Positions 1 to 64,000 of a stretch of DNA of 64,000 nucleotides are shown piece by piece (within the stretch, counting starts at the first letter, position 1; every line of letters begins with the position of its first letter). The notes beneath the pieces were generated by a model. That model was given only the letters and a program-made list of their open reading frames with translations. It was not told the DNA's origin and searched no databases. The stretch comes from Nitrospiraceae bacterium. GTDB taxonomy: Bacteria; Nitrospirota; Nitrospiria; Nitrospirales; Nitrospiraceae. The DNA lies in NCBI GenBank assembly GCA_009692155.1, contig SHZW01000009.1, forward strand, positions 12,272 to 76,271, given 5' to 3'. The position numbers were made by a program, and so were the translations under genes.

Positions 1-175
1 AGGCGTAGACGAACGGATACCGTTCGGCAAGTGCGACCGCGGCCTTGCTGGTGGCCAGGTCGCAGCCGATCGTGACGAATGCATCCACGCCGGCTTCGCG
101 CGCGCGCGCGATCATCGTCTCGCGGTCGCCGTCGTAGCGCGTATCATCCAGGTGCGTGTGGGTGTCGATCAGCAT
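1..175 (-). CDS. TatD-family metal-dependent hydrolase, N-terminal part (gene runs off the window edge)
   Basis: Own translation of the minus strand from ATG at 175-173: MLIDTHTHLDDTRYDGDRETMIARAREAGVDAFVTIGCDL... The HTHLD start is the TatD/amidohydrolase HxH metal motif. It is absent from the ORF track because it leaves the window. Confidence 0.7.
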   Translation of the reverse strand, partial: MLIDTHTHLDDTRYDGDRETMIARAREAGVDAFVTIGCDLATSKAAVALAERYPFVYA

Positions 176-293
176 AGGCGATGCGACGCAGATCGTAACA
201 TGCGGCGTCCCGATTGAGAAGCGAAAGGCTCGAAGGAGCATAAGGAGCATGGAGTTGACAGAAAACATGCTGTTTGTTACTAATTACGTCACC

Positions 294-626
294 ATGAGCC
301 GTGCGCTGAAAGAACCGTTCTTTCACCGTCTTCTTAAAACGGCGTTGCCGCTGGCGTTGGCCGGCCTGTTGCTGGCCCTGGCTCCGTTCGCGGTTGCGCT
401 GGAAGTCCACCACGAATTGGCCGCGGCCGATGAGGATGGGCACCAGCATTCCGATACCGACCTCTGCCAATGGGTCCAGCATCATACCGGCAGTTCATTG
501 CTTGCGGATGCGCCCGCACTGCAGGCGCTGTGTGCGCAGGTCCCATGGTCTCAGCCGGTTGCGCAGGTTCTCCTTTCTCTCGATCTTCCCCGATCTACAG
601 CCCCTCGCGCTCCACCTCTTTCCTGA
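294..626 (+). CDS. small secreted His/Asp-rich protein (hypothetical)
   Basis: Part of ORF 156..626. From ATG 294: MSRALKEPFFHRLLKTALPLALAGLLLALAPFAVA (signal-peptide-like), then HHELAAADEDGHQHSDTDLCQWVQHH. An alternative in-frame ATG at 249 follows AAGGAG with very short spacing. It sits directly upstream of a TonB-dependent receptor. Confidence 0.45.
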   Translation: MSRALKEPFFHRLLKTALPLALAGLLLALAPFAVALEVHHELAAADEDGHQHSDTDLCQWVQHHTGSSLLADAPALQALCAQVPWSQPVAQVLLSLDLPRSTAPRAPPLS

Positions 627-731
627 TCGCAGTCAGACCGTTTCATCGGTAGGCGGCCGTTTGTTCGCGGAAGGGTGATCCGCCTGCCGGTGTCGTGGCA
701 TTGATATTTCTTCAAGCGATCAGGGGGCATC

Positions 732-3146
732 ATGCTTTCGCGTTTTCTGAAATTGATTGGAATTGCCGTTGCGTGTTGGTTTGCAGGCGGGGCGGAGCTT
801 GTTTTTGCTCAGGATAATGCGGGCGTTCGGACGATTACGGGATCTGTGCAAAACCAGGACCTGCGGCGGGTCGGTCAGGCGCTAGTCGAAGTCAGGGATC
901 GGGAAGGGACAATCGTTGCGCATAAAGTGACCAACGATGCCGGCGAGTTCACGGTTGCCGTTCCTGCCGAGGGCACCTACTCCGTCAGCGCTATATTGGA
1001 AACCTATCGCAGCGAGTTCGTGATCGTCAAAATCGGCATGGCTTCGCCTGCCCCGATTACGCTGACCCTGGCATTGACTCATGAAATTTCCCTGGAGATT
1101 GTCTCGCCGCTGCCTCCGATCCAGTATAGGGCATCAAGCGAGACCTATTCCTTGAGCCGGAAGGATATCGAGATTCTACCGCGCGGCAACAATAACACGG
1201 TGGCGGAGGTCTTGCAGACGGTTCCCAGCGTGGTGTACGGCGCTTTGGGGCAAACCCACATCCGCCAGGACCACGCCAATCAGCAGTTTCGAATCGATGG
1301 GGTGCCGATTCCGGAAGGCGTGAGCTCGACCTTCACCGACGTGATTTCGCCCCGTATGTGGGAGCGCGCGGATATCATCCTTGGCGGCATGGAGGCGCAG
1401 TACGGCAACAAGACCGCGCTGGTGGTCGACATCACCAGCAAAAGCGGAACCAAGCCGGGGTTCGGCTCGTTGCAGATGTTCGGGGGCTCGAACGAGACGG
1501 CGAACCCGTCGTTCGAATACGGCGGCACGGTTGGGGAGAAGTTCCGGTACTACGTGCTGAACAGTTTTACATCCACGAACCGCGGGATCGAGCCGTCGAC
1601 CGCTGGCCATTCCGTCTTTCACGGGCAGAGCGAACTAAACCAGACCTATCTGCGGGGTGACTATCAGCATGACAATCGCAACAGTTTCAGTTGGGTGTTC
1701 CTGAACGCAGTGGCGAAGTATCAGATTCCAACTTTCCCAGGACTGGGTACAAACCCGGACACCCTGCCTCTGCTTCAGGCCCAGGCCCCGGCATACTCAC
1801 CCGTGGCCTCCCAGTCGGTAAACCAGAACCAGAAGGAGAATAGCCAGTACGCGCATCTCATCTGGCGTCAGGACGTCAACACCGCCAATTATTTCCAGCT
1901 CGCCGGTTTCTGGAGAAATTCCCATGCGAATTTCACCACTGATCCCTTCAATGTGCTGGCCTACACGTCCGACGCAGCGGAACCGTTCTCTGCGGCGAAT
2001 CAGAAGCGGGCAGCCTACTCGGTCGGGACGCGACTCGACCACACATGGACCCCCAACACGCGGCATCTCGTGAAATCCGGTTTCCAGTTCCAGTACACCA
2101 ACGCGTCGAATCGAGCCGAGTTCTACGACTTTGCGCGAAACCCGGGCACAGGCCTCCCGATCGGACCGGTGATCAGCCAGACCGGCGCCAATACGAACGT
2201 GCAGGTGCGCGAGGAGTTCTGGGTGCAGGATCAATGGAGCCTGAATCACCAATGGACGTTCAACCTCGGTCTGCGGCTCGATACGGTTCAAAGCTTCTAC
2301 AACGAAGGGCAACTCAGCCCGCGCATCGGCGTCACGTACAAGCTGAATCAGTCGAACGTCCTTCACGCTTACTATGGCCGGCTGTTCACGCCGCCGAATG
2401 TCGAGCAGATCGCGTTTACCAAGTTGAATCTACAGGGAACCACGGGAGAACCGGAGAACCCGACAGGATTCACTCCCAGGTCGGAGCGTTCCAACTACTT
2501 CGAAATCGGCAGTTACCACGCGCTCAACAGCTGGGCCACTCTGGAGCTGACCAGCTATTACAAGCAAAGCCACTACCAGTCCGATGCCGGCCAGTTCGGG
2601 AGCACGCCACTCTTGAACTTTTTTGCCTTTAACTGGGGCCACCAAACGGGTATCGAAGGTGCTCTCAAAATGCAACTCACGGAGGGCTTGAACGCGCGCG
2701 GCAACGTGGCGTGGGGCCGGTGCAAAGGCAGCGGATTGCAATCGGGACAATACTTGCTGGAGCAGGCTGAAATCAACGATATCAATTCAGATGGCGGGGT
2801 GTTCTGCGATCACTCGCAGTCCATGACCAGTTCCGCCGTCGTGAATTACAAGTTCCGCGAGCACACGACATTCACGGGGCAGATGCTCTACGGATCCGGA
2901 CTTCGGGATGCCGAGCCTGGCGCCAAAACCAATTCCTCGCATAGTCCGTCCTATACGACGTATAATCTGTCCGTTTCGCATATCTTTCCGCTGCCCAACA
3001 AACAGAAGTTTCTGCTGGGGTTCGATGTCGTGAATCTGCTGGACCGGCAATATTTTTACAATCAGGGCGAAGGAAATATCGGGCTTGGCGTTGCGCATGC
3101 GGGTATGCCCCGCTCGTTCTTCTTCCGCGGCCAATGGTTTTTCTAG
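732..3146 (+). CDS. TonB-dependent outer-membrane receptor with N-terminal carboxypeptidase-regulatory-like domain
   Basis: 804 aa ORF. It has a signal peptide (AVACWFAGGAELVFAQ) and a CarboxypepD_reg-like segment (ITGSVQNQDLRRVGQALVEVRD...GTYSVSA). A plug-like region (TVAEVLQTVPSVV) and a long barrel follow, ending in the typical aromatic C-terminus FFFRGQWFF. Confidence 0.9.
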   Translation: MLSRFLKLIGIAVACWFAGGAELVFAQDNAGVRTITGSVQNQDLRRVGQALVEVRDREGTIVAHKVTNDAGEFTVAVPAEGTYSVSAILETYRSEFVIVKIGMASPAPITLTLALTHEISLEIVSPLPPIQYRASSETYSLSRKDIEILPRGNNNTVAEVLQTVPSVVYGALGQTHIRQDHANQQFRIDGVPIPEGVSSTFTDVISPRMWERADIILGGMEAQYGNKTALVVDITSKSGTKPGFGSLQMFGGSNETANPSFEYGGTVGEKFRYYVLNSFTSTNRGIEPSTAGHSVFHGQSELNQTYLRGDYQHDNRNSFSWVFLNAVAKYQIPTFPGLGTNPDTLPLLQAQAPAYSPVASQSVNQNQKENSQYAHLIWRQDVNTANYFQLAGFWRNSHANFTTDPFNVLAYTSDAAEPFSAANQKRAAYSVGTRLDHTWTPNTRHLVKSGFQFQYTNASNRAEFYDFARNPGTGLPIGPVISQTGANTNVQVREEFWVQDQWSLNHQWTFNLGLRLDTVQSFYNEGQLSPRIGVTYKLNQSNVLHAYYGRLFTPPNVEQIAFTKLNLQGTTGEPENPTGFTPRSERSNYFEIGSYHALNSWATLELTSYYKQSHYQSDAGQFGSTPLLNFFAFNWGHQTGIEGALKMQLTEGLNARGNVAWGRCKGSGLQSGQYLLEQAEINDINSDGGVFCDHSQSMTSSAVVNYKFREHTTFTGQMLYGSGLRDAEPGAKTNSSHSPSYTTYNLSVSHIFPLPNKQKFLLGFDVVNLLDRQYFYNQGEGNIGLGVAHAGMPRSFFFRGQWFF

Positions 3147-3151
3147 CAGAC

Positions 3152-3179
3152 GTGAGGCGTAAGGCGTGAGGCGTGAGGC
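3152..3179. repeat. four tandem heptamers GTGAGGC / GTAAGGC / GTGAGGC / GTGAGGC (no mirrored arm found)
   Basis: Read directly: cgtgaggcgtaaggcgtgaggcgtgaggcg. It lies between the receptor stop (3146) and the TonB-like gene, and contains that gene's GTG start (3166). Confidence 0.9.
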
Positions 3180-3657
3180 GATCAAAAAGCACGAAGATGG
3201 ATTCCGATGGCGGTTCTCTTCCGGTCTGTCTGCCTGGGCAATCGCGGCAAGTGTGATCCTGATGACTGTTCTTGCGGGACGAGCGGGTGCGGCGGAAGGG
3301 GATCGAGCGACGCACGATTCGGATCATGACGAGGATGTCGTCCTGCTGCCACCCGTCCACGTGCACGGGATTCCACTCAATAAAGACCAGCAACTGGGCC
3401 CGGTGCCGACCTATACGCCGTGGCCGGCCATTCCGCCGGTGCTCGAAGGAAAGGTCATCGATGATTGGATGAAGGCGCGGTTCATGGTGGCCAGGGACGC
3501 GACGATCGACGTGGTCGTGCTGGAGCCGTGCAAATACCGCGAGCTCACCGGCGCCGGCCTGGCCGCGCTGAAGCAATGGAAGTTCGATCCGCAGATGCGC
3601 GGCGAGGAACTGGTCGACGGGGAACTGACGGTGCGCATTCACTTCCGGGCGGAGTAG
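3166..3657 (+). CDS. TonB C-terminal-domain (energy transducer-like) protein
   Basis: 163 aa. The GTG start lies inside a heptamer array. It has one N-terminal TM helix (LSAWAIAASVILMTVLAG), a Pro-rich spacer (PVPTYTPWPAIPPV) and a C-terminal ~80 aa TonB_C-like domain. It is adjacent to the receptor. Confidence 0.65.
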   Translation: MRREAIKKHEDGFRWRFSSGLSAWAIAASVILMTVLAGRAGAAEGDRATHDSDHDEDVVLLPPVHVHGIPLNKDQQLGPVPTYTPWPAIPPVLEGKVIDDWMKARFMVARDATIDVVVLEPCKYRELTGAGLAALKQWKFDPQMRGEELVDGELTVRIHFRAE

Positions 3658-3664
3658 CGAGGTA

Positions 3665-4234
3665 GTGGTGAACTGGGACGTCACGCTGTTTCAGGCAATC
3701 AACGGGCTGGTCGGCCGGTCCGAGTGGCTGGACTGGCTGATGTTCCAGCTGGGACACCCAAAGTTTTTGTTGCTGCCTGGCCTGTTGGCGATCGGGTACT
3801 GGGCCTGGGTGCACAAGATCGAAGCGGCCCTCGGTGGCCCGGTTCTCTATGCCACGCTGGGAATCGGAGATTTTCTTGGCGCCCAGATCAAACATCTGGT
3901 CGAGCGGGCGCGGCCCTGCCGGGCGCTGAGCGGCGTGCACGAGCTGGCCGGCTGCGGCGGGACATTCAGTTTTCCTTCCAACCATGCCCTGAACATGGCG
4001 GCGGCAGCCGCGTTTCTTCACGTGCTCTATCCGGCAACCGGGTGGATCAGCTGGCCACTTGTCGCCCTGGTCGGGTTTTCCCGTGTGTACGTCGGGGGGC
4101 ATTATGTAACGGATGTGTTCGGCGGATGGGTAATCGGGGGAATGCTCGGAGCCGGTATCGCACTGCTCTTGTTACGGTGGCCGAAGTTCAGGCCAACCCG
4201 TCTTTCACCAGTCGGACAGCCCGTAATCGGTTAG
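3665..4234 (+). CDS. PAP2-family phosphatase (membrane, undecaprenyl-diphosphatase-like)
   Basis: All three PAP2 motifs are present: KHLVERARP, PSNH and SRVYVGGHYVTD. It has several hydrophobic helices and a GTG start. Confidence 0.8.
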   Translation: MVNWDVTLFQAINGLVGRSEWLDWLMFQLGHPKFLLLPGLLAIGYWAWVHKIEAALGGPVLYATLGIGDFLGAQIKHLVERARPCRALSGVHELAGCGGTFSFPSNHALNMAAAAAFLHVLYPATGWISWPLVALVGFSRVYVGGHYVTDVFGGWVIGGMLGAGIALLLLRWPKFRPTRLSPVGQPVIG

Positions 4235-4283
4235 GGGCGCAACTCTCAGACCATATTGTTCGGAAGTGATGACGTGGGATGCG

Positions 4284-5861
4284 TTATCGATTCTGAGGCA
4301 TGATCAGTTCAGGGGAAGCCGCAGATTTGACTGCAGGCGCTGAAGGGATCGAGGTGCGGAGAATGTTGCTGGGGATGATGCCCTGGCCCATCGAATGCTC
4401 ATAGCGAACGGCCGGTGCCGCGGTCTGATATGGAATGCCTAATGTGCGGCGCACGTCAGCCTCGAGCCAGTCGCGAAGGCGGACGAGGTCCTTGGGACTG
4501 AGGAAGTCCGTATATACATAGGAGGTGTACTCGCCAGGGACCCCTTTGTAGTATTCCGCGACTTCCCTGTAATCGACGGCCAGGCTGTGCAGCCGGTCGC
4601 CGGTCTTGGCATAGGTATATGTCCAGACGCCAGGCTTGGTCTCGACCGCCTCGTCGAAATAGGGGGTGCCGGGATAGGTGGTGATGACGGTGGCGTCGAA
4701 GTCCTCCGGGCGAACCTCCAGAAGCCAGTCCCGCGTCGCACGAATGGTCTCTTCCGATTCCCCGGGATGCCCCACAGACATCAGGGCCTTGACCTTCAAA
4801 TCGTGCTTCTTGGCAATCTCCATGCAGCGGGTATTGTCGGCCTGGGCCGCTTTCTTCTGGATGTTGGTCAGAATCCGCTCATGGCCCGACTCAAAGCCGA
4901 CCAGAATCCAGCGGAATCCGGCCCGGCGCATCGCCTCCGCCTGTTCGTCGGTGAAGAGTTCGGCTTTGATGAAGCCGCGCAACCGGAATTCCACTCCGAG
5001 CTTTTTCTGCGTGTCGGCGATCAGGTTCATCAATTCGACGATGCTGGGGCTGACGTTCAGCTCGTCGTCGTACAGCATGAACCCCCTGACGCCGTACGTC
5101 TGATGCAGGTGGACCATTTCCTGCACAATGTTGGCCGATGAGCGCGTCCGCACGCGACGAAGGAACGGGCTCATGCGCCCGCCGCAAAATCCGCAGCCGA
5201 ACGGACAGCCGAGTTGGGCGATCATGGACAGGGCCGGCACGCCGTCAATGTTATAGCGATAGCTGGGCACGTCGAGCAGATGGCGGGCCGGGAAGGGCAG
5301 CGTGTCGAGGACGGCGTTATCCAGGAACAGCGCTGACTTTGGATCGTCGCCGTCGATCAGTTTGGGCGGGTCCTCGCGCAGCGCTTCACGGATCGCAAAT
5401 TCGCCGTCACCCGTGATCAGCACGTCGTACATTTCTTCGAGGTGCCGGAACGCCTCGGTCGCGCGGCCCTTCTTGTTGCGCTTCTGCTCATATTTCACGG
5501 CGGCATGGATCAGGGTGATGTGGGGGCCGCCCAGCATGATTCTGGCTGAGGGGTTGAGCGCGCGGATGACCCGTTGGATTTTTGTCGTCGCCGGCATTTG
5601 CGGCGTCGTCGCCGTGAGCCCGTAGCAGGTCGCCGTGCTGGTTCGGACATAATCCTGAACTACTTCTTCGTAATTGCCGACTCCAGAGAGATCGAGCATT
5701 TCCACGGTGACACCGGCCTGTTCCAGTACGGATGCCACTTTGAGAATGCCCAACGACATGAAGACCCGCTCGTCCAGCAGGAAGATGGAAGGAGGAATGA
5801 TCAGGCAGATCCGGTCGATCATGTTTGCTGAGGCGTCCTGTGCGATCTCGTGTTGGAACAA
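4284..5861 (-). CDS. B12-binding-domain radical SAM protein (class B rSAM)
   Basis: CPFGCGFCGG is the CxxxCxxC radical SAM motif. The N-terminal domain looks cobalamin-binding (ICLIIPPS...LGILKVASVLEQAGV). The true start may be ATG 5822 (MIDRICL). Confidence 0.85.
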   Translation of the reverse strand: MFQHEIAQDASANMIDRICLIIPPSIFLLDERVFMSLGILKVASVLEQAGVTVEMLDLSGVGNYEEVVQDYVRTSTATCYGLTATTPQMPATTKIQRVIRALNPSARIMLGGPHITLIHAAVKYEQKRNKKGRATEAFRHLEEMYDVLITGDGEFAIREALREDPPKLIDGDDPKSALFLDNAVLDTLPFPARHLLDVPSYRYNIDGVPALSMIAQLGCPFGCGFCGGRMSPFLRRVRTRSSANIVQEMVHLHQTYGVRGFMLYDDELNVSPSIVELMNLIADTQKKLGVEFRLRGFIKAELFTDEQAEAMRRAGFRWILVGFESGHERILTNIQKKAAQADNTRCMEIAKKHDLKVKALMSVGHPGESEETIRATRDWLLEVRPEDFDATVITTYPGTPYFDEAVETKPGVWTYTYAKTGDRLHSLAVDYREVAEYYKGVPGEYTSYVYTDFLSPKDLVRLRDWLEADVRRTLGIPYQTAAPAVRYEHSMGQGIIPSNILRTSIPSAPAVKSAASPELIMPQNR

Positions 5862-5887
5862 CTCGTGGCCATCATCATAGAAAAAGT

Positions 5888-6619
5888 CTACGGCTTTTGT
5901 CCAATGATTAGTAAGTTTTTCCCAAGCGGGGCGCCGCAGCGTTGTTCAACAAATTTGGTCGCGGGGACACACCACCGGTCATAGAGTTGTGCGAGCCGCG
6001 CATTGATGGTGCGGGATCGGCCGAGGACGTTGAAGAGGTACCAGAGAAGTATGCCCGCCATGTCCATGTAGATGGCCTTGACCACCTCAAAGCGGTGCGA
6101 CTCGAACAATTGCCGGAGCCGGGGCTTGTCATATCGCCGGACGTGACCGACGGCATGATCCAGCGGGCTGAACAGCCAGGGGAGCGCCGGCACATATACG
6201 ATCAAGGTCCCATGAGGAGCCAGGGACTCGTAGATAGAGTCGAGCAAGCGTCCGTCCTCCTCGATGTGTTCCAGGACGTTCACCAGAATGGTCGTGTCGT
6301 ATTGCTGCGGCGGAGAACGAAACTCGCCCTGAATCGTCTGCAATCGTCCGGCTTGCATGAGCGGGTGGAACTGTTCGTGCAAGAACTCGCCGAGGGCATC
6401 AAACAGTGCGGCGTCCGGCTCGAAAACGTCCAGCGAGGCATCGGGGTGGCGCAGGACATGCTCGCGAGCGATCACGGCTGTAAATGCGCCGAGTCCGCCC
6501 CCGATTTCAGCCAGTTGCGTGCCCAGGAAGGGCCTGAGTTCCTCAAATATCCACGCAGGGTAATTCGTGAGGGATCTGAGAGTCTGCAGTTCGTGCGTGA
6601 GGGGGGATGTGGGAGACAT
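5888..6619 (-). CDS. class I SAM-dependent methyltransferase
   Basis: ORF 5888..6676. SAM motif I is LAEIGGGLGAFT, followed by VLEHIEED. Start ATG 6619 (MSPTSPL) is preferred because the 6676 start overlaps the upstream gene by 37 nt. Confidence 0.75.
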   Translation of the reverse strand: MSPTSPLTHELQTLRSLTNYPAWIFEELRPFLGTQLAEIGGGLGAFTAVIAREHVLRHPDASLDVFEPDAALFDALGEFLHEQFHPLMQAGRLQTIQGEFRSPPQQYDTTILVNVLEHIEEDGRLLDSIYESLAPHGTLIVYVPALPWLFSPLDHAVGHVRRYDKPRLRQLFESHRFEVVKAIYMDMAGILLWYLFNVLGRSRTINARLAQLYDRWCVPATKFVEQRCGAPLGKNLLIIGQKP

Positions 6620-6639
6620 TGGTTTTATGGTGGTGGCGG

Positions 6640-7344
6640 TCAAAGCGGCCGCACACGCCACTTCATGATCGTCCACAGCATGATGACGCCATGCTGCCAG
6701 GTGATTTTCTTCCCTGACTCGTAGGTTCGCGGGGCGTAGTGGATCGGTACTTCCGTCACGCGCGCGCCCTTCCGAAGCAGCTTGCAGATGAGTTCATTGT
6801 CAAACTCGAAGCCCTTGGCGATGACGGGCGTTGAAACGATGACCGACTGGCGAAACGCCTTGTAGCAGCCCTCGTAATCGGTGAAGCGCTGTCCATAGAG
6901 CAGGTTGGTGGCGGTGGTGATGATCTGATTGCCGATATAGTGGAGAAGGTATGGCGAGCGACGCTTCCCAGAAAATTTCAGCTTGTAGAGGATGAACCGT
7001 GAGCCCATGACCGCATCGGCGCGTCCCTCGACGAGTGGCTAGATCACCGCCGCATAGTCGCTGGGATCATATTCCAGGTCGGCGTCCTGGATAAGAATCA
7101 TGTCGCCGGTTGCGGCTTGGAATCCCGTAGTCAGTGCGGAGCCCTTCCCGGAATTCCTCTCGTGTGAGAGATGGCGGATGCCTGTGAGCTGCCGCAAGAC
7201 CTGCCCCGTGCCATCCCTGGATCCATCGTTGACGACGATGATTTCTTTTTCGATCGTTCCCAGGTCCACGGCCTGGACATGCCGGATGAGGTGTTCGATC
7301 GTCGCTTCTTCATTGTACGCAGGGATGACGATGGACAGTTTCAT
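6640..7344 (-). pseudogene. family-2 glycosyltransferase (polyprenyl-phosphate sugar transferase-like) interrupted by an in-frame TAG at 7041-7039
   Basis: ORFs 7039..7344 (MKLSIVIPAYNEE...VVNDGSRDGT...IQDADLEYDPSDYAAVI) and 6640..7008 (MGSRFILY...) are in the same frame. Reading through gives DYAAVI-TAG-PLVEGRADAVMGSRF, which is a continuous GT2 fold sequence. Confidence 0.8.
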
Positions 7345-9311
7345 GTGGCCGGCGGGACCTCGAAGACCAACACGCCGTTTTTGTCGAAAAGCAGGTGCAG
7401 GGCGCGGGGTAATTCCTTCAAGCGCCGATCCTGCTCGGCCGCCCGTTCTCCTGTAAATGCGAGGACGCCGTATTTGTCATGGAGGCGGCGGAATTCCCTC
7501 ACGTTGAGCACCACGTGGGTCATGCCCTCGGAGGCCAGCCGTCGGGCCAGATCTTCAGGGGACGACGCTTCCTGGACCCACGTGCCGAGCGGATGGCGGT
7601 CAAACGGGGACGGAGCCACCGCGTTGCGTGCGAAATAGAAGGGGCGCGCCTCTCCGATCATGAGCAGTTTCGCATCGGTACGCGTATGCTCGCGCACGAA
7701 TCTGGCCGCGTCATAATGGTCCAGTTGCCGGCCAGCATACTCCTCCTGATGTTCCCGTCCAAGGGCGACCGCGGTGGAGGCAAAGACCCTATTGTGCACA
7801 TCCAGAAACCGCGATGTTCCCCAGGCTCCGAGCAGCATGAGGACTGCGAGAACCGTCGTGAGGCTGGCCGGCCGCAGGGCGAGTGCCATGCTGACAGCAG
7901 CGATGGTGATCAGAAGCAGCGCCGGCGCCAGAAATCTCATGGTGGTGGAGGTGGTCGCCCAGGCTGTCCCTGAGAGCAGCACGAAGATCGCCGCCGCGTC
8001 GCCCAGCTGTCGTCTTCTCAAGTCAGCGCCGAGCATTCGCGAGAATAGTGGAAGCAGAAGGACCGCGATGATGGCAATGATCGCCAGCGGTCCGGCATCC
8101 GCGGCAGAGCCAAAACGCTCGGAGTGCATGACAAGATCCCAGGGCAGGCGCAACATGCCAAAAAATCCCAGGTCGAAGGCGTTGGGAGAAAGGTCTCCCT
8201 TGACGAGTGCCTGGGTTGTGTCACTCCAGAGGCCGCCGCTTCCCAGCCATCCATAGGCCAGCGGGTAGACGGGATTACCCGTGAACCAGGCGGCTCGTCC
8301 CCACCAGGGAGCAATGCTGGCCAGTGCGAGCAGCGTCGTGAGGGCCAGATTCCGCCAGGACCAGCCCAGCACAAATCCAGCGGCAAGCCCCGCGAAAACC
8401 CACGCAAGGCCGTTGATCTTCACGGTTCCGGCGAGTCCGAGCAGCAGCCCGGCTGTCAGCCAGGGACGGGAATGTTGCCCGGAGGTGACCAGGACACAGG
8501 CGGTGGTCACGAGGGCAGCCGTCAGGCAGGTTTCGGAAAACGTCAGTGTGCCAAGAAACCAGAGTGTCGGCGATGAAGCCAGGGCCGCGACGCCCAGCGC
8601 GGCCGTCCATTGGGGCGATCGTGGCCGCAGAAGCGCTTCCAGTAGCCCCCACGCCGCCAACGAACTCCATGCCCAGAAAGACCAGTGCATCGCGCGTGCG
8701 CCAAGATCTCCATCGATGGCCATGCCCCAGGCCAGCAACAGATCCGATGCATGGGGCAGCAGCGTGAAGAATACCCATGGATAGGCCTGTAACGAACCGG
8801 TCGCCAAGGCTCGCTCGGGAATGACGAGATGGTATCCCAACTCGTCGTAGAAAATCGGTGGAATCGTCGCCCAGAGCCAGGCGATCAGCCACACGAAGCC
8901 TAAAATAATCCCCGATGCGGCCGGTATCAGAGGATATAACGGTCGGCTAAACCGGACTGTGCGAGCCAGCATCACACATCCGGCGGCAACGAGAAGCAGG
9001 ATGATCAGGCCCGCAAGCCCCAGCACGCCTGCCAACGCGCTCAAGGTGGCGCAGAGCGACAGGATGGCCGCACCGGTGCCGATTCGGATTGCCAATTGCG
9101 GCATCGTGGATTGATCCGTCGCTGATGATCCGGCAGCAAAGCGATGAAGAAACGTGCCTGCAGTAAACGCTGCGAATAGAAACGAAAGAGGAATCAGGAG
9201 GAGCCACGCGCGGGTGTAATCGATGAGGAGCGTTCCGAAGACCACGACTCCCAGGGCAGTGGTCAGCGTCGTTGCCGGGGACGGTGGTAATTCCTGGGAC
9301 GTGTCGGTCAT
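7341..9311 (-). CDS. large polytopic membrane protein, putative GT-C (ArnT/PMT-like) glycosyltransferase
   Basis: 656 aa. It has many hydrophobic helices over ~450 aa, an acidic loop motif FYDELGYH and a soluble C-terminal domain. ATGA overlaps join it to both neighbours. The family assignment is inferred from topology and the GT2 partner. Confidence 0.5.
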   Translation of the reverse strand: MTDTSQELPPSPATTLTTALGVVVFGTLLIDYTRAWLLLIPLSFLFAAFTAGTFLHRFAAGSSATDQSTMPQLAIRIGTGAAILSLCATLSALAGVLGLAGLIILLLVAAGCVMLARTVRFSRPLYPLIPAASGIILGFVWLIAWLWATIPPIFYDELGYHLVIPERALATGSLQAYPWVFFTLLPHASDLLLAWGMAIDGDLGARAMHWSFWAWSSLAAWGLLEALLRPRSPQWTAALGVAALASSPTLWFLGTLTFSETCLTAALVTTACVLVTSGQHSRPWLTAGLLLGLAGTVKINGLAWVFAGLAAGFVLGWSWRNLALTTLLALASIAPWWGRAAWFTGNPVYPLAYGWLGSGGLWSDTTQALVKGDLSPNAFDLGFFGMLRLPWDLVMHSERFGSAADAGPLAIIAIIAVLLLPLFSRMLGADLRRRQLGDAAAIFVLLSGTAWATTSTTMRFLAPALLLITIAAVSMALALRPASLTTVLAVLMLLGAWGTSRFLDVHNRVFASTAVALGREHQEEYAGRQLDHYDAARFVREHTRTDAKLLMIGEARPFYFARNAVAPSPFDRHPLGTWVQEASSPEDLARRLASEGMTHVVLNVREFRRLHDKYGVLAFTGERAAEQDRRLKELPRALHLLFDKNGVLVFEVPPAT

Positions 9312-10129
9312 GGTGTTTTTGGCTTGAGCCGTTCGGAGAGGACGGGATGGTGCGTCTCGCCCATGCCGAAATGGCCTCCGGCGTGGTCGGCGGCCACCAC
9401 GCGGAGCGTGATGCCGTTGGGCGCAGCCGTTTCAGCCGGCACGAAGAACGGCGCTTCAAAGCTGCTTTTGGAGCCAGCATGGAACATCTGGATACGTTCG
9501 AGCACGCGATCGCCGAGGAGGACTTCGCCGTAGATCGTGAGTTTCCGGGAATCCCAATCGCCGTGCGGCCGGACCGGCGAGCCGGACAGGGTGCGGATGG
9601 AGGCCCGCAGTTTCACGTCGTCCCTGGCGATCAGCGATGTTCCCGGTTCCGGGTGCTCGATCTGCACGATGAAACCGTAGAGGCGCAGCACGATCCCGTC
9701 ATTCGTCAGATCCTGACCTGGAATCAGCAGGACCGTTTTGCTGGCGCGTTGGACGGCTTGCGGATGTGCGAGTGGCCCTTGTGCTGTGATTTCGACGAGC
9801 GTGGGCCGTTCAAGCTGGAGCGTGGAGCGAAACGCGGCAGAAGGCCGCGATGAGTAGCGCGGCTCTTCCATCAGCCGGGGTGTGCGCATGATCTGGTTCT
9901 GATCGCCGGCCTCGCCCTGCTGCAGACCGGCGGCCAGTACTGCTCCAGTCGCCACGTCGGTGATCGTGATGCGCGCGCCACCGACATCGTCGCCAAGCAC
10001 CAGGGCGCCATCGGCAACAACACGGACGAGCACATCAGTGGCCACGGGGCCTGTGGTCGGATCATAGGGGTTTGCCGCCCAGGCGGTGTTTGCAGCGAGG
10101 AGACAGGCGCAGGCGAGTAGGCGTCGCAC
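9308..10129 (-). CDS. secreted hypothetical protein
   Basis: 273 aa with signal peptide MRRLLACACLLAANTAWA. I recognised no motif. It is packed between metG (4 nt gap) and the GT-C gene (ATGA overlap). Confidence 0.5.
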   Translation of the reverse strand: MRRLLACACLLAANTAWAANPYDPTTGPVATDVLVRVVADGALVLGDDVGGARITITDVATGAVLAAGLQQGEAGDQNQIMRTPRLMEEPRYSSRPSAAFRSTLQLERPTLVEITAQGPLAHPQAVQRASKTVLLIPGQDLTNDGIVLRLYGFIVQIEHPEPGTSLIARDDVKLRASIRTLSGSPVRPHGDWDSRKLTIYGEVLLGDRVLERIQMFHAGSKSSFEAPFFVPAETAAPNGITLRVVAADHAGGHFGMGETHHPVLSERLKPKTP

Positions 10130-10133
10130 GGTG

Positions 10134-12086
10134 TTACTTCACTTTTGTCCCGGGATCCACGTCGCTTATCAGCGTGACGAGCTCCTGTACTTCCGCGTCG
10201 CCGGCGGCCAACACCATGCCTTGCGATTCGACGCCCATGAGCTTGGCCGGTTTCAAGTTTGCGACGATCACGACCCGGCGGCCGATTAATTCCTCCGGCG
10301 TGTACTTCTTGCCGATGCCGGCGACAACCTGCCGCTGCTCGGAGCCAATATCCACCTGCAGCTTGAGCAGCTTCTCTGACTTCGGAACCCGCTCGGCACT
10401 CAGCACCTTCGCCACCTTGAGTTGGATCTTTTGAAAGTCCTCGATGGTGATGTGTGTCGCCGTCGCGGCCGGTGTCGGGGCAGGTGACGGACTTGTTGGC
10501 GTATCCTGGTTCACGGTTTTTGCTCCTTGTGAGGTGGTCGTGGTCTCGACGCGTGGGAAGAGGGCTGCGCCCTTGACGATTTCGGTCCCGGGCACCGTTC
10601 CGCCCCATGTAATGTCCGACGAGAAGAGAGGTTTTGAGAAGTTCAGCGTTAAATCGAGCTGCTGCTTGATGCCTTCAGCCGCCTTCGGCATGACGGGATA
10701 GAGAAAGAGGCAGAGAAACCGCAGCGTCTCCGCTGCATTGTAGAGCACGGTATCAAGCCTGGACTTGTCTTCCGGTTTCTTTGCCAGTACCCAGGGCGCG
10801 GTTTTATCAATATATTGATTGCCGAGTTTCACCAGCCCCCAGATGGTTTCGAGCGCGCGTGAAAATTCCAAATTATCGAGATGGACGCCGATGGCGTCTT
10901 TGAGCTGTCCGGCGGTGTGCTGCAGGACGCGATCGATGTCGCTGTCGGTCCCGCGTTCAGGCTTCGGCACCCGGCTGCCTGCGTACCGTTCGATCATCGC
11001 GGTCGTGCGGCTCAATAGATTGCCCAGATCGTTGGCGAGATCGGTGTTGACCCGTCCGATCAGCGCATGCCGGGAGAAATCTCCGTCCTGGCCGAACGGC
11101 ACCTCGCGCAGGAGAAAATACCGGAAGGCGTCCGCGCCGAACTCATCCACCATGCCATGGGGGTCCACGACGTTGCCCCGGCTCTTGGACATTTTCTCGC
11201 CGTTCACGGTCCACCAGCCGTGCGCGAAAATCGTCCGCGGGAGCGGCAGTTCCAGCGCCATGAGCATGGTGGACCAATAGACGGCGTGCGTCGTCAGGAT
11301 GTCCTTGCCGACCAGGTGCATGCTGGCCGGCCAGTAGTGATTCAACGCCGGCTGGGGTAACAGGTAGTCAGGCCCCGAGACGTAGTTGACCAGCGCATCG
11401 AACCAGACATAGGTCACGTAGTCACGGTCGAATGGGAGTTCAATGCCCCAGGACAGGCGGGACTTGGGGCGCGAGATGGACAGATCGCCCAGAGGGTTCG
11501 TCTTTAAAAATCCCAGGACCTCATTGCGTCTCGATTCGGGCCTGATGAAGTCGGGATGCGCCTCGATATGCTTGACGAGGCGGTCATGATACTGCCCCAT
11601 CTTGAAAAAATAGTTGCTCTCACTGAGCCGTTCGACCGGCCGCTTGCAGTCGGGGCAGAGCCCGTCCGTAACGTCCTTCTCGGTCCAAAATCGTTCATCG
11701 AACGTGCAGTACCAGCCGGTGTAATCGGCCCGATAGATCAGCTGTTGATCGAAGAGCTGCTGGAGTTTTTGCTGGACGACAGTTTTATGTTTCGTGTCCG
11801 TTGTCCGGATGAACGCATCGTTGGAAATATTGAGCTTCTTCCAGAGGTTTTGGAACTGGGGAGCGAGTCGGTCGCAGTGTGCTTGCGGGTCCACGCCGGA
11901 TTTGGCGGCGGCCTGCTGGACTTTCTGGCCATGCTCATCGAGGCCTGTCAGGAAGAAGACATCGTGGCCGAGGAGCCGGTGATAGCGCGCCAGCACATCG
12001 GCGGCGATGGTCGTGTAGGCGTGCCCGATGTGGGGGACATCGTTCACGTAATAGATCGGCGTCGTGATGTAGAACGTGTTGCTCAT
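10134..12086 (-). CDS. metG: methionine--tRNA ligase with C-terminal tRNA-binding domain
   Basis: HIGHAYTT (HIGH) and KMSKS motifs are present. A Thr/Pro-rich linker leads to a Trbp111/EMAP-like C-terminal domain (QLKVAKVLSAERVPKSEKLLKLQVDIG). Start ATG 12086 (MSNTFYITTPIYY) is preferred over 12116. Confidence 0.95.
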   Translation of the reverse strand: MSNTFYITTPIYYVNDVPHIGHAYTTIAADVLARYHRLLGHDVFFLTGLDEHGQKVQQAAAKSGVDPQAHCDRLAPQFQNLWKKLNISNDAFIRTTDTKHKTVVQQKLQQLFDQQLIYRADYTGWYCTFDERFWTEKDVTDGLCPDCKRPVERLSESNYFFKMGQYHDRLVKHIEAHPDFIRPESRRNEVLGFLKTNPLGDLSISRPKSRLSWGIELPFDRDYVTYVWFDALVNYVSGPDYLLPQPALNHYWPASMHLVGKDILTTHAVYWSTMLMALELPLPRTIFAHGWWTVNGEKMSKSRGNVVDPHGMVDEFGADAFRYFLLREVPFGQDGDFSRHALIGRVNTDLANDLGNLLSRTTAMIERYAGSRVPKPERGTDSDIDRVLQHTAGQLKDAIGVHLDNLEFSRALETIWGLVKLGNQYIDKTAPWVLAKKPEDKSRLDTVLYNAAETLRFLCLFLYPVMPKAAEGIKQQLDLTLNFSKPLFSSDITWGGTVPGTEIVKGAALFPRVETTTTSQGAKTVNQDTPTSPSPAPTPAATATHITIEDFQKIQLKVAKVLSAERVPKSEKLLKLQVDIGSEQRQVVAGIGKKYTPEELIGRRVVIVANLKPAKLMGVESQGMVLAAGDAEVQELVTLISDVDPGTKVK

Positions 12087-12127
12087 AATTGAGCGGAACG
12101 ATAGCAGGTCGCGCACTGATAATGCCA

Positions 12128-12204
12128 GGGTTGCGGGGTTCGTGGTGCGAGGCGAGATAGCAGCGTGGAACTTTTACCTCGAACCCCGAACCTCGAACCT
12201 CTCG
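12128..12204. repeat. GAGGTTC-heptamer hairpin element (copy 1)
   Basis: Left arm gggttgcggggttcgtggtgcgaggcgag. Right arm cctcgaaccccgaacctcgaacctctcg. The right arm encodes the holB C-terminus. Confidence 0.8.
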
Positions 12205-13205
12205 TCTGTTCCCAGGAGCGCCTCGCGCAGGCGCAGCAGCACGTTTTCCAGCGCCATGCGGAGATTTAGATTGCGGCCGGCGGACCGCTGGAGTTGGTCA
12301 ATATCATCCAGCAGGCCGGCGAGTTGATCGGCCTGCGCGTTGCGCGTGGCGTTCTTCAAGAGAGGCAGGCGGTCCGCATGAATGAGGTGGTCCTGATCGG
12401 CGCCGATGCTCACGAGCAGCAGATCCCGGATCCATTGGGCCAGCCAGTCCAGGACCTCCGGTTCCCGGTCTGATTTATGGAAGGCTTCCGCTGCCGTCAG
12501 GATGGCGGTCACGGACCGTAGCGTTTGCGGTGAGGCGACAGCACACAATTCGTCGAGCGCGGCGCGCGTGGCGGCCAGGTCCATCGTCAAGGCGGCGCCG
12601 AGTCTCGACTGGCTGGCTGCGGCCAGGAGGCGCGCCTCGGCCGGGGGGATCTCGCGCTTGAGAATCAGCGCCGCCTCCACTTGGGTTCGAGCCGGAGGCG
12701 CGAAGCGAAGAGCCTGGCAACGCGAGCGGACGGTGGCCAGCAGAGCCGAGGGTCGGCCGGACACCAGCAACAGCACGCTGTGTTCCGGCGGCTCTTCCAG
12801 GGTTTTCAGAAGCGCGTTGGCCGCGCCCAGGGTCATCCGGTCGGCATCGTCGATCAGGAAGATTTTTTTTCGGCCGACCAGCGGATGGTAGACGATCTGT
12901 TGTTCCAGTTTGCGAACCTGTTCGATTTTGATTTGCGGGTTGGCGAGTTCCGGGTCCGGCTGAACGAGCAGGAAATCTGGATGCGTGCGAGCCTCGGTCT
13001 GCGTGCAGGACCGGCACGCGCCGCAGGCATCCGATCCGTCTCCGGACTCGCAATTGATGGCCTGCGCGAAGCGCAACGCGATCAGCTGTTTGCCGATGCC
13101 CTCGTCGCCGTGGAAGAGATAGGCATGGGCGATGCGATCGTGGCGCAGCGCCGACTGTAAGATTGTTTTCGGACGCTCGTGACCGATGACATCGTGAAAG
13201 GGCAT
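12174..13205 (-). CDS. holB: DNA polymerase III subunit delta prime
   Basis: The sequence runs HAYLFHGDEGIGK, then the Zn module CGACRSC, then IFLIDDADRM and LKTLEEPP. The last residues FEVRGSR are encoded by a repeat element. Confidence 0.85.
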   Translation of the reverse strand: MPFHDVIGHERPKTILQSALRHDRIAHAYLFHGDEGIGKQLIALRFAQAINCESGDGSDACGACRSCTQTEARTHPDFLLVQPDPELANPQIKIEQVRKLEQQIVYHPLVGRKKIFLIDDADRMTLGAANALLKTLEEPPEHSVLLLVSGRPSALLATVRSRCQALRFAPPARTQVEAALILKREIPPAEARLLAAASQSRLGAALTMDLAATRAALDELCAVASPQTLRSVTAILTAAEAFHKSDREPEVLDWLAQWIRDLLLVSIGADQDHLIHADRLPLLKNATRNAQADQLAGLLDDIDQLQRSAGRNLNLRMALENVLLRLREALLGTDERFEVRGSR

Positions 13206-13208
13206 GGG

Positions 13209-13934
13209 TTATGAGCGCCGGCGTGGTCGCATCCGCTGGGTGTGCATGACGGTCGTCAGACGTTTGGTGCGGGCTTTCGTGAGAAATGCCTGGATGACCG
13301 AGGTGACTCCCATGGTGACGGTTTCCGGGTGCGGCAGGCCGTCTATTTTTTTGATCCGTTGCGGCGAGCGAGCCGCCAGAGCCAGGAAGCCCTTGCGGAC
13401 TTTTTCGTGAAACTCGTGGGCCTCATGGTCCAGCCGGTTTTGCTCCAGCGCGAATTTTCGGCGTCGCGCGAGGCCTGTGGCGACGGGGATCTCGAACAGG
13501 AGCGTCAAGTCCGGTTCCAGCCCGCCGGTGGCCAGCCGGTTCATGTCCTGAAGCGTGTCCAGATTCAGCCCGCGGCCGTAGCCTTGGTACGCGAACGTCG
13601 AATCTGAAAATCGGTCGCAGAGGACGATCGATCCGGCTTGCAGGGCCGGCTCAATGACGTGGGTCACATGCTGGCTGCGGGCGGCCAGAATCAGATGGGC
13701 TTCGCAGGCCGCGGTCATCGACTCCGTCGCGGGATGCTTGCCGGGCGTGCTCAGCAGGACTTCACGGATGCGTTCGGCAACGGGGGTCCCGCCCGGCTCG
13801 CGCGTTTCGACGACCCGGTAGCCATCCTGGCGGAGCAGGGTGGCGAGCCTCCTCAATTGAGTGGTTTTTCCGCTCCCTTCGACCCCTTCAAAGGTGATCA
13901 GAATTCCGCTTCGAGACTTTCCCTTTGCTCCCAT
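13209..13934 (-). CDS. tmk: dTMP (thymidylate) kinase
   Basis: ITFEGVEGSGKTTQ P-loop and CDRFSDSTFAYQG are present. It has a basic C-terminal extension. Confidence 0.9.
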   Translation of the reverse strand: MGAKGKSRSGILITFEGVEGSGKTTQLRRLATLLRQDGYRVVETREPGGTPVAERIREVLLSTPGKHPATESMTAACEAHLILAARSQHVTHVIEPALQAGSIVLCDRFSDSTFAYQGYGRGLNLDTLQDMNRLATGGLEPDLTLLFEIPVATGLARRRKFALEQNRLDHEAHEFHEKVRKGFLALAARSPQRIKKIDGLPHPETVTMGVTSVIQAFLTKARTKRLTTVMHTQRMRPRRRS

Positions 13935-14060
13935 GCGGCGTCCTTAAAAATGACTGTGACAAATTTTGCGCATCCTATTCCAAGTGCTTGAAAATAGCAA
14001 TAAAAGGCTTGCGGCACCCTGGTAAAGCTTGTAAGATAATCCAACGCGGAGAGTCCCTCG

Positions 14061-14720
14061 GTGACGACACTAAAAACGTCTATAAAACGCTATTTTCTCA
14101 CGGGGTTACTGGTCATCACCCCCATCTGGGGAACGGTCCTTGTCCTCCGGACGCTTTTTGTGGCCGTGGACGATATTCTGGGTGACGCGCTGACCAGGTT
14201 TCTGCCTCAGGGCGCGTACATCCGCGGGCTCGGGATCGTCACCCTCCTCCTCCTCATTTTTACCGTCGGCCTTCTGGCCACCAACATCATCGGCAGACAG
14301 GTCGTCAAGCACTGGGAAGAGTGGCTGCATCGGGTGCCGGTGGTTCGCGGCATTTATGCGACGTTGAAATCCATGATGGACATTCTCTCGTTCGGCGAGC
14401 GGGAAAAATACAACCGGGTCGTGTTGATTCAATTTCCCAAAAACGGACATTACTGCTTTGCGTTTGTGACCGGCGTCATGCAGGGACAAATCCAGACGGT
14501 CGCGGCGGAGCCGCTTGTGAACGTCTATGTGCCCACGTCGCCCAATCCGACATCCGGCTATTTCCTGCTCGTGCCTGAACGCGAAATTATCCCGTTGGAT
14601 ATGTCGGTTGAAGAAGCGATGAAGCTGATTGTCTCCGGCGGTTTGTACCAGCCGACGCCGGCGGCGGTTGTCGGCCGTCCTGTGGCCGCAGGGGCCCGCG
14701 CGGAGGTTCCGATCGCGTGA
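14061..14720 (+). CDS. DUF502-family membrane protein
   Basis: N-terminus IKRYFLTGLLVITPIWGTVLVL plus two TM helices, typical of DUF502. GTG start with GGAGAG upstream. Confidence 0.75.
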   Translation: MTTLKTSIKRYFLTGLLVITPIWGTVLVLRTLFVAVDDILGDALTRFLPQGAYIRGLGIVTLLLLIFTVGLLATNIIGRQVVKHWEEWLHRVPVVRGIYATLKSMMDILSFGEREKYNRVVLIQFPKNGHYCFAFVTGVMQGQIQTVAAEPLVNVYVPTSPNPTSGYFLLVPEREIIPLDMSVEEAMKLIVSGGLYQPTPAAVVGRPVAAGARAEVPIA

Positions 14721-14767
14721 GATTTTTTTCATTTTACGATTTGGTCATTGAGTGATTTTCTCCCAAA

Positions 14768-16345
14768 ATGAAACAATCTCTAAATGAAAAAATGAACAAA
14801 TCTCCCCTAGCCGGCCTCGGCGCGGTGGTGATGGCTGCCGGACTCGGCAAGCGGATGAAGTCCAAGCTGGCCAAGGTGCTGCATTCGGTCGCGGGGCGGC
14901 CGATGGTGCTCTATGCCGTGGATCTGGCCCGGCAACTGGCCAGCGAGCATGTCGCGGTGGTGGTGGGCTATCAGGGGAAAGAGGTGCGGACGGCGATCGA
15001 AGCGAGCGGGTCTCACGCCCCGGTGATGGTTGTCGAGCAGACGCAGCAGCTGGGAACCGGCCACGCCGTGCAGCAGGCGCGCGATCTGTTCAAGCGGCTG
15101 GGGAAAACGCTTTCCACCTACCTGATCCTGAACGGCGACACGCCCCTCCTGCAGCCGGCGACGCTCCAGGCTTTGCTGCGGCTCCACCAGGACGAGCAGG
15201 CGGCGGTGACGCTGCTGACGGCGACACCGGACGATCCAACCGGCTATGGCCGCGTGGTGCGCGGCAGGGACGGGCGCGTGCAGAAGATTGTCGAGGATCG
15301 GGATGCGACCGGCGCGGAGAAGCAGATTCATGAAATCAACGTCGGTACCTACGTCACGGACGGCCCGTTTCTCTTCGACGCCCTGGACAAGTTACAGCCC
15401 CGCAATGCGCAGGGAGAATACTACCTGACCGATATCGTCGCGCTGGCCGTGGAGCGGGGCTTGCGCGTATCCGCGCTGGCGGTTCATGAGGCGGCCGAGG
15501 GCATGGGCATCAACACCAGGGAGCAGCTCGCGGCGGCGGAACAGACGATCCGCCGGCGAATCTGCGCGCATTGGATGCAGGAAGGCGTCACGTTACGGAA
15601 TCCTGCGACGACGTCGATTGATGCGGATGTCGCGATCGGTCGGGATACGGTCATTCATCCCGATGTCACGCTCGAGGGCCGGACAATCATCGGGGAGGAT
15701 TGCATCATTCGCTCGCAGACGCGGATCAGCGACAGCACGCTCGGCCACCGGGTGGTCGTGCAGGATCACTGCGTGATCCGGGACTCGCGCCTGGAGGATG
15801 ATGCCGCGGTCGGTCCATTCGCGCATTTGCGTCCGGGCGCGGTGCTGCGCCGCGCGTCGAAGGTCGGCAATTTCGTCGAGATGAAGAAAGCCGAGTTGGG
15901 CGAAGGCTCGAAGGCGAACCATCTGAGCTATCTCGGGGATGCGACAATCGGCAAGGGCGTGAATATCGGCGCCGGCACGATCACATGTAATTACGACGGC
16001 CACAAGAAGCATGAAACGGTGATTGGCGACGATGTGTTTGTGGGGAGTGACACCCAGTTTGTCGCGCCGGTGACGATCGGCAAGGGCGCGGTGATTGCGG
16101 CCGGGGCGACGATCACGGCGGATGTGCCGCCGGACACGCTGGCGATCGCGCGGGCGCCGCAGGTGAACCGGCCCGGCTGGGCCTCGCGCAGGCGCGCATT
16201 GGCCGCCGAAAGCGGCAAGTCCGAGGTTCGAGGTTCGAGGTTAGAGGTGGGGAGCGTGGAGTCCAGAATGAAGCAACCCCGTACCTCGCACCCCGTACCT
16301 CGCACCCCCAAAGGTGTGAAAACTAGGAAGCGGACGAGGGGCTAA
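14768..16345 (+). CDS. glmU: bifunctional UDP-N-acetylglucosamine diphosphorylase / glucosamine-1-phosphate N-acetyltransferase
   Basis: AAGLGKRMKS nucleotidyltransferase motif, and a left-handed beta-helix hexapeptide region (ANHLSYLGDATIGKGVNIGAGTITCNYDG). A ~60 aa basic C-terminal tail is encoded by repeat element 16222..16309. Confidence 0.95.
   Translation: MKQSLNEKMNKSPLAGLGAVVMAAGLGKRMKSKLAKVLHSVAGRPMVLYAVDLARQLASEHVAVVVGYQGKEVRTAIEASGSHAPVMVVEQTQQLGTGHAVQQARDLFKRLGKTLSTYLILNGDTPLLQPATLQALLRLHQDEQAAVTLLTATPDDPTGYGRVVRGRDGRVQKIVEDRDATGAEKQIHEINVGTYVTDGPFLFDALDKLQPRNAQGEYYLTDIVALAVERGLRVSALAVHEAAEGMGINTREQLAAAEQTIRRRICAHWMQEGVTLRNPATTSIDADVAIGRDTVIHPDVTLEGRTIIGEDCIIRSQTRISDSTLGHRVVVQDHCVIRDSRLEDDAAVGPFAHLRPGAVLRRASKVGNFVEMKKAELGEGSKANHLSYLGDATIGKGVNIGAGTITCNYDGHKKHETVIGDDVFVGSDTQFVAPVTIGKGAVIAAGATITADVPPDTLAIARAPQVNRPGWASRRRALAAESGKSEVRGSRLEVGSVESRMKQPRTSHPVPRTPKGVKTRKRTRG
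16222..16309. repeat. GAGGTTC-heptamer hairpin element (copy 2)
   Basis: Left arm cgaggttcgaggttcgaggttagaggtgggg. Right arm ccccgtacctcgcaccccgtacctcgcaccccc. It lies inside the glmU 3' tail. Confidence 0.8.
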
Positions 16346-16351
16346 ACAAAG

Positions 16352-18181
16352 ATGTGCGGCATTGTCGGATATGTCGGAGATGAAAACGCCGTGCCCATTT
16401 TGCTGGATGGGCTGAAGCGGCTGGAGTATCGCGGCTACGATTCGTCCGGTGTGGCCGTGCTGCACAACGGCAGGATCGACGTGCGGCGCAGCGTCGGCAA
16501 GCTGGCGAACTTGAGCAAGGCGCTGGCGGAGAAGAAGCTCGTCGGCACGATCGGCATCGGGCATACCCGTTGGGCGACGCACGGCCGGCCGTCCGAGCAG
16601 AATGCGCATCCGCACCGTTCCGGCTCCTGCGTGCTCGTCCACAACGGCATCATCGAAAATTATCTGGCGCTCAAACACCAGTTGCAGAAAGAGGGCTACC
16701 GGTTCGAATCGGAAACCGATACCGAAGTCGTGGCGCATCTGATTGCCAAGCACATGAAGCACGGCAGGACGTTCACGGAGGCCGTGCGTGCCGCCACGAA
16801 AGAGATTCACGGCAGCTATGCGATCGTGGCCATGTGCGAGCAGGAGCCGGGCACGCTGGTGGCGGCCCGTTCCGGCTGTCCGCTCGTGGTCGGGCGGGCC
16901 GGCAAGGCGACGCTTGTGGCGTCAGACGTAATGGCGATGCTGGCGCATACGAGGCAGGTGACCTACCTGGAAGAGGGCGACCTTGCGGTCGTCACGGCGT
17001 CCAGCGTGAAGGTGATCGGGGTGTCCGGTCGATCGGTGAAGCGGCCCGTCACAAAAGTCACCTGGAATGCGGCGGCGGCTGAAAAAGGCGGGTATCCGCA
17101 TTTCATGCTCAAGGAGATTCACGAACAACCGCAGGCGATTCTGGATACGATGCGTGGCCGCTATACGTTCGAAGACGGCGAAGCGGATCTGCCTGATATC
17201 GGATTGACGCCGGAGCAGTTCGCGGCGGTCGGGCGCGTCTGGATCGTCGCCTGCGGGACCTCCTGGCATGCGGGGCTCGTCGGGAAATACCTGCTCGAAG
17301 AGATGATCCGGGCGCCGGTGCAGGTGGACATCGCCTCCGAATTCCGCTATCGCGATCCCCTCGTCAAGAAAGAAGACCTCTTCATCACGATCTCCCAGTC
17401 GGGAGAGACGGCGGACACGCTCGCGGCGGCGCGCGAGGCCAGGAGCAAGGGCGCGCGCGTGCTCTCGATCGTCAACGTGGTCGGCAGCACGCTGGCGCGC
17501 GAGTCGGACGGCGTGCTCTACACCCACTGCGGGCCGGAAATCGGCGTCGCCTCGACAAAGGCGTTCACCGCCCAGCTTGTGGCGCTGTATCTGCTGGCCC
17601 TGCACCTGGCGCGTGTACGGGGCGTGCTCAATGCCAACGACGGGCGCGTGTGGCTCGATCGGGTCGTGGCGCTGCCGCACCTAGTGGAAGAGATTCTGAA
17701 GCGCGAGAAGGACATTGCCGCCATCGCCAAACGGTATTACAAGAAACGGAACTTCCTGTACCTGGGGCGGGGCGTGAATTATCCCATCGCGCTGGAAGGG
17801 GCGCTCAAGCTCAAGGAGATTTCCTACATCCACGCGGAGGGCTATGCGGCAGGCGAGATGAAACACGGCCCGATTGCGCTGATCGACAAGGATATGCCGG
17901 TGGTGGTGCTGGCCCCGCGAGACCGGCTCTATGAAAAGACGGTCAGTAACCTGATGGAGGTGAAGGCCCGCCACGCGCCGGTGATTGCCTTTGTGAGCGA
18001 AGGGGAGAAGGACCTTGGTAAGGTGGCGGACGCGGTGTTTATGATTCCCAAGGTGCCGGCGCTGTTGAGTCCGATTTTGTTCGCCGTGGCGCTGCAACTG
18101 CTGGCGTATCATATTGCCGTGCTGCGCGGGACGGACGTGGATCAGCCACGCAACTTGGCGAAGAGTGTGACGGTAGAATGA
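16352..18181 (+). CDS. glmS: glutamine--fructose-6-phosphate aminotransferase
   Basis: MCGIVGYVG N-terminal Cys amidotransferase start, two SIS domains, and the C-terminal ...NLAKSVTVE. Confidence 0.97.
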   Translation: MCGIVGYVGDENAVPILLDGLKRLEYRGYDSSGVAVLHNGRIDVRRSVGKLANLSKALAEKKLVGTIGIGHTRWATHGRPSEQNAHPHRSGSCVLVHNGIIENYLALKHQLQKEGYRFESETDTEVVAHLIAKHMKHGRTFTEAVRAATKEIHGSYAIVAMCEQEPGTLVAARSGCPLVVGRAGKATLVASDVMAMLAHTRQVTYLEEGDLAVVTASSVKVIGVSGRSVKRPVTKVTWNAAAAEKGGYPHFMLKEIHEQPQAILDTMRGRYTFEDGEADLPDIGLTPEQFAAVGRVWIVACGTSWHAGLVGKYLLEEMIRAPVQVDIASEFRYRDPLVKKEDLFITISQSGETADTLAAAREARSKGARVLSIVNVVGSTLARESDGVLYTHCGPEIGVASTKAFTAQLVALYLLALHLARVRGVLNANDGRVWLDRVVALPHLVEEILKREKDIAAIAKRYYKKRNFLYLGRGVNYPIALEGALKLKEISYIHAEGYAAGEMKHGPIALIDKDMPVVVLAPRDRLYEKTVSNLMEVKARHAPVIAFVSEGEKDLGKVADAVFMIPKVPALLSPILFAVALQLLAYHIAVLRGTDVDQPRNLAKSVTVE

Positions 18182-18185
18182 AATT

Positions 18186-18275
18186 GTCCGAAAGTCATAA
18201 AGTCGTCAAGTCATCAAGTCTCGGACTTGATGATCTTTGGACATTACGACTTTTAGACTTTACGACTTGAAAGAC
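18186..18275. repeat. AAGTC-octamer hairpin element (copy 1)
   Basis: gtccgaaagtcataaagtcgtcaagtcatcaagtc-tcg-gacttgatgatctttggacattacgacttttagactttacgacttgaaagac. It fills the glmS-gatC spacer. Confidence 0.9.
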
Positions 18276-18283
18276 TCAATCGA

Positions 18284-18577
18284 ATGAAAATCAGCAAGCA
18301 GGACGTCGAACAGGTGGCGAAGCTGGCGAGGCTCGAGATCACGGAAACCGAGAAAGAGGCCTTCGCGCAGCAGCTCAGCGGCATCCTGACCTACGTCGAA
18401 AAGCTGAACGCACTGAAGACGGCAGGCGTCGAGCCGACCGCCTCGGTACCAGGGAAGACGAACGTGTTTCGGGAGGATAAGCCGAGGCCATCGCTGCCGG
18501 TCGAGAAGGCGCTGGCGAACGCGCCGGAGCAGGCGGACGGGTTTTTCGTGGTGCCGAAAATCATTGAGGAGCGATAG
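18284..18577 (+). CDS. gatC: Asp/Glu-tRNA amidotransferase subunit C
   Basis: 97 aa, with VAKLARLEITETEKEAFAQQLSGILTYVEKLN typical of GatC. Confidence 0.9.
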   Translation: MKISKQDVEQVAKLARLEITETEKEAFAQQLSGILTYVEKLNALKTAGVEPTASVPGKTNVFREDKPRPSLPVEKALANAPEQADGFFVVPKIIEER

Positions 18578-18583
18578 AAAGAC

Positions 18584-18973
18584 ATGTTCCGACAAATGTT
18601 GCGGTCGAAAATTCATCGCGCGACGGTGACGGAATCCTGCCTGGAGTACGAAGGCAGTCTCACGGTGGACGAGGACCTGCTGGATGCGGCGGGCATCCTG
18701 CCGTACGAGGCGATCGTCATTTCCAACCTGAACAACGGCGAGCGGTTCATGACCTATGCGATGGCCGGCAAGCGCGGTGGCGGCGAGGTCGTGTTGAACG
18801 GCCCGACGGCCCGCAAGGGTGCTGTCGGCGATCAGGTCATTATTTTCTGTTACGAGTATTATGCCGAAGACGAGATTAAGCGGCATGCGCCGAAGATCGT
18901 CCGCGTGGATGGCAGGAATCGGATCGTCAACGGCGGCACGCCTCAGGCGGGAAGCAAGTCCAAGGCGCGATGA
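18584..18973 (+). CDS. panD: aspartate 1-decarboxylase
   Basis: [25 protein letters not shown] carries the self-cleavage Gly-Ser (YEGS). It is collinear with E. coli PanD. Confidence 0.9.
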
Positions 18974-20439
18974 CGGGGATTCACCAACTCACCCTCGCAG
19001 ACCTCCAGAAGAAATTCACCGCCGGTGAGGTGACCGCGCGCGATATCGTGCAGGCCTACACCCTCCGTATTAATCAGGTCGAGCCGAAGGTCAAAGCCTA
19101 CATCACGCAGACCAAGGATGCGGCGATGGCGCAGGCCGATGCGCTGGACGAGAAGCTCAAGGGCTGGCGCCGCACCATGCCGCTCACGGGCATGCCGGTC
19201 GCCATCAAGGACAATATCTGCACGGAGCACGTTCCGACGACCTGTGCTTCGCGCATCCTCGGCAACTTCGTCCCGCCCTACGATGCGACCGTGATCGCGC
19301 GACTGCGCGGCCAGGATTATCTCCTGCTCGGCAAGACGAACCTGGATGAGTTTGCAATGGGCTCCTCGACGGAGAACTCCGCTTTCGGGCCGAGCCGGAA
19401 TCCCTGGAACATCAGCCATGTGCCGGGAGGGTCGAGCGGCGGCTCCGCGGCAGCGGTGGCGGCGGACGAATGCGTGGCGGCCCTGGGCTCGGATACCGGA
19501 GGGTCCATCCGGCAGCCGGCTGCGCTCTGCGGCGTGGTGGGATTAAAGCCGACCTATGGGCGTGTCTCGCGATTCGGCCTCATCTCATTCGCGTCGTCGC
19601 TCGATCAGATCGGTCCGATCACCAAAGACGTGACCGATGCCGCGATTATGCTGAACGTGATCGCCGCTCACGACCCGCTCGATTCCACGTCCGCAAACCT
19701 GCCGGTGTCGGACTATACGAAGGCGCTCAAAAAAAAGGACCTGAAAAAACTAAAAATAGGCGTGCCGGAGGAATTTTTTGCGGCCGGGATTGATCCGGAA
19801 GTCGAACAGGCTGTGCGGGCGGCGATCGGCGAACTCAAAAATTTGGGCGGGGAGATCAAGGAAGTCAGTCTGCCCACGACGGACTATGCGGTCGCCATCT
19901 ACTATCTGGTTGCCACGGCCGAGGCCAGTTCGAATCTCGCGCGCTATGACGGCGTCAAATACGGCCTGCGCACGAAGCAGACGAAAGACCTGCTGGACAT
20001 GTATGTGAAGACCCGGCAGGAGGGGTTCGGGCCGGAGGTGAAGCGGCGGATCATGCTCGGTACCTACGCGCTGAGCGCCGGCTACTACGATGCGTATTAC
20101 GGCAAGGCCCAGGCGGCGCGTACGATGACGAAAAATGATTTTGACGAGGCGTTTAAAGAGGTGGACCTGATCGTCACGCCGGTGACGCCCACGCCGGCGT
20201 TCAAGCTCGGCGAGAAGAGCGAAGATCCGTTGCAGATGTATTTGTCGGATATTTTCACGATTTCCGTAAACCTGGCCGGTTTGCCGGCGATTTCGATTCC
20301 CTGCGGGTTCAGCAAGGCGGGGCTGCCGATCGGATTGCAGATCATTGGGCGGCCGTTTGAAGAAGAAACGATTCTCCGGGCTGCGCACGCGTACGAGCAG
20401 GCAACGGATTGGCGCGCGAAGAAGCCGAATCTACGGTGA
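18970..20439 (+). CDS. gatA: Asp/Glu-tRNA amidotransferase subunit A
   Basis: Amidase signature [29 protein letters not shown] overlap with panD. Confidence 0.95.
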
Positions 20440-20514
20440 AAGGTGAAAAGTAAAAAGTGAAAGGTTGCGGAGTGGAATTCGGCTGTCTGAACCTTTTACC
20501 TCTCACTTTTCACG
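20436..20514. repeat. GTGAAAG-heptamer hairpin element
   Basis: Left arm ggtgaaaggtgaaaagtaaaaagtgaaaggtt. Right arm gaaccttttacctctcacttttcacg. It starts at the gatA stop codon. Confidence 0.85.
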
Positions 20515-20529
20515 TTTAACGGAGGAATT

Positions 20530-20925
20530 ATGTCTTTAGTCGAAGTGGCCGCGTTGATCGTCGCGGCGGCCTTTGCCGCTCTGGTCGGGTTCATGGTGCC
20601 GGTGCTGCTGCAGGCCCGGAAGGCGGTGGCCGAGGTGGAGCAAAGCCTGGTTCGCATCAACACCGAGTTGCTGCCACTGCTGAAGGAGATGCGGGTTACG
20701 ATGGCCAATCTCAATGACCTGGTGGAGCAGGCGCGCGACGGTGTGGACCATGCGTCGGTCCTGCTGCATACGGCGGGAGACATCGGTGAATCGATACAGC
20801 AAGTTTATAACATGGTGCGCGGCACCGGCGGTTCGCTTTTGCGGAGCGTCGTGAATATGGTATTTGCCGGCATTCAGGCGGCGACCACTGCATTAGGCGG
20901 GCGGGCCAAGGGAAACGGGGGCTAG
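20530..20925 (+). CDS. DUF948-like membrane-anchored coiled-coil protein
   Basis: One N-terminal TM helix (VAALIVAAAFAALVGFMVPVLL) followed by a helical region. The family call is from memory of the pattern. Confidence 0.55.
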   Translation: MSLVEVAALIVAAAFAALVGFMVPVLLQARKAVAEVEQSLVRINTELLPLLKEMRVTMANLNDLVEQARDGVDHASVLLHTAGDIGESIQQVYNMVRGTGGSLLRSVVNMVFAGIQAATTALGGRAKGNGG

Positions 20926-20929
20926 TTCA

Positions 20930-21250
20930 ATGGCGGATGAAAAGGAATCGTCCAGCGCGACGGTCGTGCTCGCGTTTCTGACCGGTGCGGCCATCGGCGC
21001 GATCGCGGCGCTCGTGCTGGCTCCCCAGGCAGGCGAAGCGACGCAGCGGCAGGTGCGCGGCTACGCGAAGAAAGCCGGCAAAGGATTGCGGCGCGCGGCG
21101 GGCAAAGCGGAGGGTGTTTGGGGGAATGTGCTCGATCAGGGACGGGAGTTTCTGAAGGACAAGCAGCCGATTCTCGCCGAGGCATTCGAGGCAGGACGAA
21201 AAGCGATCAACCGCGAACGCGACCGGGCGACGGGGAAGAAGAGGAAATAG
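20930..21250 (+). CDS. YtxH-like protein
   Basis: [24 protein letters not shown] motif followed by a charged helix, typical of the YtxH family. Confidence 0.6.
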
Positions 21251-22707
21251 TGGCAGCCTACGAAACCGTCATCGGACTTGAAGTCCACGCGCAGCTCAGG
21301 ACGCGGTCGAAAATGTTCTGCGCCTGCGGGACGGTCTTCGGCCTGCCGGCCAATACGCAGACCTGCCCGATCTGCCTGGGGATGCCGGGGACCCTGCCGG
21401 TGGTGAATAAGAAAGCCATTGAGATGGCGATTCAGGCCGGCTTGGCGCTGAATTGCACGGTCAATTCGAAGAACCGCTTCGCGCGCAAAAACTATTTCTA
21501 TCCGGACCTGCCCAAGGGCTATCAGATTTCGCAGTACGAGGCGCCGATCTGCGAGAACGGCTGGGTGGAAATCGTGGAGGGCAATCGCGCAAAGAAAATC
21601 CGCATCATGCGCGCGCATCTGGAGGAGGACGCCGGCAAGAACGTGCACGCGACAGGCACGGGCGGAAGCCGGGTGGATTTGAACCGGGCCGGGACGCCGC
21701 TGCTTGAAATTGTGACGGAACCGGACATGCGGTCGGCCGATGAAGTGGTCGCCTATCTCAAGATGTTGCGTGACGTCCTGGTCTATCTGGGCGTCTGCGA
21801 CGGCAACATGGAGGAGGGGAGTTTACGCTGCGAGCCGAATCTGTCGCTGCGGCCTGTCGGAAAAAAAGAATTCGGCACGAAAGTCGAGATGAAGAACATC
21901 AACTCCTTCAAGTTCGTGAAGGATGCCATCGAATATGAAGTCAAACGGCAGACGAAGGTCTTGAACGAAGGCGGCAGGATCCACCAGGAGACGAGACTGT
22001 GGGACGCGGATCGCGGCGAAACCGCGGTCATGCGCAGCAAGGAAGAGGCGCACGACTATCGCTATTTCCCCGACCCTGATTTGGTGCCGCTGGAAATCTC
22101 CGAGGAATGGATCGGTGAACTGAAAAAGACGTTACCGAAGCTGGCCACGGAGGTGCACAAGCAATTTATCAACGAATATGGATTGACGGACTATGCGGCC
22201 GGGGTGCTGACAGCGGATAAGACCATGGCGGAGTATTTCGTGCGTGCAACGGCAGCTGCAGTGGAGGCCGGTTTACCGAAAGCTGACGGCGCGCGTGAAA
22301 TTGCCAATTGGGCCACAGGGGATCTGCGAGCATTGCTGAATGAAAAGGGGATCGGTTTTGCGGATTGCCCTGTGAAGCCCGAGCAGCTTGCCGGATTGGT
22401 GATCAAAAAACACAAAGGCGAGATCAGCGGGCCGATTGCCAAGACTGTGCTGGCGGAGATGTTTAGCGCGGGCCGCAGCGCAGACGAAATCGTGAAGGCA
22501 AAAGGCCTGACCCAGGTCTCAGACGAAGGCGCATTGACGAAGATCATTGATGAGGTCATTGCGAAGAACCCGCAGCAGGTGGTGCAGTATAGGGGCGGGA
22601 AGGAAGCAGTGCTCGGGTTTCTCGTTGGGCAGGTCATAAAGGCCTCCGGCGGGAAGGCGAATCCTGGCAAGGTCAACGAGTTACTGAAGCGGAAGCTGGC
22701 GAGATGA
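21250..22707 (+). CDS. gatB: Asp/Glu-tRNA amidotransferase subunit B
   Basis: The GTG at 21250 overlaps the YtxH TAG by 1 nt. The protein starts [16 protein letters not shown] and has a YqeY-like C-terminal domain. The ORF-track start 21118 adds a non-homologous, Arg-rich extension. Confidence 0.95.
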
Positions 22708-23066
22708 ATTTGATAAACGTCAGAGCTGTCTTGCTTGCGTTCCTTGTATTGATTGTGGCTTTGCTCGGTTTGACAGCGTGCCACTCTCGATCAAGTCTTG
22801 CTCTTGAACATAAAGACGCTGTGGTCGGAAAAACCCAACACGATCTTATTTCGTGTGCCGGAGTACCTATCCGTGAGTACAAAAGCCAGGAGGTTACATT
22901 TCTAACTTATATAACCATCGAAAGTGCCGGCGCTCGCTTCGATACTTGTGAGGCCACGGTTTCGCTAAGGGACGACAGAGTAGTTGATGCCAAATACAAA
23001 ACAACAGCCAGCCGTACGTATTTCGGAGATTGTGAGCCTATATTTCGTGGCTGTGCAAGCAGATAG
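22704..23066 (+). CDS. small Cys-containing lipoprotein (hypothetical), AT-richer than its neighbours
   Basis: Signal peptide plus lipobox LLGLTAC. ATGA overlap with the gatB stop. By eye its G+C is clearly lower than the flanks. Confidence 0.5.
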
Positions 23067-24404
<1,338 letters not shown>

Positions 24405-24413
24405 GTGTGAAGC

Positions 24414-24761
24414 GTGATGATGCGCAGAAACCGCACGCACGACACGGTCAAGCGGCGCACGCGTCTCTTCGCGCGTGTGGCCATGCTGGCCGGCGGGGTG
24501 TTCGCAGTGACGCTCGGTGTCGCGTTCTTTTTCGGCGACATGGGCGTGTTCAAATATCTCAAGATGCGGGACCATTCCAGGCAGCTGGAGCAGGAGCTGA
24601 AAGATCTGGAGCGGACGAACACCGAGCTGAAGACGGAAATCCGGCGCACGCAGAACGATCCCATCAGGATCGAAGAGCTGGCCAGGGAACGGCTGGGCTT
24701 TGTGCGGCCGGGAGAGACGGTCTATCAAATCGTGAAAGACGCAAAAGGCAATCGGCAATAG
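24414..24761 (+). CDS. ftsB: septum formation initiator (FtsB/DivIC family)
   Basis: One TM helix, a coiled coil (QLEQELKDLERTNTELKTEI) and the ERLGFVRPGE motif. It is in the conserved position after eno. Confidence 0.75.
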   Translation: MMMRRNRTHDTVKRRTRLFARVAMLAGGVFAVTLGVAFFFGDMGVFKYLKMRDHSRQLEQELKDLERTNTELKTEIRRTQNDPIRIEELARERLGFVRPGETVYQIVKDAKGNRQ

Positions 24762-24817
24762 GCTATGGGTGGAATGTCGGAAACCTCAAGCAACCCTATA
24801 GCCCATCGCCCCTTGCC
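24745..24817. repeat. ATAGGCT/ATGGG-heptamer hairpin element (copy 1)
   Basis: Left arm aaggcaatcggcaataggctatgggtgg. Right arm ccctatagcccatcgccccttgcc. It lies in the ftsB-era spacer. Confidence 0.75.
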
Positions 24818-24838
24818 CAGTGTCTCTCCAAAGGAGTT

Positions 24839-25723
24839 ATGAAAACTGGCACTGTGACCATCGTCGGGCGTCCGAACGTCGGGAAGTCCACGCTGTTGAA
24901 TGCGCTACTGGGGGAGAAGATCGCCATTGTCTCTGATAAACCGCAGACGACCCGCACGCGCATTCTCGGCGTCGTGCACCGGCCGGACGCGCAGATCCTC
25001 GTACTGGACACGCCGGGCCTGCACAAGCCGCAGTACAAGCTCAACAGCCGCATGGTGCGCACGACGCTCGCCACGCTGGACGAAGCCGATGTGATTTACG
25101 TGATGGTCGAAGCGATCTGCCCGCCAGGTCCTGGTGACCGTCGTGTCATCGAGCAGGTGCGCGACGCGGTGAAGAACGACGTCCCCAAGGTATTTTTGCT
25201 CATCAATAAGGTGGATGCGGTCAACAAGGCCAGAGTGCTGCCGTTGATCGATGCCTACCGGACGATGCTGGATTGGGCGGAAGTCATTCCGCTGTCGGCG
25301 AGCACGGGGATCAACGTGGACCGGCTGCTGGATCTGACGATCAAGCTGTTGCCGGAAGGGCAGGCTCCGTACGGGGAGGATTTTTTGACCGATCAGCCCA
25401 TGCGCACGCTGGCGGCCGAATTAATCCGTGAGAAAATCCTGGATCAAACCCGCGAGGAAGTGCCCTATTCGGTGGCGGTGGCGATCGACAGTTTTGTGGA
25501 AGAAGGGAAGCTCGCCAGGATTGCCGCCACCGTGTTCGTCGAGAGGGACTCGCAGAAGGCCATTGTGGTCGGAAAGGGCGGGCAACGGCTCAAGGAGATC
25601 GGGACGGCTGCGCGTCTGGATATGGAGCGTTTGTTCGGGACGAAGGTGTTTCTGGAGTTGTGGGTCAAGGTCCAGGAAGGGTGGCGCGAGGATGAGCAGA
25701 CGCTCACGGAGCTCGGATATTAA
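24839..25723 (+). CDS. era: GTPase Era
   Basis: ATG 24839 follows AAGGAG. G1 motif is GRPNVGKSTL, and DTPG, NKVD and a KH domain are present. The ORF-track start 24407 overlaps ftsB and is rejected. Confidence 0.95.
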   Translation: MKTGTVTIVGRPNVGKSTLLNALLGEKIAIVSDKPQTTRTRILGVVHRPDAQILVLDTPGLHKPQYKLNSRMVRTTLATLDEADVIYVMVEAICPPGPGDRRVIEQVRDAVKNDVPKVFLLINKVDAVNKARVLPLIDAYRTMLDWAEVIPLSASTGINVDRLLDLTIKLLPEGQAPYGEDFLTDQPMRTLAAELIREKILDQTREEVPYSVAVAIDSFVEEGKLARIAATVFVERDSQKAIVVGKGGQRLKEIGTAARLDMERLFGTKVFLELWVKVQEGWREDEQTLTELGY

Positions 25724-25726
25724 GCC

Positions 25727-25807
25727 AGTCGAAAGTCATAAAGTCTAAAAGTCATCAAGTCAGAAGAAAAGACTTTACGACTTTAAGACGTTCAGACTTG
25801 AAAGACT
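25727..25807. repeat. AAGTC-octamer hairpin element (copy 2)
   Basis: agtcgaaagtcataaagtctaaaagtcatcaagtc ... gactttacgactttaagacgttcagacttgaaagact. It lies in the era-mgtE spacer. Confidence 0.9.
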
Positions 25808-25813
25808 GAAATC

Positions 25814-27256
25814 ATGCAACCGACGGATCGTCCAGTCCAGAGCGAACGCGACGCGGCACGCGAGCCCGTCAAGGACCCCGTTCGGGAGCAGCCGGACAGG
25901 GGACAGAGCAAGTTTGACCTGATGCTGGTGTCCTTCCAAAAGCTGCTGCGACGCGGAGCGATCACGAATCTCACCAAGATGCTGGGCAAGATGCATCCCG
26001 CCGACGCCGCCAAGATCATCGTCCACCTCTCTTCGCCAAAAGAAAAGCGCACGCTGTTCGAGTTGGTCAAGGGGGAGGGGCCAAGAGGGCAGGTGCTGAG
26101 CGAATTGGATGCCGACAGCATCCATCAGGTCCTCGCGGACGTACCCGCGCCGGACATCGCGTGGCTGTTGAAAGATCTCGCCAGCGACGACGTGACGTAC
26201 ATCATGGGCGTGTTGCCCGAGGCCCTGTCCAGGGAGATCCTCACGTTGATGAAGACGGAGGACTCCACGGAAATCGCCGAGCTGTTGAAGTATCCCAAGG
26301 ATACGGCCGGCAGCATCATGACGACGGAGTTTCTGTCGCTCTTTGAAGACACGACCGCCCAGGAAGCCATCCGTCGTTTGCAGCGCGCGACCGACGCCGA
26401 GCACGTTTTCTATATTTATATAACCGACAAGGACGAGCATCTGGTGGGCGTGCTGTCCTTGCGGCAGCTGTTGACGGTGCCGCCGGAGACGCCGCTCAAA
26501 AACATCATGACGCATGACGTGCTCAGCGTGTCCGTGGATATGGATCAGGAGGAAGTCGCCCGCCAGGTGGCGCGCTATAACCTGCTTGCGATTCCGGTCG
26601 TCGAAAAGGACAGCACGTTGGTCGGCATCATCACCGTGGACGACGTGGTGGACGTCATCCGTGAGGAAGCCACCGAGGACATGCTGAAATCGGCCGGCGT
26701 GACGGAGGAGGACGTACTGGCCTCGTCCAGTATGCGGGCAGCCCGCCTGCGCCTCCCGTGGCTCTTTACAAACCTGTTCGGCAGTCTTTTGTCCGGTGCC
26801 ATCCTTTGGCATTTCCGTTACACGATCCAGGAGGTGGTGGCCATTGTGACCTTCATCCCGGTCATTGCGGCCATGGGCGGCAATGTCGGCTTGCAATCCT
26901 CGACACTCATCATCCGCGGGTTGGCGACGGGCCGGATTGAGTTGGCGGACGTCTGGACCGTGTTCTTCCGTGAAATTCGGATTGGTCTGCTGCTGGGATT
27001 GGCCTGCGGCGCGTTGCTCACCCTTGTCGGATTGGCATGGCACAACCAGGGATTTTTGGGGATGGTCGTCGGGGTGTCGCTCCTGATCGCCTTTCTCATC
27101 TCGACCAGCATGGCCACGATCATGCCGGTCGTGCTCAAGCGGGTCGGCGTGGATCCTGCCGTGGCGGCCGGCCCCTTCGTGACCACGGCGAACGACATTA
27201 CCGGCATCAGCGTCTATCTCTCACTCTCCACGGCGCTGCTGGGATACCTGAAATAG
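25814..27256 (+). CDS. mgtE: magnesium transporter MgtE
   Basis: MgtE N-domain, two CBS domains, and a C-terminal TM domain with PFVTTANDITG. Confidence 0.9.
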   Translation: MQPTDRPVQSERDAAREPVKDPVREQPDRGQSKFDLMLVSFQKLLRRGAITNLTKMLGKMHPADAAKIIVHLSSPKEKRTLFELVKGEGPRGQVLSELDADSIHQVLADVPAPDIAWLLKDLASDDVTYIMGVLPEALSREILTLMKTEDSTEIAELLKYPKDTAGSIMTTEFLSLFEDTTAQEAIRRLQRATDAEHVFYIYITDKDEHLVGVLSLRQLLTVPPETPLKNIMTHDVLSVSVDMDQEEVARQVARYNLLAIPVVEKDSTLVGIITVDDVVDVIREEATEDMLKSAGVTEEDVLASSSMRAARLRLPWLFTNLFGSLLSGAILWHFRYTIQEVVAIVTFIPVIAAMGGNVGLQSSTLIIRGLATGRIELADVWTVFFREIRIGLLLGLACGALLTLVGLAWHNQGFLGMVVGVSLLIAFLISTSMATIMPVVLKRVGVDPAVAAGPFVTTANDITGISVYLSLSTALLGYLK

Positions 27257-27257
27257 A

Positions 27258-28019
27258 ATGTCGCTGCTCAAAACGCCAGCCATCGTCTTGAAAAGCCGCA
27301 AGTGGGGGGAGGCGGACCGGATCGTCACCTTCTACACGCTTCGGTTCGGCAAGCTGCGCGGGGTCGCGCGCGGCGCGCGCCGGCTCAGGAACCGGTTCGG
27401 CAGCGCACTCGAGCCGTTCGTCCACTGCGAACTCAATCTGTTCGAGAAACGCGGCGATTCGCTCTATCGCATCACCGGCTCGGACATCCTGGACTCCTTT
27501 GCCGGCTTGCGCGATGATCTGTCGAGGATGTCGTCGGCTGCCCGCATGGCCAATCTTGTCGGGGCCGTGACCGGGGAAGGCGATGCCCATCCCAGCATTT
27601 TCGAAACCCTGCTCAACGGCCTGCACGTGCTGCAGAGCGGCCATGATCCCGCACTGACAGCGCTGCTGTTCCAGATCAGGCTGTTGGGAGACACAGGATT
27701 CCGGCCGCAAACCGATCACTGCGCCACCTGCGGAGAAGGTCATGGACAGATGCTGTCCGGGCAGTTCTCGCCGCTTGCCGGCGGGCTGGTGTGCGGGTCC
27801 TGTGCCCGGCGCGATCGCGACCGGTGTCTGCCGATGTCGGCCGGCAGCCTGGCGTTTCTTCAACAGGCGCTTCGCTGGGCGCCGGCGACGGTGACTCGCC
27901 TGAAAGCCACCGGCCAAATCCGAAACGAACTCGAAGCTGCCGTCGAATCCTACGTGATGGTCGTTACCGGCAAACGCCTGCCGCCGGCAGATTTTTTGTC
28001 GAGCCTGCATTATTCATGA
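27258..28019 (+). CDS. recO: DNA repair protein RecO
   Basis: N-terminal OB fold MSLLKTPAIVLKSRKWGEADRIVTFYT, and a Zn motif CATCGE...CGSC. Confidence 0.85.
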   Translation: MSLLKTPAIVLKSRKWGEADRIVTFYTLRFGKLRGVARGARRLRNRFGSALEPFVHCELNLFEKRGDSLYRITGSDILDSFAGLRDDLSRMSSAARMANLVGAVTGEGDAHPSIFETLLNGLHVLQSGHDPALTALLFQIRLLGDTGFRPQTDHCATCGEGHGQMLSGQFSPLAGGLVCGSCARRDRDRCLPMSAGSLAFLQQALRWAPATVTRLKATGQIRNELEAAVESYVMVVTGKRLPPADFLSSLHYS

Positions 28020-28181
28020 CGGTTCGTGACGAAATCGGCGAGACTGCCCGCTGGCCGCGTGAAACTCGCGGCCAGGCTGGTCGTAGCAGCGTCCCGGCGA
28101 TTGCAGTAGCAGCGCTCATGAATCATGTGGGCCAAGGCGGCAATCTTGTGACTCTGCAACACGTGCAGTATAGTTGGGGCC

Positions 28182-28292
28182 ATGACGACGACCATCCGTG
28201 AACCCAAAGACATGAGGATTGAAGGCGGCGTGTGTGCGAACACCTTCTCTCAGAGCATCGGAGAAAATTCTTGGGAGCAAGTTTGCCTATGA
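28182..28292 (+). other. 36-codon upstream ORF that is a degenerate duplicate of the first codons of the downstream DUF971 gene
   Basis: Own translation: MTTTIREPKDMRIEGGVCANTFSQSIGENSWEQVCL. Its stop overlaps the downstream ATG (ATGA at 28289-28292). The N-terminus matches the downstream MTTTVLEPKDMEWIEKGV. Confidence 0.25.
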
Positions 28293-28645
28293 CAACCACA
28301 GTGCTTGAACCCAAAGACATGGAGTGGATCGAGAAGGGCGTGCTCGGGATCGAGTGGTCCGATGGGCACAAGGGCGTCTATCCGGTCCGCTACCTGCGCC
28401 AGCACTGTCCCTGCGCCGCCTGTACGGACGAATGGACCGGCGAACTCAAGCTCAAGTCCGACGACATTCCTATCTTTGTCGCGGTGCAGGACGTCGAGCC
28501 GGTTGGACGTTACGCACTGAAGTTCACCTTCAGCGACGGGCACGACACCGGCCTCTTTTCGTATACCTTTCTGCGGAAGCATTGCCAATGCGACGTGTGC
28601 GTGCCGGTCAAACCCATAGAACCGAAAGGACGCCGTCTCTTATAA
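28289..28645 (+). CDS. DUF971-family protein (gamma-butyrobetaine hydroxylase N-terminal-like)
   Basis: LGIEWSDGHKGVYPVRYLRQHCPCAAC and FSDGHDTGLFSYTFLRKHC repeats. Start ATG 28289 (MTTTVLEPKD). Confidence 0.7.
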   Translation: MTTTVLEPKDMEWIEKGVLGIEWSDGHKGVYPVRYLRQHCPCAACTDEWTGELKLKSDDIPIFVAVQDVEPVGRYALKFTFSDGHDTGLFSYTFLRKHCQCDVCVPVKPIEPKGRRLL

Positions 28646-28659
28646 AACTTGCCGGCACT

Positions 28660-29109
28660 ATGTCCCTACTCGTTGTTGCAGCGATTTTCTTTTCTGTGCT
28701 GGCCTGTTCCGGCCCCACGCTTGAACAACAAAAGGCGCAGATTCAGGATAACAAGATTCACTTCGAGGTATTGACGGTCCAGGCGTTTTTGGAGACGTGG
28801 GGGAAGCCGACCTACACGCACCGCGAGCGGATGCAGTTCTACACGCTGGATGACGGCAACAGCATTCCACGATTCCGGGCACCGATGGGCGAAGCTCCTC
28901 AAGGATGGACCACGGCGATCATTTCCGAGGACTCCACCTTCTTCGGTTATCCCGAGCGTGGCGAACTGCTTGGTTTTGTCGATGGCCGGCTGGTCTATCG
29001 CGAGCAGATACCGGCGGCGGAGATTCATTCGATCGCCAAGGCATGGGCCCACGAAGATCGTTTCAAGACACGTCTGGAAACGCCAAGCGCACCAATGCCT
29101 GCCAAGTGA
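28660..29109 (+). CDS. lipoprotein (hypothetical)
   Basis: MSLLVVAAIFFSVLAC lipobox. It lies within the longer ORF-track frame 28324..29109. Confidence 0.5.
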   Translation: MSLLVVAAIFFSVLACSGPTLEQQKAQIQDNKIHFEVLTVQAFLETWGKPTYTHRERMQFYTLDDGNSIPRFRAPMGEAPQGWTTAIISEDSTFFGYPERGELLGFVDGRLVYREQIPAAEIHSIAKAWAHEDRFKTRLETPSAPMPAK

Positions 29110-29145
29110 ACACATGGCCTCTCGCAGATCGTTCGTGAGCCGGTG

Positions 29146-30648
29146 ATGTCTGCTGCGTCTTCTCTCAAAATTCTGTTTGTCTCCCCGGAAGCCGTCCCCT
29201 ATGCGAAAACCGGCGGTCTCGCGGATGTCGCCGGCGCCCTGCCGCGCGAGCTGGCTCGATTGGGCCATGAGGTCCGGCTGGTCCTCCCGCGCTATGGCAC
29301 GATCGACAGCGCAGCGCATGGGTTGAAGGAGTGGGGCCGGCTTGCGGTGCCGACGGCAGCCGGGGTCGTCAGCGCGGTGGTGGAAGAGGGGTGCCTGCCG
29401 GGCTCCGATGTCCAGGTGTTCACCATCGGGCACGACCCGTTCTTTGCCCGTCAGGGGCTCTATGGAGAGGTAGGAGCCGATTATCCCGACAACCTCGAGA
29501 GGTTCGCGTTTTTTTGCCGCGCGGCCATGGAGCTGCTGCTGGCGTTTGCCAAAGTGTCTCGGTGGACGCCCGACGTGCTGCACGCGCACGATTGGCAGGC
29601 GGCGCTGAGCGTCGTCTATCTCAAGTCGCTCTATGCGCAGCGTCCGGAGTTCAAGAAGCTGGGATCGCTTCTGACGGTGCACAATCTGGGCTATCAAGGG
29701 CTCTTCCCGGCGACCGCTTTTTCGAAGACCGGTTTGGGGCCTGAGTTCTTTACGCCGAAGTCGCTGGAATTCTTTGGCCAGGCGAATCTGTTGAAGGGAG
29801 GGCTGGTCTTTGCCGACCTCCTGACGACCGTCAGTCCCACGTACAGCCGCGAGATTCAAACGCCCGAGCTCGGGTTCGGCCTCGATGGGGTGCTGGGCGA
29901 GCGGCGGGATCGGTTGAGCGGCGTCGTGAACGGGATTGACGTGGAGGTGTGGAATCCAGAAACCGATCCCCATCTATCGGCGTATTATTCCGCGTCGGAC
30001 CTTGCCGGCAAGCGGCGCTGCAAGGAAGCCTTGCAGCGGGAACTCACGCTGCCGGTGCGCGATGTGCCGCTGCTTGCCGTGATCTCGCGGTTTACCTCGC
30101 AGAAGGGGCTGGATCTGGTGGCGGCGGTGCTGCCGGAGCTGATGCGGCTGGATGTGCAAGTCGCGCTGCTCGGTACGGGCGATCCGCCGCTGGAGCTGCA
30201 ATTTCAGTCGTTCCGCATGCGCTATCCGGACAAGATCGGACTGCGCATCGGGTTCGACGATGCGCTGGCGCATGCCATCGAAGCGGGAGCGGATGTGTTC
30301 CTCATGCCGTCACGGTACGAGCCCTGCGGGCTGAGCCAGCTGTATAGTTTGCGTTACGGCACCGTGCCGATCGTGCGGAAAACCGGCGGTCTGGCGGATA
30401 CGGTGGTGGCCTATACACCACGGACGGCCGCTGACGGCCAGGCAACGGGGTTCGCGTTCAATGAAGCCACGCCCGATGCGCTGCTGACCACGATCCTGCT
30501 GGCGTTGCGCGTGTATGCGGATCGAGCCGAATGGACAGGCCTGATGCAGGCGGGAATGGCGACGGATGTTTCCTGGGTGAAGTCAGCGGAAGCCTATGTG
30601 ACGCTGTATCAGCGTGCACGGGAGAAGCCCAAGCGGTTTACTGGTTAA
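29146..30648 (+). CDS. glgA: glycogen synthase (ADP-glucose type)
   Basis: KILFVSPEAVPYAKTGGLADV N-terminal motif and PSRYEPCGLSQL C-terminal motif. Confidence 0.92.
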   Translation: MSAASSLKILFVSPEAVPYAKTGGLADVAGALPRELARLGHEVRLVLPRYGTIDSAAHGLKEWGRLAVPTAAGVVSAVVEEGCLPGSDVQVFTIGHDPFFARQGLYGEVGADYPDNLERFAFFCRAAMELLLAFAKVSRWTPDVLHAHDWQAALSVVYLKSLYAQRPEFKKLGSLLTVHNLGYQGLFPATAFSKTGLGPEFFTPKSLEFFGQANLLKGGLVFADLLTTVSPTYSREIQTPELGFGLDGVLGERRDRLSGVVNGIDVEVWNPETDPHLSAYYSASDLAGKRRCKEALQRELTLPVRDVPLLAVISRFTSQKGLDLVAAVLPELMRLDVQVALLGTGDPPLELQFQSFRMRYPDKIGLRIGFDDALAHAIEAGADVFLMPSRYEPCGLSQLYSLRYGTVPIVRKTGGLADTVVAYTPRTAADGQATGFAFNEATPDALLTTILLALRVYADRAEWTGLMQAGMATDVSWVKSAEAYVTLYQRAREKPKRFTG

Positions 30649-31226
30649 TCTTCGGAAGAAACCGGAGCGCTGTTCCAGGGAGCAGGAGAGGCAGAGGAAA
30701 CCGAGATCAACACCGGGGTCGCGTCGGTGAGGTATCCCGCGAATTGGATTGCGCGTTCCACCTGATCCAGGCCGATCCTGGCTTGATCCACGTAGTAGGC
30801 ATAGTCCGGTTGAGAGTGGTGTTGGAGCACGGCCCGGAACATCTCTGTCGCTATATCCATCCGTTCGACACGTAAGGCGGCTTGTCCAGCGGAGAGGGCG
30901 CAGGCCGCCGCCATCGCTTTCGGATCGGCTGCCAGCCGTGAAGCGGGCTTTGCCATCACGCGTTTCACAAAGTCCGGCAGGGCGAAGGGAAGATCGCGTA
31001 CTGATTCCTGGGCCGACGCCATACGGGACAGCTGTTTCATATCGGCACGCATCGTATCCACATCCGTGCCGGCATGGCAGTGGCGGTAGGCATCCCACAC
31101 AGTCATAAACCCCGCGTTATCCAGTGGTGCCGCCGTATTGACAGGCAGTACGCTCTGGCACCCGCTCAGCAGCATCACGAGCCCTATCGTCAGCACCGCG
31201 TTTTTTATGTTCGGAAGCGTTTTCAT
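30645..31226 (-). CDS. lipoprotein (hypothetical)
   Basis: MKTLPNIKNAVLTIGLVMLLSGC lipobox. An AT-rich putative promoter region lies upstream at 31260..31330. Confidence 0.5.
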   Translation of the reverse strand: MKTLPNIKNAVLTIGLVMLLSGCQSVLPVNTAAPLDNAGFMTVWDAYRHCHAGTDVDTMRADMKQLSRMASAQESVRDLPFALPDFVKRVMAKPASRLAADPKAMAAACALSAGQAALRVERMDIATEMFRAVLQHHSQPDYAYYVDQARIGLDQVERAIQFAGYLTDATPVLISVSSASPAPWNSAPVSSED

Positions 31227-31374
31227 ATTCTGCATAGTATTTAGCAATACCAGTGCCATATACAAGTACTTGAAATTATTAATGTATTTGTATTTTTGAA
31301 TATAAAGATCTGTAGTAAAACACCTCCTGGATGTGTGATTTCAGCCACGAAGAAAGATGGAGGAAGTTGTGTGA

Positions 31375-31454
31375 GGGGTCAGGGGGCTGGTGGTTAAGAG
31401 TTTGGGGTTAGTAAAGAGGTTTTTTTGAGCTTCACAATCCACTGACCACTAACC
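31375..31454. repeat. GGT(T/C)AGT-heptamer hairpin element
   Basis: Plus strand: ggggtcagggggctggtggttaagagtttggggttagt ... ccactgaccactaacc. There is a T7 run in the loop. It lies just downstream of the helicase N-half stop. Confidence 0.7.
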
Positions 31455-31465
31455 GCTTCATCTGG

Positions 31466-32506
31466 CTATCTTGAGCGGGGCTGCAGCGTTTCGGCCTCAT
31501 ATTGAGAGAAGAGACGTTTGGATTCCTGGTGCAGGGAGGCATGGCCGTGAGGGATGCCGACAGATCGAAACAACGGGGCGAGCTTGCCAGAGGGATGCAG
31601 ATAGCCGGCTCGCAGCGGTACGGTCCGGCGGTTGTGCCGGACCAAATGGCAGGGAGTCGGCCTGATGCTGGTGAGCCAGGCGGCGATATCCTGAGGATTG
31701 CCGATCGACGCGGACAGCAGCAGCAGGCGGGCCTGGGTCGGGCAGAAAATGATGGTTTCCTCCCAGACCACGCCACGCTCCGGATCGGCGAGGTATTGCG
31801 ATTCATCCATAATCACCAATCCAAGGGTATCCAGCCGCACGTCAATTTCACCGCCCGCCGCATCGTACAGCAGGTTTCTGAGGATCTCGGTCGTCATGAT
31901 CAAGAGCGGCGCGTGCGTGTTATCCCGGCGGTCTCCGGTCAGGATGCCCACACGGTCCGCGCCGAATAGTTTCGAGAATTCGGTAAATTTGGTATTCGAA
32001 AGGGCTTTCAGCGGGGATGTATAGATGACGGTGCGCTCGGCGTCGATTGCCCGCCTGGTGGCCTCGACCGCCACGTACGTTTTGCCGCTGCCGGTCGGGA
32101 CACTGACGATGACGTCCGTTTCGGCCAGATGCGCCAACGCTTCCTCCTGCCATGGGTCCGGCACGAACGGGCTGGGTTCCGGGACTCCGATGCCTTCCAG
32201 GAAAGCCTTGAGGTCGGTCGCCGGCTCGGCCGGCTCCGGTTTGCCGGAAACAGACTGACGACGGGGGCTGGCCGGCTCCGTTCTCGGCTGCGCCTGTGGC
32301 CGGATCTGCTGCTGGTCGCCGTCCTTCATCAACGCGAGGAGGTCCGATTCCAGCCCTGCTCGGTTTGTGGCCGTGCTGCGCAGCAGCGCCTCGATAAGCC
32401 GGCGCTTGCCCAGGCGGAAATGCCGGGGGATGCGGCCGCGCCCCAGCTGGTGCAGCAGGGACACAGGCTGCACCGCGAGTAATTTTTCAAGTTCGTCGGT
32501 TGTCAT
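31466..32506 (-). CDS. Ski2/HelY-like SF2 helicase, RecA1 (N-terminal) half only
   Basis: Q motif PDPWQEEA, motif I VPTGSGKT, Ia YTSPLKALSN, Ib GILTGD, II VIMDESQY (DExQ variant) and III LSASIGN. It ends after RRTVPLRAGYL. A ~110 aa N-terminal extension is present. Confidence 0.85.
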   Translation of the reverse strand: MTTDELEKLLAVQPVSLLHQLGRGRIPRHFRLGKRRLIEALLRSTATNRAGLESDLLALMKDGDQQQIRPQAQPRTEPASPRRQSVSGKPEPAEPATDLKAFLEGIGVPEPSPFVPDPWQEEALAHLAETDVIVSVPTGSGKTYVAVEATRRAIDAERTVIYTSPLKALSNTKFTEFSKLFGADRVGILTGDRRDNTHAPLLIMTTEILRNLLYDAAGGEIDVRLDTLGLVIMDESQYLADPERGVVWEETIIFCPTQARLLLLSASIGNPQDIAAWLTSIRPTPCHLVRHNRRTVPLRAGYLHPSGKLAPLFRSVGIPHGHASLHQESKRLFSQYEAETLQPRSR

Positions 32507-32514
32507 GAATAGCT

Positions 32515-32616
32515 CACAAGTCTATCAAGTCGAAAAGTCTCTCAAGTCATAAAGTCGCCGGAAGCTCGCCTCTTTGATTTGAGACTTTACGACTTTCGAC
32601 TTTATGACTTTCGGAC
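32515..32616. repeat. AAGTC-octamer hairpin element (copy 3)
   Basis: cacaagtctatcaagtcgaaaagtctctcaagtcataaagtc ... gagactttacgactttcgactttatgactttcggac. It fills the spacer between the two helicase halves. Confidence 0.9.
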
Positions 32617-32619
32617 GCC

Positions 32620-34476
32620 TCACGGTAGTTCTTCCAGGACGCCCCGTCGCAGATTCTTGATCGCCTTGTCGGCGGTATCAGCCAGTCCGCGGTGGGTTCC
32701 CTTGAGCGTGTGGAGTTGCGACAGGTATTCCAGCGTCCTGGCCAGCAGCCGGTAGATGTCGCCCTCCGCCATGGTGGTCGTCCGGCAGAGACCGAGCCAC
32801 GTCAGGTTCGGATCGCTCACCCACCGCTCCGTCAGTGCGGCCACGTCGGCACGCAAGAGCGGAGGATCTTCGTGCGGCGCCAGGGACTCCGCCAGCCGCC
32901 GGACCTGCCACATGACCGTGGACAGACCGGGGCTCATGCGAGGGAATGAACCGGGGCGGTCGTTATCGTGCGAGATGCTCGACATGATCGCCGCCAGGAC
33001 ATGGGGTTCCACGCCCGTGAAGGCTTCGGCTCGGATTAATTCGGTGATCAGCAGCGAATGGTCCATGCGGATCAGCCGGGCCCATTCGCCATCCGCCGTC
33101 AGTTGGCAGGTGGGCGTGAGATAACCGAATTGCTGGAGAACATCCGTGCGGGATTGGAACCGGTGCCAGAGGCCGGTGCGCAGGGCGTGAATCATTTTCT
33201 GATGCCGCTGGACGTCCTGCCTGAGCTTCAACGCCGTGGCGTGGTCCTTCTGGCAGGCCGGCCGTGACGAGCAGGTGGGGCAGGGGAAGTCGTCGGTGAG
33301 CGTCAGGGCCACTTCCCGTTCCTCTGGTTCCGGCTGCACGAGGATGGGCAGCACGGGGAGGCGAACAGGCAGCTCCGACAGATGGCCGGTCAGTTCATCC
33401 AGACTGTGCGGGGCACACCAGGGATAGGCAGGCGCTTCCTGCACGTCGAACATCCGGTCGAAGACTTGCGTCACCGTCGAGGCCGGGCATTCGGTGACGG
33501 CGCCGGCTTCCCGTACGACTGTCACCATCGGACTCTTTTGTCCGCGGCTCCGGTACTGCCGGAGCACGATGCCGCGGCCTCTCGTTAAGCCGACGACGCG
33601 GCCCGGCGTCAAAAAATGCAGCCGCGAGGTCAACTCGGGCGGTTCCTGGCGCTTGGGGTGCACACGCTGCGATTTTCTTTTGCGGGCCTGCTCGAAGGAC
33701 TGCCATTGCGTGATCCAGTCCGTGCAGACGCGGGGGCCGTAGGGTTCCATCTGGACGTGCAGTGTGTCCAGCTTGCTCTCCAGCGTTTCGGCCCGCCGGT
33801 TGAGCTGGAACTGCGCAAAGCTTCTGGCCAGGATGGATTGAATCTGGCCCAACGGATGGGCTTTCAACAAGTTGAGTGCCATCGAATAGCTGATTGAAAA
33901 CTGGCTGTCGATCGGTTCGGGCTGTCCCGTCAGGCCCTTGGTGATGACGCCGAGGTCGATGTAGGGCGAGGGGGTGACGACCGCGAAACCGACGAGATCC
34001 TTGCCCCGGCGGCCCGCCCGCCCGGCCAGTTGCTGCACCTCGCTGTTCGTGAGATCGGTGAAGTCTCTCGTCTTGCGCACGCTCGATTGCGTGATCACGA
34101 CCGTGCGGGCGGGGAAGTCCACGCCTGCAGCCAGCGTCGTGGTGGCGAAGACCGCGTCGAGAAGCCCCTGCCGCATCAGTTCTTCAATGGCGATCTTCCA
34201 TGACGGCAAATGGCCAGCGTGGTGTGCGGCGACGCCGATGCGCTCCACGATGGGCACGAGCGGGTGCTCCGCGATGCTGGGGTATTGCGTGGCCAGTTCC
34301 TGGAGCGTCGCGGCAATGTTCCGCCGGCGCGCCGGCGGAAGCGCGACCTGGTCGCGCTCGAATGCCTGCATCGCGTCGTCGCAGGCCCGGCGGGAGGTCA
34401 GAAAGACAATTGCGGGGGTGAGGTTATGCTGGCGGAGCGCCGCGATGAGGTCAACCGGATGGATTGATGGCGGCAT
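32620..34476 (-). CDS. Ski2/HelY-like SF2 helicase, RecA2 plus C-terminal (DSHCT-like) half only
   Basis: Motif IV PAIVFLTSRRACDDA, then GVAAHHAGHLPSWK, motif V FATTTLAAGVDFPART and motif VI QLAGRAGRRGKD. The C-terminal MAEGDIYRLLARTLEYLSQL is DSHCT-like. It has no motif I-III. Confidence 0.85.
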   Translation of the reverse strand: MPPSIHPVDLIAALRQHNLTPAIVFLTSRRACDDAMQAFERDQVALPPARRRNIAATLQELATQYPSIAEHPLVPIVERIGVAAHHAGHLPSWKIAIEELMRQGLLDAVFATTTLAAGVDFPARTVVITQSSVRKTRDFTDLTNSEVQQLAGRAGRRGKDLVGFAVVTPSPYIDLGVITKGLTGQPEPIDSQFSISYSMALNLLKAHPLGQIQSILARSFAQFQLNRRAETLESKLDTLHVQMEPYGPRVCTDWITQWQSFEQARKRKSQRVHPKRQEPPELTSRLHFLTPGRVVGLTRGRGIVLRQYRSRGQKSPMVTVVREAGAVTECPASTVTQVFDRMFDVQEAPAYPWCAPHSLDELTGHLSELPVRLPVLPILVQPEPEEREVALTLTDDFPCPTCSSRPACQKDHATALKLRQDVQRHQKMIHALRTGLWHRFQSRTDVLQQFGYLTPTCQLTADGEWARLIRMDHSLLITELIRAEAFTGVEPHVLAAIMSSISHDNDRPGSFPRMSPGLSTVMWQVRRLAESLAPHEDPPLLRADVAALTERWVSDPNLTWLGLCRTTTMAEGDIYRLLARTLEYLSQLHTLKGTHRGLADTADKAIKNLRRGVLEELP

Positions 34477-35689
34477 CCAGTTTCATTCCCTTGTAAATAA
34501 CCACGAGGCCCGAGTCGGTCACGTGGAACCGTTTACGGTCCAAGTCGAGATCGTAGCCGATGTCGGTCTTGTCGGGGATCACGACGTCCTTGTCGATGAT
34601 GGCGCGGCGGATTTTGCACCGCTCGCCGATCCGTACGCGTTCCATGACGACGGATTCCCGGACCTCGCTGTAGTCCCGCACGATCACGTCCGGCGACAGG
34701 ACTGAGTTCTGAACCCGTGCGCCTGAAATGATGCAGCCGCCGCAGACGATCGAGTCCAGCGCAACGCCCATCCGGCCGCCCTCGTAATCCTGGGCGAACA
34801 CGAATTTCGCGGGTGGAAACTGGCCCTGGGCGGTGCGCAGCGGCCACTCCTCGTCGTACAGGTTGAACAGCGGGTCCACCGCCACCAAGTCCATGTTGGC
34901 TTCCCAATAGGCGTCCAGGGTGCCGATATCGCGCCAGTACTTCACGGCTTTTTTGTTTTTGTCATGGAACTTTAACGCGTAGACGCGGCCCTGCTGGATC
35001 ATTTTTGGGATGATGTTTTTGCCGAAATCGTGTGCGCTGTCCTGCGGGGCATCCTCCGCCAGGTGCTGGCGGAGCACGTCGGTTTTAAACAAGTAGATGC
35101 CCATGGAGACGAGGGCCTGGCTGGGATCGCCGGGCATCGGGAAGGGGTGCGCTGGTTTTTCCTCCCACTGATTGATGCGAAAGTCGTCGTCCACGCCGAT
35201 CACGCCGAAGCGGGTGGCTTCCGAAATCGGAAATTCGAGGACGCCGACGACCGCGTCCGCCTGTTTCTCGACCAGGAAGTCGTACATTTCGGCATAGTTC
35301 ATCTTATAGATGTGGTCGCCGGCAAGAATCAGGAGGTACTCGGCCCGCTCGTTGTCGATCAGGAACATGTTCTGGTGGACCGCGTCGGCGGTACCCCGGT
35401 ACCAGTCTTCGCTGATCCGCTGCTGGGGCGGAATGGAGGCGACGAATTCGTCGACCTCCGGGCTCAGGATGCTCCAGGCCGTCCGGATGTGGCGGTCCAG
35501 CGAGTAGGACTTGTACTGGATCAGGACGGCGATTTTCCGGATGCCGGAATTGAAACAGTTGCTGAGCGTGGAATCAATGATGCGATATTTTCCTCCGAAG
35601 CGGACCGCGGGCTTGGCACGGTGCAGGGTCAACGGGTGCAACCGCTCGCCCTTACCGCCTGCCAGCACCATGGCGAGGATGTTTTTCAT
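34451..35689 (-). CDS. glgC: glucose-1-phosphate adenylyltransferase
   Basis: LAMVLAGGKGERLHPLTLHRAKPAVRFGGKYRIID, followed by a C-terminal beta-helix. Confidence 0.93.
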   Translation of the reverse strand: MKNILAMVLAGGKGERLHPLTLHRAKPAVRFGGKYRIIDSTLSNCFNSGIRKIAVLIQYKSYSLDRHIRTAWSILSPEVDEFVASIPPQQRISEDWYRGTADAVHQNMFLIDNERAEYLLILAGDHIYKMNYAEMYDFLVEKQADAVVGVLEFPISEATRFGVIGVDDDFRINQWEEKPAHPFPMPGDPSQALVSMGIYLFKTDVLRQHLAEDAPQDSAHDFGKNIIPKMIQQGRVYALKFHDKNKKAVKYWRDIGTLDAYWEANMDLVAVDPLFNLYDEEWPLRTAQGQFPPAKFVFAQDYEGGRMGVALDSIVCGGCIISGARVQNSVLSPDVIVRDYSEVRESVVMERVRIGERCKIRRAIIDKDVVIPDKTDIGYDLDLDRKRFHVTDSGLVVIYKGMKLDAAINPSG

Positions 35690-35727
35690 GGCGCAATCTT
35701 AACAGGACGGGCCTGAAATGGGAAGGA

Positions 35728-35756
35728 TTGACACGGTCCGGCGCCGAGAGGATACT
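35728..35756 (+). promoter_or_regulatory. candidate sigma70-type promoter for the small ORF/potABCD operon
   Basis: TTGACA (35728-35733), 17 nt spacer, GATACT (35751-35756). It lies about 40 nt upstream of ATG 35798. Confidence 0.4.
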
Positions 35757-35797
35757 ACGCACAGAGCCTGAACAGGCACGAATGAAATAGGGGACCT

Positions 35798-36094
35798 ATG
35801 GCTAAGAAACCCACCATCGGAAAACCGGGACGCGTGGTGCGTCTTCCGCCACGCCAGCAACCGGCGAGCGTCGCGCAGGACATCATCTGGCGGCTTGATC
35901 GCCTAGAACGGCAGGTGCACACCCTGTCCGAACTGGTGCGCGAGCACGCAGAAGACGCCGATCGACTGGTTCGTATTGTCGCCGAGGATCGGGATGTCCT
36001 GCGGCTGGAACTGCTGCGCCAGCATCAGGCCAGAGTCCGCTTGCGGAAGCGTTCACGCGAACACGAAGCGAGTATCGGGCTGACGAGTTTGTGA
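35798..36094 (+). CDS. small coiled-coil hypothetical protein
   Basis: 98 aa ORF whose stop overlaps the potA GTG (GTGA). I recognised no motif. Confidence 0.35.
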   Translation: MAKKPTIGKPGRVVRLPPRQQPASVAQDIIWRLDRLERQVHTLSELVREHAEDADRLVRIVAEDRDVLRLELLRQHQARVRLRKRSREHEASIGLTSL

Positions 36095-37179
36095 ATCAGC
36101 CCGGTATTGAGCTGCGGGAGGTGGTCAAGCGCCACGGCTCCACGGTGGCAGTGGATCATCTGTCGTTCAGCGTCCGGCGCGGAGAGTTTTTTTCCATCCT
36201 CGGTCCCAGCGGGTCCGGCAAAACCACCACATTACGGCTCATCGCCGGTTTCGAACATCCGGATCAGGGCGACATTCTGATCGATGGGCAGTCGTTGCGG
36301 GATGTCCCGCCGAATCTCCGGCCCGTGAACATGGTCTTCCAGCACTACGCGCTCTTTCCCCATCTGACGGTGTCCGGCAATATTGCCTTCGGCCTCGAAA
36401 TGCGCGGCATCGTCCGTGCGGAGATCCGCTCGCGCGTCAGCACGGCGCTGGACATGGTCCGGCTGGCGGGTATGGGCGATCGGCTTCCGGCGCAGCTCTC
36501 CGGCGGCGAGCAACAGCGCGTGGCGCTGGCCCGTGCGCTCGTCAACCGTCCGGCCGTCCTGTTGCTGGATGAACCGCTCGGCGCGCTGGACCAGCAATTG
36601 CGCCAGGAGATGCAGGTCGAATTGAAGACGATTCAGGAGCAGGTCGGACTGACTTTTATCTGCGTCACGCACCACCAGGAGGAAGCACTCACCATGTCGG
36701 ACCGGGTGGCGGTCATGGATCACGGACGCGTACTGCAGGTCGGCGCGCCTCAGGAGATCTATACGGCACCTGCGTCCCTGTTCGTCGCCGAATTCATCGG
36801 CCTGTCGAATCGTCTGGACGGCCGCATTGCCGCCGTGGAGGGGACGCGCTGTCGCATCGAGGCGCCGGGATTGCCGATAATCCAGGCGGACGCGCCGGCG
36901 GGGGCGGGACCGGGCCGTGCCGTCTCTGTCGTGTTGCGTCCGGAGCGACTGCATATGTCGCAGCAGGCCGCGCCGAACGGTTTCGACAATGTCGTGCCGG
37001 CGCGGGTGGCCAAGGCGGTCTATAACGGACACGAAATGCAGTATCAGCTTCGTATCGACGAGCGTCTGCTCTGGACGGTTCGGGTGCCGAACGCCGATGG
37101 CGGGCAGAAGCGATTTCTGCCGGGCGACACGGTGAGTGTCCGATGGAACGCCGACGAAAGCGTGGTGCTCGCTCAGTGA
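36091..37179 (+). CDS. potA: spermidine/putrescine ABC transporter ATP-binding protein
   Basis: Walker A GPSGSGKTT, signature LSGGEQQRVALARAL, Walker B LLLDEPL and a TOBE-like C-terminus. Confidence 0.9.
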   Translation: MNQPGIELREVVKRHGSTVAVDHLSFSVRRGEFFSILGPSGSGKTTTLRLIAGFEHPDQGDILIDGQSLRDVPPNLRPVNMVFQHYALFPHLTVSGNIAFGLEMRGIVRAEIRSRVSTALDMVRLAGMGDRLPAQLSGGEQQRVALARALVNRPAVLLLDEPLGALDQQLRQEMQVELKTIQEQVGLTFICVTHHQEEALTMSDRVAVMDHGRVLQVGAPQEIYTAPASLFVAEFIGLSNRLDGRIAAVEGTRCRIEAPGLPIIQADAPAGAGPGRAVSVVLRPERLHMSQQAAPNGFDNVVPARVAKAVYNGHEMQYQLRIDERLLWTVRVPNADGGQKRFLPGDTVSVRWNADESVVLAQ

Positions 37180-38036
37180 CCGGTTCCCTCGCATCCCGGG
37201 CGGGCGTTCGCCAGGCCGGCTGGCTGCTCGCGCCGGCGCTCGTGTGGATGGGCCTCTTCTTTGTTCTTCCGCTCCTGATTGTGCTGCTGATCAGTTTCGC
37301 CTCGCGGGGCGCCTACGGTGGCGTGGAATGGACCTTCACGCTGGTCAACTATCGCGATCTGGCCGATCCGCTCTATCTGTGGATCTATCTCCGTTCGTGC
37401 GCATTCGCGCTGGCCACGACGGGGCTCTGTCTTTGCCTGGGGTTTCCGCTTGCCTACTACATCGCGCGGGCGCCGGCGCGCTGGCAGGGACTCTGGCTGA
37501 TGCTGGTGCTCGTTCCGTTCTGGACCAACTTTCTGGTTCGCACCTATGCCTGGATGAATGTGCTGAGAGCCGACGGGCTGTTGAACCGGCTGCTCATCGC
37601 AACGGGCTTCATCTCCGAGCCGGTCGAGATTCTCTACACGGATCTGGCCGTGCTGATCGGTCTTGTGTATGGCTACCTGCCGTTCATGGTGTTGCCGCTG
37701 TACGCGGCCCTCGAACGAATTGATCGTTCGCTCATCGAAGCCGCGCGGGATCTGTACGCGTCGGGCTGGACCGTTTTCACGCGCGTGATCGTGCCGCTCG
37801 CGAAACCGGGGATCATTGCGGGGTGCCTGCTGGTCTTCATCCCATCGCTCGGCGCCTATATCACGCCGGATCTTCTGGGCGGCGCGCGGTCCATGATGAT
37901 CGGCAATTTCATACAGCATGAATATCTGGTCGTTCGGGATTGGCCGCTGGGATCGGCCGCCTCGTTCGTCCTGATGGCGATGGTCCTTGTCGGAATGTGG
38001 GGGTACCAACGCACGGGTGGGGAGCGGCCGCTATGA
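37176..38036 (+). CDS. potB: polyamine ABC transporter permease
   Basis: The GTG at 37176 overlaps the potA stop (GTGA). The EAA-like loop is IEAARDLYASGWTVFTRVIVPL. Confidence 0.8.
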   Translation: MTGSLASRAGVRQAGWLLAPALVWMGLFFVLPLLIVLLISFASRGAYGGVEWTFTLVNYRDLADPLYLWIYLRSCAFALATTGLCLCLGFPLAYYIARAPARWQGLWLMLVLVPFWTNFLVRTYAWMNVLRADGLLNRLLIATGFISEPVEILYTDLAVLIGLVYGYLPFMVLPLYAALERIDRSLIEAARDLYASGWTVFTRVIVPLAKPGIIAGCLLVFIPSLGAYITPDLLGGARSMMIGNFIQHEYLVVRDWPLGSAASFVLMAMVLVGMWGYQRTGGERPL

Positions 38037-38824
38037 AAGGACCTGCCTGGCGTCGCAGAGGACTGCTGGCGGCGAGCCTCGGCAATCTGTTCTTTCTCTA
38101 TCTGCCGATTGCGGTGCTGATCGTCTATTCATTCAATGCCGCCAAGCTGGCGATGACGTGGCAGGGCTTCTCGTTGCAGTGGTATGCCGCGCTGGCACGG
38201 GACCATGCGCTCATAGTGGCGTGCCAGAACAGCGTCCTGATCGCCCTGGTGTCGACCGGCGTGGCGACGCTGCTCGGCGTCAGCGCCGCCATCGGGCTCG
38301 AACGGCTGCCGTGGCGGCTTCGGGCGTGGCTGGACGGCGCGCTGCTGTTGCCGCTGGTGATTCCCGAAATCATGATGGGGGTCGCGCTCCTGTTGTTTTT
38401 TGTCCTGATCAAGCTGCCACTCGGCCTGCTGACTGTGACGATCGGCCATGCGGCGTTCAATCTGCCGGTCGTGATGGTGATTGTCCGCGCCCGCCTGCGC
38501 AAACTCGATCCACAACTGGAGGAAGCGGCGCGGGATCTGGGAGCCACGCCCTGGCAGGCCTTTCGCCGGGTGACGCTCCCGTTGCTCATGCCCGCCATCG
38601 TCGGCGCCGCGCTGCTGGCCTTTACCGTCTCTCTCGATGACTTTGTCGTGACCTTCTTTACGGCAGGGCCCGGCGCCACCACGCTGCCCTTAAAAGTATA
38701 TTCGATGATCAAGACCGGCATCTCGCCGGAGATCAACGCGCTGTCGGCGATGCTGGTGGTCGCTTCCATGGGCCTGGTTGCGCTGTCGCTGGCGGTTCAG
38801 CGACGGCGCATATTTACTCATTGA
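38033..38824 (+). CDS. potC: polyamine ABC transporter permease
   Basis: The ATG at 38033 overlaps the potB stop (ATGA). The EAA loop is LEEAARDLGATPWQAFRRVTLPL. Confidence 0.8.
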   Translation: MKGPAWRRRGLLAASLGNLFFLYLPIAVLIVYSFNAAKLAMTWQGFSLQWYAALARDHALIVACQNSVLIALVSTGVATLLGVSAAIGLERLPWRLRAWLDGALLLPLVIPEIMMGVALLLFFVLIKLPLGLLTVTIGHAAFNLPVVMVIVRARLRKLDPQLEEAARDLGATPWQAFRRVTLPLLMPAIVGAALLAFTVSLDDFVVTFFTAGPGATTLPLKVYSMIKTGISPEINALSAMLVVASMGLVALSLAVQRRRIFTH

Positions 38825-38866
38825 GCCATGTAGTCATTGATTCAATTCTTCTTAAGCAATGACCGC

Positions 38867-39928
38867 ATGAACAAATTGACAATGACAAAATTTATCGGCG
38901 GCGTGTTCCTGTTGGTTGCTGTTATCCTGGTAGCCTGCCAGGCGCCGTCTGATGATCCGATGCGGAGAAAGACGCTCTACTACTTCACCTGGTCCGATTA
39001 CGTCGGGCCGGAGCTGTTGGAGCCCTTCGAACGGCAGACCGGCACGAAAGTCGTCGTCGATACGTTCAGCAGCAACGAGGAATTGCTGGCCAAGCTGCAG
39101 AGCGGCGCATCCGGTTATGACGTCACGGTGCCGTCGGATTTCATGGTGTCGGTCATGATGAAGCAGGGATTGCTGGCGGAGTTGGATCCGGCCCGGATTC
39201 CCAATGCGCGGCGCCTGGCCGTCGGACTTGAAAATCTTCCCGTCGATCCTGAACACCGGTTTTCGGTGCCGTATCTGTGGGGCACGGTCGGCATCGGCTA
39301 TGACTCGAACGTGATCCCGACGCCGCCGGACAGCTGGGCCGTGCTCTGGGACGAGCGGTACAAAGGCAAGATCAGCATGCTCAATGATCAGCGGGAAGTC
39401 TTCGGGGCGGTGCTGCGCTCGATGGGGCATTCCATGAATACGCGGGAGCCGGCGATCATCGAAGCGGCCAAGGCCAAATTGCTGCAACAGAAGCCGCTCG
39501 TCAGGACCTATACCAGCGACCATTTCGATCAGATGCTGGCATCCGGCGAAGTCGTCCTGGCGCATGGCTGGGGCGGTCCGGTTGCCCGGGCGATGGCGTT
39601 GAAGCCCTCCATCAAATATGTGGTGCCGAAAGAGGGCGCCACCATTTGGGCGGACTGTCTGGTGGTGCCAAAAACCTCCCGCAACAAAGAACTGGCTATG
39701 CAGTTCATCAACTATTTGCTGGATCGCGAGGTGGCGGCCCGCACGAGCGAACGGCTGATGTTTGCGTCGGCGAACCCGGAGGCGAAGGCCCTGGTGAAAC
39801 CTGCGGTGCGTGACAACCCCGCTGTCTATCCGGACGAGACCGCGCTCGGACATCTTGAATGGATGATGGATGTCGGCGAGACGCTCCGATTGTATGACCG
39901 GGCCTGGACCGAACTGAAGATGAAATAG
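38867..39928 (+). CDS. potD: polyamine-binding periplasmic lipoprotein
   Basis: MNKLTMTKFIGGVFLLVAVILVAC lipobox. PotD/PotF-like body (YYFTWSDYV...VPYLWGTVGIGYD). Confidence 0.85.
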   Translation: MNKLTMTKFIGGVFLLVAVILVACQAPSDDPMRRKTLYYFTWSDYVGPELLEPFERQTGTKVVVDTFSSNEELLAKLQSGASGYDVTVPSDFMVSVMMKQGLLAELDPARIPNARRLAVGLENLPVDPEHRFSVPYLWGTVGIGYDSNVIPTPPDSWAVLWDERYKGKISMLNDQREVFGAVLRSMGHSMNTREPAIIEAAKAKLLQQKPLVRTYTSDHFDQMLASGEVVLAHGWGGPVARAMALKPSIKYVVPKEGATIWADCLVVPKTSRNKELAMQFINYLLDREVAARTSERLMFASANPEAKALVKPAVRDNPAVYPDETALGHLEWMMDVGETLRLYDRAWTELKMK

Positions 39929-39964
39929 TGGCAAAAGCCGGTAGTCGAGCCAAATGCATAAGTA

Positions 39965-39993
39965 TTTCCAAAGACCGGGAAAGACGATATAAT
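39965..39993 (+). promoter_or_regulatory. candidate sigma70-type promoter for czcCBA
   Basis: TTTCCA (39965-39970), 17 nt spacer, consensus TATAAT (39988-39993). It lies about 25 nt upstream of ATG 40018. Confidence 0.4.
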
Positions 39994-40017
39994 GCAAGAA
40001 GTTAGAAAGACGAACGA

Positions 40018-41340
40018 ATGCGCGCGAAGTTGTCCATACACATGCTGATGGTGAGTGTGGCGGTGACGGCCGGTCTCTGGGGGGCCGGGCTCTCCTGGTC
40101 GGCGACGACCGACGAGAAGGCGAGCATGGCGCAGAAGCCGTCGCCCTCCGCGCTGCGCCTCAGCCAGGACGAGGCCGTCGCGCTGTTTCTCCGCCAGAAC
40201 TTCGACCTGTTGATCTCCAGATTCGGCATCGAGTACGCCAAGGGGCAGCAGATCACGGCGCGGCTGTTCCCCAACCCAGTGTTGTCGGTCGGCACCCAGA
40301 GCTCGTTCACGCAAGTCTGCCAAGGGAGTGTGAGCAAATGCGGCCAGGTCTTCCCGCAGATTCAGCAACTCTTCGAGATGGCCGGCAAGCGCGGCTATCG
40401 CATGGAGAGTGCCAGTTTCGGGGCCCGGTCGGCCGAAGCGAATTTCGAAGATGCGATTCGTCAGCTAAGTTTTACAGTGAAGGATGCCTACTACCGGGTC
40501 CAGCTGGCTCAACGCCGGCTGGCGCTGGCGGAGGAAAACCGGGACCGGTTTTCCCGCATTCTGGAAGTCAACACGATCCGGTTCAAGAAGGGCTACATCG
40601 CCGAGGTGGACCTGATTCGCATCCGCCTGCAGGTCGTGGATTTCCAGTCGCAGATCATCCAGGCGATCCAGGATGGCAATCAAGCCCGGGCGGATCTCCG
40701 CGTGCTGCTGGGTCTCTCTCCGAGTGTAGACGTGATGCTCACGACGCAACTGGACTATCATCTGGTTGAGCCGGACATCGTCGCGCTGCGCCGGCTGGCC
40801 CTCGAGACGCGGCCGGATATCCGGATGAAGCGGTTGATGCAGTCGCAGCGCATGGCCGATCTCCGTCTGGCGAAGGCGTATCGGATTCCGGACATCACGG
40901 CCGGAGCCGGTTACGCGGTGCAGGGGCCGCAAGGTCCCGATAACCAACAACAGGTGGCACTCAGCCTTGGGATTCCGCTCCCGCTGTTTAATCGGAATCA
41001 GGGCGGCATTGCGCAGGCGGAAGTGTCCACTCAGGTGGCGGATGCCGATCTCCAAAAGGCCATCGTGCAAGTTGAAAACGACGTTGAAATAGCCTACCGG
41101 AACATGCTGGAAAGCCGCCGCCTGGTGGAGACCTATCGAGGCGGAGTTCTGGAAGATGCGCGACTGACCCTGACGATCGTCGAGAAGGCCTACGAGCGCG
41201 GCGGGGCCACGATTCTCGACTTGCTCGACGCGGGCCGAACCTCAAGGACCATTCAACAGAATTACATCGAGACGCTTTTCAACTACCAACGCAACTTGTT
41301 TTTGCTCGAAAATGCCGTCGGCCGGGAGATTTCTTCGTGA
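40018..41340 (+). CDS. czcC: TolC-family outer-membrane efflux protein (CzcC-like)
   Basis: 440 aa with a signal peptide and two OEP repeats. It is the first gene of a three-gene RND operon. Confidence 0.8.
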   Translation: MRAKLSIHMLMVSVAVTAGLWGAGLSWSATTDEKASMAQKPSPSALRLSQDEAVALFLRQNFDLLISRFGIEYAKGQQITARLFPNPVLSVGTQSSFTQVCQGSVSKCGQVFPQIQQLFEMAGKRGYRMESASFGARSAEANFEDAIRQLSFTVKDAYYRVQLAQRRLALAEENRDRFSRILEVNTIRFKKGYIAEVDLIRIRLQVVDFQSQIIQAIQDGNQARADLRVLLGLSPSVDVMLTTQLDYHLVEPDIVALRRLALETRPDIRMKRLMQSQRMADLRLAKAYRIPDITAGAGYAVQGPQGPDNQQQVALSLGIPLPLFNRNQGGIAQAEVSTQVADADLQKAIVQVENDVEIAYRNMLESRRLVETYRGGVLEDARLTLTIVEKAYERGGATILDLLDAGRTSRTIQQNYIETLFNYQRNLFLLENAVGREISS

Positions 41341-42563
41341 GGAAGGTTCAGGTTGAGGCTCAGGTTGAGGGTACGCACACACTCGTGGAGGTGTGGTCTC
41401 TGCTGACCTCGGCTTCAGGTTTAACCTTAGCCTTAGCCTTAGCCTTCCCGGGGCTCTCCGCCTGCGACCGGACCGAACAGCCTGCCTCGTCGAATGCCGC
41501 GACACCGAAGGTGCAATCTGCGCCATCCGTGCCGACAGATCTTCAAAGCCGGGTCGACACGATGGTGGTCGAGTATAGCTCGGTCAAGGTGGCCCTGCAG
41601 CTGGCCGGGCGGATCATCTATGGCGAAGACCGGTTTTCTAAAATCTCGTCGCCTCTGCAAGGCCGTGTGGTCGAAGTGCGTGCCAAGCTCGGCGACCATG
41701 TGAAGGCCGGAGACATCCTGCTCGTCATCGACAGTCCGGACATCTCCGCAGCCTATTCTGAATTTGTCAAAGAGGCGTCCGAGATGGAATACGCGACGCG
41801 TGCCTATGAATTGGCCAAGGATCTCTACGAAAACAAGGCTCTTCCGCAGAAGGATCTCAAGCAGGCCGAGAACGATCTCATCAAGGCCAGGGCGGAGTTC
41901 CGTCGCGCCAAGGAGCGGCTGCTGTCGCTGCGCGTGCCGGCGGGCGAGTTGGACAAGCCGCTGGCCGATCAGAAGATCACGTCCCGATTCGACATGAAGA
42001 GCCAGCTGGCCGGCACGGTGGTGGAGCGGAACGTGACACCAGGGCAGTCTGTGAACGGCGACCCCACCCAGGTGCTCTTCATCGTGGCTGATCTGGACAA
42101 GTTGCAGGTCGCGGCGGATCTCTACGAGCGGGATTTGGATCTGGTCAAGGTCGGGCAGGTGGCGGCTGTCACCGTGGAAGCCTATCAAGGCGTATCGTTC
42201 CCCGCAGTCCTCTCTGCCATCGGTGATGTGGTGGATCCCACCACGCGCACCATCAAGGTCAGGGCCATGGTGGACAATGAGACGCATAAACTGAAGCCGG
42301 AAATGTTTGCCCGCTTGAACATTGACGTTGGCGATACCACCCAGTTCATCGCCGTTCCACGTGAAGCCGTGCTGGAAGTAGACGGGAAAGAGTTTGTCTA
42401 TGTGGCGCAAGTCGGCAACCAGTATGTCAAACGGCCTGTCAAAACGGCGACTGCGTCGAACGATCAGGTGCGCATTCTTGAAGGGCTGGTGCCCGGCGAG
42501 CGGGTCGTGACGAAAGGCGCGGTCCTCATCAAAGGGCAGGAAACCAAGGCGCCAGGCGCATGA
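41337..42563 (+). CDS. czcB: RND efflux periplasmic adaptor (CzcB/HlyD-like)
   Basis: The GTG overlaps the czcC stop (GTGA). Lipobox GLSAC is followed by barrel-sandwich hybrid and beta-barrel regions. The N-terminal ~35 codons lie inside repeat element 41341..41448, so the true start is uncertain (an alternative GTG lies near 41385). Confidence 0.8.
   Translation: MRKVQVEAQVEGTHTLVEVWSLLTSASGLTLALALAFPGLSACDRTEQPASSNAATPKVQSAPSVPTDLQSRVDTMVVEYSSVKVALQLAGRIIYGEDRFSKISSPLQGRVVEVRAKLGDHVKAGDILLVIDSPDISAAYSEFVKEASEMEYATRAYELAKDLYENKALPQKDLKQAENDLIKARAEFRRAKERLLSLRVPAGELDKPLADQKITSRFDMKSQLAGTVVERNVTPGQSVNGDPTQVLFIVADLDKLQVAADLYERDLDLVKVGQVAAVTVEAYQGVSFPAVLSAIGDVVDPTTRTIKVRAMVDNETHKLKPEMFARLNIDVGDTTQFIAVPREAVLEVDGKEFVYVAQVGNQYVKRPVKTATASNDQVRILEGLVPGERVVTKGAVLIKGQETKAPGA
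41341..41448. repeat. AGGTTG/AGGCTT-hexamer hairpin element (copy 1)
   Basis: Left arm ggaaggttcaggttgaggctcaggttgaggg. Right arm ttaaccttagccttagccttagccttcc. It starts 1 nt after the czcC stop and overlaps the czcB 5' end. Confidence 0.85.
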
Positions 42564-42606
42564 TCGTCGCGCAGCCTCCTTACCAGTCAGCCGTTCCTCT
42601 CCTCGC

Positions 42607-45600
42607 ATGATTCCACGGATTGTTGAATTTGCGCTCGAGCAGCGGTTCTTCGTGTGCGTGCTCGGGTTGATGCTGCTGTTCGGCGGCCTCTACTCCTTTC
42701 ACACACTTGACGTTATTGCCTACCCCGACCCGTCGCCCCCGATGATCGAGGTGATCACCCAGTACCCCGGGTGGTCGGCGGAGGAAATTGAAAGGCAAAT
42801 TTCCATTCCGATCGAGGTGACGCTCACCGGCATGCCCGGGCTGACCGATATCCGTTCGCTCTCTATTTTTGGTCTCAGCGACATCAAGTTCTATTTTGAC
42901 TTCAGCACCAAGTATTTTTTCGACCGCCAGGAGGTGCTGAACCGGCTGGCGATGATCAAGCTGCCGAATAGCGTTCAGCCGGCGCTGTCCCCCTGGTGGG
43001 CGATCGCGGAGATCTATCGCTACGAGCTGACGGGCGACCCGGGCGCGACGCTCACGGATTTGAAAACGCTCCAGGACTGGAAACTGCAGCGCGAATTCAA
43101 GCGCGTGCCGGGCGTCATCGACGTGACGGCGTTCGGAGGCACCACGAAGGAATATCACGTCGAGGTCGATCCCGGCGCCTTGATCAGTTACGGCGTGTCG
43201 CTGCAGCAGGTTCAGGACGCGCTCACGAACAGCAATGCCAATGTCGGCGGCAATTATCTCACGATCGGGTCGCAGAGCCACAACGTCCGTGGCCTGGGGT
43301 TGATCGAGAATCTCCGCGACATTGAAAATATCATGGTCGCGGAGAAAAACGGGACGCCGGTGTTTATCCGGAGTCTCGGCAAGGTCAATGTCGGCTCCCG
43401 TATCCGGTTGGGTAAGGTCGGCATCGACGACAGGGACGACGTGGTCGAAGGCGTCGTGCTGTTGCAGCGGGGGTACAAGGCGCTGCCGGTGCTGGATCGA
43501 GTGCGGCAGAAGGTCGAGGAACTGAATGCCTGGAAGCTGCCGGAAGGCGTCAAGGTCAAGACCTTCTATGACCGGACGGTCCTCATCTACACCACCATTG
43601 AGACAGTGCTGGACATTTTGATCAGCGGCATCGTGCTGGTCTTCATCATCCTGTACGTGTTTCTCGGGCATTTCCGGGCGTCCGTCATCGTCGCGTTGAC
43701 GGTGCCGATGGCCCTGTTGCTCACCTTCAGCATGATGGTGCTGGTCGGGGAGTCGGCGAACCTGATCTCGCTGGGCGCGGTCGATTTCGGTATCATCGTG
43801 GACTCCACGCTGATCATGGTGGAAAGCATCTTCTATCACTTGGCCAGCCGGAAAGGGCCCGGGCTGACGGTGCCGCAGCACATCATGCGCGCGGCGCGCG
43901 AAGTGGGGCGGCCGATTTTCTTTGCCACTACGATTATCGTCGTGGCATTCATCCCACTCTTTACGATGACCGGCGTGCCGGGAAAGATTTTCGCCCCGAT
44001 GTCGGTGACCTACGGTTTCGCGCTCACGGGCGCGTTGCTGATGGCTTTTACCCTGGCACCGGCGCTCTGTTCGCTGCTGTTGACCGGCGCGGTACGGGAA
44101 AAAGACACCTGGGTCGTGTCCGGCTTGCGCAAGACCTATTTGAAGGTGCTGAAATGGGCATTGACGCATGACGTGCTCGTGGTCGGGATGGCCGTGGGAT
44201 TGTTTGTTGCGATGCTGGCGGTGACACCGTTCCTGGGCGGCGAGTTCATGCCGGCGCTGGAAGAGGGTAATCTCTGGGTCCGCGCGACGATGCCGGTGGA
44301 TATTTCGTTCGAGCAGGCGGATCGTCTGGCCGGGGAAATCCGCGGTATTTTCCGGCAGTATCCGGAGGTGACGCACGCCGTGTCCCAACTCGGTCGGCCT
44401 GACGATGGCACGGATCCCACCAGCTTTTTCAACGCGGAATTTTTGGTGAATCTGAAGCCGAAGAAGGAATGGCGGGAGGATATCAAGACCAAACACCAGT
44501 TGATCGAGGAGATTGAAGAGCGCCTGGCCAAGATTCCAGGCGTCATGTTCAATTTTTCGCAGGTCATCCAGGACAACGTGCAGGAGGCGATGTCGGGCGT
44601 CAAAGGTGAAAATTCAGTCAAGCTGTTCGGCTCAGATTTGAAAGTGCTGGAACAGAAAGCGGTCGAGATCGAGGCGGTGATGAAACAGGTTCAGGGCGTG
44701 AAAGACCTGGGTATTTTCCGTCTCATCGGCCAGCCGAATCTATTGATCCGGGTGGATCGCGACGCCTGCGCACGCTACGGGCTGCTCGTCGGAGACGTGA
44801 ACGCGGTCGTGCAGGCGGCGATCGGCGGGCAGGCCGTGACGCAGGTCTTCGAAGGCGAACGGCGATTTGATCTGGTCGTGCGATTTCTTCCGGAGTTCCG
44901 GCGCGATGTGGAGACGATCGGCAACATCCAGGTCAACACGCCGGACGGCGCCCGGATTCCCATCAAGCAGTTGGCGAATATTTCGACGCAAACCGGCGCG
45001 TTCATCATTTATCGTGAAAATAACGAGCGGTATATCCCGATCAAATTCAGCGTGCGCGGGCGGGACCTCGAGAGCACGGTGCGGGAGGTGCAGGCGCGTC
45101 TCGCCAGGGAGGTCAAACTGCCGGAACGGTATCGCATGGAATGGCATGGGGAGTTCAATCAACTGCAGGAGGAGAAAAAACGTCTGGCCCAGATCGTGCC
45201 GCTCAGCCTGTTGTTCGTGCTGTTTCTTGTCTATATCGCGGTGAAGTCGTTCCGCGATGCGGTGCTGGTGCTGGCCACCGTGCCCTTCGCGTTGATCGGC
45301 GGTGTCTTCTCGCTGTTGCTGACGCACACGGAGTTCAGCATTTCGGCGGCAGTGGGATTCATCTCGCTCTTTGGCGTGGCGATTCAGGGCGGGCTCATTT
45401 TGATCGTGCGCATTCAGGATCTGGTCGAAGAGGGCCATGATTTGAAAGAGGCGATCCTGACGAGCGCCGAAACGCGGATGCGGCCGGTGCTCATGACGAC
45501 GCTGGCCGCCGCGATCGGGCTGTTGCCCGCGGCCGTGGCGACGGGAATCGGTGCGCAGTCCCAGCAGCCGTTGGCCCGCGTCGTCGTCGGCGGCATGCTC

Positions 45601-45693
45601 ACGTCCGCTGTGCTGATCCTGCTCGTGTTGCCGGTCCTTTATCAGCTGGTCCATCGTGCCGAAGTACAAAAACGGATGCAGGAGGAGGCGTAA
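42607..45693 (+). CDS. czcA: heavy-metal-efflux (HME) RND inner-membrane pump, CzcA/CusA family
   Basis: 1028 aa with 12-TM RND topology. The TM4 motif VDFGIIVDSTLIMVES resembles the HME signature DFGxxxDGAxxxVEN. Confidence 0.9.
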   Translation: MIPRIVEFALEQRFFVCVLGLMLLFGGLYSFHTLDVIAYPDPSPPMIEVITQYPGWSAEEIERQISIPIEVTLTGMPGLTDIRSLSIFGLSDIKFYFDFSTKYFFDRQEVLNRLAMIKLPNSVQPALSPWWAIAEIYRYELTGDPGATLTDLKTLQDWKLQREFKRVPGVIDVTAFGGTTKEYHVEVDPGALISYGVSLQQVQDALTNSNANVGGNYLTIGSQSHNVRGLGLIENLRDIENIMVAEKNGTPVFIRSLGKVNVGSRIRLGKVGIDDRDDVVEGVVLLQRGYKALPVLDRVRQKVEELNAWKLPEGVKVKTFYDRTVLIYTTIETVLDILISGIVLVFIILYVFLGHFRASVIVALTVPMALLLTFSMMVLVGESANLISLGAVDFGIIVDSTLIMVESIFYHLASRKGPGLTVPQHIMRAAREVGRPIFFATTIIVVAFIPLFTMTGVPGKIFAPMSVTYGFALTGALLMAFTLAPALCSLLLTGAVREKDTWVVSGLRKTYLKVLKWALTHDVLVVGMAVGLFVAMLAVTPFLGGEFMPALEEGNLWVRATMPVDISFEQADRLAGEIRGIFRQYPEVTHAVSQLGRPDDGTDPTSFFNAEFLVNLKPKKEWREDIKTKHQLIEEIEERLAKIPGVMFNFSQVIQDNVQEAMSGVKGENSVKLFGSDLKVLEQKAVEIEAVMKQVQGVKDLGIFRLIGQPNLLIRVDRDACARYGLLVGDVNAVVQAAIGGQAVTQVFEGERRFDLVVRFLPEFRRDVETIGNIQVNTPDGARIPIKQLANISTQTGAFIIYRENNERYIPIKFSVRGRDLESTVREVQARLAREVKLPERYRMEWHGEFNQLQEEKKRLAQIVPLSLLFVLFLVYIAVKSFRDAVLVLATVPFALIGGVFSLLLTHTEFSISAAVGFISLFGVAIQGGLILIVRIQDLVEEGHDLKEAILTSAETRMRPVLMTTLAAAIGLLPAAVATGIGAQSQQPLARVVVGGMLTSAVLILLVLPVLYQLVHRAEVQKRMQEEA

Positions 45694-46536
45694 ATGCGTA
45701 GGCAAGGCCTTTCACGCGTGATGGTCCTGGCAGTCTGGTGCGTAGCCGGCGGCCTGTCCGTCTGTCTTGCCGTACCGTCTGTTGAGGCACGCGGTGAGGC
45801 CTCTGTCCTACCGGTTCAAGCTCCCGACAGCGGGCAGATTCCCTATGGGTACGAGATGCCGCCTCCTTCGCAGGAGGCGCCGGACACTTCCATTCCGCCA
45901 TTGAACAAGCCGCTCGGGCCGGAGGAACTCAAGCGGGCAGAAGCGCTGCTGCCAATGCTGGAAGGCAAGCAGGAATTGTGGGCCATGGGAGAGTTCGTCC
46001 ACCTGGGCAAGCCGGCCGTGCCGGTGTTGACCAAGGCGTTGACGATGTCTAGCCCCAGGATCCGGTACAATGCGATCGAGACGCTGCTGATAATCAAGGA
46101 TCCGAGTGCCGTCCCGGCGTTGATTTCCGTGGCGAAAGATCCTCAAGAGATGCCGCGTATCCGCGAGCACGCTCTACGGGTGGCCGTCCGGCTGGATCCG
46201 GCGCTGACGCCGCCTGCGATCGAGGCCATGGCGAAGGACCAGGAGCCGGCGATCCGAAAGGTCTCGGCATTCGAGGCGCGGTATGTGCGCCAGAAGGCCG
46301 TTGTGCCGGCGCTGATCGGTTTGATGGCGGACGAGGAGCGGTTTGTGGCGCTTACGGCCATCCAATCCCTCTGGATTCTGACCCGCCACGAGAGCGAGAT
46401 GCACGACTGGGATATCTCCACCCGGCAGGATCGGAAGGAGTGGTCCAAGGAGTGGATCGACTGGTGGGCGACAAACCGGGAGACGTTTCAATTGCCCGAA
46501 CCGCGTCAGCCCCGCAAGCCGCTGCCAAAGGACTGA
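45694..46536 (+). CDS. secreted HEAT-repeat protein
   Basis: Signal peptide, then repeated PAVPVLTKAL..RIRYNAIETL / PSAVPALISVA..RIREHAL / PPAIEAMA..AIRKVSA / VPALIGLM HEAT-like units. The ATG immediately follows the czcA TAA. Confidence 0.65.
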   Translation: MRRQGLSRVMVLAVWCVAGGLSVCLAVPSVEARGEASVLPVQAPDSGQIPYGYEMPPPSQEAPDTSIPPLNKPLGPEELKRAEALLPMLEGKQELWAMGEFVHLGKPAVPVLTKALTMSSPRIRYNAIETLLIIKDPSAVPALISVAKDPQEMPRIREHALRVAVRLDPALTPPAIEAMAKDQEPAIRKVSAFEARYVRQKAVVPALIGLMADEERFVALTAIQSLWILTRHESEMHDWDISTRQDRKEWSKEWIDWWATNRETFQLPEPRQPRKPLPKD

Positions 46537-46600
46537 GTGCTGAGTATAAAGTGCTGAGTCCTGAGCAAAGGAATCCGGGCTCAGCTCTCAGGACTCAGGA
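46533..46600. repeat. CTGAGTN-heptamer hairpin element
   Basis: Left arm ctgagtgctgagtataaagtgctgagtcctgagc. Right arm gctcagctctcaggactcagga. It starts at the stop codon of the HEAT-repeat gene. Confidence 0.85.
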
Positions 46601-46659
46601 TTTGTGCACAGCGCTGGCGTTGCGAGCCCGGCGAGGGCTGTGTTATAAAACGAACCGGA

Positions 46660-47190
46660 ATGGCGCTCTTACCCATCGCAAAACTCGGCAATCCGATGCT
46701 GCGGCAGATTGCCGCGCCGGTCAATCGGGACGACATCTCGAGTCCGTCGTTCCAGCAGTTTATCGACGACATGTTTCATACGATGGTCGAAACGCACGGG
46801 ATCGGATTGGCTGCACCACAGGTATCCCAGTCGCAGCAGGTCATCGTCATGGAGTGTGCTGGCGAGGAGGGGTTCCCGAAGACCGTCCTGATCAATCCTG
46901 AGATCGTGTTCTACGGTCCGCATCAGGTGGACAATTGGGAAGGCTGCCTCAGCGTGGACGGGCTTCGAGGCAAGGTGACCAGACCGTCCATGGTTCGCGT
47001 TCGCGGATTGGACCGCCATGGGAAACCGCTAGACATCGAAGCCACCGGTCTGTATGCCGTGTGCATTCAGCACGAGATGGATCACCTCATCGGCAAGGTG
47101 TTTTTGGATCGCATGACCGATATGTCCACGTTGGCCCAGTTGGATGAGTTTGAGCGCTTTTGGAAAGAAGAACATGCGGCTGTCATCTAG
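46660..47190 (+). CDS. def: peptide deformylase
   Basis: GIGLAAPQ, EGCLS and HEMDH motifs. Confidence 0.95.
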   Translation: MALLPIAKLGNPMLRQIAAPVNRDDISSPSFQQFIDDMFHTMVETHGIGLAAPQVSQSQQVIVMECAGEEGFPKTVLINPEIVFYGPHQVDNWEGCLSVDGLRGKVTRPSMVRVRGLDRHGKPLDIEATGLYAVCIQHEMDHLIGKVFLDRMTDMSTLAQLDEFERFWKEEHAAVI

Positions 47191-47211
47191 CAGGCCGCAT
47201 AGCACGCACCC

Positions 47212-48936
47212 GTGAAGGCTCTTCTCCGCGTCCTTCACTACCTCCGGCCCTACCGTCTTCTTGCCTGTGCGACGTTGGCGAGTGCCATCGCGGCGACGGC
47301 CTTGGATCTCGTGCCGCCGTGGCTGATCAAAATCGTCATTGACGACGTCATCCAGGCCCACCGGCCCGAGTTGCTGGGATGGGCCGTGGCCGGCTTGATC
47401 GGCGCCTATGCGTTGAAAAACGTCTTTATCTCCCTGCGCATCCGCCTGAATAACACCCTCGAGCAGCGCGTGGTGTGCGATCTCCGCAATCAGGTCTTTG
47501 CGGCGTTGCAGCGCCTCTCGATCAGTTATTTTGAGAATCGTTCATCCGGCGAGATCATGTCGCGTGTTACAAACGACACCGAACACATGGAGCGCATTTT
47601 CGTGGACGGGCTGGAAGGCATGCTGACGGCTTCCCTGACGCTGGCCGGCATCACGGTCATGCTGTTTGTCCTGAACTGGAAACTGGCGCTGTTGTCGCTG
47701 ATTCCCATCCCGGTGCTGGTCCTGTCGGCGACGGCGTTCACCGGACGAGTCCATCGGTACTACCACGACATCCGCCGTCATGCCGCCGAACTCAACGCGT
47801 ATTTGCACGACGCGCTTTCCGGTATCCGCGAAACGATGGGATTCAACCGGCAGGCCTACGAACAGGCACGGTTCGATGCCCGGAGTCGCCGATACAGCGA
47901 CAGCAACCTTGATGCCATGCGCCTGTGGTCTTTCTACTCGCCCGGCATGATGTTCGTCGGCAGTATTGGAACGGTATTGATCTTGTGGTATGGAACCGGC
48001 GAGGTGACACGAGGGGTGCTGACGATCGGCGAACTGGTGATGTTCCTCTCGTATCTGGCGCTGTTCTACGTGCCCGTGAATCAAATCCATTCGGTGAACC
48101 ATATGCTTCAGCACGCGCTGGCAGGCAGTGAACGGGTGTTTGAGATTCTCGATGCCCGCTCAGAGGTGCAGGACCGGCCCGGTGCCGCTGCGCCGGCCGG
48201 GCGGTTGGGCGGCGCGGTACGGTTCGACGGGATCTCCTTTGCCTATAGGCCCGACGTGCCGGTTCTGCAAAGTCTGACGCTGGTCGTCAGGCCGGGCGAG
48301 CGCATCGCGTTGGTCGGCCCCAGCGGGGCCGGCAAGAGCACGTTGCTCAAGTTGCTGATGCGTTTGTATGACGTGCAGAGCGGGGCGATTCTTCTCGACC
48401 GGTACGACCTTCGCGATTTGTCCCTGGCGTTTCTTCGCAGCCAGATCGGCTTCGTACAGCAGGAGCCGTTCCTGTTCAATGGAACCGTCAAGGAGAACAT
48501 TGCCTACGGAGATCTCGATGCCGATCAGGCCGGGATCGAAGATGCGGCTCGCGCGGCGCGTGCCCACGAATTCATCGATGAATTGCCGGACGGCTATGAT
48601 ACCTGGATCGGCGAGCGGGGCGTGAAGCTGTCGGTCGGGCAGAAGCAGCGGGTGTCCATCGCGCGCGTGCTGTTGAAAAATCCTCCGCTGGTCGTCTTCG
48701 ACGAAGCCACGTCGAATATCGACACCGAGACCGAGGTCAAGATCCGCGAAGCGCTCGACAATCTGACCAGGGGCCGCACCACTTTTATTATTGCGCATCG
48801 CCTGTCCACTCTGCGCAATGTGGACCGGATCGTCGTGATGGACCGCGGTAGGATTGTCGAGCAGGGAGTCCACCAGGAATTGCTGGTCCGGGGCGGGCTC
48901 TACGCCGGCCTCTATGAAGCTCAATTCCAGGACTGA
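47212..48936 (+). CDS. ABC exporter, fused permease/ATPase (MsbA-like)
   Basis: Six-TM N-domain, Walker A GPSGAGKST, signature LSVGQKQRVSIARV and Walker B VVFDEATS. GTG start. Confidence 0.9.
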   Translation: MKALLRVLHYLRPYRLLACATLASAIAATALDLVPPWLIKIVIDDVIQAHRPELLGWAVAGLIGAYALKNVFISLRIRLNNTLEQRVVCDLRNQVFAALQRLSISYFENRSSGEIMSRVTNDTEHMERIFVDGLEGMLTASLTLAGITVMLFVLNWKLALLSLIPIPVLVLSATAFTGRVHRYYHDIRRHAAELNAYLHDALSGIRETMGFNRQAYEQARFDARSRRYSDSNLDAMRLWSFYSPGMMFVGSIGTVLILWYGTGEVTRGVLTIGELVMFLSYLALFYVPVNQIHSVNHMLQHALAGSERVFEILDARSEVQDRPGAAAPAGRLGGAVRFDGISFAYRPDVPVLQSLTLVVRPGERIALVGPSGAGKSTLLKLLMRLYDVQSGAILLDRYDLRDLSLAFLRSQIGFVQQEPFLFNGTVKENIAYGDLDADQAGIEDAARAARAHEFIDELPDGYDTWIGERGVKLSVGQKQRVSIARVLLKNPPLVVFDEATSNIDTETEVKIREALDNLTRGRTTFIIAHRLSTLRNVDRIVVMDRGRIVEQGVHQELLVRGGLYAGLYEAQFQD

Positions 48937-48996
48937 TGTGATTGTCTGCAGGGGTGGAGCGCGGCTATACTAAAGCCGTCGGCCGGAGAATACGGG

Positions 48997-49191
48997 ATGG
49001 TCCTGGTCTTTCAAAGCGATCCGCTGGATACCGATGAGGCTCGCGGGCATTTCTATCATGTCTGCCTGGGACGGATGCAGGAGGCGGAGATGCCGGTGCC
49101 GCCGCCGGATCAGCCGTATGAATGTCCCCGCTGTGGCGTTGAATTGGAGACCGAAGATTTCTGGATCGCCCAGGTGAAAGGATCGGTCTAA
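48997..49191 (+). CDS. small hypothetical protein with CPxCG knuckle
   Basis: 64 aa with HVC...CPRCG. Coding status is uncertain. Confidence 0.3.
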   Translation: MVLVFQSDPLDTDEARGHFYHVCLGRMQEAEMPVPPPDQPYECPRCGVELETEDFWIAQVKGSV

Positions 49192-49194
49192 GCC

Positions 49195-49413
49195 ATGAGT
49201 ACGACGCAGGGGAGTTCCGGACGGAAAATGGTGTCGGTGATGCGGGGCCTGATGATGCTCTGCAATTCCTGCCATGACCTGGTCATTCACGATAAACTGG
49301 TGAACGAGAAGAACTATGTCGCCGACCACGAAGCCCTGTTCGATACGATCTGCCCGGGATGCACGGATATAAACCGGCCGTTGATCGACGATATGCTTGG
49401 AAGTTCAGAGTAG
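49195..49413 (+). CDS. small hypothetical CxxC...CxxC (zinc-ribbon-like) protein
   Basis: 72 aa with CNSC...CPGC. It starts 4 nt after the previous small ORF. Coding status is uncertain. Confidence 0.3.
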   Translation: MSTTQGSSGRKMVSVMRGLMMLCNSCHDLVIHDKLVNEKNYVADHEALFDTICPGCTDINRPLIDDMLGSSE

Positions 49414-49433
49414 TCTGCTGGTTTCCTCATCTT

Positions 49434-49790
49434 TTACTTGCATGTTTTCCCATCAAAGATTTTGCATGCCGACTCGCCGGCTGCGATCTTCCATCGTTTC
49501 ACCAGCGGGGCATTGCCCGGACGAATTTCAACAACGATGTCGATCAGGCCTGAGGAGGGCAGCTTGTCCAAGTGGGGTCTGGCTTCAGGCGGAACCTCGA
49601 CCCCGAACACGGCGCCGCTGTCCGAGATCATGATGAAGCCTTTCTCCCTGTCCACGAAGATAATCGGGCTGTAATAGCTTTTTTCTTCGGCGCCGGCAGG
49701 CCCGGCCCAGCCCAATCCAATCAATGCTGCCAGGAATATCACGGAAGAGGTCAGTGAAAGACGTCTGCGCATGGCCGAAGTCCTCCGCAT
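49434..49790 (-). CDS. small secreted hypothetical protein
   Basis: From ATG 49790: MRRTSAMRRRLSLTSSVIFLAALIGLGWAGPAGA, a signal peptide. The longer ORF-track start would overlap the JAMM gene. Confidence 0.4.
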   Translation of the reverse strand: MRRTSAMRRRLSLTSSVIFLAALIGLGWAGPAGAEEKSYYSPIIFVDREKGFIMISDSGAVFGVEVPPEARPHLDKLPSSGLIDIVVEIRPGNAPLVKRWKIAAGESACKIFDGKTCK

Positions 49791-49867
49791 GCGAAAAATT
49801 GCGCGTATTATGGCATCGGGCATACGCGTGCGCCAGCACATTTTACTGGAACGGCCGCGCGTGTCGT

Positions 49868-50350
49868 TCAGGTCGGCTGGAACTCGGCTCGAGCAACCTG
49901 ACGATCCTTGATCCAATAGGCCCGCAGGTCCGGTGTCGTCTTATGTTCCAGGGAAATGATGAGATAGGCCGCGTCTGGATAGTAGGCGAGCCCCACGTCT
50001 GTGGTGGAGGGATAGGCGGGCGAATGGGTGTGGGAATGGTAGATCACGGCTAACTCAAGATTCCGCTGGCGCATGTCCTTGAAGGCCGCCAGCATCTCTT
50101 TGGGGTCCATGAAGTAGGCGACTTCGGCCCTGGTGGAATCCGGCAGGTGTCCGAGCTGCTTGACGTCGGCGCCGTCGAAGACCTCCATAGCCCTGGCGTC
50201 TTTTGCCACGGTGTTCGTGATCCGGTAATGGCGCGAGACTGCGCCGTTCGTGCCGGCCAGCAACCCGCAGCATTCGAACGGGTCCAGTTCACGCGCGTGA
50301 GCGATCATGTCGTCCAGAATCTGCCGGGGGATTTTGAGAGAAGGCGTCAT
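49868..50350 (-). CDS. JAMM/MPN+ metallopeptidase (Mec+/HcyD-like sulfur-carrier C-terminal peptidase)
   Basis: The ECCG element and HSHTHSPAYPSTTD give the JAMM motif E...HxHx7Sx2D. Confidence 0.85.
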   Translation of the reverse strand: MTPSLKIPRQILDDMIAHARELDPFECCGLLAGTNGAVSRHYRITNTVAKDARAMEVFDGADVKQLGHLPDSTRAEVAYFMDPKEMLAAFKDMRQRNLELAVIYHSHTHSPAYPSTTDVGLAYYPDAAYLIISLEHKTTPDLRAYWIKDRQVARAEFQPT

Positions 50351-50353
50351 TTT

Positions 50354-50521
50354 GTCCGAAAGTCGTCAAGTCTGAAAGTCATAAAGTCTTGGCTTAGTCA
50401 TCAAGTTCTAAGGTCGTAAAGTCTTCAGGTCGACTTGACGTTATGACTTTACAGACTTTCTGACTTGATAGACATGCCTTCTCGGTAGACTTTACGACTT
50501 GATGACTTTGGACTTTCAGAC
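50354..50521. repeat. AAGTC-octamer hairpin element (copy 4, longest)
   Basis: gtccgaaagtcgtcaagtctgaaagtcataaagtc...gtaaagtcttcaggtc | gacttgacgttatgactttacagactttctgacttgat...gactttacgacttgatgactttggactttcagac. The centre is at gtcgac (about 50430). Confidence 0.9.
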
Positions 50522-50530
50522 CGGGCTGCA

Positions 50531-51334
50531 TCAAATCGCGCAGGAGACGGCGTAGTCGCCGCTGAGATTTTTAATGGTTGGATGCGGGCCGCAGAGGCGG
50601 CAGTTGGGATCCTTGGGCCGGGAGACTTTTCTGAATTTCATGTCCAGCGCATCATAAATCAGGAGCTTATCCGCCAGCGTATCGCCGACTTTGAGAATTT
50701 CCTTGATCGCCTCCGCTGCTTGCAGCACGCCGATGGTGCCGGCCAGCACGCCCAGCACGCCGGCTTCCTGGCAGTTGGGCACGAGCCCGGCCGGAGGCGG
50801 CTCGGGGTAGAGGCACCGGTAGCAGGGGAACCCCTCGTGCGGCTTGATCGTTGCCAGCTGGCCTTCAAACCGAAAGATGCTGCCTGAGATCAGTGTCTTC
50901 TTCGCAAAGAAGCAGGCATCGTTGATCAGGAACCGCGTCGAAAAATTGTCCGATCCGTCAACAATGATGTCGTAGTCATGGAACAACCGCATGATGTTCT
51001 CGGCCGACACGTTCTCCTGGTAGGTTTTGACCGTGATGTCCGGATTCAAGGCCGCGAGCGTCTGCCGGCCCGACTCGACCTTGGGAACGCCGATGCGGTC
51101 TGTCGTGTGCAAAATCTGACGCTGCAGGTTGGAGAGATCCACCACGTCGCCGTCGACCAGTCCAAGCGTGCCGACTCCCGCCGCCGCCAGGTACAGTGCG
51201 GCCGGCGATCCCAGTCCACCGGCGCCGATAATCAGCACCTTGGCCTGGGACAGCTTTTTTTGTCCCTTGCCGCCGACTTCGTTCAGGATAATGTGGCGGC
51301 TGTACCGTTCCAGTTGCGCTTCGGTAAATTCCAT
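50531..51334 (-). CDS. ThiF/MoeB-family E1-like adenylyltransferase, copy 1 (no rhodanese domain)
   Basis: RYSRHIIL, GAGGLGSPAALYLAAAGVG, DLSNLQRQ and Zn motifs CYRC...CRLC. Confidence 0.9.
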   Translation of the reverse strand: MEFTEAQLERYSRHIILNEVGGKGQKKLSQAKVLIIGAGGLGSPAALYLAAAGVGTLGLVDGDVVDLSNLQRQILHTTDRIGVPKVESGRQTLAALNPDITVKTYQENVSAENIMRLFHDYDIIVDGSDNFSTRFLINDACFFAKKTLISGSIFRFEGQLATIKPHEGFPCYRCLYPEPPPAGLVPNCQEAGVLGVLAGTIGVLQAAEAIKEILKVGDTLADKLLIYDALDMKFRKVSRPKDPNCRLCGPHPTIKNLSGDYAVSCAI

Positions 51335-51350
51335 GGCTTCGCTCAGATTA

Positions 51351-51421
51351 GAGGTTATAGGCTATGGGTAATGGGCGAAGAAAGCACCTATAGCCCATCA
51401 CCTCGCGCCTATTGCCTATTC
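51351..51421. repeat. ATAGGCT/ATGGG-heptamer hairpin element (copy 2)
   Basis: Left arm gaggttataggctatgggtaatgggcg. Right arm cacctatagcccatcacctcgcgcctattgcctattc. It lies between the NIL gene stop and the ThiF copy 1 start. Confidence 0.8.
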
Positions 51422-51655
51422 AATAACGTTTAGCTCGATGGGGTCGACCGTGACCCCTTTCTTCTTCATGCCTTCGATGGCCCGCTCGATTTCGGCCGTC
51501 TCGCCGCTCAGTTCCAGATCTATCCAGCCGGTGGTTTCCCGTACATCGGCCCGGCGGATGTTGGTCACCACCTTATATTCATGGCCGATCTGGTACACGA
51601 TCGGCTCCTTGATTTTCTGTTCAGGGAATCGGATATGGAAACGCATATTCGGCAT
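51416..51655 (-). CDS. stand-alone NIL-domain protein
   Basis: 79 aa from ATG 51655: [62 protein letters not shown] resembles the NIL (MetN C-terminal) domain. Its ATG overlaps the stop of the carrier gene (ATGA). Confidence 0.65.
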   Translation of the reverse strand: MPNMRFHIRFPEQKIKEPIVYQIGHEYKVVTNIRRADVRETTGWIDLELSGETAEIERAIEGMKKKGVTVDPIELNVIE

Positions 51656-51930
51656 CAGTTGCCCCCTGCAATGGCCGGTACGATTGAAACTTCGTCGCCA
51701 TCCTTGAGCGACGTGTCCTTGCCGTTCAAAAACCGGATGTCTTCCTCGTTGACGTAGATATTCACGAAGCGGCGCAACTCGCCCTTGTCGTCGCACAGCC
51801 GGTCTTTCAGGCCGGGATGGGCGGAGTTCAGGGTCTCGATCATCTCGGAGATGTTTGCCGCCGTGGCTTCCACTTCGCCCTGGCCTTTGGTCAGGGGCCG
51901 CAGGGGAGTGGGAATTCGAACCTTAATCAC
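51655..51930 (-). CDS. CysO/MoaD-family sulfur-carrier protein ending ...AIAGGN
   Basis: 91 aa. IPTPLRPLT...[14 protein letters not shown]...[14 protein letters not shown] closely parallels M. tuberculosis CysO. One extra residue (N) follows Gly-Gly; I verified the codons ggc ggg aac tga on the minus strand. The GTG start overlaps the thrC stop. Confidence 0.85.
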
Positions 51931-53186
51931 GCGTTGCCTCCACCGTTCTTGCCGATCTTGAAGGTTCTCTCGAAATTGACCAGGCTCGGTTGAATGCGGA
52001 ACGGCCGGCCGACCGCGTCAATCACCGCTTCCTGCGTTTTGAGCCCGTTGCCGGTGATGTAGGCCACCGTGACGTCGCTTTTCTTGATGACGCCCTGCTT
52101 GACCAGCTTCTGGAGCACGCCGATCGTCACGCCGCCGGCGGTTTCGGCGAAGATGCCTTCCGTCTGAGCCAGCAGCTTGATGCCGTCCACCACTTCCTCG
52201 TCGGACACCATGTCCATCGCACCCTTGCTTTCGCCGGTGGCTTTCAGCGCGTAGTAGCCGTCTGCCGGATTGCCGATGGCCAGCGACTTCGCGATGGTCT
52301 TGGGCTTGACCGGCTTGAAGAAGTCGCGGCCTTCTTTATAGGCGGTCGCGATTGGCGAGCAGCCATCTGCCTGTGCACCGTTAATTTTCGTCTGGACCTT
52401 GTCGATCAGGCCCAGCGCTTTCATTTCGTTCAAGCCTTTCCAGATTTTTGTCAGCAGCGAGCCCGAGGCCATCGGAATCACCGCCTGATCCGGTGCGCGC
52501 CAGCCGAGTTGCTCGACAGTTTCGAAGGCCAGGGTCTTGGAGCCTTCGGCGTAGTAGGGCCGGATGTTGATGTTGACGAACGCCCAGCCGTGTTCGCCGG
52601 CGATCTCGCTGCACAGGCGATTCACGTCGTCATAATTGCCTTCCACCTCGATGACGTTCGGCTTGTAAATCAGGTTGCCCAGGACTTTCGCCGCTTCCAG
52701 ATCGGCCGGGATGAACACGTAGCACTTCATGCCGGCCGCGGCCGCGTGAGCCGCCACGGAGTTGGCCAGATTGCCGGTCGAGGCGCAGGCGACGGTTTCG
52801 AATCCCAGCTCGCGCGCGCGGGTCAGCGCCACCGAGACGACCCGGTCCTTGAATGAGAGCGTCGGGTGGTTGACCGTATCGTTCTTGATGTACAGCTCGT
52901 CGAGGCCCAGGTAGGCGCCGAGATTCTTGGTTCGCACCATCGGCGTGAGGCCGGCATGCGGCCCGATCACGGAATCGATCGACGCGGTTTCGACGGGCAG
53001 CAGATCCATGTACCGCCACATGCTCCGCGGGCCATCCTCGATTTTCTTGCGCGAGAGGTTCTTCTTGATTTCGTCATAGTTGTACTTGACCTCCAGCGGG
53101 CCGAAGCACAGTTCGCAGACGTGGATCGCCTTGGTCGGGTATTCCTTCCCGCATTCCCGACAGACCAGCGATTTCATCTTGGTCAT
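51927..53186 (-). CDS. thrC: threonine-synthase-family PLP enzyme with N-terminal zinc ribbon
   Basis: CRECGKEY...CELC ribbon, PLP lysine motif TLSFKDR and a fold-type II body. The thrC symbol denotes the family; its role here may differ (see findings). Confidence 0.85.
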
Positions 53187-53201
53187 GACGTCACCACTCC
53201 A

Positions 53202-53263
53202 GAAGGTTGAGGTTAAGGCTTAGGTTAAGTTTCCTTCTCAGCCTAAGCCTCAACCTTAACCTG
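53202..53263. repeat. AGGTTG/AGGCTT-hexamer hairpin element (copy 2)
   Basis: Core stem AGGTTAAGGCTTAGG (53210-53224) pairs with CCTAAGCCTCAACCT (53242-53256), giving 14/15 Watson-Crick pairs on the plus strand. It lies between the thrC start and the ThiF copy 2 stop. Confidence 0.9.
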
Positions 53264-54064
53264 CTTCAGCTCGCAGGCTTCCTGCTCGTAATCGATCAGC
53301 TTCGTGATGGTCGGGTGTTCGCCGCACAGGGGGCAGTGCGGATTGCGCTTCGTTTTGATTTCACGGAACGACGCTTTCTTGGCGTCGTAGTCCAGCAGCC
53401 GGTCGGTCAGCAGCCGGCCGATGCCGAGCACGATCTTCAGCGCTTCGGTCGCTTGCAGGGTTCCGATGACGCCGGCCAGCGCGCCGATCACGCCGGCTTC
53501 CTGACAGCTCGCGACCAGCCCGGCCGGCGGCGGCTGTTTGAACACGCACCGGTAGCAGGCTGATTTCTTCGGAAGGATCGTGGTCACCCGGCCGTCAAAA
53601 CGGAGGATGCCGCCGTGCACCAGCGGCTTGTCGGCAAAGACGCAGGCGTCGTTGATCAGGAACTTGGTGGGAAAATTGTCCACACCGTCGATCACAACGT
53701 CGTAGCCGGAGACGAGCTTCAAGGCATTGCCGGCCACAAAGCGCTCTTCGTGCAGCACGACCTGAACATCCGGATTGAGCGCCTGAATTTTTTCCTTGGC
53801 CGACAGAACCTTGGACCGGCCCACGTCCGGGGTGTAGTGGATGATTTGCCGCTGCAGATTGGACAGGTCCACCGCATCGCTGTCGATCAAACCGATCGTG
53901 CCGACGCCCGCCGCGGCCAGATAGAATGCAGCGGGGGAGCCGAGACCGCCGGCGCCGACGATGAGGATCTTCGCCCTGGCGATTTTCTTCTGTCCCTTGC
54001 CGCCCACCTCCGGCAATAGAATGTGACGGCTGTAGCGGGTAACCTGTTCGTCTGTGAATTCCAT
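53243..54064 (-). CDS. ThiF/MoeB-family E1-like adenylyltransferase, copy 2 (no rhodanese domain)
   Basis: RYSRHILL, GAGGLGSPAAFYLAAAGVG and CYRC...CPLC. It is a paralogue of copy 1. Start ATG 54064 (MEFTDEQ). The last residues KQVKVEA are encoded by a repeat. Confidence 0.9.
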   Translation of the reverse strand: MEFTDEQVTRYSRHILLPEVGGKGQKKIARAKILIVGAGGLGSPAAFYLAAAGVGTIGLIDSDAVDLSNLQRQIIHYTPDVGRSKVLSAKEKIQALNPDVQVVLHEERFVAGNALKLVSGYDVVIDGVDNFPTKFLINDACVFADKPLVHGGILRFDGRVTTILPKKSACYRCVFKQPPPAGLVASCQEAGVIGALAGVIGTLQATEALKIVLGIGRLLTDRLLDYDAKKASFREIKTKRNPHCPLCGEHPTITKLIDYEQEACELKQVKVEA

Positions 54065-54069
54065 GTCAG

Positions 54070-54161
54070 CAAGTCCGAAAGTCGTCAAGTCCGAAAGTCG
54101 TCAAGTCCGAAAGTCTTGAGATGAACGACTTGAAGACTTTACGACTTTTTGACTTTTGGAC
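54070..54161. repeat. AAGTC-octamer hairpin element (copy 5)
   Basis: Left arm holds three consecutive copies of the 16-mer caagtccgaaagtcgt (the third incomplete: caagtccgaaagtc). Right arm is gacttgaagactttacgactttttgacttttggac. It lies between the cysK stop and the ThiF copy 2 start. Confidence 0.9.
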
Positions 54162-54169
54162 CATTGGTT

Positions 54170-55099
54170 TCAGATATTGAAATATTTCTCGATGCTGATA
54201 TAGCGCTCGCCTGTGTCGCAGAGAATCGTCACGATGTTCTTGCCTGGGCCGAGTTCCTTCGCCACCTTCTGAGAGGCAAACACGTTGGCGCCGGCGGAGA
54301 TGCCCACCAGGAGCCCTTCCTTCTTGGCCAGCAGCTTGGCCGTCTGATACGCCTCGTCGTCCGTCACGGTGATCACACCGTCCAGAATCGTCCGGTTCAA
54401 TACTTTTGGCACGAACCCCGCGCCGATGCCCTGAATCTTGTGCGGGCCCGGGTCTCCGCCGGACAGAACCGGCGAGCCGGCCGGCTCCACGGCAATCACC
54501 CTGATTTTAGGGTTGCGCTCTTTAAACACTTCGCCGCAGCCGGTGATCGTGCCGCCGGTGCCGACGGCCGCCACGAACGCATCAATCTTGCCGTCCATTG
54601 CTTCCCAAATCTCCAGCGCCGTAGTTTTCTTGTGCATCGCGGGGTTGGCCGGATTGGAAAACTGGTCCGGCATGAAATACGACGGATTCTGCGCCACGAT
54701 GCTCTCCGCTTCCTTGATCGAGCCCTTCATGCCTTCCCATGCCGGCGTCAGCACAAGCTGCGCGCCGTAGGAGGACAGCAGACTGGCCCGCTCCATGCTC
54801 ATGCTCTCCGGCATGACGAGGATCAATTTATAGCCGCGTACGGCTGAGACCAATGCCAGGCCGATGCCGGTGTTGCCGCTGGTCGGTTCAACGATCGTCC
54901 CGCCCGGCTTCAGCTTGCCCTGCCGCTCCGCCTCGTTGATCATGCTGAGGCAGATCCGGTCCTTGACGCTCCCGCCAGGATTGAAAAACTCGACCTTCCC
55001 GTAGATGGTACCCGCGCCCTCAGGGGAGAGCCGGTTCAGGCGAACCAGCGGGGTCCGGCCGATCAGTTCCGTGATGTCCTTATGCGCTGAAACCGTCAC
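54170..55099 (-). CDS. cysK: cysteine synthase (CysK-type O-acetylserine sulfhydrylase family)
   Basis: PLVRLNRL, PLP lysine GGSVKDR, TSGNTG and GPHKIQGIGAGFVP. The GTG start overlaps the stop of the ThiS-like gene (GTGA). Confidence 0.92.
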   Translation of the reverse strand: MTVSAHKDITELIGRTPLVRLNRLSPEGAGTIYGKVEFFNPGGSVKDRICLSMINEAERQGKLKPGGTIVEPTSGNTGIGLALVSAVRGYKLILVMPESMSMERASLLSSYGAQLVLTPAWEGMKGSIKEAESIVAQNPSYFMPDQFSNPANPAMHKKTTALEIWEAMDGKIDAFVAAVGTGGTITGCGEVFKERNPKIRVIAVEPAGSPVLSGGDPGPHKIQGIGAGFVPKVLNRTILDGVITVTDDEAYQTAKLLAKKEGLLVGISAGANVFASQKVAKELGPGKNIVTILCDTGERYISIEKYFNI

Positions 55100-62979: not shown

Positions 62980-63106
62980 CGGGTGGGCTCGCCGCTCGCT
63001 CCCTCAACGTCCTGTCGTAAGGGCGCCTCGGGCTCTCGCGGCTCCACGCACCCGTCTCGTCACGCGACTGCGTGATTTCGCGACGAACCGTCATGAAGAA
63101 AGCGGG

Positions 63107-63796
63107 TTAATAGCCTTCTCGTACTATCCGTTTGTTCTGAAGCAATATCCCGTCGCGCGAGCAGGTCCGTTCCAATAAGCGAAAGTGGACCTCCGAGTCC
63201 GTCACTGCCTCGAGTGTGTGCTGCCGGCAGAGTCGGACGGTGTAGACCAGGGCGGCTGAAGTTTTGACCAGCGCCAGGGCATATTCGTAGATATAGCTTT
63301 CATCGAGCGCCAGGCGGCGCCGGCTCAGTGCCTGCGCCTGCTCCACGGAGCAAGCCTGTGCGAGATGTGTCTCTTCCAGCAAACGAAGCAGTGCCGCGGG
63401 GCCGGGCACTGTCGAACTGCCGACGGCAAAACTGTGCGAGAGATCGAAGAGCCCCCGTTGAAACCGGCGGTTATTCTTCAGGCCATCGTGGAAGGCGGCC
63501 CGCCACGTCGTGTCTGCCAAATCCCGATCGACGGCCGAAACCGCGTCCGTGTCCAGCGGGCCGTTGACGGAATAGCCCTGGACAATCCGTCCCGTTTCAA
63601 TCATCTCCGGGTGATACTGTCCCATGCGGTCCTGATAGGCCATGGTGCCGCTCATAGGCGTGAGCTGCAAGGCCATGTAGTCCCGAAAGTGAATGGTGTG
63701 ATAGTCTTCGAGCAGGCGCGCCAGCGTCTGTTCGTGGCACAAGTGAAATGGGTAGTAGAGCGCGCGGCGGGCGGATGCTGGCATCGGCACGGTCAT
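63107..63796 (-). CDS. hypothetical protein
   Basis: 229 aa clean ORF with ordinary amino-acid composition. I recognised no motif. Confidence 0.5.
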
Positions 63797-63816
63797 CTGT
63801 TTATACTACCGCTCCT

Positions 63817-64000
63817 ATGCGACAGTGGCTGAACAGTTTCCTGGGGCTCAATCTTCTTTTTATCTTCATTCCGGTCGCGCTGGTCCTGGAGTTTCTCCAC
63901 GCCGATCCCACGGCGATCTTTCTCACCTCAGCCCTGGCCATTATCCCATTAGCCGGGCTGATGGGCAAAGCGACCGAACATCTCACCAGCCACGTCGGGG
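63817..64000 (+). CDS. Ca2+/H+ antiporter (CAX/ChaA family), N-terminal part; continues past the window
   Basis: Own translation from ATG 63817: [61 protein letters not shown]. IIPLAGxxGxATExL is the CAX alpha-repeat signature. Confidence 0.75.

Follow-up and report, generated by a model that had tools for sequence, protein, structure and literature searches.

Mirrored arrays of short degenerate words at stop-to-start junctions within operons of a Nitrospiraceae lineage

We find that small DNA palindromes of 60–160 bp occupy stop-to-start junctions within operons of a Nitrospiraceae lineage. Their layout is constant: three to six imperfect tandem copies of a 6–9-nt word, a unique loop, and a reverse-complement array of the same word. 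In the window, by which we mean the whole 64,000-nt stretch of DNA analysed, 16 of 51 co-directional junctions carry such an element and none of the 10 convergent or divergent junctions does; among co-directional spacers 50–200 nt long, 13 of 16 are such an element. An earlier note on this DNA had placed nearly all elements near a stop codon and proposed a check for enrichment between co-directional genes. Both points are confirmed, as 15 of the 16 start at, inside or no more than 21 nt from the upstream stop (the exception is 16222) and all 16 lie between co-directional genes. We read them, with about even confidence, as REP/BIME-like intercistronic palindromes, a REP-like and fast-changing class whose family copies are seeded at new sites and then remodelled by slippage.

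The words given in the earlier note are present at every position it cited, and 14 of its 15 elements hold up; the remaining one (31375–31454) is marginal because its complementary words lack a nested order, and a sixteenth was found at 14724–14800. The elements, to which no strand is assigned, are as follows (L-numbers are related contigs; z refers to the predicted fold).

3152–3179: one-armed GTGAGGC/GTAAGGC array of 4.3 copies, family S; tandem-repeat call, no hairpin, z 0.2; 5 nt past the stop of a TonB-receptor gene, about 16 nt ahead of the next start.
12128–12204: GAGGTTC heptamer palindrome, family F; holB–metG junction (both genes minus strand), with the last ~10 holB codons and the stop inside the element; fold −31 kcal/mol, z −3.6.
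14724–14800: TTTTCAT/ATGAAAA words, T-rich arm first, missed by the earlier note; z −2.4; between a DUF502 gene and glmU; absent in L086, L087 and L089.
16222–16309: GAGGTTC heptamer palindrome, family F; tandem-repeat calls, z −1.4; in the terminal 3′ part of the glmU reading frame, 42 nt ahead of glmS; orthologous site empty in L087, L094, L096 and L101, and taken by different word families in both L083 and L086.
18186–18273: AAGTC palindrome of 8-nt period, family K; z −5.8; between glmS and gatC; site empty in L085 and L087; L086 and L089 have word families of 9 nt there.
20436–20520: GTGAAAG heptamer palindrome, family A; z −5.1; gatA stop TGA within the first word, SD of the DUF948 gene after the last.
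24745–24817: ATAGGC/ATGGG heptamer palindrome, family G; z −4.1; between divIC and era, divIC stop TAG within a word; orthologues in ~14 loci, site empty in L087 and L101.
25727–25805: AAGTC palindrome, family K; z −5.5; between era and mgtE; site in relatives empty or of K, H or G type.
31375–31454: GGT(T/C)AGT words with complements, weakest member; z −1.4.
32517–32613: AAGTC palindrome, family K; z −4.3; between two helicase-domain ORFs, minus strand; in L086 the site is a GTGA stop/start overlap; L082 and L092 have different families there.
41341–41448: AGGTTG/AGGCTC hexamer palindrome, family H; −54.5 kcal/mol, z −7.0; from directly after the stop of an outer-membrane efflux gene to before a HlyD-type gene.
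46533–46603: CTGAGTN heptamer palindrome; z −6.3; stop of a HEAT-repeat gene within the first word, peptide deformylase next.
50354–50515: long composite AAGTC element, family K; z −5.8; between ThiF-family and JAB-domain genes, minus strand.
51351–51421: ATAGGC/ATGGGC heptamer palindrome, family G; z −4.9; one word contains the TAG stop of a small upstream ORF (~51416–51655, minus strand, placed by eye); ends 16 nt before a ThiF-family start.
53201–53265: AGGTTG/AGGCTT hexamer palindrome, family H; z −8.8; stop of a ThiF-family gene contained in the element, PALP-enzyme start 14 nt beyond its end (minus strand).
54065–54161: AAGTC palindrome, family K; z −5.5.

The arms of most elements were also called independently by Tandem Repeats Finder (GTGAGGC x 4.3, for example, at 3151–3180). 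An ungapped inverted-repeat scan at a score of at least 11 recovered 12 of the 14 two-armed elements of the earlier note; the 24745 element was recovered at a score of at least 10, and that scan gave no match to 31375. The total of inverted repeats is ordinary (16 in the window vs 13.7 per 64 kb). Hairpins that are periodic in both arms set the window apart: our detector found 8 in the window, 0.1 in 40 dinucleotide shuffles (maximum 1) and 0.9 per 64 kb in 80 unrelated genomes (1.35 Mb). One architecture with several words is therefore real and far above both backgrounds. The proposed count of at least eight unrelated words was too generous, as some are related: GAGGTTC is close to GAGGTT/AAGGTT and GTGAGGC to GTGAAAG, and ATAGGCT and AGGCTT have AGGCT in common. 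AAGTC elements occupy five junctions of the window, and the AGGTTR, ATRGSC and GAGGTTC families two each. A search of the elements against Rfam returned no family match. That they are an artefact of metagenome assembly or binning is scarcely credible; the window itself does match a metagenome assembly, but assemblies made independently, from numerous samples and sources, have these families at matching junctions, where the copies differ by substitutions and sit within intact syntenic genes.

Identity between the arms is flat over in-phase registers and the same as word identity within an arm; both arms are arrays of a single degenerate word and do not mirror each other base for base. Among orthologues, pairing is kept in 92% of cells and double changes occur in 13, values reached by at most 1 in 500 shuffles; only one arm change is one-sided. 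This shows that complementarity of the arms is maintained over evolutionary time. The arms are also polar: in the 28 cases with unequal G and C, the G-rich arm lies on the 5′ side 26 times (26 vs 2, p = 3e-6), on either strand, compared with 224 vs 202 for other inverted repeats. Predicted fold energies of two-armed elements range from −14 to −55 kcal/mol, with z between −3.6 and −8.8 in 12 elements and four weak folds at 3152 (one-armed, 0.2), 16219 (−1.4), 31375 (−1.4) and 14724 (−2.4).

Given their position, the elements would be transcribed as part of operon mRNAs, in which they would form long, imperfect stem-loops that lack U-tails. They are for that reason not intrinsic terminators, and indeed there were no terminator calls and no T-tail in any of the 16 elements. 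The base of the stem would place the stop codon close to the following ribosome-binding site, and such structures might block 3′-exonucleases, mark sites of processing or modulate translational coupling. Tolerance alone does not suffice to account for the exclusive junction location, and a selected RNA function may be involved. Taken as the whole explanation, the elements would be intercistronic mRNA stem-loops setting relative expression within operons, as exonuclease barriers, RNase III sites or coupling devices, with words bound by trans factors or serving as G-poor leaders. We regard this as possible if doubtful. It accords with the restriction to co-directional junctions, beginning at the stop codon, with the stable predicted stems and with the arm complementarity kept across orthologues. 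It also fits the era–mgtE site, where the AAGTC element keeps 91–95% identity between lineages that agree at 67–69% of era third positions, and the right arm upstream of era, which is conserved even in a 73% lineage. Selection on structure, as the earlier note proposed, gains no support at the RNA level, although complementarity is maintained: stem mismatches show no excess of wobble pairs (sense-strand G.U 19 vs A.C 37 vs other 68, a count of low power for long stems), compensatory changes are mainly transversion swaps with hardly any wobble intermediates, and neither strand folds consistently better. Moreover, close strains often lose or swap elements, and at least a dozen word families would call for many factors.

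Heptad arrays are bound by ribbon-helix-helix proteins, and Fur boxes are hexamer arrays. The elements could by analogy be convergent runs of 7–9-bp double-stranded DNA sites for oligomerising proteins, and the 6–9 bp periods, the convergent orientation, the better conservation of core words (e.g. AAGTC) than of linkers, and similar arrays in viral contigs all fit. We nevertheless judge this very improbable, since a dozen or more families lie in housekeeping operons without promoter context or a linked regulator gene, and operators would hardly be expected to turn over at one site from strain to strain.

This turnover is extensive. Orthologous junctions in relatives are empty or hold different word families; at era–mgtE, L093 and L095 have an AGGTTR element where L096 has one of the AAGTC family, in flanks ~99% identical. 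Whole elements are gained, lost and swapped as units with clean edges (indels of 66, 76 and 98 nt), and nearly identical contigs are set apart by indels of word units (6, 7 and 14 nt). Such growth and shrinkage of arrays by whole words points to replication slippage. One arm of the 54065 element contains a perfect 16-nt x 2.9 array (54070–54115; score 92, 100% matches), which indicates recent expansion of that arm. On the strength of a 60-nt patch and two diagnostic sites, a short recombination tract may have carried the allele seen at one locus in L082 from one lineage to another.

Slippage could in principle be the whole story, with a short local sequence amplified, mirrored by template switching, and nothing moving, so that shared families are coincidental. 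Word-unit indels and the perfect array speak for this, as do the one-armed arrays (3152 in the window, and L085), the unique loops and the absence of target-site duplications. At gatA–DUF948, relatives form a graded series from an empty site through two words and a one-armed to a two-armed element, with words similar to the local stop-plus-SD sequence TAAGGAGG, and this looks like local growth. The same design also occurs sporadically, with unrelated words, in other phyla and viral contigs. The words are, however, not independent local inventions, and the interpretation put forward earlier is supported only in part. At glmS–gatC, era–mgtE and glmU–glmS the words are unlike the empty-site sequence, different families occupy one site within near-identical flanks, and no arms are exact mirror copies even in young-looking elements. 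Families such as AAGTC, with its five junctions in the window, have outer ends common to different loci and genomes, conserved in relatives 15–27% diverged in era. Since unrelated junctions share families, as do lineages 27% apart, and no target-site duplications accompany them, slippage is supported and a purely local origin is not; we consider the latter unlikely. Elements are carried by close relatives; L109 gave a single call, and none was detected in L002 or L097–L108.

Family recurrence, words generally unlike the empty sites and unit-wise swaps together mean that copying between sites is needed besides slippage, as our REP-like reading has it. We propose that new sites would be seeded from an existing family member by a process without duplication, perhaps through a HUH/RAYT-like enzyme or by strand-switch copying; a search of less than genome-wide scope found no mobilising enzyme for the elements. 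Slippage would then reshape the arms, and arm-to-arm copying or selection for pairing, singly or together, would preserve their likeness. From locus to locus, copies of one family differ entirely in their loops and lack full-length similarity, which is unusual for recently transposed elements, and flanking direct repeats match the null expectation, with no target-site duplications. The earlier view that this is not the spread of a single mobile sequence is upheld.

Several known systems share part of this picture. Intrinsic (Rho-independent) terminators likewise place a stable stem-loop right after a stop codon, but here there is no U-tract, stems are 25–40 bp with periodic mismatches, and the elements lie inside operons just ahead of the next start codon. 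Bacterial MITEs (Correia, ERIC, RUP and similar) are also short, non-coding, hairpin-forming, polymorphic in insertion and often co-transcribed with flanking genes; of their hallmarks, neither target-site duplications nor full-length copy similarity was found here. REP/BIME/REPIN sequences of enterobacteria and pseudomonads resemble our elements as extragenic palindromes at gene 3′ ends and inside operons (PMC3733652; PMC3116915), with several families per genome, no target-site duplication, mRNA stem-loops, and differences in presence and copy number between strains. REPs, however, are near-identical units of 20–40 nt that bear GTAG or CGTC as a tag and are linked to RAYT transposases, whereas the arms here are periodic arrays of degenerate words with unique loops and no tag. 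We know of no RAYT for the elements of this window. Cyanobacterial STRR and the TAACTGA arrays of Beggiatoaceae (PMC4679880) are intergenic tandem heptamers of several word families, with lineage-specific abundance and often adjoining coding-region ends. Unlike the window elements they are direct repeats, hardly ever mirrored (one inverted case among 170 TAACTGA sets; PMC4679880), and TAACTGA arrays sit upstream of start codons.

The closest known design, in our best reading, is that of the paired convergent GGGAATC heptamer arrays of Xanthomonas (PMC4692102). These consist of tandem degenerate heptamers, commonly about four units (Rehm et al. 2015, PMC4692102); around three quarters are two arrays in convergent orientation with the G-rich array first, most are intergenic, between co-oriented ORFs and nearer the upstream one (mean 28 nt), and array length varies between related species (PMC4692102). 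Degenerate heptamers, convergent pairs, junction position and length variation are thus common to both. The published precedent for the design is one word only, a G-tract word studied as a G-quadruplex former in Xanthomonas (PMC4692102), whereas in Nitrospirota we find a dozen or more families with 6–9-nt periods, most without G-tracts, packed tightly from stop to start and replacing each other at one site.

The recurrent design described in the earlier note, tandem short words followed by the same word reverse-complemented, is confirmed and strengthened by our analysis. Position-by-position inspection found the expected words at every element it had listed. Tandem Repeats Finder called the arms of most of these periodic palindromes, among them GTGAGGC x 4.3 at 3151-3180 and, at 54070-54115, a perfect x 2.9 array of a 16-nt unit, and in combination with autocorrelation gave periods of 6-9 nt and 3-6 units per arm. 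Paired arms were retrieved by an inverted-repeat search, often in several registers. A custom scan, combining ungapped complementarity with arm periodicity, returned 16 inverted repeats in the window, 8 of them periodic in both arms. Both controls fell far below this: 40 dinucleotide shuffles yielded 0.1 such hairpins (maximum 1), and 1.35 Mb of sequence taken from 80 unrelated genomes yielded 0.9 per 64 kb. As the inverted-repeat total is itself ordinary, periodicity is the unusual feature.

All but one of the 16 elements are two-armed, with predicted stem energies of -14 to -55 kcal/mol, and 12 elements fold with z of -3.6 to -8.8. Weak folding was found for the four that start at 3152 (one-armed by definition), 16219, 31375 and 14724; at 31375 there was no inverted-repeat match and the words are out of nested order. 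The element at 14724 extends the fifteen listed previously:

14724-14800: TTTTCAT/ATGAAAA words, AT-rich, T-rich arm first, between a DUF502 gene and glmU

Its site is empty in three comparison loci (L086, L087 and L089). Across the 64-kb window there were no Rfam matches at gathering threshold, and a tRNA/tmRNA scan found none.

These are lineage-enriched periodic palindromes at operon junctions. The window (~60% G+C) holds ordinary genes, namely metG, holB, tmk, glmU, glmS, gatCAB, eno, divIC, era, mgtE and recO, together with an RND efflux operon, def, an ABC transporter and ThiF/ThiS/JAB/PALP genes. Every element lies between co-directional genes and occupies nearly the entire spacer. Of 51 co-directional junctions 16 carry one, compared with none of the 10 between convergent or divergent genes (Fisher p = 0.05); among co-directional spacers of 50-200 nt, 13 of 16 are an element. 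The claim that elements begin near a stop codon holds for 15 of the 16, which start at, inside or no more than 21 nt from the upstream stop. Overlap with the end of the upstream frame was seen at holB, divIC, gatA, a HEAT-repeat gene and a ThiF-family gene. The final ~10 codons of holB (12174-13205) are repeat words, and the glmU frame (14792-16345) reads through the entire GAGGTTC element at 16222, which yields a repeat-encoded C-terminal extension. No element was called in a terminator scan, whose counts equal those in shuffles, and none of the 16 has a T-tail. A function as a three-frame stop trap was rejected, first-arm stop codons numbering 6.2 per 100 nt versus 5.5 in composition-matched shuffles. 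At one junction (31466-34476, minus strand) a Ski2/HelY-like helicase appears as a pair of neighbouring ORFs whose order is permuted, with Helicase_C plus DSHCT ahead of the DEAD domain; the two are separated by an AAGTC element in the window and overlap by GTGA in L086.

The elements change fast, through word slippage and through gain, loss and replacement of whole units. By enolase, the nearest genomes are Nitrospiraceae metagenome-assembled genomes with 82% and 78% identity; as an anchor for the genome-collection scan enolase was too conserved, returning only two relatives, and Era as anchor led to 62 metagenome loci. In relatives whose era genes are at least 73% identical in nucleotide sequence, elements of this kind occur at ~9 per 64 kb, versus 1.2 in controls. 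None was found in L002 or in the next-closest lineages (L097-L108), and L109 gave a single call. The junction between era and mgtE illustrates the turnover: seven lineages have no element there (the stop is followed by CC and then ATG), whereas an AAGTC element occupies it in the window, L082, L083 and L096, an AGGTTR element does so in L090, L092, L093, L095 and L106, and L081 has an ATGGGC element. Similar variation between relatives was found at glmS|gatC, glmU|glmS, gatA|DUF948 and the helicase junction, and one site can show periods of 7, 8 and 9 nt among relatives. Such replacement extends to L093/L095 and L096, whose flanks are ~99% and era genes ~100% identical: the former have the AGGTTR and the latter the AAGTC element between era and mgtE, and the stop codon differs too. 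Close contigs also differ by word-unit indels of 6, 7 and 14 nt and by clean whole-element indels of 66, 76 and 98 nt.

Element similarity does not match the gene tree. The era|mgtE AAGTC elements of the window, L082 and L083 show 91-95% identity, and the Era third positions of these loci 67-69%. At this junction the sisters of L082 have no element, and L082 itself shows a divergent 60-nt stretch within era plus two donor-like sites where mgtE begins, which hint, suggestively only, that a short recombination tract may have brought in the AAGTC allele.

Other sequences were also seen at these junctions. At glmS|gatC (18182-18283), a further contig from the same ENA sample (ERZ1305449), with the same genes, has ~2.2 kb between glmS and gatC, exactly at the AAGTC-element position, containing three small ORFs without Pfam matches. 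In the 73% lineage the same junction (L094:3230-3460, L096:3380-3430) contains a cluster of ~20-nt GC-rich palindromic repeats (GTGCTCGCGCGCYGCGCAC) spaced ~32-35 nt apart, an arrangement similar to REP/BIME or to a mini-array; L094 has four copies and L096 about one, in contigs that are otherwise >99% identical. Relative to the window, L086 has a 1.7-kb insertion (16191-17906) at the junction of element 31375, in which we recognized by eye two putative lipoproteins and, among its ORFs, no evident transposase.

Word families recur across loci and species. We counted at least 12 families in ~230 kb, six of them at two or more non-orthologous junctions. Within a family, loci have in common no more than the words and ~12-20 nt at the outer ends; loops are unique to each locus, and word order varies as well. 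Thus AAGTC elements have the outer ends GTCCGAAAGTC ... GACTTGAAAGACT in common and AGGTTR elements GAAGGTTGAGG ... CCTCAACCTTC, and the five AAGTC copies in the 64-kb window share words and outer ends, not loops. When the left arm is compared with the reverse complement of the right, identity is flat over in-phase registers and equals the word-to-word identity inside one arm, which indicates two arrays of one degenerate word and not exact mirror copies. An exact mirror (fold-back) origin was therefore rejected, there being no privileged register.

The elements further have a fixed polarity, no target-site duplications and no terminator signature. In the Nitrospira set, G exceeds C in the 5′ arm in 26 cases, is exceeded in 2 and equals it in 5 (p = 3e-6), and the 5′ arm is purine-rich in 30 versus 2. 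This bias is absent from non-periodic inverted repeats and from control genomes, and the same G-rich-arm-5′ polarity appears in a distant GC-rich lineage and in viral examples. Flanking direct repeats of at least 6 nt accompany 3 of 43 elements, compared with 4.3 expected from the null distribution; the 8-nt GAATGAAA flanking 18191 is a single case versus 0.26 expected. Other arrays were seen as well. Downstream of era, L113 (2038-2069) and L136 carry a short array of a self-palindromic word (ATTTCGAAATTCGAATTTCGAAATTCGAAAT), a single tandem array acting as both arms, and upstream of enolase L081 (143-178) and L083 (8212-8239) have one-armed C/T-rich-strand arrays (GACTTTNN x 4) just before a start codon, without an AAGTC partner.

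From these properties we infer that new elements are seeded from existing family members by a duplication-free process and are then remodelled locally. The earlier note had proposed slippage with template switching, or selection on structure. Local slippage and template switching account for growth, for one-armed arrays and for the gatA|DUF948 series, and this part stands; a purely local origin does not, given recurring families, words unlike the empty site and strain-level swaps. A more radical alternative, to which we give only a very slim chance, is that the elements are written, not copied. A lineage-encoded enzyme with few short templates (telomerase-like, a reverse transcriptase or a primase-polymerase) would extend both 3′ ends of a break or nick with degenerate G-rich words at operon junctions, and the two ends would then be joined in a miniature head-to-head 'telomere fusion'. 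To our knowledge, no such word-writing enzyme is known in bacteria. Writing would explain why polarity is fixed (G-rich array 5′ whichever strand is considered), why each arm is an independent array of a single word and not a mirror copy, why loops are unique (junction filler), why one-armed arrays exist and why target-site duplications are absent. It would likewise account for word families common to lineages 27% apart and for the patchy taxonomic distribution.

Seeded and locally remodelled elements would be carried as stem-loops in operon mRNAs, where the base of the stem would keep the stop and the next start codon adjacent. They may have a selected RNA role, for which their junction-only location speaks. 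Strand-specific RNA selection was rejected because G.U pairs are not enriched (stem mismatches comprise 19 sense G.U, 37 sense A.C and 68 other) and sense and antisense folding energies are mixed, so the wobble and strand tests are unsupportive of an RNA role, though low-powered for stems of 25-40 bp. Covariation is minimal in three Nitrospira orthologue groups and clear only in the distant GC-rich lineage (eight orthologues), where pairing holds in 92% of cells and 7 pairs (13 cells) show changes in both partners, pairing and double-change values reached by at most 1 in 500 shuffles. A single change is one-sided, and many are transversion swaps. Complementarity is thus maintained without wobble intermediates, a pattern that would fit whole-word replacement or arm-to-arm copying at the DNA level; alternatively, selection for pairing may maintain it.

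The same design probably extends beyond the lineage.

Periodic palindromes in other genomes and contigs
L010:4114-4201: Planctomycetota enolase locus, other word, single
L016:9535-9626: Tannerella enolase locus, other word, single
L046:2826-2915: uncultured bacterium enolase locus, other word, single
L056:11802-11894: Leptospirales enolase locus, other word, single, C-rich arm first
L036:8923-8996: Verrucomicrobiota enolase locus, other word, single
L187:8267-8339: IMG/VR contig classed viral, G-rich arm first
L195:4166-4238: IMG/VR contig classed viral, G-rich arm first
L192:6373-6450: IMG/VR contig classed viral, G-rich arm first
L198:1021-1114: IMG/VR contig classed viral, G-rich arm first
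L210:3125-3184: IMG/VR contig classed viral, G-rich arm first

AAGTC-like words (AGTCGGAAAGTCCGAAAGTC...GGACTTTCCGACTT) occur in one of the five viral-contig palindromes. Most AAGTC arrays on viral contigs are not hairpins and were judged chance or simple arrays; a few are true periodic palindromes. The scattered occurrence of such palindromes in Planctomycetota, Bacteroidota, Leptospirales, a GC-rich lineage, Xanthomonas and viral contigs suggests that the class may be general. If so, bacterial intergenic DNA would contain a component that has been overlooked, one that would vary operon-level expression in nitrifiers and offer a practical strain marker. The anatomy is unusually legible, with countable words, fixed polarity and clean filled and empty sites, and because near-identical strains differ, birth, growth and death could be tracked in metagenome time series. 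The polarity and the cross-species word families point to a mechanism as yet undescribed.

Knowledge of REP and BIME elements, short palindromic repeats located at the ends of genes, goes back forty years, and their origin and role are still debated. The defining features of REP/BIME/REPIN are near-identical units, a RAYT gene and a tag reading GTAG or CGTC. Like REP/REPIN, our elements are extragenic, at gene 3′ ends or inside operons, strain-variable and without target-site duplication; unlike them, they have no GTAG/CGTC tag, the family ends GTCCGAAAGTC, GAAGGTTGAGG, GCAAATAGC and CCGAGGTTC showing no common tag. No RAYT (Y1 HUH) transposase was among the proteins scanned in the 64-kb window. 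They differ from MITEs, as target-site duplications and full-length similarity between family copies are both absent, and from intrinsic terminators, as no U/T tract follows the stems. STRR differ in host (heterocystous cyanobacteria, not Nitrospiraceae) and in words, and both STRR and TAACTGA arrays are direct repeats, whereas the window arrays are mirrored and not only direct. This design is not described in the literature on TAACTGA repeats, STRR, triplex motifs and RepRanger. The nearest published parallel comes from Xanthomonas, in which ~3/4 of the (GGGANTN)n arrays form convergent pairs, between co-oriented ORFs and near the upstream gene (PMC4692102). These pairs are 'always convergent', with the same polarity as the window elements, and that study treated its one G-tract word as a quadruplex former (PMC4692102). 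The window elements lack a GGGANTN word or regular GGG tracts, using AAGTC, AGGTTR, ATRGSC, GAGGTTC, GTGAAAG and other words instead. As with the Xanthomonas repeats, however, they are tandem arrays of at least two degenerate short units with a second array nearby on the opposite strand, convergent and with the G-rich array first, and they lie in intergenic DNA between co-oriented ORFs, nearer the upstream one.

What the first reader, a model, noticed from the sequence alone, without database searches (positions are those of the whole stretch)
31466..34476. Ski2/HelY-like helicase split at the RecA1/RecA2 boundary, with the C-terminal half encoded upstream of the N-terminal half
**Seen in sequence.**
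- The ORF 34476->32620 has only helicase motifs IV, V and VI (PAIVFLTSRRACDDA, TTTLAAGVDFPART, QLAGRAGRRGKD) plus a DSHCT-like tail.
- The next ORF downstream on the same strand, 32506->31466, has only the Q motif and motifs I, Ia, Ib, II and III (PTGSGKT, YTSPLKALSN, DESQ, SAS). It stops right after the RRTVPL segment that normally leads into RecA2.
- Both ORFs are intact. A 113-nt spacer filled by an AAGTC hairpin separates them.
- The upstream ORF overlaps the glgC stop by 26 nt.

**Established knowledge.** In Ski2-like, HelY and Hel308 enzymes the two RecA domains are one polypeptide in the order RecA1-RecA2.

**Inference.** This is a two-subunit, gene-order-permuted helicase, produced by fission plus rearrangement or by decay of a tandem duplication.

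Two further oddities: motif II is DESQ rather than DExH, and the N-half carries an extra ~110 aa helical/basic N-terminal domain. The pair is wedged between glgC and glgA.
Basis: partly seen in the sequence, partly recalled or inferred. Interest (0 to 1): 0.6.

Follow-up and report, generated by a model that had tools for sequence, protein, structure and literature searches.

The report
Split, gene-swapped Ski2/HelY RNA helicase
Nitrospira-group bacteria encode a Ski2/HelY-type RNA helicase as two separate, strongly conserved proteins whose genes lie back-half-first; it is a real natural split enzyme that this scan has met before in other Nitrospira genomes, and I found no paper describing it.

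Summary
On the minus strand, helC (34476->32620, 618 aa) encodes RecA2, a winged helix, an arch-like insert and DSHCT. It lies upstream of helN (32506->31466, 346 aa), which encodes RecA1.

- **Not a misassembly.** In 81 sampled genomes of the order (Nitrospirales), all 75 genomes of three families that hold both halves have helC directly upstream of helN. This includes many one-contig genomes.
- **Fourth family.** The halves are unlinked there, yet both are kept. Two genomes lack both halves. None has a fused or N->C form.
- **Selection.** Both halves are under purifying selection (dN/dS 0.06-0.09) with all ATPase motifs intact.
- **Same origin.** Both halves hit Mtr4/Ski2 best and give congruent trees.
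- **Clade-specific changes.** Motif II is DESQ/DEAQ, motif III is SAS, and the Q motif reads WQ.
- **Independent parallel.** Pyrinomonadaceae (Acidobacteriota) cut the same helicase in the same loop but in normal N->C order. Pyrinomonas keeps it fused.
- **Spacer.** The hairpin is a genome-wide dispersed repeat, not part of the system.

The most likely reading is an obligate heterodimeric 3'->5' RNA helicase. Assembly and activity are untested. The scan flagged the same arrangement earlier in other Nitrospira genomes. I found no literature on it.

The parts
32620..34476 (-). helC: the C-terminal 'half' of a HelY/Mtr4-type helicase (618 aa). It holds RecA2 with motifs IV, V and VI, a winged helix, an arch-like insert and DSHCT.
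   Evidence: ORF. Pfam Helicase_C plus DSHCT. Best PDB sequence hit is Mtr4 328-608, E 1.8e-35. AF2 model pLDDT 81.5. Foldseek to Mtr4: E 3e-30, TMq up to 0.70. Within-genus dN/dS 0.06-0.09.
33967..34458 (-). RecA2 lobe of helC (aa 7-170). It starts at the helix that precedes the motif IV strand.
   Evidence: Secondary structure of the AF2 model. Motifs IV, V and VI, including the GRAGRRG arginines, are conserved in all relatives.
33130..33819 (-). Arch-like insert of helC (aa 220-449). It has long stalk helices, a five-stranded beta-barrel (aa 293-342, KOW-like) and a CPxC...C cysteine cluster (aa about 399-410).
   Evidence: AF2 secondary structure. Foldseek fits arch-bearing Mtr4 better (TMq 0.63-0.70) than arch-less constructs (0.54-0.58). 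Cysteine cluster alignment. Mtr4 arch architecture from PMC3384339 and PMC4731217.
32635..33105 (-). DSHCT / helical-bundle (ratchet) domain of helC (aa 458-614).
   Evidence: Pfam PF08148, E 6.2e-24, profile positions 3-170 of 172. pLDDT is mostly 85-97.
32507..32619 (-). 113-nt spacer filled by an octamer-array (AAAGTCNT) palindromic hairpin. This is a dispersed REP-like element, not a conserved part of the helicase pair.
   Evidence: Fold -39.4 kcal/mol, z -3.07. 133 genome copies of the core against 4 in the control. Junction spacers are non-homologous, or absent with a 4-nt overlap, in relatives.
31466..32506 (-). helN: the N-terminal 'half' (346 aa). It holds a new helical module, a linker, RecA1 with motifs Q, I, Ia, Ib, II and III, and a tail.
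   Evidence: ORF. Pfam DEAD, E 4.5e-22. Best PDB sequence hit is Mtr4 69-258, E 1.7e-40. AF2 pLDDT 78.3. Foldseek to Mtr4, E 9e-17. dN/dS 0.07-0.09.
32312..32500 (-). Lineage-specific 4-helix N-terminal module of helN (aa 3-65). It is followed by a disordered P/R/Q-rich linker (aa 66-91, 32234-32311).
   Evidence: AF2 helices 3-11, 15-22, 34-44 and 49-65 with pLDDT about 80-85; the linker is below 50. Present in families f1-f3; absent in f4, Pyrinomonadaceae and fused relatives. dN/dS is 0.055-0.084 for the module and 0.3-0.56 for the linker. No Pfam, PDB or internal homology.
31637..32212 (-). RecA1 lobe of helN (aa 99-290), with motif II DESQ at 31796-31807.
   Evidence: AF2. Motif alignment. 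Translation of 31796-31807 gives DESQ.
31469..31630 (-). helN tail (aa 293-346): RRTVPL, a beta-hairpin and a helix. In fused relatives this segment is continuous with RecA2. It is proposed to dock onto helC.
   Evidence: Translation. AF2 strands 301-303 and 309-311, helix 327-340. Alignment to fused relatives. dN/dS 0.03-0.07. The docking role is inferred.
34451..35689 (-). glgC (ADP-glucose pyrophosphorylase). Its last 26 nt overlap the helC start. It is probably the first gene of a glgC-helC-helN transcription unit in this family only.
   Evidence: ORF. glgC-helC-helN synteny in family f1, but not in f2-f4. No terminator-like or promoter-like site on the minus strand between glgC and helN.

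Best explanation
An ancestral single-chain HelY/Mtr4-type (Ski2-like) helicase was cut in a variable surface loop early in RecA2. In this order of bacteria it is now encoded as two genes in swapped order.

**The two genes**
- helC comes first: RecA2, winged helix, arch-like insert and DSHCT.
- helN comes second: a new helical module, RecA1 and a short tail.

**Proposed mechanism**
- In most of the order the two genes are made from one mRNA.
  - In many genomes a 4-nt stop/start overlap (ATGA/GTGA) suggests translational coupling.
  - In this genome a repeat hairpin was inserted between the genes.
- The two proteins reassemble non-covalently. The ATP site forms between RecA1 (Walker A and B, on helN) and the motif VI arginines of RecA2 (on helC).
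- The conserved helN tail probably completes or clamps RecA2.
- The heterodimer then acts like HelY/Mtr4, as an ATP-driven 3'->5' RNA helicase in RNA processing or decay.

**Shown**
- The split, the swapped order and its order-wide conservation.
- Purifying selection on both halves and intact motifs.
- Common ancestry of the halves, and an independent parallel split in another phylum.

**Inferred**
- Heterodimer formation, tail docking, translational coupling, substrate and polarity.
For: **Structure of the locus**
- ORFs and domains.
- Both halves hit Mtr4/Ski2 best, over complementary parts of the protein.

**Conservation**
- Both halves were found in all 41 relatives searched.
- In an 81-genome sample of the order, 75 of 75 f1-f3 genomes with both halves show helC directly upstream of helN on the same strand.
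- Three f4 genomes keep both halves unlinked. Two genomes lack both. No genome keeps only one.
- The single apparent exception is a contig end.
- It is the only HelY-like gene set in the genome.

**Selection and motifs**
- dN/dS is 0.06-0.09 for both halves, the same as glgC. The helN tail is at 0.03-0.07.
- All catalytic motifs are conserved in both halves.

**Phylogeny**
- The N-part and C-part trees are congruent.
- The nearest outgroup is a fused protein.

**The cut site is tolerated**
- Pyrinomonadaceae cut the same loop, and both halves there are under selection.
- One clade holding all split forms is rejected (AU p 1e-63).

**Coupling**
- Stop/start overlaps occur in all five f3 genomes of the first sample (G026, G029, G032, G035, G038) and in G005, G008 and G013.
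Against: **No direct evidence**
- There is none for expression, interaction or activity.
- No multimer prediction was available.

**Points that weaken parts of the model**
- In family f4 the genes are unlinked and look monocistronic. Coupling is therefore not essential, and stoichiometry must be set otherwise there.
- Motif II His is replaced by Gln and motif III Thr by Ser in the whole clade. Coupling of ATPase to unwinding may therefore differ from DExH enzymes.
- Assigning the helN tail to RecA2 rests on predicted secondary structure and general SF2 topology, not on a complex model.
Confidence: 0.8

Rival explanations
1. The two proteins no longer work together. After fission each took its own role. 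For example, helC might act as an ATP-independent RNA-binding adaptor through its arch and DSHCT. helN might act with another partner through its new N-terminal module.
For: - The genes are unlinked in family f4.
- helN gained a conserved new helical module in f1-f3.
- The clade sits on a long stem branch with changed motifs II and III.
Against: - The Walker A/B and Q motifs in helN, and the motif VI arginine fingers in helC, are strictly kept. This only makes sense if a composite ATP site exists.
- Presence is all-or-none: both halves or neither across the genomes sampled.
- No other RecA1-only or RecA2-only partner, and no fused paralogue, is present in the genome.
- dN values of the two halves are nearly equal.
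Confidence: 0.1
2. The swapped order arose by tandem duplication of a full-length gene (N-C-N-C), followed by loss of the outer N and C parts. This is the classic route to circular permutation. The alternative is simple fission followed by relocation of one half.
For: - The two genes abut with a 4-nt overlap in many genomes, as a C-N junction inside a tandem duplicate would.
- Simple fission at this loop gives N->C order in Pyrinomonadaceae. The swapped order therefore needs an extra event.
Against: - No relic of a lost N or C copy flanks the pair in any family.
- In f4 the halves are unlinked, which shows that they can move independently.
- The C-part tree places f4 basal (95 SH-aLRT). An unlinked ancestor followed by secondary C->N juxtaposition is therefore equally parsimonious.
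- The internal topology is not stable between trees.
Confidence: 0.4
3. It is an artefact or a dying gene: a misassembly or inversion at the repeat-filled spacer, or a pseudogene broken by the repeat insertion.
For: The spacer holds a dispersed palindromic repeat that could confuse assemblers. One relative's contig ends right after helC.
Against: - The same order and the same start and stop residues occur in dozens of independent assemblies, including many one-contig genomes, with or without a spacer.
- There are no internal stops, and selection is strongly purifying.
- NCBI annotates the two as separate genes in cultured Nitrospira.
Confidence: 0.01
4. The halves are rejoined into one chain after transcription or translation, by a split intein, by recoding, or by read-through that gives a circular permutant.
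For: None beyond the adjacency of the genes.
Against: - No intein or other extra domain appears at the helC C-terminus or the helN N-terminus.
- The frames differ and the spacers vary from -4 to 185 nt or more, with unrelated sequence.
- The genes are unlinked in f4.
Confidence: 0.02

Closest known systems
Bacterial HelY (Mycobacterium smegmatis/tuberculosis Ski2-like helicase). Its characterisation as an RNA-stimulated ATPase and 3'->5' helicase is recalled from memory, not from a paper read here.
   Same: - SF2 Ski2-like core plus a DSHCT C-terminal domain.
- Sources name relatives of helC 'ATP-dependent RNA helicase HelY'.
- The nearest full-length relatives are bacterial proteins of about 740-920 aa at 30-41% identity.
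   Different: - HelY is one polypeptide in the order RecA1-RecA2. Here there are two genes in the order RecA2...DSHCT, then RecA1.
- Motifs are DESQ, SAS and WQ instead of DEAH, SAT and FQ.
- helN has an extra N-terminal helical module.
Eukaryotic Mtr4 / Ski2 / FRH (exosome-linked Ski2-like DExH helicases with an arch)
   Same: - They are the best sequence and fold matches for both halves.
- helC is predicted to have stalk helices plus a beta-barrel inserted after the winged helix, like the Mtr4 arch/KOW (PMC3384339, PMC4731217).
   Different: - They are single chains that act with the exosome, TRAMP or the Ski complex, none of which exists in bacteria.
- Identity is only about 20% for helC and about 35% for helN.
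- The Pfam arch model did not hit.
Split HelY-like helicase of Pyrinomonadaceae (Acidobacteriota), found here
   Same: - The same helicase family is cut in the same variable loop ('...RRRW | MPEMPPA' against '...RSR | MPPSIHP').
- Both halves are under purifying selection.
   Different: - Gene order is the normal N->C, with spacers of 49-744 nt.
- DEAH and SAT are retained.
- The genus Pyrinomonas keeps the fused gene (904 and 923 aa).
- The fission is independent by tree and AU test.
Other naturally split SF2 enzymes, recalled from memory: Nanoarchaeum equitans split reverse gyrase, and Cas3'/Cas3''
   Same: A helicase-containing enzyme is encoded as two genes whose products must associate.
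   Different: Those cuts fall between the helicase module and a second catalytic module, not inside the two-lobe motor. No swapped adjacent gene order is a feature of them, as far as I recall.
Suv3-type DExQ helicases
   Same: Motif II ends in Gln. Pfam DEXQc_Suv3 gives a secondary hit on helN (E 4e-8).
   Different: The hit is much weaker than DEAD or Mtr4. Suv3 is a single chain without an arch or DSHCT. The resemblance is convergent at one residue.

Membership tests
Ski2-like helicases (Mtr4/Ski2/HelY group) | RecA1 lobe with motifs Q, I, Ia, Ib, II (DExH) and III (SAT) | tested here: inconclusive
   All motifs are present and conserved in helN. Motif II is DESQ/DEAQ, motif III is SAS and the Q motif is WQ in the whole clade. 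Best hits are Mtr4 and Ski2 at E 1e-40.
Ski2-like helicases (Mtr4/Ski2/HelY group) | RecA2 lobe with motifs IV, V and VI (QxxGRAGRRG) | tested here: met
   helC aa 7-170. The motifs are invariant across relatives. Mtr4 hit at E 1.8e-35.
Ski2-like helicases (Mtr4/Ski2/HelY group) | Winged helix plus helical-bundle/ratchet (DSHCT) closing a ring around the motor | tested here: met
   Pfam DSHCT, E 6.2e-24. The AF2 model aligns to Mtr4 over about 700 columns with TMq up to 0.70. Ring closure with helN itself was not modelled.
Ski2-like helicases (Mtr4/Ski2/HelY group) | Both RecA lobes on one polypeptide in the order RecA1-RecA2 | tested here: not met
   They are two ORFs with RecA2 first, separated by 113 nt here and by -4 to about 300 nt elsewhere. 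No fused form was found in 81 genomes of the order.
Ski2-like helicases (Mtr4/Ski2/HelY group) | RNA-stimulated ATPase and 3'->5' unwinding | not testable with these tools
   This needs purified helN plus helC.
Hel308 (archaeal/bacterial DNA helicase, NCBIfam NF040935) | Score above the curated equivalog cut-off | tested here: not met
   63.6 and 65.5 bits against a cut-off of 1200. Only the RecA cores align.
Hachiman HamB and other defence helicases (PADLOC) | Full-length match to HamB plus a HamA neighbour or a defence-island context | tested here: not met
   Only RecA-core matches at E 1e-10 to 1e-15. The neighbours are glgC, glgA, recO and transporters. The gene pair is core to the order.

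The most novel reading that the evidence does not exclude
The fission turned a constitutive motor into a conditionally assembled one.
- The order-specific 4-helix module plus flexible linker on helN is present only where helN follows helC.
- That module would be a new docking or regulatory handle. It would decide when, or on which RNA or partner, RecA1 is delivered to the helC scaffold.
- The H->Q and T->S changes in motifs II and III would retune ATPase coupling for this two-piece mode.
- The locus would then be a natural two-component SF2 helicase, and a caught intermediate on the duplication route to circular permutation.
Probability: 0.12. Interest if true: 0.7.

Novelty: new variant of a known kind. 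Interest (0 to 1): 0.45.

Why it matters
SF2 helicase motors are textbook single-chain, two-lobe machines.

- **A natural split-protein experiment.** Here the motor is cut inside RecA2 and encoded back-to-front, and this has been kept for the whole history of an order. It shows where the motor tolerates a backbone break.
- **An independent replicate.** Pyrinomonadaceae cut the same loop, and the neighbouring genus Pyrinomonas still has the fused gene. This gives matched fused and split pairs for biochemistry.
- **Annotation.** helC is labelled 'helicase-related protein' or 'hypothetical', and helN 'DEAD/DEAH box helicase'. The presence of a HelY-type RNA helicase in nitrite-oxidising and comammox Nitrospira is therefore hidden.
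- **Scale.** This is a modest curiosity, not a new kind of system.

Tried and rejected
- **Heterodimer model.** Only single-chain AF2 was on offer, and helC and helN are in different frames. Each half was folded alone.
- **Relics of a tandem duplication.** tblastn of both halves against the flanks of 20 loci found nothing below E about 1.
- **Origin of the helN N-terminal module.**
  - No Pfam hit.
  - No PDB hit better than E 0.6.
  - No hhalign similarity to helC or to the helN core.
- **Defence-system reading.** PADLOC gave only weak RecA-core hits. Rejected.
- **Conserved third partner.** The neighbours differ between families: glgC in f1, transporters in f2 and f3, housekeeping genes in f4. 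Rejected.
- **Another short C-half-like protein (P0127).** No locus was found in metagenome contigs. Several other 'short' hits proved to be contig-end fragments of full-length genes.
- **Literature.** Searches on split or swapped Ski2/HelY helicases and on Nitrospira found no description.
- **Mtr4 domain boundaries.** The two papers read give the architecture only. Placing the cut 'inside RecA2' therefore remains an inference.
Full report
**1. The observation**

- helC runs 34476->32620 and encodes 618 aa. Pfam finds only Helicase_C and DSHCT (E 6.2e-24).
- helN runs 32506->31466 and encodes 346 aa. Pfam finds only the DEAD/ResIII-type RecA1 domain.
- The 113-nt spacer, the 26-nt overlap with the glgC stop and the quoted motifs are all present.
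- The genome is a 1.93-Mb MAG in 27 contigs and about 90% complete. It holds one copy of each half and no fused paralogue.

Three details need correcting.

- helN continues 48 aa beyond RRTVPL.
- The lineage-specific N-terminal extension is about 90 aa. It is a predicted 4-helix module (aa 3-65) plus a disordered linker.
- The spacer hairpin is one copy of a dispersed octamer-array palindrome. Its core occurs 133 times in this genome, against 4 for the reversed control.
- In relatives this junction is either a 4-nt stop/start overlap or is filled with unrelated sequence. The hairpin is therefore not part of the system.

**2. Not an artefact**

Source names of the nearest proteins place the window in Nitrospiraceae.

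- In 41 relatives from four families and 23 genera of one order, both halves are present without internal stops.
- A second sample of 81 genomes of the order, drawn at 90% completeness or better, gave helN in 78 and helC in 79.
- By comparing coordinates, all 75 genomes of families f1-f3 that hold both halves have helC immediately upstream of helN on the same strand. These include many one-contig genomes.
- Three f4 genomes have both halves on different contigs. A fourth f4 genome, from the first sample (G033), has helC 13.6 kb from fragmentary helN matches at the end of the same contig.
- Two genomes lack both halves. None has a fused gene or an N->C pair.
- The one genome that seemed to have helC alone ends its contig 160 nt after helC.
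- Outside the order, the other classes of the phylum have only remote helicase matches.

**3. One ancestral gene, both pieces functional**

- Both halves find the same best solved structures, Mtr4/Dob1, FRH and Ski2, over complementary parts.
  - helN aa 110-306 aligns to Mtr4 69-258.
  - helC aa 16-298 aligns to Mtr4 328-608.
- The AF2 models agree (pLDDT 78 and 81.5). helC aligns to full-length Mtr4 with TMq up to 0.70.
- helC is predicted to contain five parts:
  - RecA2;
  - a winged helix;
  - two long stalk helices;
  - a five-stranded beta-barrel;
  - a DSHCT helical bundle.
- That is an Mtr4-like arch (architecture as in PMC3384339 and PMC4731217).
- Trees of the N part and the C part are congruent. 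The clade is monophyletic at 99 and 100 SH-aLRT, on a long stem of about 1.2 substitutions per site.
- Within-genus dN/dS is 0.07-0.09 for helN and 0.06-0.09 for helC, against 0.08 for glgC.
  - The helN tail is at 0.03-0.07 and the new helical module at 0.055-0.084.
  - Only the linker is relaxed, at 0.3-0.56.
- All ATPase and helicase motifs are kept in both halves.
- The clade has fixed DESQ/DEAQ for DEAH, SAS for SAT and WQ for FQ. All other relatives examined, split or fused, keep the canonical forms.

**4. Where the cut is**

I aligned the joined halves with fused relatives.

- The break falls in a variable, basic loop about 45 aa after RxVPL.
- helN keeps a predicted beta-hairpin and helix after RxVPL.
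- helC starts with the helix that precedes the motif IV strand.
- By general SF2 topology (my knowledge, not tested here), those strands belong to RecA2. The cut would then run through the start of RecA2, and the helN tail probably completes it.
That is not independent evidence.

**5. An independent parallel**

- The nearest 621-aa relative of helC outside the order led to Pyrinomonadaceae in the Acidobacteriota.
- In 18 MAGs of that family the helicase is split at the same loop, but in normal N->C order. Spacers are 49-744 nt and mostly shift the frame.
- Pyrinomonas methylaliphatogenes K22 and a second Pyrinomonas genome keep a fused gene of 904 and 923 aa.
- Both halves there are also under purifying selection (dN/dS 0.06-0.19).
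- The Pyrinomonadaceae split clade sits beside its fused relatives, far from the Nitrospirales clade.
- A tree that holds all split forms together is rejected (delta lnL 95, AU p 1e-63). The caveat is that I named the group after seeing the trees.
- The nearest outgroup of the Nitrospirales clade is a fused 736-aa protein.
- Fission at this loop is therefore recurrent and tolerated. The swapped order was seen only in this order among what I searched.

**6. Context and mechanism**

- In family f1, glgC-helC-helN is conserved and the glgC end overlaps the helC start. No terminator-like or promoter-like site lies between them on the coding strand.
- In f2 and f3 the pair stands among unrelated transporter genes.
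- In f4 each half sits alone among housekeeping genes, and helN lacks the N-terminal module.
- The only conserved unit is therefore the pair itself.
- Stop/start overlaps (ATGA/GTGA) occur in all five f3 genomes of the first sample and in several f1 genomes. This suggests translational coupling, with later repeat insertions such as the one in this window.
- I conclude, at about 0.8, that helC and helN form an obligate heterodimer that rebuilds a HelY/Mtr4-type 3'->5' RNA helicase.
- How the order became swapped is open.
  - No duplicate relics were found.
  - The unlinked f4 state shows that the halves can move independently.

**7. Novelty**

- I found no paper on this arrangement.
- Public annotation treats the two genes as unrelated entries.
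- The scan noted the same arrangement before in other Nitrospira genomes and followed up the octamer hairpins.
  - the unlinked state in f4;
  - the both-or-neither pattern of presence;
  - the clade-specific motif changes;
  - the independent canonical-order fission in Pyrinomonadaceae, with a fused sister genus.
- It is a new variant of a known enzyme family and of moderate interest.

**8. Limits**

- No multimer model was possible.

Noticed in passing
window 32507-32619; other copies near window 18191, 25732, 50375-50495 and 54142: Octamer-array (AAAGTCNT) palindromic hairpins are dispersed in gene junctions. The 15-nt core occurs 133 times in the genome against 4 for the control, mostly as forward/reverse pairs 20-60 nt apart. 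Other Nitrospirales carry different arrays at the same helC/helN junction, such as TTTCACG heptamers in G024.
   Followed up: partly
L069-L093 (Pyrinomonadaceae contigs), e.g. L070:4869-7866 and L087:5146-7860: The HelY-like helicase is split in normal N->C order in 18 Pyrinomonadaceae MAGs but fused in Pyrinomonas methylaliphatogenes K22 and another Pyrinomonas. The C-half may start at an upstream ATG (MKLRMPEM...) in several of them.
   Followed up: partly
window 30645-31265 (-): A 206-aa ORF lies between helN and the convergent glgA, overlapping the glgA stop by 4 nt. It has no Pfam hit. It is conserved in the genus (68% in G005) and weakly in G018 (47%). It could be the last gene of the glgC-helC-helN unit.
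   Followed up: no
window 35798-36094 (+): A 98-aa ORF lies directly upstream of a potA-like ABC ATPase gene and is divergent from glgC. It is conserved across family f1 (50-71% identity) and has no Pfam hit.
   Followed up: no
helC aa about 399-410 (window about 33247-33282): A CPxC...C cysteine cluster in the arch-like insert is conserved in Nitrospirales and in most fused relatives, but lost in the Pyrinomonadaceae clade. It may be a small metal site.
   Followed up: no
G189 (f1, about 2.0 Mb) and G162 (f3): These two genomes of the order, reported as 99% and 93% complete, lack both helN and helC at E 1e-25. This may be joint loss or an assembly gap.
   Followed up: no
G007:C117:624-1844 (-): A 643-aa open frame in a same-genus MAG is about 30% identical to both helN and helC cores in normal order. 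It is a different, fused Hel308-like helicase, or contamination.
   Followed up: no

What the first reader, a model, noticed from the sequence alone, without database searches (positions are those of the whole stretch)
50354..50521. Five copies of an NNNAAGTC-octamer hairpin element with similar ends (GTCCGAAAGTC ... GACTTTCGGAC)
**Seen in sequence.** Five intergenic spacers consist almost entirely of this element: 18186-18275, 25727-25807, 32515-32616, 50354-50521 and 54070-54161.
- Each is a run of 8-nt units NNNAAGTC (cgaaagtc, ataaagtc, gtcaagtc, atcaagtc ...), then a short loop, then the mirrored run GACTTNNN.
- The pentamer is conserved and the 3-nt spacers vary. The predicted stem is therefore 5-bp helices separated by small internal loops.
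- Length ranges from about 80 to 168 nt through unit number. The left arm at 54070-54115 is made of consecutive copies of the 16-mer caagtccgaaagtcgt.
- Outer ends are alike between copies.
- Every copy sits between two same-strand genes: glmS|gatC, era|mgtE, the two helicase halves, ThiF1|JAMM, and cysK|ThiF2.
- No U-tract follows, so these are not classical intrinsic terminators.

**Inference.** This is a discrete, length-variable repeat family acting at the RNA level (processing, stabilisation or attenuation) or arising by slippage. I do not recognise it as a named family.
Basis: partly seen in the sequence, partly recalled or inferred. Interest (0 to 1): 0.7.

Follow-up and report, generated by a model that had tools for sequence, protein, structure and literature searches.

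The report
Octamer-array hairpins in Nitrospira gene junctions
Five short DNA palindromes built from repeated 8-letter units sit exactly between neighbouring genes of a Nitrospira bacterium, and they belong to a large class of hairpin spacers, for which I found no description, that fills up to half of the gene junctions in some relatives and almost none in others.

Summary
Exactly five clusters of NNNAAGTC units followed by GACTTNNN units occur in the window, at the stated sites. The three-unit pattern matches 14 times against 0 expected.

- **Structure.** All five fold as long interrupted hairpins on both strands.
- **Position.** Each fills the whole spacer, from 3-9 nt after a stop codon to 0-8 nt before the next ATG.
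- **Source.** The window is Nitrospirota. The same copies recur in independent assemblies.
- **Wider family.** Among 92 related copies from public genomes and metagenomes, most abut stop and start codons in the same way.
- **Empty sites.** Close relatives have empty junctions of 2-13 nt at the same sites.
- **Evolution.** Orthologous copies differ by 8-nt unit gains and losses. Spacer triplets pair no better than chance.
- **Larger class.** Relatives carry about 90-nt hairpins made of other 6-9-nt units at the same junctions. One orthologous pair shows four parallel compensatory changes.

Rfam and the searchable literature contain no match.

**Best reading:** a REP/REPIN-like dispersed palindrome family that is co-transcribed and tolerated because folding restores stop-start proximity. 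Its function and its mode of spread were not tested.

The parts
18186..18280 (.). AAGTC-octamer hairpin in the glmS|gatC junction. It has 4 left units, a 3-nt loop and 6-7 partly decayed right units. It starts 4 nt after the glmS TGA and ends 3 nt before the gatC ATG.
   Evidence: Orthologous copies occur in L253 and L238. The junction is empty in L252 (TAGcgATG).
25729..25811 (.). AAGTC-octamer hairpin in the era|mgtE junction. It ends 2 nt before the mgtE ATG.
   Evidence: An orthologous copy occurs in L253. The junction is empty in L251 and L252 (TGAagcATG, TGAatATG). A different family occupies it in L250.
32515..32616 (.). AAGTC-octamer hairpin between the Helicase_C+DSHCT ORF (stop at 32620-32622) and the DEAD ORF (start at 32506). 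Both genes are on the minus strand.
50354..50521 (.). Compound AAGTC-octamer hairpin in the ThiF|Prok-JAB junction (genes on the minus strand). It begins 9 nt after the ThiF stop and ends 3 nt before the JAB ATG.
   Evidence: Simple orthologues of 87-100 nt occur in L001, L178, L153, L181 and L216. The junction is empty in L246, L247 and L249.
50354..50388 (.). Outer arm of the compound element. On the plus strand it reads GTCCGAAAGTCGTCAAGTCTGAAAGTCATAAAGTC.
   Evidence: It is nearly identical to the corresponding arm in L001 and L178.
50397..50473 (.). Inner 77-nt hairpin of the same family, lying in the loop of the outer element. L001 and L178 have only a 22-23-nt loop at this position.
   Evidence: See also inverted repeat I25.
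50488..50521 (.). Second outer arm of the compound element. It reads GACTTTACGACTTGATGACTTTGGACTTTCAGAC.
54065..54161 (.). AAGTC-octamer hairpin in the cysK(PALP)|ThiF junction (genes on the minus strand). It begins 8 nt after the cysK stop and runs up to the ThiF ATG (54062-54064). One arm is a perfect 16-mer x2.9.
   Evidence: The junction is empty in L246 and L247 (TGAccATG, TGAtcATG).
12120..12205 (.). Same architecture, different family: GAGGTTCG/CGAACCYC units at the holB|metG junction.
   Evidence: z = -3.1.
14724..14800 (.). A 71-nt DUF502|glmU spacer with an inverted repeat and AAATGAAA units. All four relatives have a 4-nt gene overlap here.
   Evidence: (I1).
16222..16308 (.). CGAGGTT and ACCCCGTACCTCGC arrays that form a hairpin inside the 3' end of the glmU ORF.
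   Evidence: GlmU is 490 aa in L252 and 507-517 aa in the other genomes.
20428..20528 (.). GTGAAAN heptamer-array hairpin in the gatA|DUF948 junction. The array starts at the gatA stop codon. Relatives have an 11-16-nt spacer carrying a Shine-Dalgarno (SD) sequence.
   Evidence: I4; z = -4.1.
24728..24832 (.). GGCAATAGG/CTATAGCCC-type array hairpin in the divIC|era junction. Its left arm runs into the last divIC codons.
   Evidence: z = -4.0.
41330..41456 (.). AGGYTN hexamer-array hairpin at the OEP|RND-adaptor junction.
   Evidence: z = -4.2.
46521..46612 (.). CTGAGNN heptamer-array hairpin between the HEAT-repeat gene and def.
   Evidence: (I16).
51340..51425 (.). GGGCTATAGG-type array hairpin in the NIL|ThiF junction. 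L246 and L247 have a 4-nt gene overlap here.
   Evidence: z = -2.8.
53201..53265 (.). AGGYTN hexamer-array hairpin in the ThiF|PALP junction.
   Evidence: z = -5.5; I5.

Best explanation
The five sites belong to a high-copy, lineage-restricted family of imperfect palindromes in Nitrospirota genomes. Most copies are 75-100 nt, and nested copies are longer. Each arm is a tandem array of NNNAAGTC units or of their complement.

**Shown.**
- The family is one member of a larger class of tandem-oligomer hairpins with 6-9-nt units and many different cores.
- These hairpins are extra DNA in gene junctions that are otherwise -4 to 16 nt long. They start within about 10 nt of a stop codon and, in co-directional pairs, usually end within about 10 nt of the next start codon.
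- Once in place they change by gain and loss of whole units. A change in one unit can spread through the array, and the cores of the two arms stay complementary.
- The spacer triplets stay unpaired.

**Inferred.**
- Copies were dispersed between junctions by an unidentified copy mechanism. In that sense the family is REP/REPIN-like.
- The copies are co-transcribed with the flanking genes.
- They persist mainly because the interrupted stem folds out of the way. Folding would bring the stop codon and the next start codon back together, so termination-reinitiation or unfolding-type translational coupling would survive a 90-nt insertion.
- A stem that begins within 15 nt of a stop codon probably also dampens upstream translation or slows 3'-to-5' decay, as shown for E. 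coli REPs.

These are not intrinsic terminators.
For: **Real and not an artefact.**
- The pattern matches 14 times against 0 expected.
- The copies are identical in an NCBI MAG and in three Logan assemblies.

**Hairpins.** The z-scores are -2.7 to -7.4 on both strands.

**Family.**
- Homologues of the flanking genes are named Nitrospirota or Nitrospira.

**Position.**
- Stop-to-element distance is -8 to +13 nt in 60 of 73 gene-end sides.
- Element-to-start distance is mostly -7 to +17 nt, with the mode at +3.
- Contexts are 37 co-directional, 9 convergent and 5 doubtful divergent.

**Insertional.**
- cysK|ThiF is TGAccATG in L246 and L247.
- ThiF|JAB is 5-13 nt in L246, L247 and L249.
- glmS|gatC is TAGcgATG in L252, whose GlmS is 97% identical.
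- era|mgtE is 2-3 nt in L251 and L252.

**Bimodal spacers.** Across 14 syntenic junctions in 5 genomes, nearly all spacers are either 16 nt or less, or about 85-100 nt. Occupancy ranges from 1 to 7 of 14.

**Nested copy.** A second hairpin lies in a loop at 50397-50473.

**Unit slippage.** Orthologues differ by 8-nt indels.

**Pairing kept and units homogenised.** The L250 and L251 glmS|gatC hairpins differ by C-G to U-A at the same position of four successive units, in 4 of 22 pairs.

**Cores conserved while loops randomise.** In orthologous pairs, spacer triplets are 72% identical, flanks 73% and loops 56%.

**Analogy from the literature.** REPs within 15 nt of a stop codon stall ribosomes (PMC12306157). 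Coupling depends on a short stop-start distance and on RNA unfolding (PMC12548453).
Against: **Against dispersal by a known route.**
- No target-site duplication appears in any filled-versus-empty comparison.
- The termini are not conserved beyond the unit consensus.
- No paralogous pair is near-identical. The maximum is 87% and the median 67%, which is close to the baseline set by shared cores.
- No transposase lies in the annotated parts of the window.

Recent transposition is therefore unsupported and the copy mechanism is unknown.

**Against a strand-specific RNA role.**
- Sense and antisense stability do not differ.
- The unit vocabulary shows no polarity.
- No sense-specific bridging ORF exists.

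**Untested or unexplained.**
- No transcript or translation data were available, so the recoupling idea is pure inference.
- About half of ordinary genes in this genome lack an SD sequence, so an SD-less start next to an element is not special.
- The retention of the same AAGTC core at many loci and in several lineages is not explained by a pairing constraint alone.
Confidence: 0.55

Rival explanations
1. Adaptive RNA element. The hairpins are selected intercistronic signals, such as RNase processing sites, 3'-exonuclease barriers or attenuators. They would set the relative expression of neighbouring cistrons and are kept for that benefit.
For: - Copies persist at orthologous junctions across deep divergence. 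glmS|gatC is occupied in genomes with 78-91% GlmS identity, and ThiF|JAB in genomes with 77-93% ThiF identity.
- Arms are conserved while loops randomise.
- Compensatory changes occur.
- The same junctions carry hairpins of different families in different genomes.
Against: - Occupancy of the same 14 junctions ranges from 1 to 7 among genomes with 91-97% identical proteins. Close relatives do well with 2-nt junctions.
- No strand asymmetry or polarity is seen.
- Spacer triplets show no structural selection.
- No expression data are available.
Confidence: 0.25
2. Purely local origin. Each hairpin arises in place from a chance short repeat near a stop codon, through replication slippage plus intrastrand template switching. 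There is no movement between loci.
For: - The GTGAAAN array at 20428-20528 starts at the gatA stop codon, at a site where relatives read TGAGGTGGAGG.
- Arrays run into the 3' ends of divIC and glmU.
- Cores can change in place by concerted evolution, as in GTCT to GTTT.
- No target duplications and no identical paralogues are found.
Against: - The same AAGTC core, with the same limited spacer vocabulary (CGA, ATA, ATC, GTC, GTA, TGA), recurs at five loci here and at dozens of unrelated loci.
- Other cores are also multi-locus.
- Empty sites such as TGAccATG offer no seed.
- One copy is nested in a loop.
Confidence: 0.15
3. Protein-binding arrays. A sequence-specific factor reads AAGTC/GACTT at 8-nt spacing on DNA or RNA, and the hairpin symmetry is secondary.
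For: - The pentamer is far better conserved than the spacers and loops. Where one orthologue has an exact core, the aligned bases match in about 97% of positions, though detection required exact cores.
- The same pentamer period occurs in arrays from Bacteroidota and Acidobacteriota, although the search pattern required it.
Against: - At least ten other cores (GGGCTATAGG, GTGAAAN, AGGYTN, GCGAATAG, CGTGATGG, GACAAGC, GTCT and others) build the same architecture, with the same size, in the same junctions.
- Cores can switch in concert with their partners.
Confidence: 0.07
4. Intrinsic transcription terminators without a U-tract, possibly bidirectional.
For: - The elements always lie just downstream of a gene end, and 9 of 51 lie between convergent genes.
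- Canonical terminator-like sites are not enriched in this genome: 26 found against 19.8 +/- 4.2 expected.
Against: - No T-run follows any copy.
- 37 of 51 copies lie in co-directional junctions, and the next start codon is mostly within 17 nt of the stem. This leaves no room for a promoter.
- The flanking pairs are overlapping or tightly coupled in relatives.
Confidence: 0.05
5. Assembly artefact, or collapsed or chimeric repeats.
For: Two Logan contigs end inside the 50354 element. Many contigs carrying gatC are only about 1 kb long.
Against: - The same sequences occur in NCBI, ENA/JGI and Logan assemblies of different samples.
- Orthologous, diverged copies occur in many independent metagenomes.
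- Complete Nitrospira genomes carry the sister families.
Confidence: 0.01

Closest known systems
REP / BIME / REPIN elements with their RAYT transposases (Enterobacteria, Pseudomonas)
   Same: - Extragenic imperfect palindromes that form hairpins of about 90 nt.
- Several families per genome, vertically inherited for long periods, with presence/absence between relatives.
- Located after gene ends and inside operons.
- REPs within 15 nt of a stop codon affect translation (PMC3116915 and PMC3337134; PMC12306157).
   Different: - No GTAG-type conserved foot.
- Arms are tandem arrays of 6-9-nt units with a conserved core and unpaired spacers.
- Paralogues are only about 67% identical, rather than forming a near-identical sequence population.
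- No RAYT is seen in the annotated parts of the window.
- A far higher fraction lies within 15 nt of a stop codon: about 82% of gene-end sides, against 11-52% reported for E. coli.
MIRU (mycobacterial interspersed repetitive units)
   Same: Short repeats inserted in intercistronic junctions of operons, with variable unit number. They are discussed in relation to keeping translational coupling (my own knowledge of Supply et al. 1997; the term occurs once in PMC12548453, found).
   Different: - MIRUs are direct tandem repeats of 46-101 bp carrying small ORFs that overlap the neighbours' stop and start codons.
- Here the units are 8 nt and the element is a hairpin.
- An open frame across the element is no more common in sense than in antisense (10 of 24 against 13 of 24).
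STRR (short tandemly repeated repetitive heptamers of heterocystous cyanobacteria)
   Same: Non-coding tandem arrays of 7-nt units with several sequence families per genome (my own knowledge; the term was found only in PMC2670836).
   Different: STRRs are described as direct arrays in another phylum. Paired inverted arrays that fill stop-start junctions are not part of their definition.
MITEs and Correia/NEMIS-type hairpin elements
   Same: Small non-autonomous insertions that fold as hairpins and are co-transcribed with neighbouring genes.
   Different: No conserved terminal inverted repeats, no target-site duplication and no identical copies.
Rho-independent terminators
   Same: A stem-loop immediately downstream of a gene.
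   Different: - No U-tract.
- The stem is AT-rich and interrupted every 5 bp.
- Most copies are followed at once by a start codon.

Membership tests
REP/REPIN-RAYT | Imperfect palindrome of about 20-40 nt per REP, with a conserved 5' tetranucleotide (GTAG-like) at the foot | tested here: not met
   The feet are GTCNNNAAGTC-type units and vary between copies. No GTAG is present.
REP/REPIN-RAYT | High-copy extragenic distribution, often after gene ends | tested here: met
   There are 5 copies in 64 kb. 60 of 73 gene-end sides lie within -8 to +13 nt of a stop codon.
REP/REPIN-RAYT | Family members nearly identical (a sequence population around a master copy) | tested here: not met
   Non-orthologous pairs have a median identity of 67% and a maximum of 87%.
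REP/REPIN-RAYT | A cognate single-copy RAYT (Y1 HUH transposase) gene flanked by its REPs | not testable with these tools
   No whole genome was available. No transposase family appears among the Pfam calls for about 40 kb of the window.
MITE | Conserved terminal inverted repeats | tested here: inconclusive
   GTCCGAAAGTC...GACTTTCGGAC occurs in some copies. The outermost units are enriched for NGA but vary.
MITE | Target-site duplication flanking the insertion | tested here: not met
   Filled and empty alleles at seven junctions show no consistent duplication. A possible ATGG repeat appears at one site only.
Intrinsic terminator | G+C-rich stem followed by a U-tract | tested here: not met
   The stems are AT-rich and interrupted, and no T-run follows. 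The scan of 44001-64000 does not list the two copies there.
MIRU | Direct tandem repeats of 46-101 bp in operon junctions, containing ORFs that overlap the flanking stop and start codons | tested here: not met
   The junction location is met. However, the units are 8 nt in inverted arrays, and open frames are equally common on both strands.
STRR | Direct tandem heptamer arrays in cyanobacterial non-coding DNA | tested here: not met
   These are octamers in paired inverted arrays, in Nitrospirota.
Any Rfam 15 family | Covariance-model score at or above the gathering threshold | tested here: not met
   The window gives 0 hits at gathering score. Only noise appears at E<10 over 50300-54230. Twelve loci carrying the low-GC and acidobacterial types give tRNA hits only.

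The most novel reading that the evidence does not exclude
Nitrospira genomes may carry a previously unrecognised class of intragenomic replicators: tandem-oligomer hairpins in many core families. On this reading they colonise up to half of all operon junctions. They would be mobilised by a still unknown structure-reading enzyme. They would be tolerated, or exploited, because the folded stem lets a terminating ribosome pass directly from the stop codon at one foot of the stem to the start codon at the other. This would be a bacterial counterpart of ribosome shunting.
Probability: 0.15. Interest if true: 0.85.

Novelty: new variant of a known kind. Interest (0 to 1): 0.65.

Why it matters
**Genome architecture.** If the picture holds, a sizeable share of operon junctions in an ecologically important nitrifier lineage is occupied by about 90-nt structured insertions. 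In this window that share is about 15 junctions in 64 kb. Close relatives lack them.

**A natural experiment.** The same gene pair occurs with and without a hairpin, or with hairpins of different sequence. This bears directly on how translational coupling, mRNA decay and operon stoichiometry cope with intercistronic structure.

**Repeat evolution.** The modular arms give an unusually clear example of concerted evolution with compensation inside a bacterial repeat: conserved core, free spacer, unit slippage and parallel compensatory changes.

**Practical consequences.**
- The elements break short-read assemblies at gene junctions.
- They can extend or remodel the 3' ends of called ORFs.

Tried and rejected
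- **Rfam.** No family matched the window at gathering score, the elements at E<10, or the sister types from other phyla.
- **Literature.** Searches on Nitrospira repeats, STRR, octanucleotide repeats and literal unit strings found nothing relevant. One hit was only a PCR primer.
- **Strand-specific RNA structure.** Sense-minus-antisense folding energy averaged -1.8 kcal/mol, p=0.11.
- **Polarity of units relative to transcription.** Chi-square p=0.88.
- **Complementarity of spacer triplets.** 38% against 36% by chance. With the best register, 0.57 against 0.53.
- **MIRU-like bridging ORF.** One is present at 54065-54161, but family-wide open frames are as common in antisense.
- **SD sequence displaced upstream of the stem.** Seen in a few copies only. 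About half of ordinary genes lack an SD sequence anyway.
- **Target-site duplications.** None consistent.
- **Recent transposition.** No near-identical paralogues.
- **Hairpins in the N. bockiana 46-nt and 63-nt spacers of the same operon.** Folds were not significant.
- **Two candidates dropped.** The array at 3151-3180 is direct only (z = +1.4). The region 31370-31470 does not fold (z = -0.5).
- **Method failures.**
  - My first generic periodic-hairpin detector failed because it merged the two arms.
  - The first gene-context method, which took the longest ORF, miscalled short genes. I replaced it with a codon model.
  - One terminator scan failed on a range of 20,001 bases.
Full report
**1.

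A census of AAGTC and GACTT in the window gives exactly five clusters of three or more. They lie at 18192-18268, 25733-25799, 32518-32610, 50360-50515 and 54071-54155. In each, AAGTC runs come first and GACTT runs second, mostly at 8-nt spacing. The three-unit pattern AAGTCN3AAGTCN3AAGTC matches 14 times, against 0.00 in 100 dinucleotide-preserving shuffles.

Each site folds as one long interrupted hairpin on either strand, with z-scores from -2.7 to -7.4. TRF confirms the perfect 16-mer x2.9 at 54070-54115.

Pfam confirms four of the flanking gene pairs: glmS|gatC, era|mgtE, ThiF|Prok-JAB and PALP|ThiF. The 'helicase halves' are in permuted order. The ORF with Helicase_C and DSHCT lies upstream and the ORF with DEAD lies downstream, and a glgC-like gene sits further upstream.

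Each element fills its spacer. It starts 3-9 nt after the upstream stop codon and ends 0-8 nt before the downstream ATG. No T-run follows.

**2. Source, and exclusion of artefact**

The window is 99.97% identical over 20.5 kb to contig SHZX01000007.1 of GCA_009692035.1. The glmS|gatC and ThiF|JAB elements are base-for-base identical in that MAG and in three Logan assemblies. Two Logan contigs end inside the 50354 element.

Homologues of the JAB and GatC proteins are named Nitrospirota, Nitrospiraceae or Nitrospira, including Ca. N. bockiana and Nitrospira sp. Kam-Ns4a.

**3. The family elsewhere**

It found hairpin-type arrays with varied spacers only in Nitrospira and Nitrospiraceae records. 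Arrays with uniform spacers turned up in:
- Thermoanaerobaculia and Acidobacteriota;
- Gemmataceae and other Planctomycetota;
- Mucilaginibacter and Chitinophagaceae.

A metagenome scan for the hairpin form also hit its limit. I parsed 147 hairpin arrays in all: 92 'N-type' (G+C at least 0.52, varied spacers), 44 low-GC and 11 acidobacterial-type.

N-type copies have a median length of 91 nt, with the 5th-95th percentile at 73-142 nt. The spacer vocabulary is limited (CGA, ATC, ATA, GTA, TGA, GTC, TTA, TTC and a few others). The third spacer base is A or C.

**4. Position relative to genes**

I called coding frames with a codon model trained on long ORFs of the same loci. This gave 37 co-directional, 9 convergent and 5 divergent contexts for N-type elements. 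The divergent calls are low-scoring, and at least two look like miscalls.

The stop codon lies -8 to +13 nt from the element in 60 of 73 gene-end sides. The next start codon lies mostly -7 to +17 nt from the other end, with the mode at +3. When the gap is short there is no Shine-Dalgarno (SD) sequence. This is not unusual here, because about half of ordinary genes in this genome lack one.

Canonical terminator-like sites are not enriched in the window: 26 found against 19.8 +/- 4.2 expected.

**5. The elements are extra DNA**

Protein-guided retrieval of orthologous loci shows empty junctions in close relatives:

| Junction | Empty allele |
|---|---|
| cysK\|ThiF | TGAccATG (L246) and TGAtcATG (L247) |
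| ThiF\|JAB | 5-13 nt in L246, L247 and L249 |
| glmS\|gatC | TAGcgATG in L252 (GlmS 97% identical) |
| era\|mgtE | TGAatATG (L252) and TGAagcATG (L251) |

No N-type array occurs in the 77 kb of L246-L249.

More distant genomes nevertheless carry the element at the same junction, with recognisably homologous flanks:
- ThiF|JAB: L153, L181 and L216 (ThiF 77-81% identical).
- glmS|gatC: L253 (GlmS 91%) and L238 (78%).

The 50354 copy carries a second 77-nt hairpin in its loop. Its orthologues L001 and L178 have only 22-23 nt at that position.

No filled-versus-empty pair shows a consistent target duplication.

**6. How the elements change**

Fifteen orthologous groups were found. Their alignments show gains and losses of whole units: 8, 16-17 or 60 nt. 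Loops diverge fast.

| Region (orthologous pairs) | Identity |
|---|---|
| Loops | 56% |
| Spacer triplets | 72% |
| 40-nt flanks | 73% |

Where one sequence has an exact core, the aligned bases match in about 97% of positions. That figure is inflated, because detection required exact cores.

Opposed spacer triplets are complementary at 38%, against 36 +/- 1.6% for shuffled pairings. In orthologous alignments the core pairs never vary and the spacer pairs break freely.

Three further tests were negative:
- Sense and antisense stability do not differ.
- The unit vocabulary has no polarity relative to transcription.
- Non-orthologous copies are about 67% identical, with a maximum of 87%.

There is therefore no sign of a recent burst of copying.

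**7. A larger class**

I compared a syntenic string of 14 junctions (DUF502 to GBBH) in the window and four relatives whose GlmS is 91-97% identical. Nearly all spacers are either 16 nt or less, or about 85-100 nt. Occupancy by longer spacers is 6, 7, 3, 1 and 5 of 14.

On reading, nearly every spacer of about 85-100 nt shows two inverted arrays of 6-9-nt units. Several were also picked up by the fold-based scan or folded individually. The cores differ between junctions and genomes:
- AAGTC
- GGGCTATAGG/ATGGGC
- GCGAATAG
- CGTGATGG
- GACAAGC
- GTCT and GTTT (9-mers)
- GTGAAAN
- AGGYTN
- GAGGTTCG
- CTGAGNN

Several of these cores recur at unrelated loci.

The window itself holds about nine such hairpins besides the five AAGTC copies. 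Six of them have z-scores of -2.8 to -5.5. Complete genomes of N. bockiana and Kam-Ns4a carry other families at NIL|ThiF.

The glmS|gatC hairpins of L251 and L250 are orthologous. They differ by C-G to U-A at the same position of four successive 9-nt units, which is 4 of 22 predicted pairs. One change has therefore spread through both arrays while pairing was kept.

The many cores argue against a reader specific to the AAGTC pentamer. They point to hairpin formation and array dynamics as the common constraint.

**8. Interpretation**

*Shown.* The elements form a dispersed family of junction-filling interrupted palindromes. They are present or absent between relatives. They evolve by unit slippage and concerted change, and core pairing is maintained.

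*Inferred.*
- Copies were spread by an unidentified mechanism.
- They are co-transcribed with the flanking genes.
- They survive in junctions that are otherwise overlapping or only 2-16 nt long, because the stem folds out and restores stop-start proximity.
- A stem that begins within 15 nt of a stop codon probably also dampens upstream translation or slows 3' decay, as reported for E. coli REPs (PMC12306157).

The recoupling idea fits what is known about translational coupling: it depends on short distances and on RNA unfolding (PMC12548453).

A terminator role is unlikely for the 37 of 51 copies that lie in tight co-directional junctions.

An adaptive regulatory role remains possible, but the very uneven occupancy among near relatives weakens it.

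Purely local birth could explain some arrays, such as the GTGAAAN array that starts at the gatA stop codon. It cannot explain shared cores and a shared spacer vocabulary across loci.

**9. Comparison with known elements, and novelty**

The closest known elements are REP/REPIN elements: similar size, hairpin form, extragenic niche, several families per genome and long vertical persistence (PMC3116915 and PMC3337134). Three defining features were tested and not met:
- the conserved foot;
- near-identical populations of copies;
- target duplication, which defines MITEs.

A RAYT gene could not be searched for. MIRUs share the operon-junction niche but are direct repeats carrying ORFs, and the ORF test was negative. 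STRRs share the short-unit arrays but not the paired inverted form.

I found no description of this architecture in Rfam 15 or in the searchable literature. I rate it a new variant of a known kind (interspersed extragenic palindromes). The class-level finding is more interesting than the five copies alone.

Noticed in passing
window 12120-12205, 14724-14800, 16222-16308, 20428-20528, 24728-24832, 41330-41456, 46521-46612, 51340-51425, 53201-53265: About nine further junction hairpins have arms that are tandem 6-8-nt units with other cores (GAGGTTCG, AAATGAAA, GTGAAAN, GGGCTATAGG, AGGYTN, CTGAGNN). Several of these cores recur in other Nitrospira-type loci.
   Followed up: yes
window 16222-16308; L251 7948-8023; L253 7986-8040: Array hairpins lie inside the annotated 3' end of glmU. 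GlmU is 490 aa in L252, which has no array, and 507-517 aa elsewhere. The arrays therefore seem to be read as C-terminal extensions. The divIC 3' end (window 24741-24763) is likewise made of array units.
   Followed up: partly
window 22708-23117: The gatB|eno spacer is 410 nt and holds a small ORF (22704-23066). In four relatives, gatB and eno overlap by 4 nt. This is an insertion of a different kind.
   Followed up: partly
window 31466-34476 (minus strand): A Ski2/HelY-like helicase is encoded as two ORFs in permuted order. Helicase_C and DSHCT (618 aa) come first, then the AAGTC hairpin, then DEAD (346 aa). A glgC-like gene lies upstream.
   Followed up: partly
ENA sample ERZ1305449, contig TqcQVhHG (no DNA available): A contig carrying an identical GatC protein has about 2.2 kb with three small ORFs between glmS and gatC, in place of the 102-nt hairpin spacer.
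   Followed up: no
L237 5270-5371; L136 652-693 and 1882-1928; L233 7620-7670: NNTACCCC/GGGGTANN octamer arrays occur once as a hairpin and otherwise as single arms. The G-rich strand fits a G-quadruplex motif.
   Followed up: partly
window 3151-3180: A direct CGTGAGG x4.3 array lies just after a gene end. It has no inverted partner and no significant fold (z = +1.4).
   Followed up: partly
window 49773-49867; L246-L249 about 10475-10580: The 86-95-nt spacer after the JAB gene is kept in all five genomes. It shares TGCTGGC...GATGCCATAAT, which looks promoter-like. It is not an array hairpin.
   Followed up: no
L124 and L125 (position 1); L130, L171, L176, L198 and L241 (contig ends): Short-read contigs often end inside these hairpins, and many contigs carrying gatC are only about 1 kb long. 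The elements appear to fragment assemblies at gene junctions.
   Followed up: partly
L052, L012, L138, L144, L146 (low G+C); L081, L096, L111, L148, L194 (Acidobacteriota/Thermoanaerobaculia); L088, L038 (Planctomycetota): AAGTC-period-8 hairpins with nearly uniform spacers (CGG/CGA/GGA, or TCA/GCA) occur in other phyla, mostly after gene ends. The search pattern required the pentamer, so whether AAGTC is special was not tested.
   Followed up: partly
L248 6343-6405: The N. bockiana cysK|ThiF spacer contains CAGCC/AGCTGNN 7-mer runs, but its fold is not significant (z = -0.8).
   Followed up: yes

Follow-up and report, generated by a model that had tools for sequence, protein, structure and literature searches.

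A stand-alone NIL-domain protein as a probable third component of a MetM/MetO-type sulfur carrier module in a Nitrospiraceae bacterium

In the 64,000-nucleotide stretch of Nitrospiraceae DNA analysed here (the window), we found three consecutive genes, coding for a threonine synthase (ThrC)-like enzyme, a ThiS/MoaD-type carrier and a stand-alone NIL-domain protein, which we propose to form one module of a thiocarboxylate-based sulfur amino acid operon, with NIL as a methionine-sensing third subunit (probability of about 0.6). Judged by sequence, the enzyme and the carrier are very probably MetM and MetO, and we are almost as confident that NIL belongs functionally with the MetM/MetO system. 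The MetM/MetO pathway itself is already known; the NIL partner looks like the new element.

Table 1. Features of the gene cluster, with positions in the window
Feature	Position	Strand	Remarks
ThiS-type sulfur carrier, CysO-like by position	55096..55296	-	66 aa; TIGR01683 54.6 bits
CysK-type O-acetylserine sulfhydrylase-like PLP enzyme	54170..55099	-	309 aa; TIGR01139 460 bits
ThiF/MoeB-type E1 no. 1 (ThiF1)	53243..54088	-	281 aa; ThiF 280.8 bits
MetM-type homocysteine synthase (ThrC-like), probable	51927..53186	-	419 aa; PALP 223 bits, TIGR00260 thrC 287 bits
MetO-type sulfur carrier (ThiS/MoaD beta-grasp), probable	51655..51930	-	91 aa; ThiS family 66.5 bits
Stand-alone NIL-domain protein	51416..51655	-	79 aa; NIL PF09383 51.5 bits, cut-off 24
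ThiF/MoeB-type E1 no. 2 (ThiF2)	50531..51334	-	267 aa; ThiF 275.5 bits
JAMM/Mec-type metallopeptidase	49868..50350	-	160 aa; Prok-JAB 79.8 bits; last gene of the cluster
Promoter-like site	55343..55372	-	precedes the cluster's first gene
Palindromic repeat array	54063..54155	.	CysK/ThiF1 spacer

The trio lies within an eight-gene cluster on the minus strand, in the order ThiS–CysK–ThiF–[ThrC-like–carrier–NIL]–ThiF–JAMM (Table 1). All three open reading frames described in the first-pass annotation were present, as were the JAMM gene and the two ThiF-family E1 genes nearby. The stop codon of the ThrC-like gene overlaps the GTG start of the carrier gene by 4 nt (GTGA, 51930-51927), as had been noted. 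The overlap between the carrier and NIL genes at 51655 was also confirmed; however, it consists of one shared base (TGA 51657-51655, ATG 51655-51653), and the motif is TGATG, not the ATGA given before. Shine-Dalgarno-like purine runs (GGAGG and AGGGGG) precede the carrier and NIL starts by 7-8 nt. Stop/start overlaps are frequent in operons and by themselves weak evidence; the above-chance feature of the trio is its conservation, and the same gene order was found in Nitrospira japonica (L084) and in one further Nitrospirota MAG (L001). The Rfam scan of the cluster returned no riboswitch or other RNA element, only one chance snoRNA match. The remainder of the 64-kb window is housekeeping (MetRS, GlmU/GlmS, GatA/B, enolase, Era, MgtE, glycogen synthase, an efflux pump, deformylase and an ABC exporter), and no further threonine, methionine or sulfur-assimilation gene, including a second thrC, was found in it.

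The ThrC-like protein is a fold-type II PLP enzyme, with an N-terminal zinc ribbon of about 55 aa containing four cysteines (C9, C12, C24 and C27) and with the PLP lysine, K113, inside an SFKDR motif. The source annotations all call it threonine synthase, and this was also the only name carried by ten 50%-cluster representatives, the best of which came from Micromonosporaceae. The enzyme passed the TIGR00260 thrC model (287.4 bits, cut-off 167.1) and remained under the cut-off of the NF006050 Zn-ribbon 'threonine synthase' model (287.2 against 303); the general thrC model cannot tell MetM from ThrC. Homologs from 80 genomes of many phyla share 56-80% identity with the window enzyme and are followed directly by a ThiS-type gene in about 71 of these genomes, and in all nine Actinomycetota loci the SAM riboswitch RF00162 lies immediately upstream of MetM. 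In four loci a canonical short ThrC is encoded alongside MetM, to which it is 33-38% identical; this is the same level as the 33% reported in the literature between B. subtilis ThrC and MetM.

Twenty-nine clade-invariant differences separate MetM from the co-resident canonical ThrCs. In the numbering of T. thermophilus ThrC, which was checked against the 1uim sequence, T88, S155, R160 and N188, which we take to be the phosphate site, correspond in MetM to L140, N207, Y212 and S241, and the GNAGN loop, presumably contacting the PLP phosphate, is replaced by ASGSL. These replacements are invariant in 81 MetM-clade sequences, and the four co-resident ThrCs retain the ThrC residues; our literature search found no published support for this residue list. 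We place the window enzyme in the MetM clade because of its gene context, the SAM-riboswitch linkage of its relatives and this active-site signature.

The link to the MetM of S. albulus is indirect and runs via the Actinomycetota loci, which have both the riboswitch and MetO, and via a Microcystis homolog (L050), reported to be 51.6% identical to S. albulus MetM (PMC12172450). In vitro, the Microcystis enzyme had threonine synthase and threonine deaminase activity and, with sulfide, no clear MetM activity (PMC12172450). According to the same paper, metM of S. albulus sits behind a SAM riboswitch (PMC12172450), and the GapMind 2026 preprint describes MetM as 'often misannotated' as threonine synthase. 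The earlier suggestion that a ThrC paralogue would form homocysteine from carrier thiocarboxylate and O-phosphohomoserine, assisted by an E1 and a JAMM, is supported by these data and matches the known MetM/MetO/Mec/MoeZ pathway. A tentative mention of actinomycete work on ThrC-like homocysteine synthesis in the first-pass annotation proved correct (S. albulus, Hasebe et al. 2024), and the accompanying doubt about novelty was justified, since the pathway had already been reported for that organism.

The carrier, MetO, starts with GTG and ends in VPAIAGG plus one extra residue, Asn (AGGN); besides the ThiS family it matches the MoaD_arch (52.9 bits) and SAMP1 (58.7 bits) models. Its orthologs end in PA[IV]AGG, and the C-terminus is exactly GG in 53 of 70, the N. 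japonica protein among them, with the others carrying 1-7 unconserved residues beyond GG (GGR in L001) or a whole NIL domain. ThiF2, the presumed activator of MetO, follows NIL, a position kept in L001, L084, L103 and L153. Its match to the MoeZ model NF005902 spans profile positions 14-273 of 392 only; both E1s match just the adenylation half of that model, and no rhodanese domain is encoded in the cluster. ThiF1, presumably activating the upstream ThiS-type carrier, starts at TTG, with the true start possibly at an ATG 8 codons in, and the two E1 genes are paralogues (72-73% nucleotide identity across stretches of 229 and 130 nt). The JAMM protein has an intact catalytic motif (ECCG...HSHTHSPAYPSTTD; HxH...S..D) and is presumed to process carrier C-termini and/or to hydrolyse carrier-amino-acid adducts.

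Upstream of ThiF1, the stop of the ThiS-type gene and the GTG start of CysK share 4 nt, and the ThiS-CysK adjacency recurs in L001, L084, L103, L115, L120 and L152. CysK scored higher with the cysK model TIGR01139 than with the cysM models TIGR01138 (298 bits) and NF008735 (296 bits), and its closest structures are CysK/OASS-A (2egu and 2q3b, about 366-394 bits), not M. tuberculosis CysM. The ThiS-type carrier, counted from ATG, ends in YMGGGR, the last residue of which is not conserved, the N. japonica orthologue having GGGC there. The promoter-like site before this gene (TTGACA-18-TATCGT, with TG) is a consensus match only. The CysK/ThiF1 spacer holds a palindromic array of AAGTCNNN repeats with an 8-nt period, and a second array occupies the ThiF2/JAMM spacer at 50354-50509; across the window the repeat pattern occurs 18 times, where the expectation is 0, and these matches fall in five intergenic sites.

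The association of NIL with MetM/MetO extends well beyond the window. NIL genes adjoin MetM/MetO in at least five phyla, including Nitrospirota, Chloroflexota, Verrucomicrobiota and Methylomirabilota, in two gene orders (MetM-MetO-NIL and MetM-NIL-MetO), and MetM lies upstream in 37 of the 40 loci with enough sequence. When the look-up was anchored on NIL, a MetM-clade PALP enzyme was adjacent in all six cases, five of them with ThiS as well and the sixth without an adjacent ThiS. In 20 loci, MetO, Gly-Gly, a linker and NIL form a single open reading frame; 18 of these fusions were counted among 80 metagenome loci and two are genomic (L003 and L069). At least five unrelated linker types were seen, with NIL placed after the MetO Gly-Gly. 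Among metagenomic loci of at least 6 kb, a JAMM gene was present in seven of eight fusion loci versus six of 23 loci with separate genes (p=0.004). In Streptomyces-type operons, which include the characterised one, and in cyanobacterial operons NIL is absent, so that the chemistry evidently does not require it. No publication linking NIL to MetM, MetO or ThiS was found in our literature search; the original paper of Hasebe et al. (2024) may mention NIL. We also considered whether NIL replaces the SAM riboswitch as a rule and rejected this, as both co-occur in five of 20 NIL-containing loci; the skew in their distribution (p=0.0002, with the riboswitch in 9/9 Actinomycetota loci, none of which has an adjacent NIL) is confounded by phylogeny.

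The AF2 model of the NIL protein (pLDDT 91.3) had a beta-alpha-beta-beta-alpha-beta fold. Compared with the PDB, it was most similar to the E. coli MetN C2 domain (TM 0.79-0.84), and the top 11 matches were all MetN C-terminal domains. The invariant strand TNIRRA aligned to the MetN strand with N295, A299 and M301 (N32 to N295, A36 to A299, V38 to M301), and N32 is invariant in 58 NIL family members. In MetN, this strand is located at the C2 dimer interface and hydrogen-bonds L-Met, and the N295A substitution abolishes Met binding. However, MetN has no equivalent of the likewise invariant Arg-Arg (R34 and R35), and the NIL ligand may therefore be something other than methionine. The earlier idea that NIL is an accessory or sensor related to methionine or sulfur agrees with the neighbourhood, the fusions, the MetN C2-like predicted fold and the conserved Asn, which put it on much firmer ground; a methionine-responsive regulator specifically is a tentative assignment, at slightly under even odds. 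The protein contains no cysteine and is therefore neither an Fe-S nor a persulfide protein. Neither a COG1900 gene in the cluster nor a ferredoxin domain on the window NIL was present. The names given to NIL proteins in the sources ('FeS-binding protein', 'L-aspartate semialdehyde sulfurtransferase ferredoxin') are carry-over.

Alternatively, NIL could be a structural adaptor or chaperone which, bound to the C-terminal tail of MetO or to the complex of MetO with MetM, makes sulfur transfer efficient; we consider this rather unlikely. It would parallel the binding of MoaE to MoaD, where carrier-partner fusions cleaved after Gly-Gly also exist (mycobacterial MoaX). The repeated MetO-GG-NIL fusions and the 1:1 translational coupling are consistent with such a role, given that a C-terminal fusion to the carrier is also expected of a docking partner (cf. 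MoaD-MoaE fusions). So are the position of NIL between MetM and MetO in Chloroflexota and its occurrence next to a MetM-clade enzyme in L085, although MetO is not adjacent there, and the Arg-Arg pair, which MetN lacks, might hold on to a carboxylate or thiocarboxylate tail. Against this, the cyanobacterial and actinobacterial systems, the characterised one included, work without an adjacent NIL, no MetM residue co-varied with the presence of NIL (at least 80% versus at most 15%), and the most conserved strand of NIL is the ligand and dimer strand of MetN C2.

The first-pass annotation had regarded it as equally possible that the 419-aa protein is an ordinary threonine synthase which merely shares an operon with sulfur-carrier genes. 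We found no support for this and judge it highly improbable. The protein does pass TIGR00260 (287 versus 167 bits) and is a threonine synthase in all source annotations, its cyanobacterial homolog has some threonine synthase activity in vitro (PMC12172450), and the 64-kb window holds no second thrC. However, the canonical ThrCs beside MetM are only distantly similar to it, it retains neither T88, S155, R160 and N188 at the aligned positions nor the GNAGN loop, the linkage to carrier genes is tight across phyla, the riboswitches upstream are SAM riboswitches and not threonine-related, and GapMind calls such misannotation of MetM common. It would likewise be surprising if the product of the module, bound by NIL, were a sulfur compound other than homocysteine, such as another thio-amino acid or a cofactor precursor. 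The ThrC family has diverged to other chemistries, e.g. cysteate synthase (TIGR03844 match, 69 bits), distant homologs have varied regulatory fusions (LeuA_dimer, PadR), and NIL is found beside IscS/NifU/MnmA in L085 and a PP-loop ATPase in L048 and L063; yet the SAM riboswitches before close homologs indicate methionine, the enzyme shares high identity with the clade to which the characterised system belongs, and the fold and key Asn of NIL are those of a methionine-binding domain.

In the reading we prefer, a MetM/MetO module with NIL as its methionine-sensing subunit, JAMM would first remove the extra Asn from MetO and expose Gly-Gly. ThiF2 would then adenylate the C-terminal Gly-Gly and a sulfur donor would convert it to MetO-COSH, as expected from the family. 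By orthology to the S. albulus system, MetM would eliminate phosphate from O-phosphohomoserine on PLP and MetO-COSH would attack C-gamma; the remodelled phosphate site fits the loss of the water addition of ThrC. Homocysteine could be the immediate product, or JAMM could release it by hydrolysing a MetO-homocysteine adduct, a step that may apply by analogy with CysO/CysM and HcyS/MetY. NIL, made in step with MetO as a genuine third component, would be a small dimeric ligand-binding subunit sensing methionine or a close relative through a beta-strand and an Asn equivalent to the L-Met binders of MetN C2, and it would throttle or dock the MetO/MetM step, providing post-translational feedback on homocysteine synthesis. 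In lineages with MetO-NIL fusions, JAMM would have to cut NIL off before carrier activation, so carrier maturation may be a control point. The upstream ThiS-CysK-ThiF1 would have the equivalent role for cysteine.

A more speculative and rather doubtful extension is that NIL is a portable methionine sensor, recruited independently to the MetNI importer, to L-ASST and to MetM/MetO, and that binding of the end product gates JAMM cleavage or E1 activation of the ubiquitin-like carrier in the MetO-NIL fusions, perhaps also via the stand-alone NIL of the window. If true, bacteria would have a Ubl precursor whose processing is under metabolite control. As for annotation, the proteins named 'threonine synthase' in Nitrospira, Chloroflexota, Verrucomicrobiota, cyanobacteria and other groups most likely synthesise homocysteine, and correcting the name changes how metabolism is reconstructed and auxotrophy predicted for key nitrifiers. 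NIL would add a widely conserved third member to the pathway reported in 2024. Its cleavable fusions to the carrier, which parallel in bacteria the processing of ubiquitin precursors, offer a concrete handle on the regulation or assembly of a protein-thiocarboxylate pathway, and a second, independent attachment of NIL to homocysteine synthesis may help settle its role in the L-ASST of methanogens.

The S. albulus system comprises the carrier MetO, Mec, MoeZ and the MetO-thiocarboxylate-dependent homocysteine synthase MetM, as summarised in the GapMind 2026 preprint (citing Hasebe et al. 2024) and in PMC12172450, and the MetM/MetO pathway is now included in GapMind. The window shares with it a ThrC-homologous PLP enzyme, misannotated as threonine synthase, directly upstream of a Gly-Gly ThiS/MoaD carrier, as well as a presumed requirement for activation by an E1 and for a JAMM (Mec) peptidase, and a SAM riboswitch controls close homologs. 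It differs in the added stand-alone NIL, translationally coupled to the carrier; in a dedicated E1 and JAMM in the same cluster, the E1s being without the rhodanese domain of MoeZ; in the missing riboswitch; in the one extra residue of the carrier beyond Gly-Gly; and in being joined to a ThiS-CysK-ThiF module of cysteine type.

Krishnamoorthy and Begley are said to have described, in 2011, a protein-thiocarboxylate methionine pathway of HcyS, HcyF, HcyD and MetY in Wolinella succinogenes. There too a C-terminal extension of the carrier is cut by a JAMM protein before E1 activation, and homocysteine arises by thiocarboxylate attack on an activated homoserine bound to a PLP enzyme. However, the Wolinella enzyme is MetY, of fold type I and using O-acetylhomoserine, whereas the window enzyme is of the ThrC type, fold type II, with O-phosphohomoserine as the presumed substrate, and the HcyS system has no NIL component. 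The name 'protein thiocarboxylate pathway' is used in PMC5764234.

The logic and helper enzymes are also those of the cysteine pathway CysO/CysM/Mec/MoeZ of M. tuberculosis, to which, by analogy, ThiS-CysK-ThiF1 seem to correspond in the window, together with the JAMM that both modules would share, although the window CysK is nearest to CysK1/OASS-A structures and not to CysM. With MetN C2, the window NIL shares the fold and the dimer-strand Asn, which in MetN binds L-methionine and mediates trans-inhibition; MetN C2, however, is the tail of an ABC ATPase and lacks both the invariant Arg-Arg and a Gly-Trp of NIL, whereas the window NIL is free-standing, with a biosynthetic enzyme and a carrier as partners. 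L-ASST (COG1900/DUF39 plus NIL-ferredoxin, in methanogens and Desulfovibrio) is likewise a homocysteine-forming system with a recruited NIL, which the literature treats as a methionine-binding regulator, but its substrate is aspartate semialdehyde, whereas that of the window is presumably a homoserine ester, and the window has no COG1900, ferredoxin or NIL cysteines.

Mycobacterial MoaX (MoaD-MoaE) and ubiquitin-ribosomal protein fusions are precursors cleaved after Gly-Gly. As in these, the MetO-NIL fusions combine a beta-grasp carrier with a further domain and keep Gly-Gly at the junction, which implies proteolytic release. Their partner, in contrast, has a NIL/ACT-like small-molecule-binding fold and a JAMM gene co-occurs, while in the window MetO and NIL are separate genes.

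The window is from a Nitrospira, going by source names, and its sulfur cluster comprises eight consecutive minus-strand genes between unrelated housekeeping or efflux genes. The first-pass annotation had singled out three of them, encoding a ThrC-family PLP enzyme (MetM), a ThiS/MoaD carrier (MetO) and a stand-alone NIL-domain protein (NIL), and we found all three genes and their junctions to be present. Both proposed overlaps exist, the first being GTGA (4 nt) as described; the second, given there as ATGA, is in fact TGATG with a 1-nt overlap. Shine-Dalgarno-like runs were seen upstream of both MetO and NIL. Nitrospira japonica (L084) shares all eight genes, their order and their flanks. The two E1-type genes are paralogues (72-73% nucleotide identity across 229 and 130 nt), and because the MoeZ rhodanese domain is missing from both, the sulfur donor for the thiocarboxylate is not evident from the cluster.

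Genes of the sulfur cluster and other elements of the window
Feature	Position	Strand	Remark
ThiS-type carrier, 66 aa	55096-55296	minus	ends GGGR (GGGC in N. japonica)
CysK-type PLP enzyme	54170-55099	minus	4-nt overlap with upstream carrier gene
ThiF-type E1 no. 1 (ThiF1)	53243-54088	minus	
ThrC-family enzyme (MetM), 419 aa	51927-53186	minus	
ThiS/MoaD carrier (MetO), 91 aa	51655-51930	minus	ends AGGN
NIL protein, 79 aa	51416-51655	minus	
ThiF-type E1 no. 2 (ThiF2)	50531-51334	minus	
JAMM peptidase	49868-50350	minus	
8-nt-period AAGTCNNN repeats	18192-18268, 25733-25799, 32518-32613, 50354-50509, 54063-54155		forward array, then reverse array
7-nt-period arrays in other spacers (examples)	3151-3180, 12176-12201, 16222-16248, 20435-20465		
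Inverted repeat, ThiF1-MetM spacer	53201-53265		29-nt arms, 83% complementary, 7-nt loop
AT-rich palindromic stretch, NIL-ThiF2 spacer	51335-51415		similar to the preceding
AmmeMemoRadiSam-system radical SAM enzyme	60829-61956		TIGR04337, 263 bits; 5 kb past cluster
B12-binding radical SAM gene and methyltransferase	4284-6676		

The ThiS-type carrier is translationally coupled to the CysK enzyme (the pair spanning 54170-55296), and this enzyme resembles CysK1/OASS-A, unlike the CysM type of M. tuberculosis. The pair was seen again in loci L001, L084, L103, L115, L120 and L152, and points to a cysteine synthase that depends on a thiocarboxylate and is of a lineage other than CysM.

Several intergenic elements were also noted. 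Each AAGTCNNN site forms a long imperfect palindrome (18 pattern matches vs 0 expected), and two copies divide the cluster into ThiS-CysK, ThiF1 to ThiF2, and JAMM. Candidate roles for the repeat arrays are REP-like hairpins, terminators and protein-binding sites. The inverted repeat just upstream of the MetM start fills the ThiF1-MetM spacer and is not conserved, since this spacer is only 27 nt long in N. japonica; neither this palindrome nor that of the NIL-ThiF2 spacer had an Rfam match. The radical SAM genes and the methyltransferase listed in the table are unrelated to the sulfur cluster.

To place the window enzyme, we scanned one genome per species and obtained 80 loci with enzymes 56-80% identical to it, from Nitrospirota, Aquificota, Cyanobacteria, Chloroflexota, Actinomycetota, Verrucomicrobiota, Nitrospinota, Methylomirabilota and others. 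In about 71 of the 80, MetM is directly followed by a MetO-type gene, whose product ends in ...PA[IV]AGG. In all nine Actinomycetota loci a SAM riboswitch (RF00162, 55-68 bits) immediately precedes MetM, which ties the clade to methionine and not to threonine. A short ThrC (357-375 aa) is co-resident in four loci and is only 33-38% identical to MetM, the same level as the 33% reported between B. subtilis ThrC and MetM. MetM and the co-resident ThrCs differ at 29 clade-invariant positions, which we mapped on T. thermophilus ThrC (1uim), with the numbering checked against its sequence. The PLP lysine is retained (K61 of T. thermophilus ThrC, K113 of MetM); T88, S155, R160 and N188 are replaced by L140, N207, Y212 and S241, respectively, and the GNAGN loop by ASGSL. 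These ThrC residues are presumably the ones holding the phosphate that assists water addition, and the remodelled phosphate site would fit a switch from beta-hydration to gamma-replacement. MetM has an extra N-terminal four-Cys ribbon (C9, C12, C24 and C27 invariant), which is lacking in the solved ThrCs, whose alignments to MetM begin at about residue 55. Judged by gene context, riboswitch linkage in relatives and active-site signature, the window enzyme is of the MetM type and not an ordinary ThrC.

The Pfam 'NinF' match at MetM residues 9-32 corresponds to the zinc ribbon, and the uniform name 'threonine synthase' of MetM homologs is an apparent transfer error. In a Thermodesulfovibrio MAG (L053, 148-3101) a short ThrC of the canonical type (375 aa, 37-38% identity to MetM) immediately follows MetM-MetO-NIL, placing both O-phosphohomoserine-consuming enzymes in one operon. 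More distant ThrC/MetM-like homologs with 34-39% identity (P0320, P0336, P0376, P0380 and P0384, of 611-620 aa; P0342 and P0372; P0386) carry a LeuA allosteric domain (LeuA_dimer), a PadR HTH, or a ThiF E1 N-terminal to PALP; by these predicted architectures, the family repeatedly gains regulatory or carrier-activating modules.

A NIL ORF of about 80 aa adjoins MetM/MetO in about 20 of the 80 MetM-anchored loci, with an HMM re-search included. The order is MetM-MetO-NIL in Nitrospirota (L001, L053), Verrucomicrobiota (L043, L045, L049), Methylomirabilota (L078) and L041, and MetM-NIL-MetO in eleven Chloroflexota loci; NIL is absent from about 40 cyanobacterial loci and from Nitrospinota in this set. 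The NIL family is large (7993 clusters among 8000 scored). When long contigs were looked up from the NIL side, a MetM-clade PALP was adjacent in six of six, and in five of these the genes form either a tight PALP-NIL-ThiS triad or the Nitrospira cluster, the rest of the neighbourhood being unrelated. The remaining one (L085, 4907-10050; also L086) combines a MetM-clade enzyme (346 aa as called, without zinc ribbon), NIL, IscS (Aminotran_5 cysteine desulfurase), NifU_N, an AIRS-family gene and MnmA, with ThiF, CysK-like, hexapeptide transferase and Cys_Met_Meta_PP enzyme genes upstream; in L085 ThiS is not adjacent to NIL. Five NIL-containing operons stand behind a SAM riboswitch, and thus NIL is co-regulated as a methionine gene. 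On the evidence of the gene neighbourhoods, NIL is conserved as a partner of MetM/MetO. In Acidimicrobiia-type loci (L048, 15428-16488; L063, 12007-13235) a stand-alone NIL of the same subfamily lies away from metM-metO, 3-7 kb downstream, and directly follows genes for a PP-loop (NAD_synthase-like) ATPase and a member of the chlorite dismutase family; this could be a further setting in which NIL is linked to sulfur transfer.

A single ORF (...IIPAIAGG-linker-NIL) encodes both MetO and NIL in L003 (Syntrophaceae) and L069. A metagenome scan with both fusion sequences returned 80 loci. In 18 of them MetO and NIL share one ORF, joined by linkers of 3-13 residues that fall into at least five unrelated types, and the junction always retains Gly-Gly; 50 loci encode MetO and NIL separately, in most cases with 3-130 nt between the genes. 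Of the 40 loci long enough to show it, 37 have MetM upstream. Among fusion loci spanning 6 kb or more, 7/8 contain a JAMM gene, as compared to 6/23 separate-gene loci (Fisher p=0.004). A carrier whose Gly-Gly is internal must be cleaved before it can be adenylated, and the JAMM enrichment would fit this need. The tail after the MetO Gly-Gly is N in the window, R in L001, absent in N. japonica and 2-7 unconserved residues elsewhere; tails this short suggest that a few residues are trimmed off in like manner.

Relative to MetO, NIL is read in the -1 frame, which stays open for 47 codons upstream (ORF 51416-51796). Speculatively, a -1 slip at the GGGGG run after Gly-Gly (51655-51670) would give ...AGG-QL-MPNM..., like the natural fusions; the window has no canonical slippery site, and the arrangement is not conserved in N. 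japonica. In L001 (9230-9745) a single in-frame stop is the sole separation of MetO and NIL.

The AF2 model of NIL (pLDDT 91.3) has a beta-alpha-beta-beta-alpha-beta fold. Its eleven best PDB matches are MetN C-terminal domains (TM 0.79-0.84 to E. coli MetN), and ACT domains rank next. The invariant family block T31-N32-x-R34-R35-A36-x-V38 is strand beta2, and in the profile alignment N32, A36 and V38 correspond to N295, A299 and M301 of MetN. In MetN, L-Met spans the C2 dimer and hydrogen-bonds N295, the N295A substitution abolishes Met binding, and A299 and M301 set the dimer-sheet register (PMC6233128). The invariant Arg-Arg of the NIL family has no counterpart in MetN. Public names of NIL ('FeS-binding protein', 'ABC-type methionine transport system ATPase subunit', 'L-aspartate semialdehyde sulfurtransferase ferredoxin') are apparent transfer errors; the window NIL contains no cysteine, so names of the 'FeS-binding protein' type are carry-over errors.

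Gene content, coupling, clade membership, NIL linkage, fusions and fold were obtained directly in this analysis. By orthology, ThiF2 would adenylate MetO, leading to the MetO thiocarboxylate, MetM would catalyse gamma-replacement on O-phosphohomoserine, and JAMM would trim the carrier tail or hydrolyse the adduct. We further propose that a NIL dimer may bind methionine or a related ligand and restrain or dock the MetO/MetM step, and that in the fused lineages NIL would have to be removed by JAMM. The main alternative is that NIL is a pure docking adaptor, and the MetO-NIL fusions are compatible both with such an adaptor and with a ligand-binding subunit. Three observations speak against a strict view of NIL as a regulator instead of the riboswitch: the two are found together in some loci, none of the MetM residues varies with the presence of NIL, and the Arg-Arg is foreign to MetN.

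In the searchable literature we found no description of NIL as a third component, nor of the recurring, presumably cleavable fusions of MetO to NIL that are linked to JAMM. A NIL domain does occur in the methanogen homocysteine enzyme L-ASST, where it is treated as a methionine-binding regulator (PMC12068725). The main proposal of the first-pass annotation, that the ThrC paralogue and the carrier lead to homocysteine, is supported, but the pathway was already published in 2024, and the Nitrospira operon is, as far as its genes indicate, a new member of it. As summarised in the GapMind preprint, the pathway consists of the carrier MetO, the hydrolase Mec, the ligase MoeZ and the MetO-thiocarboxylate-dependent homocysteine synthase MetM. 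PMC12172450 places a SAM riboswitch upstream of metM in Streptomyces albulus, and reports a Microcystis 'ThrC' 51.6% identical to MetM, with a neighbour 47% identical to MetO.
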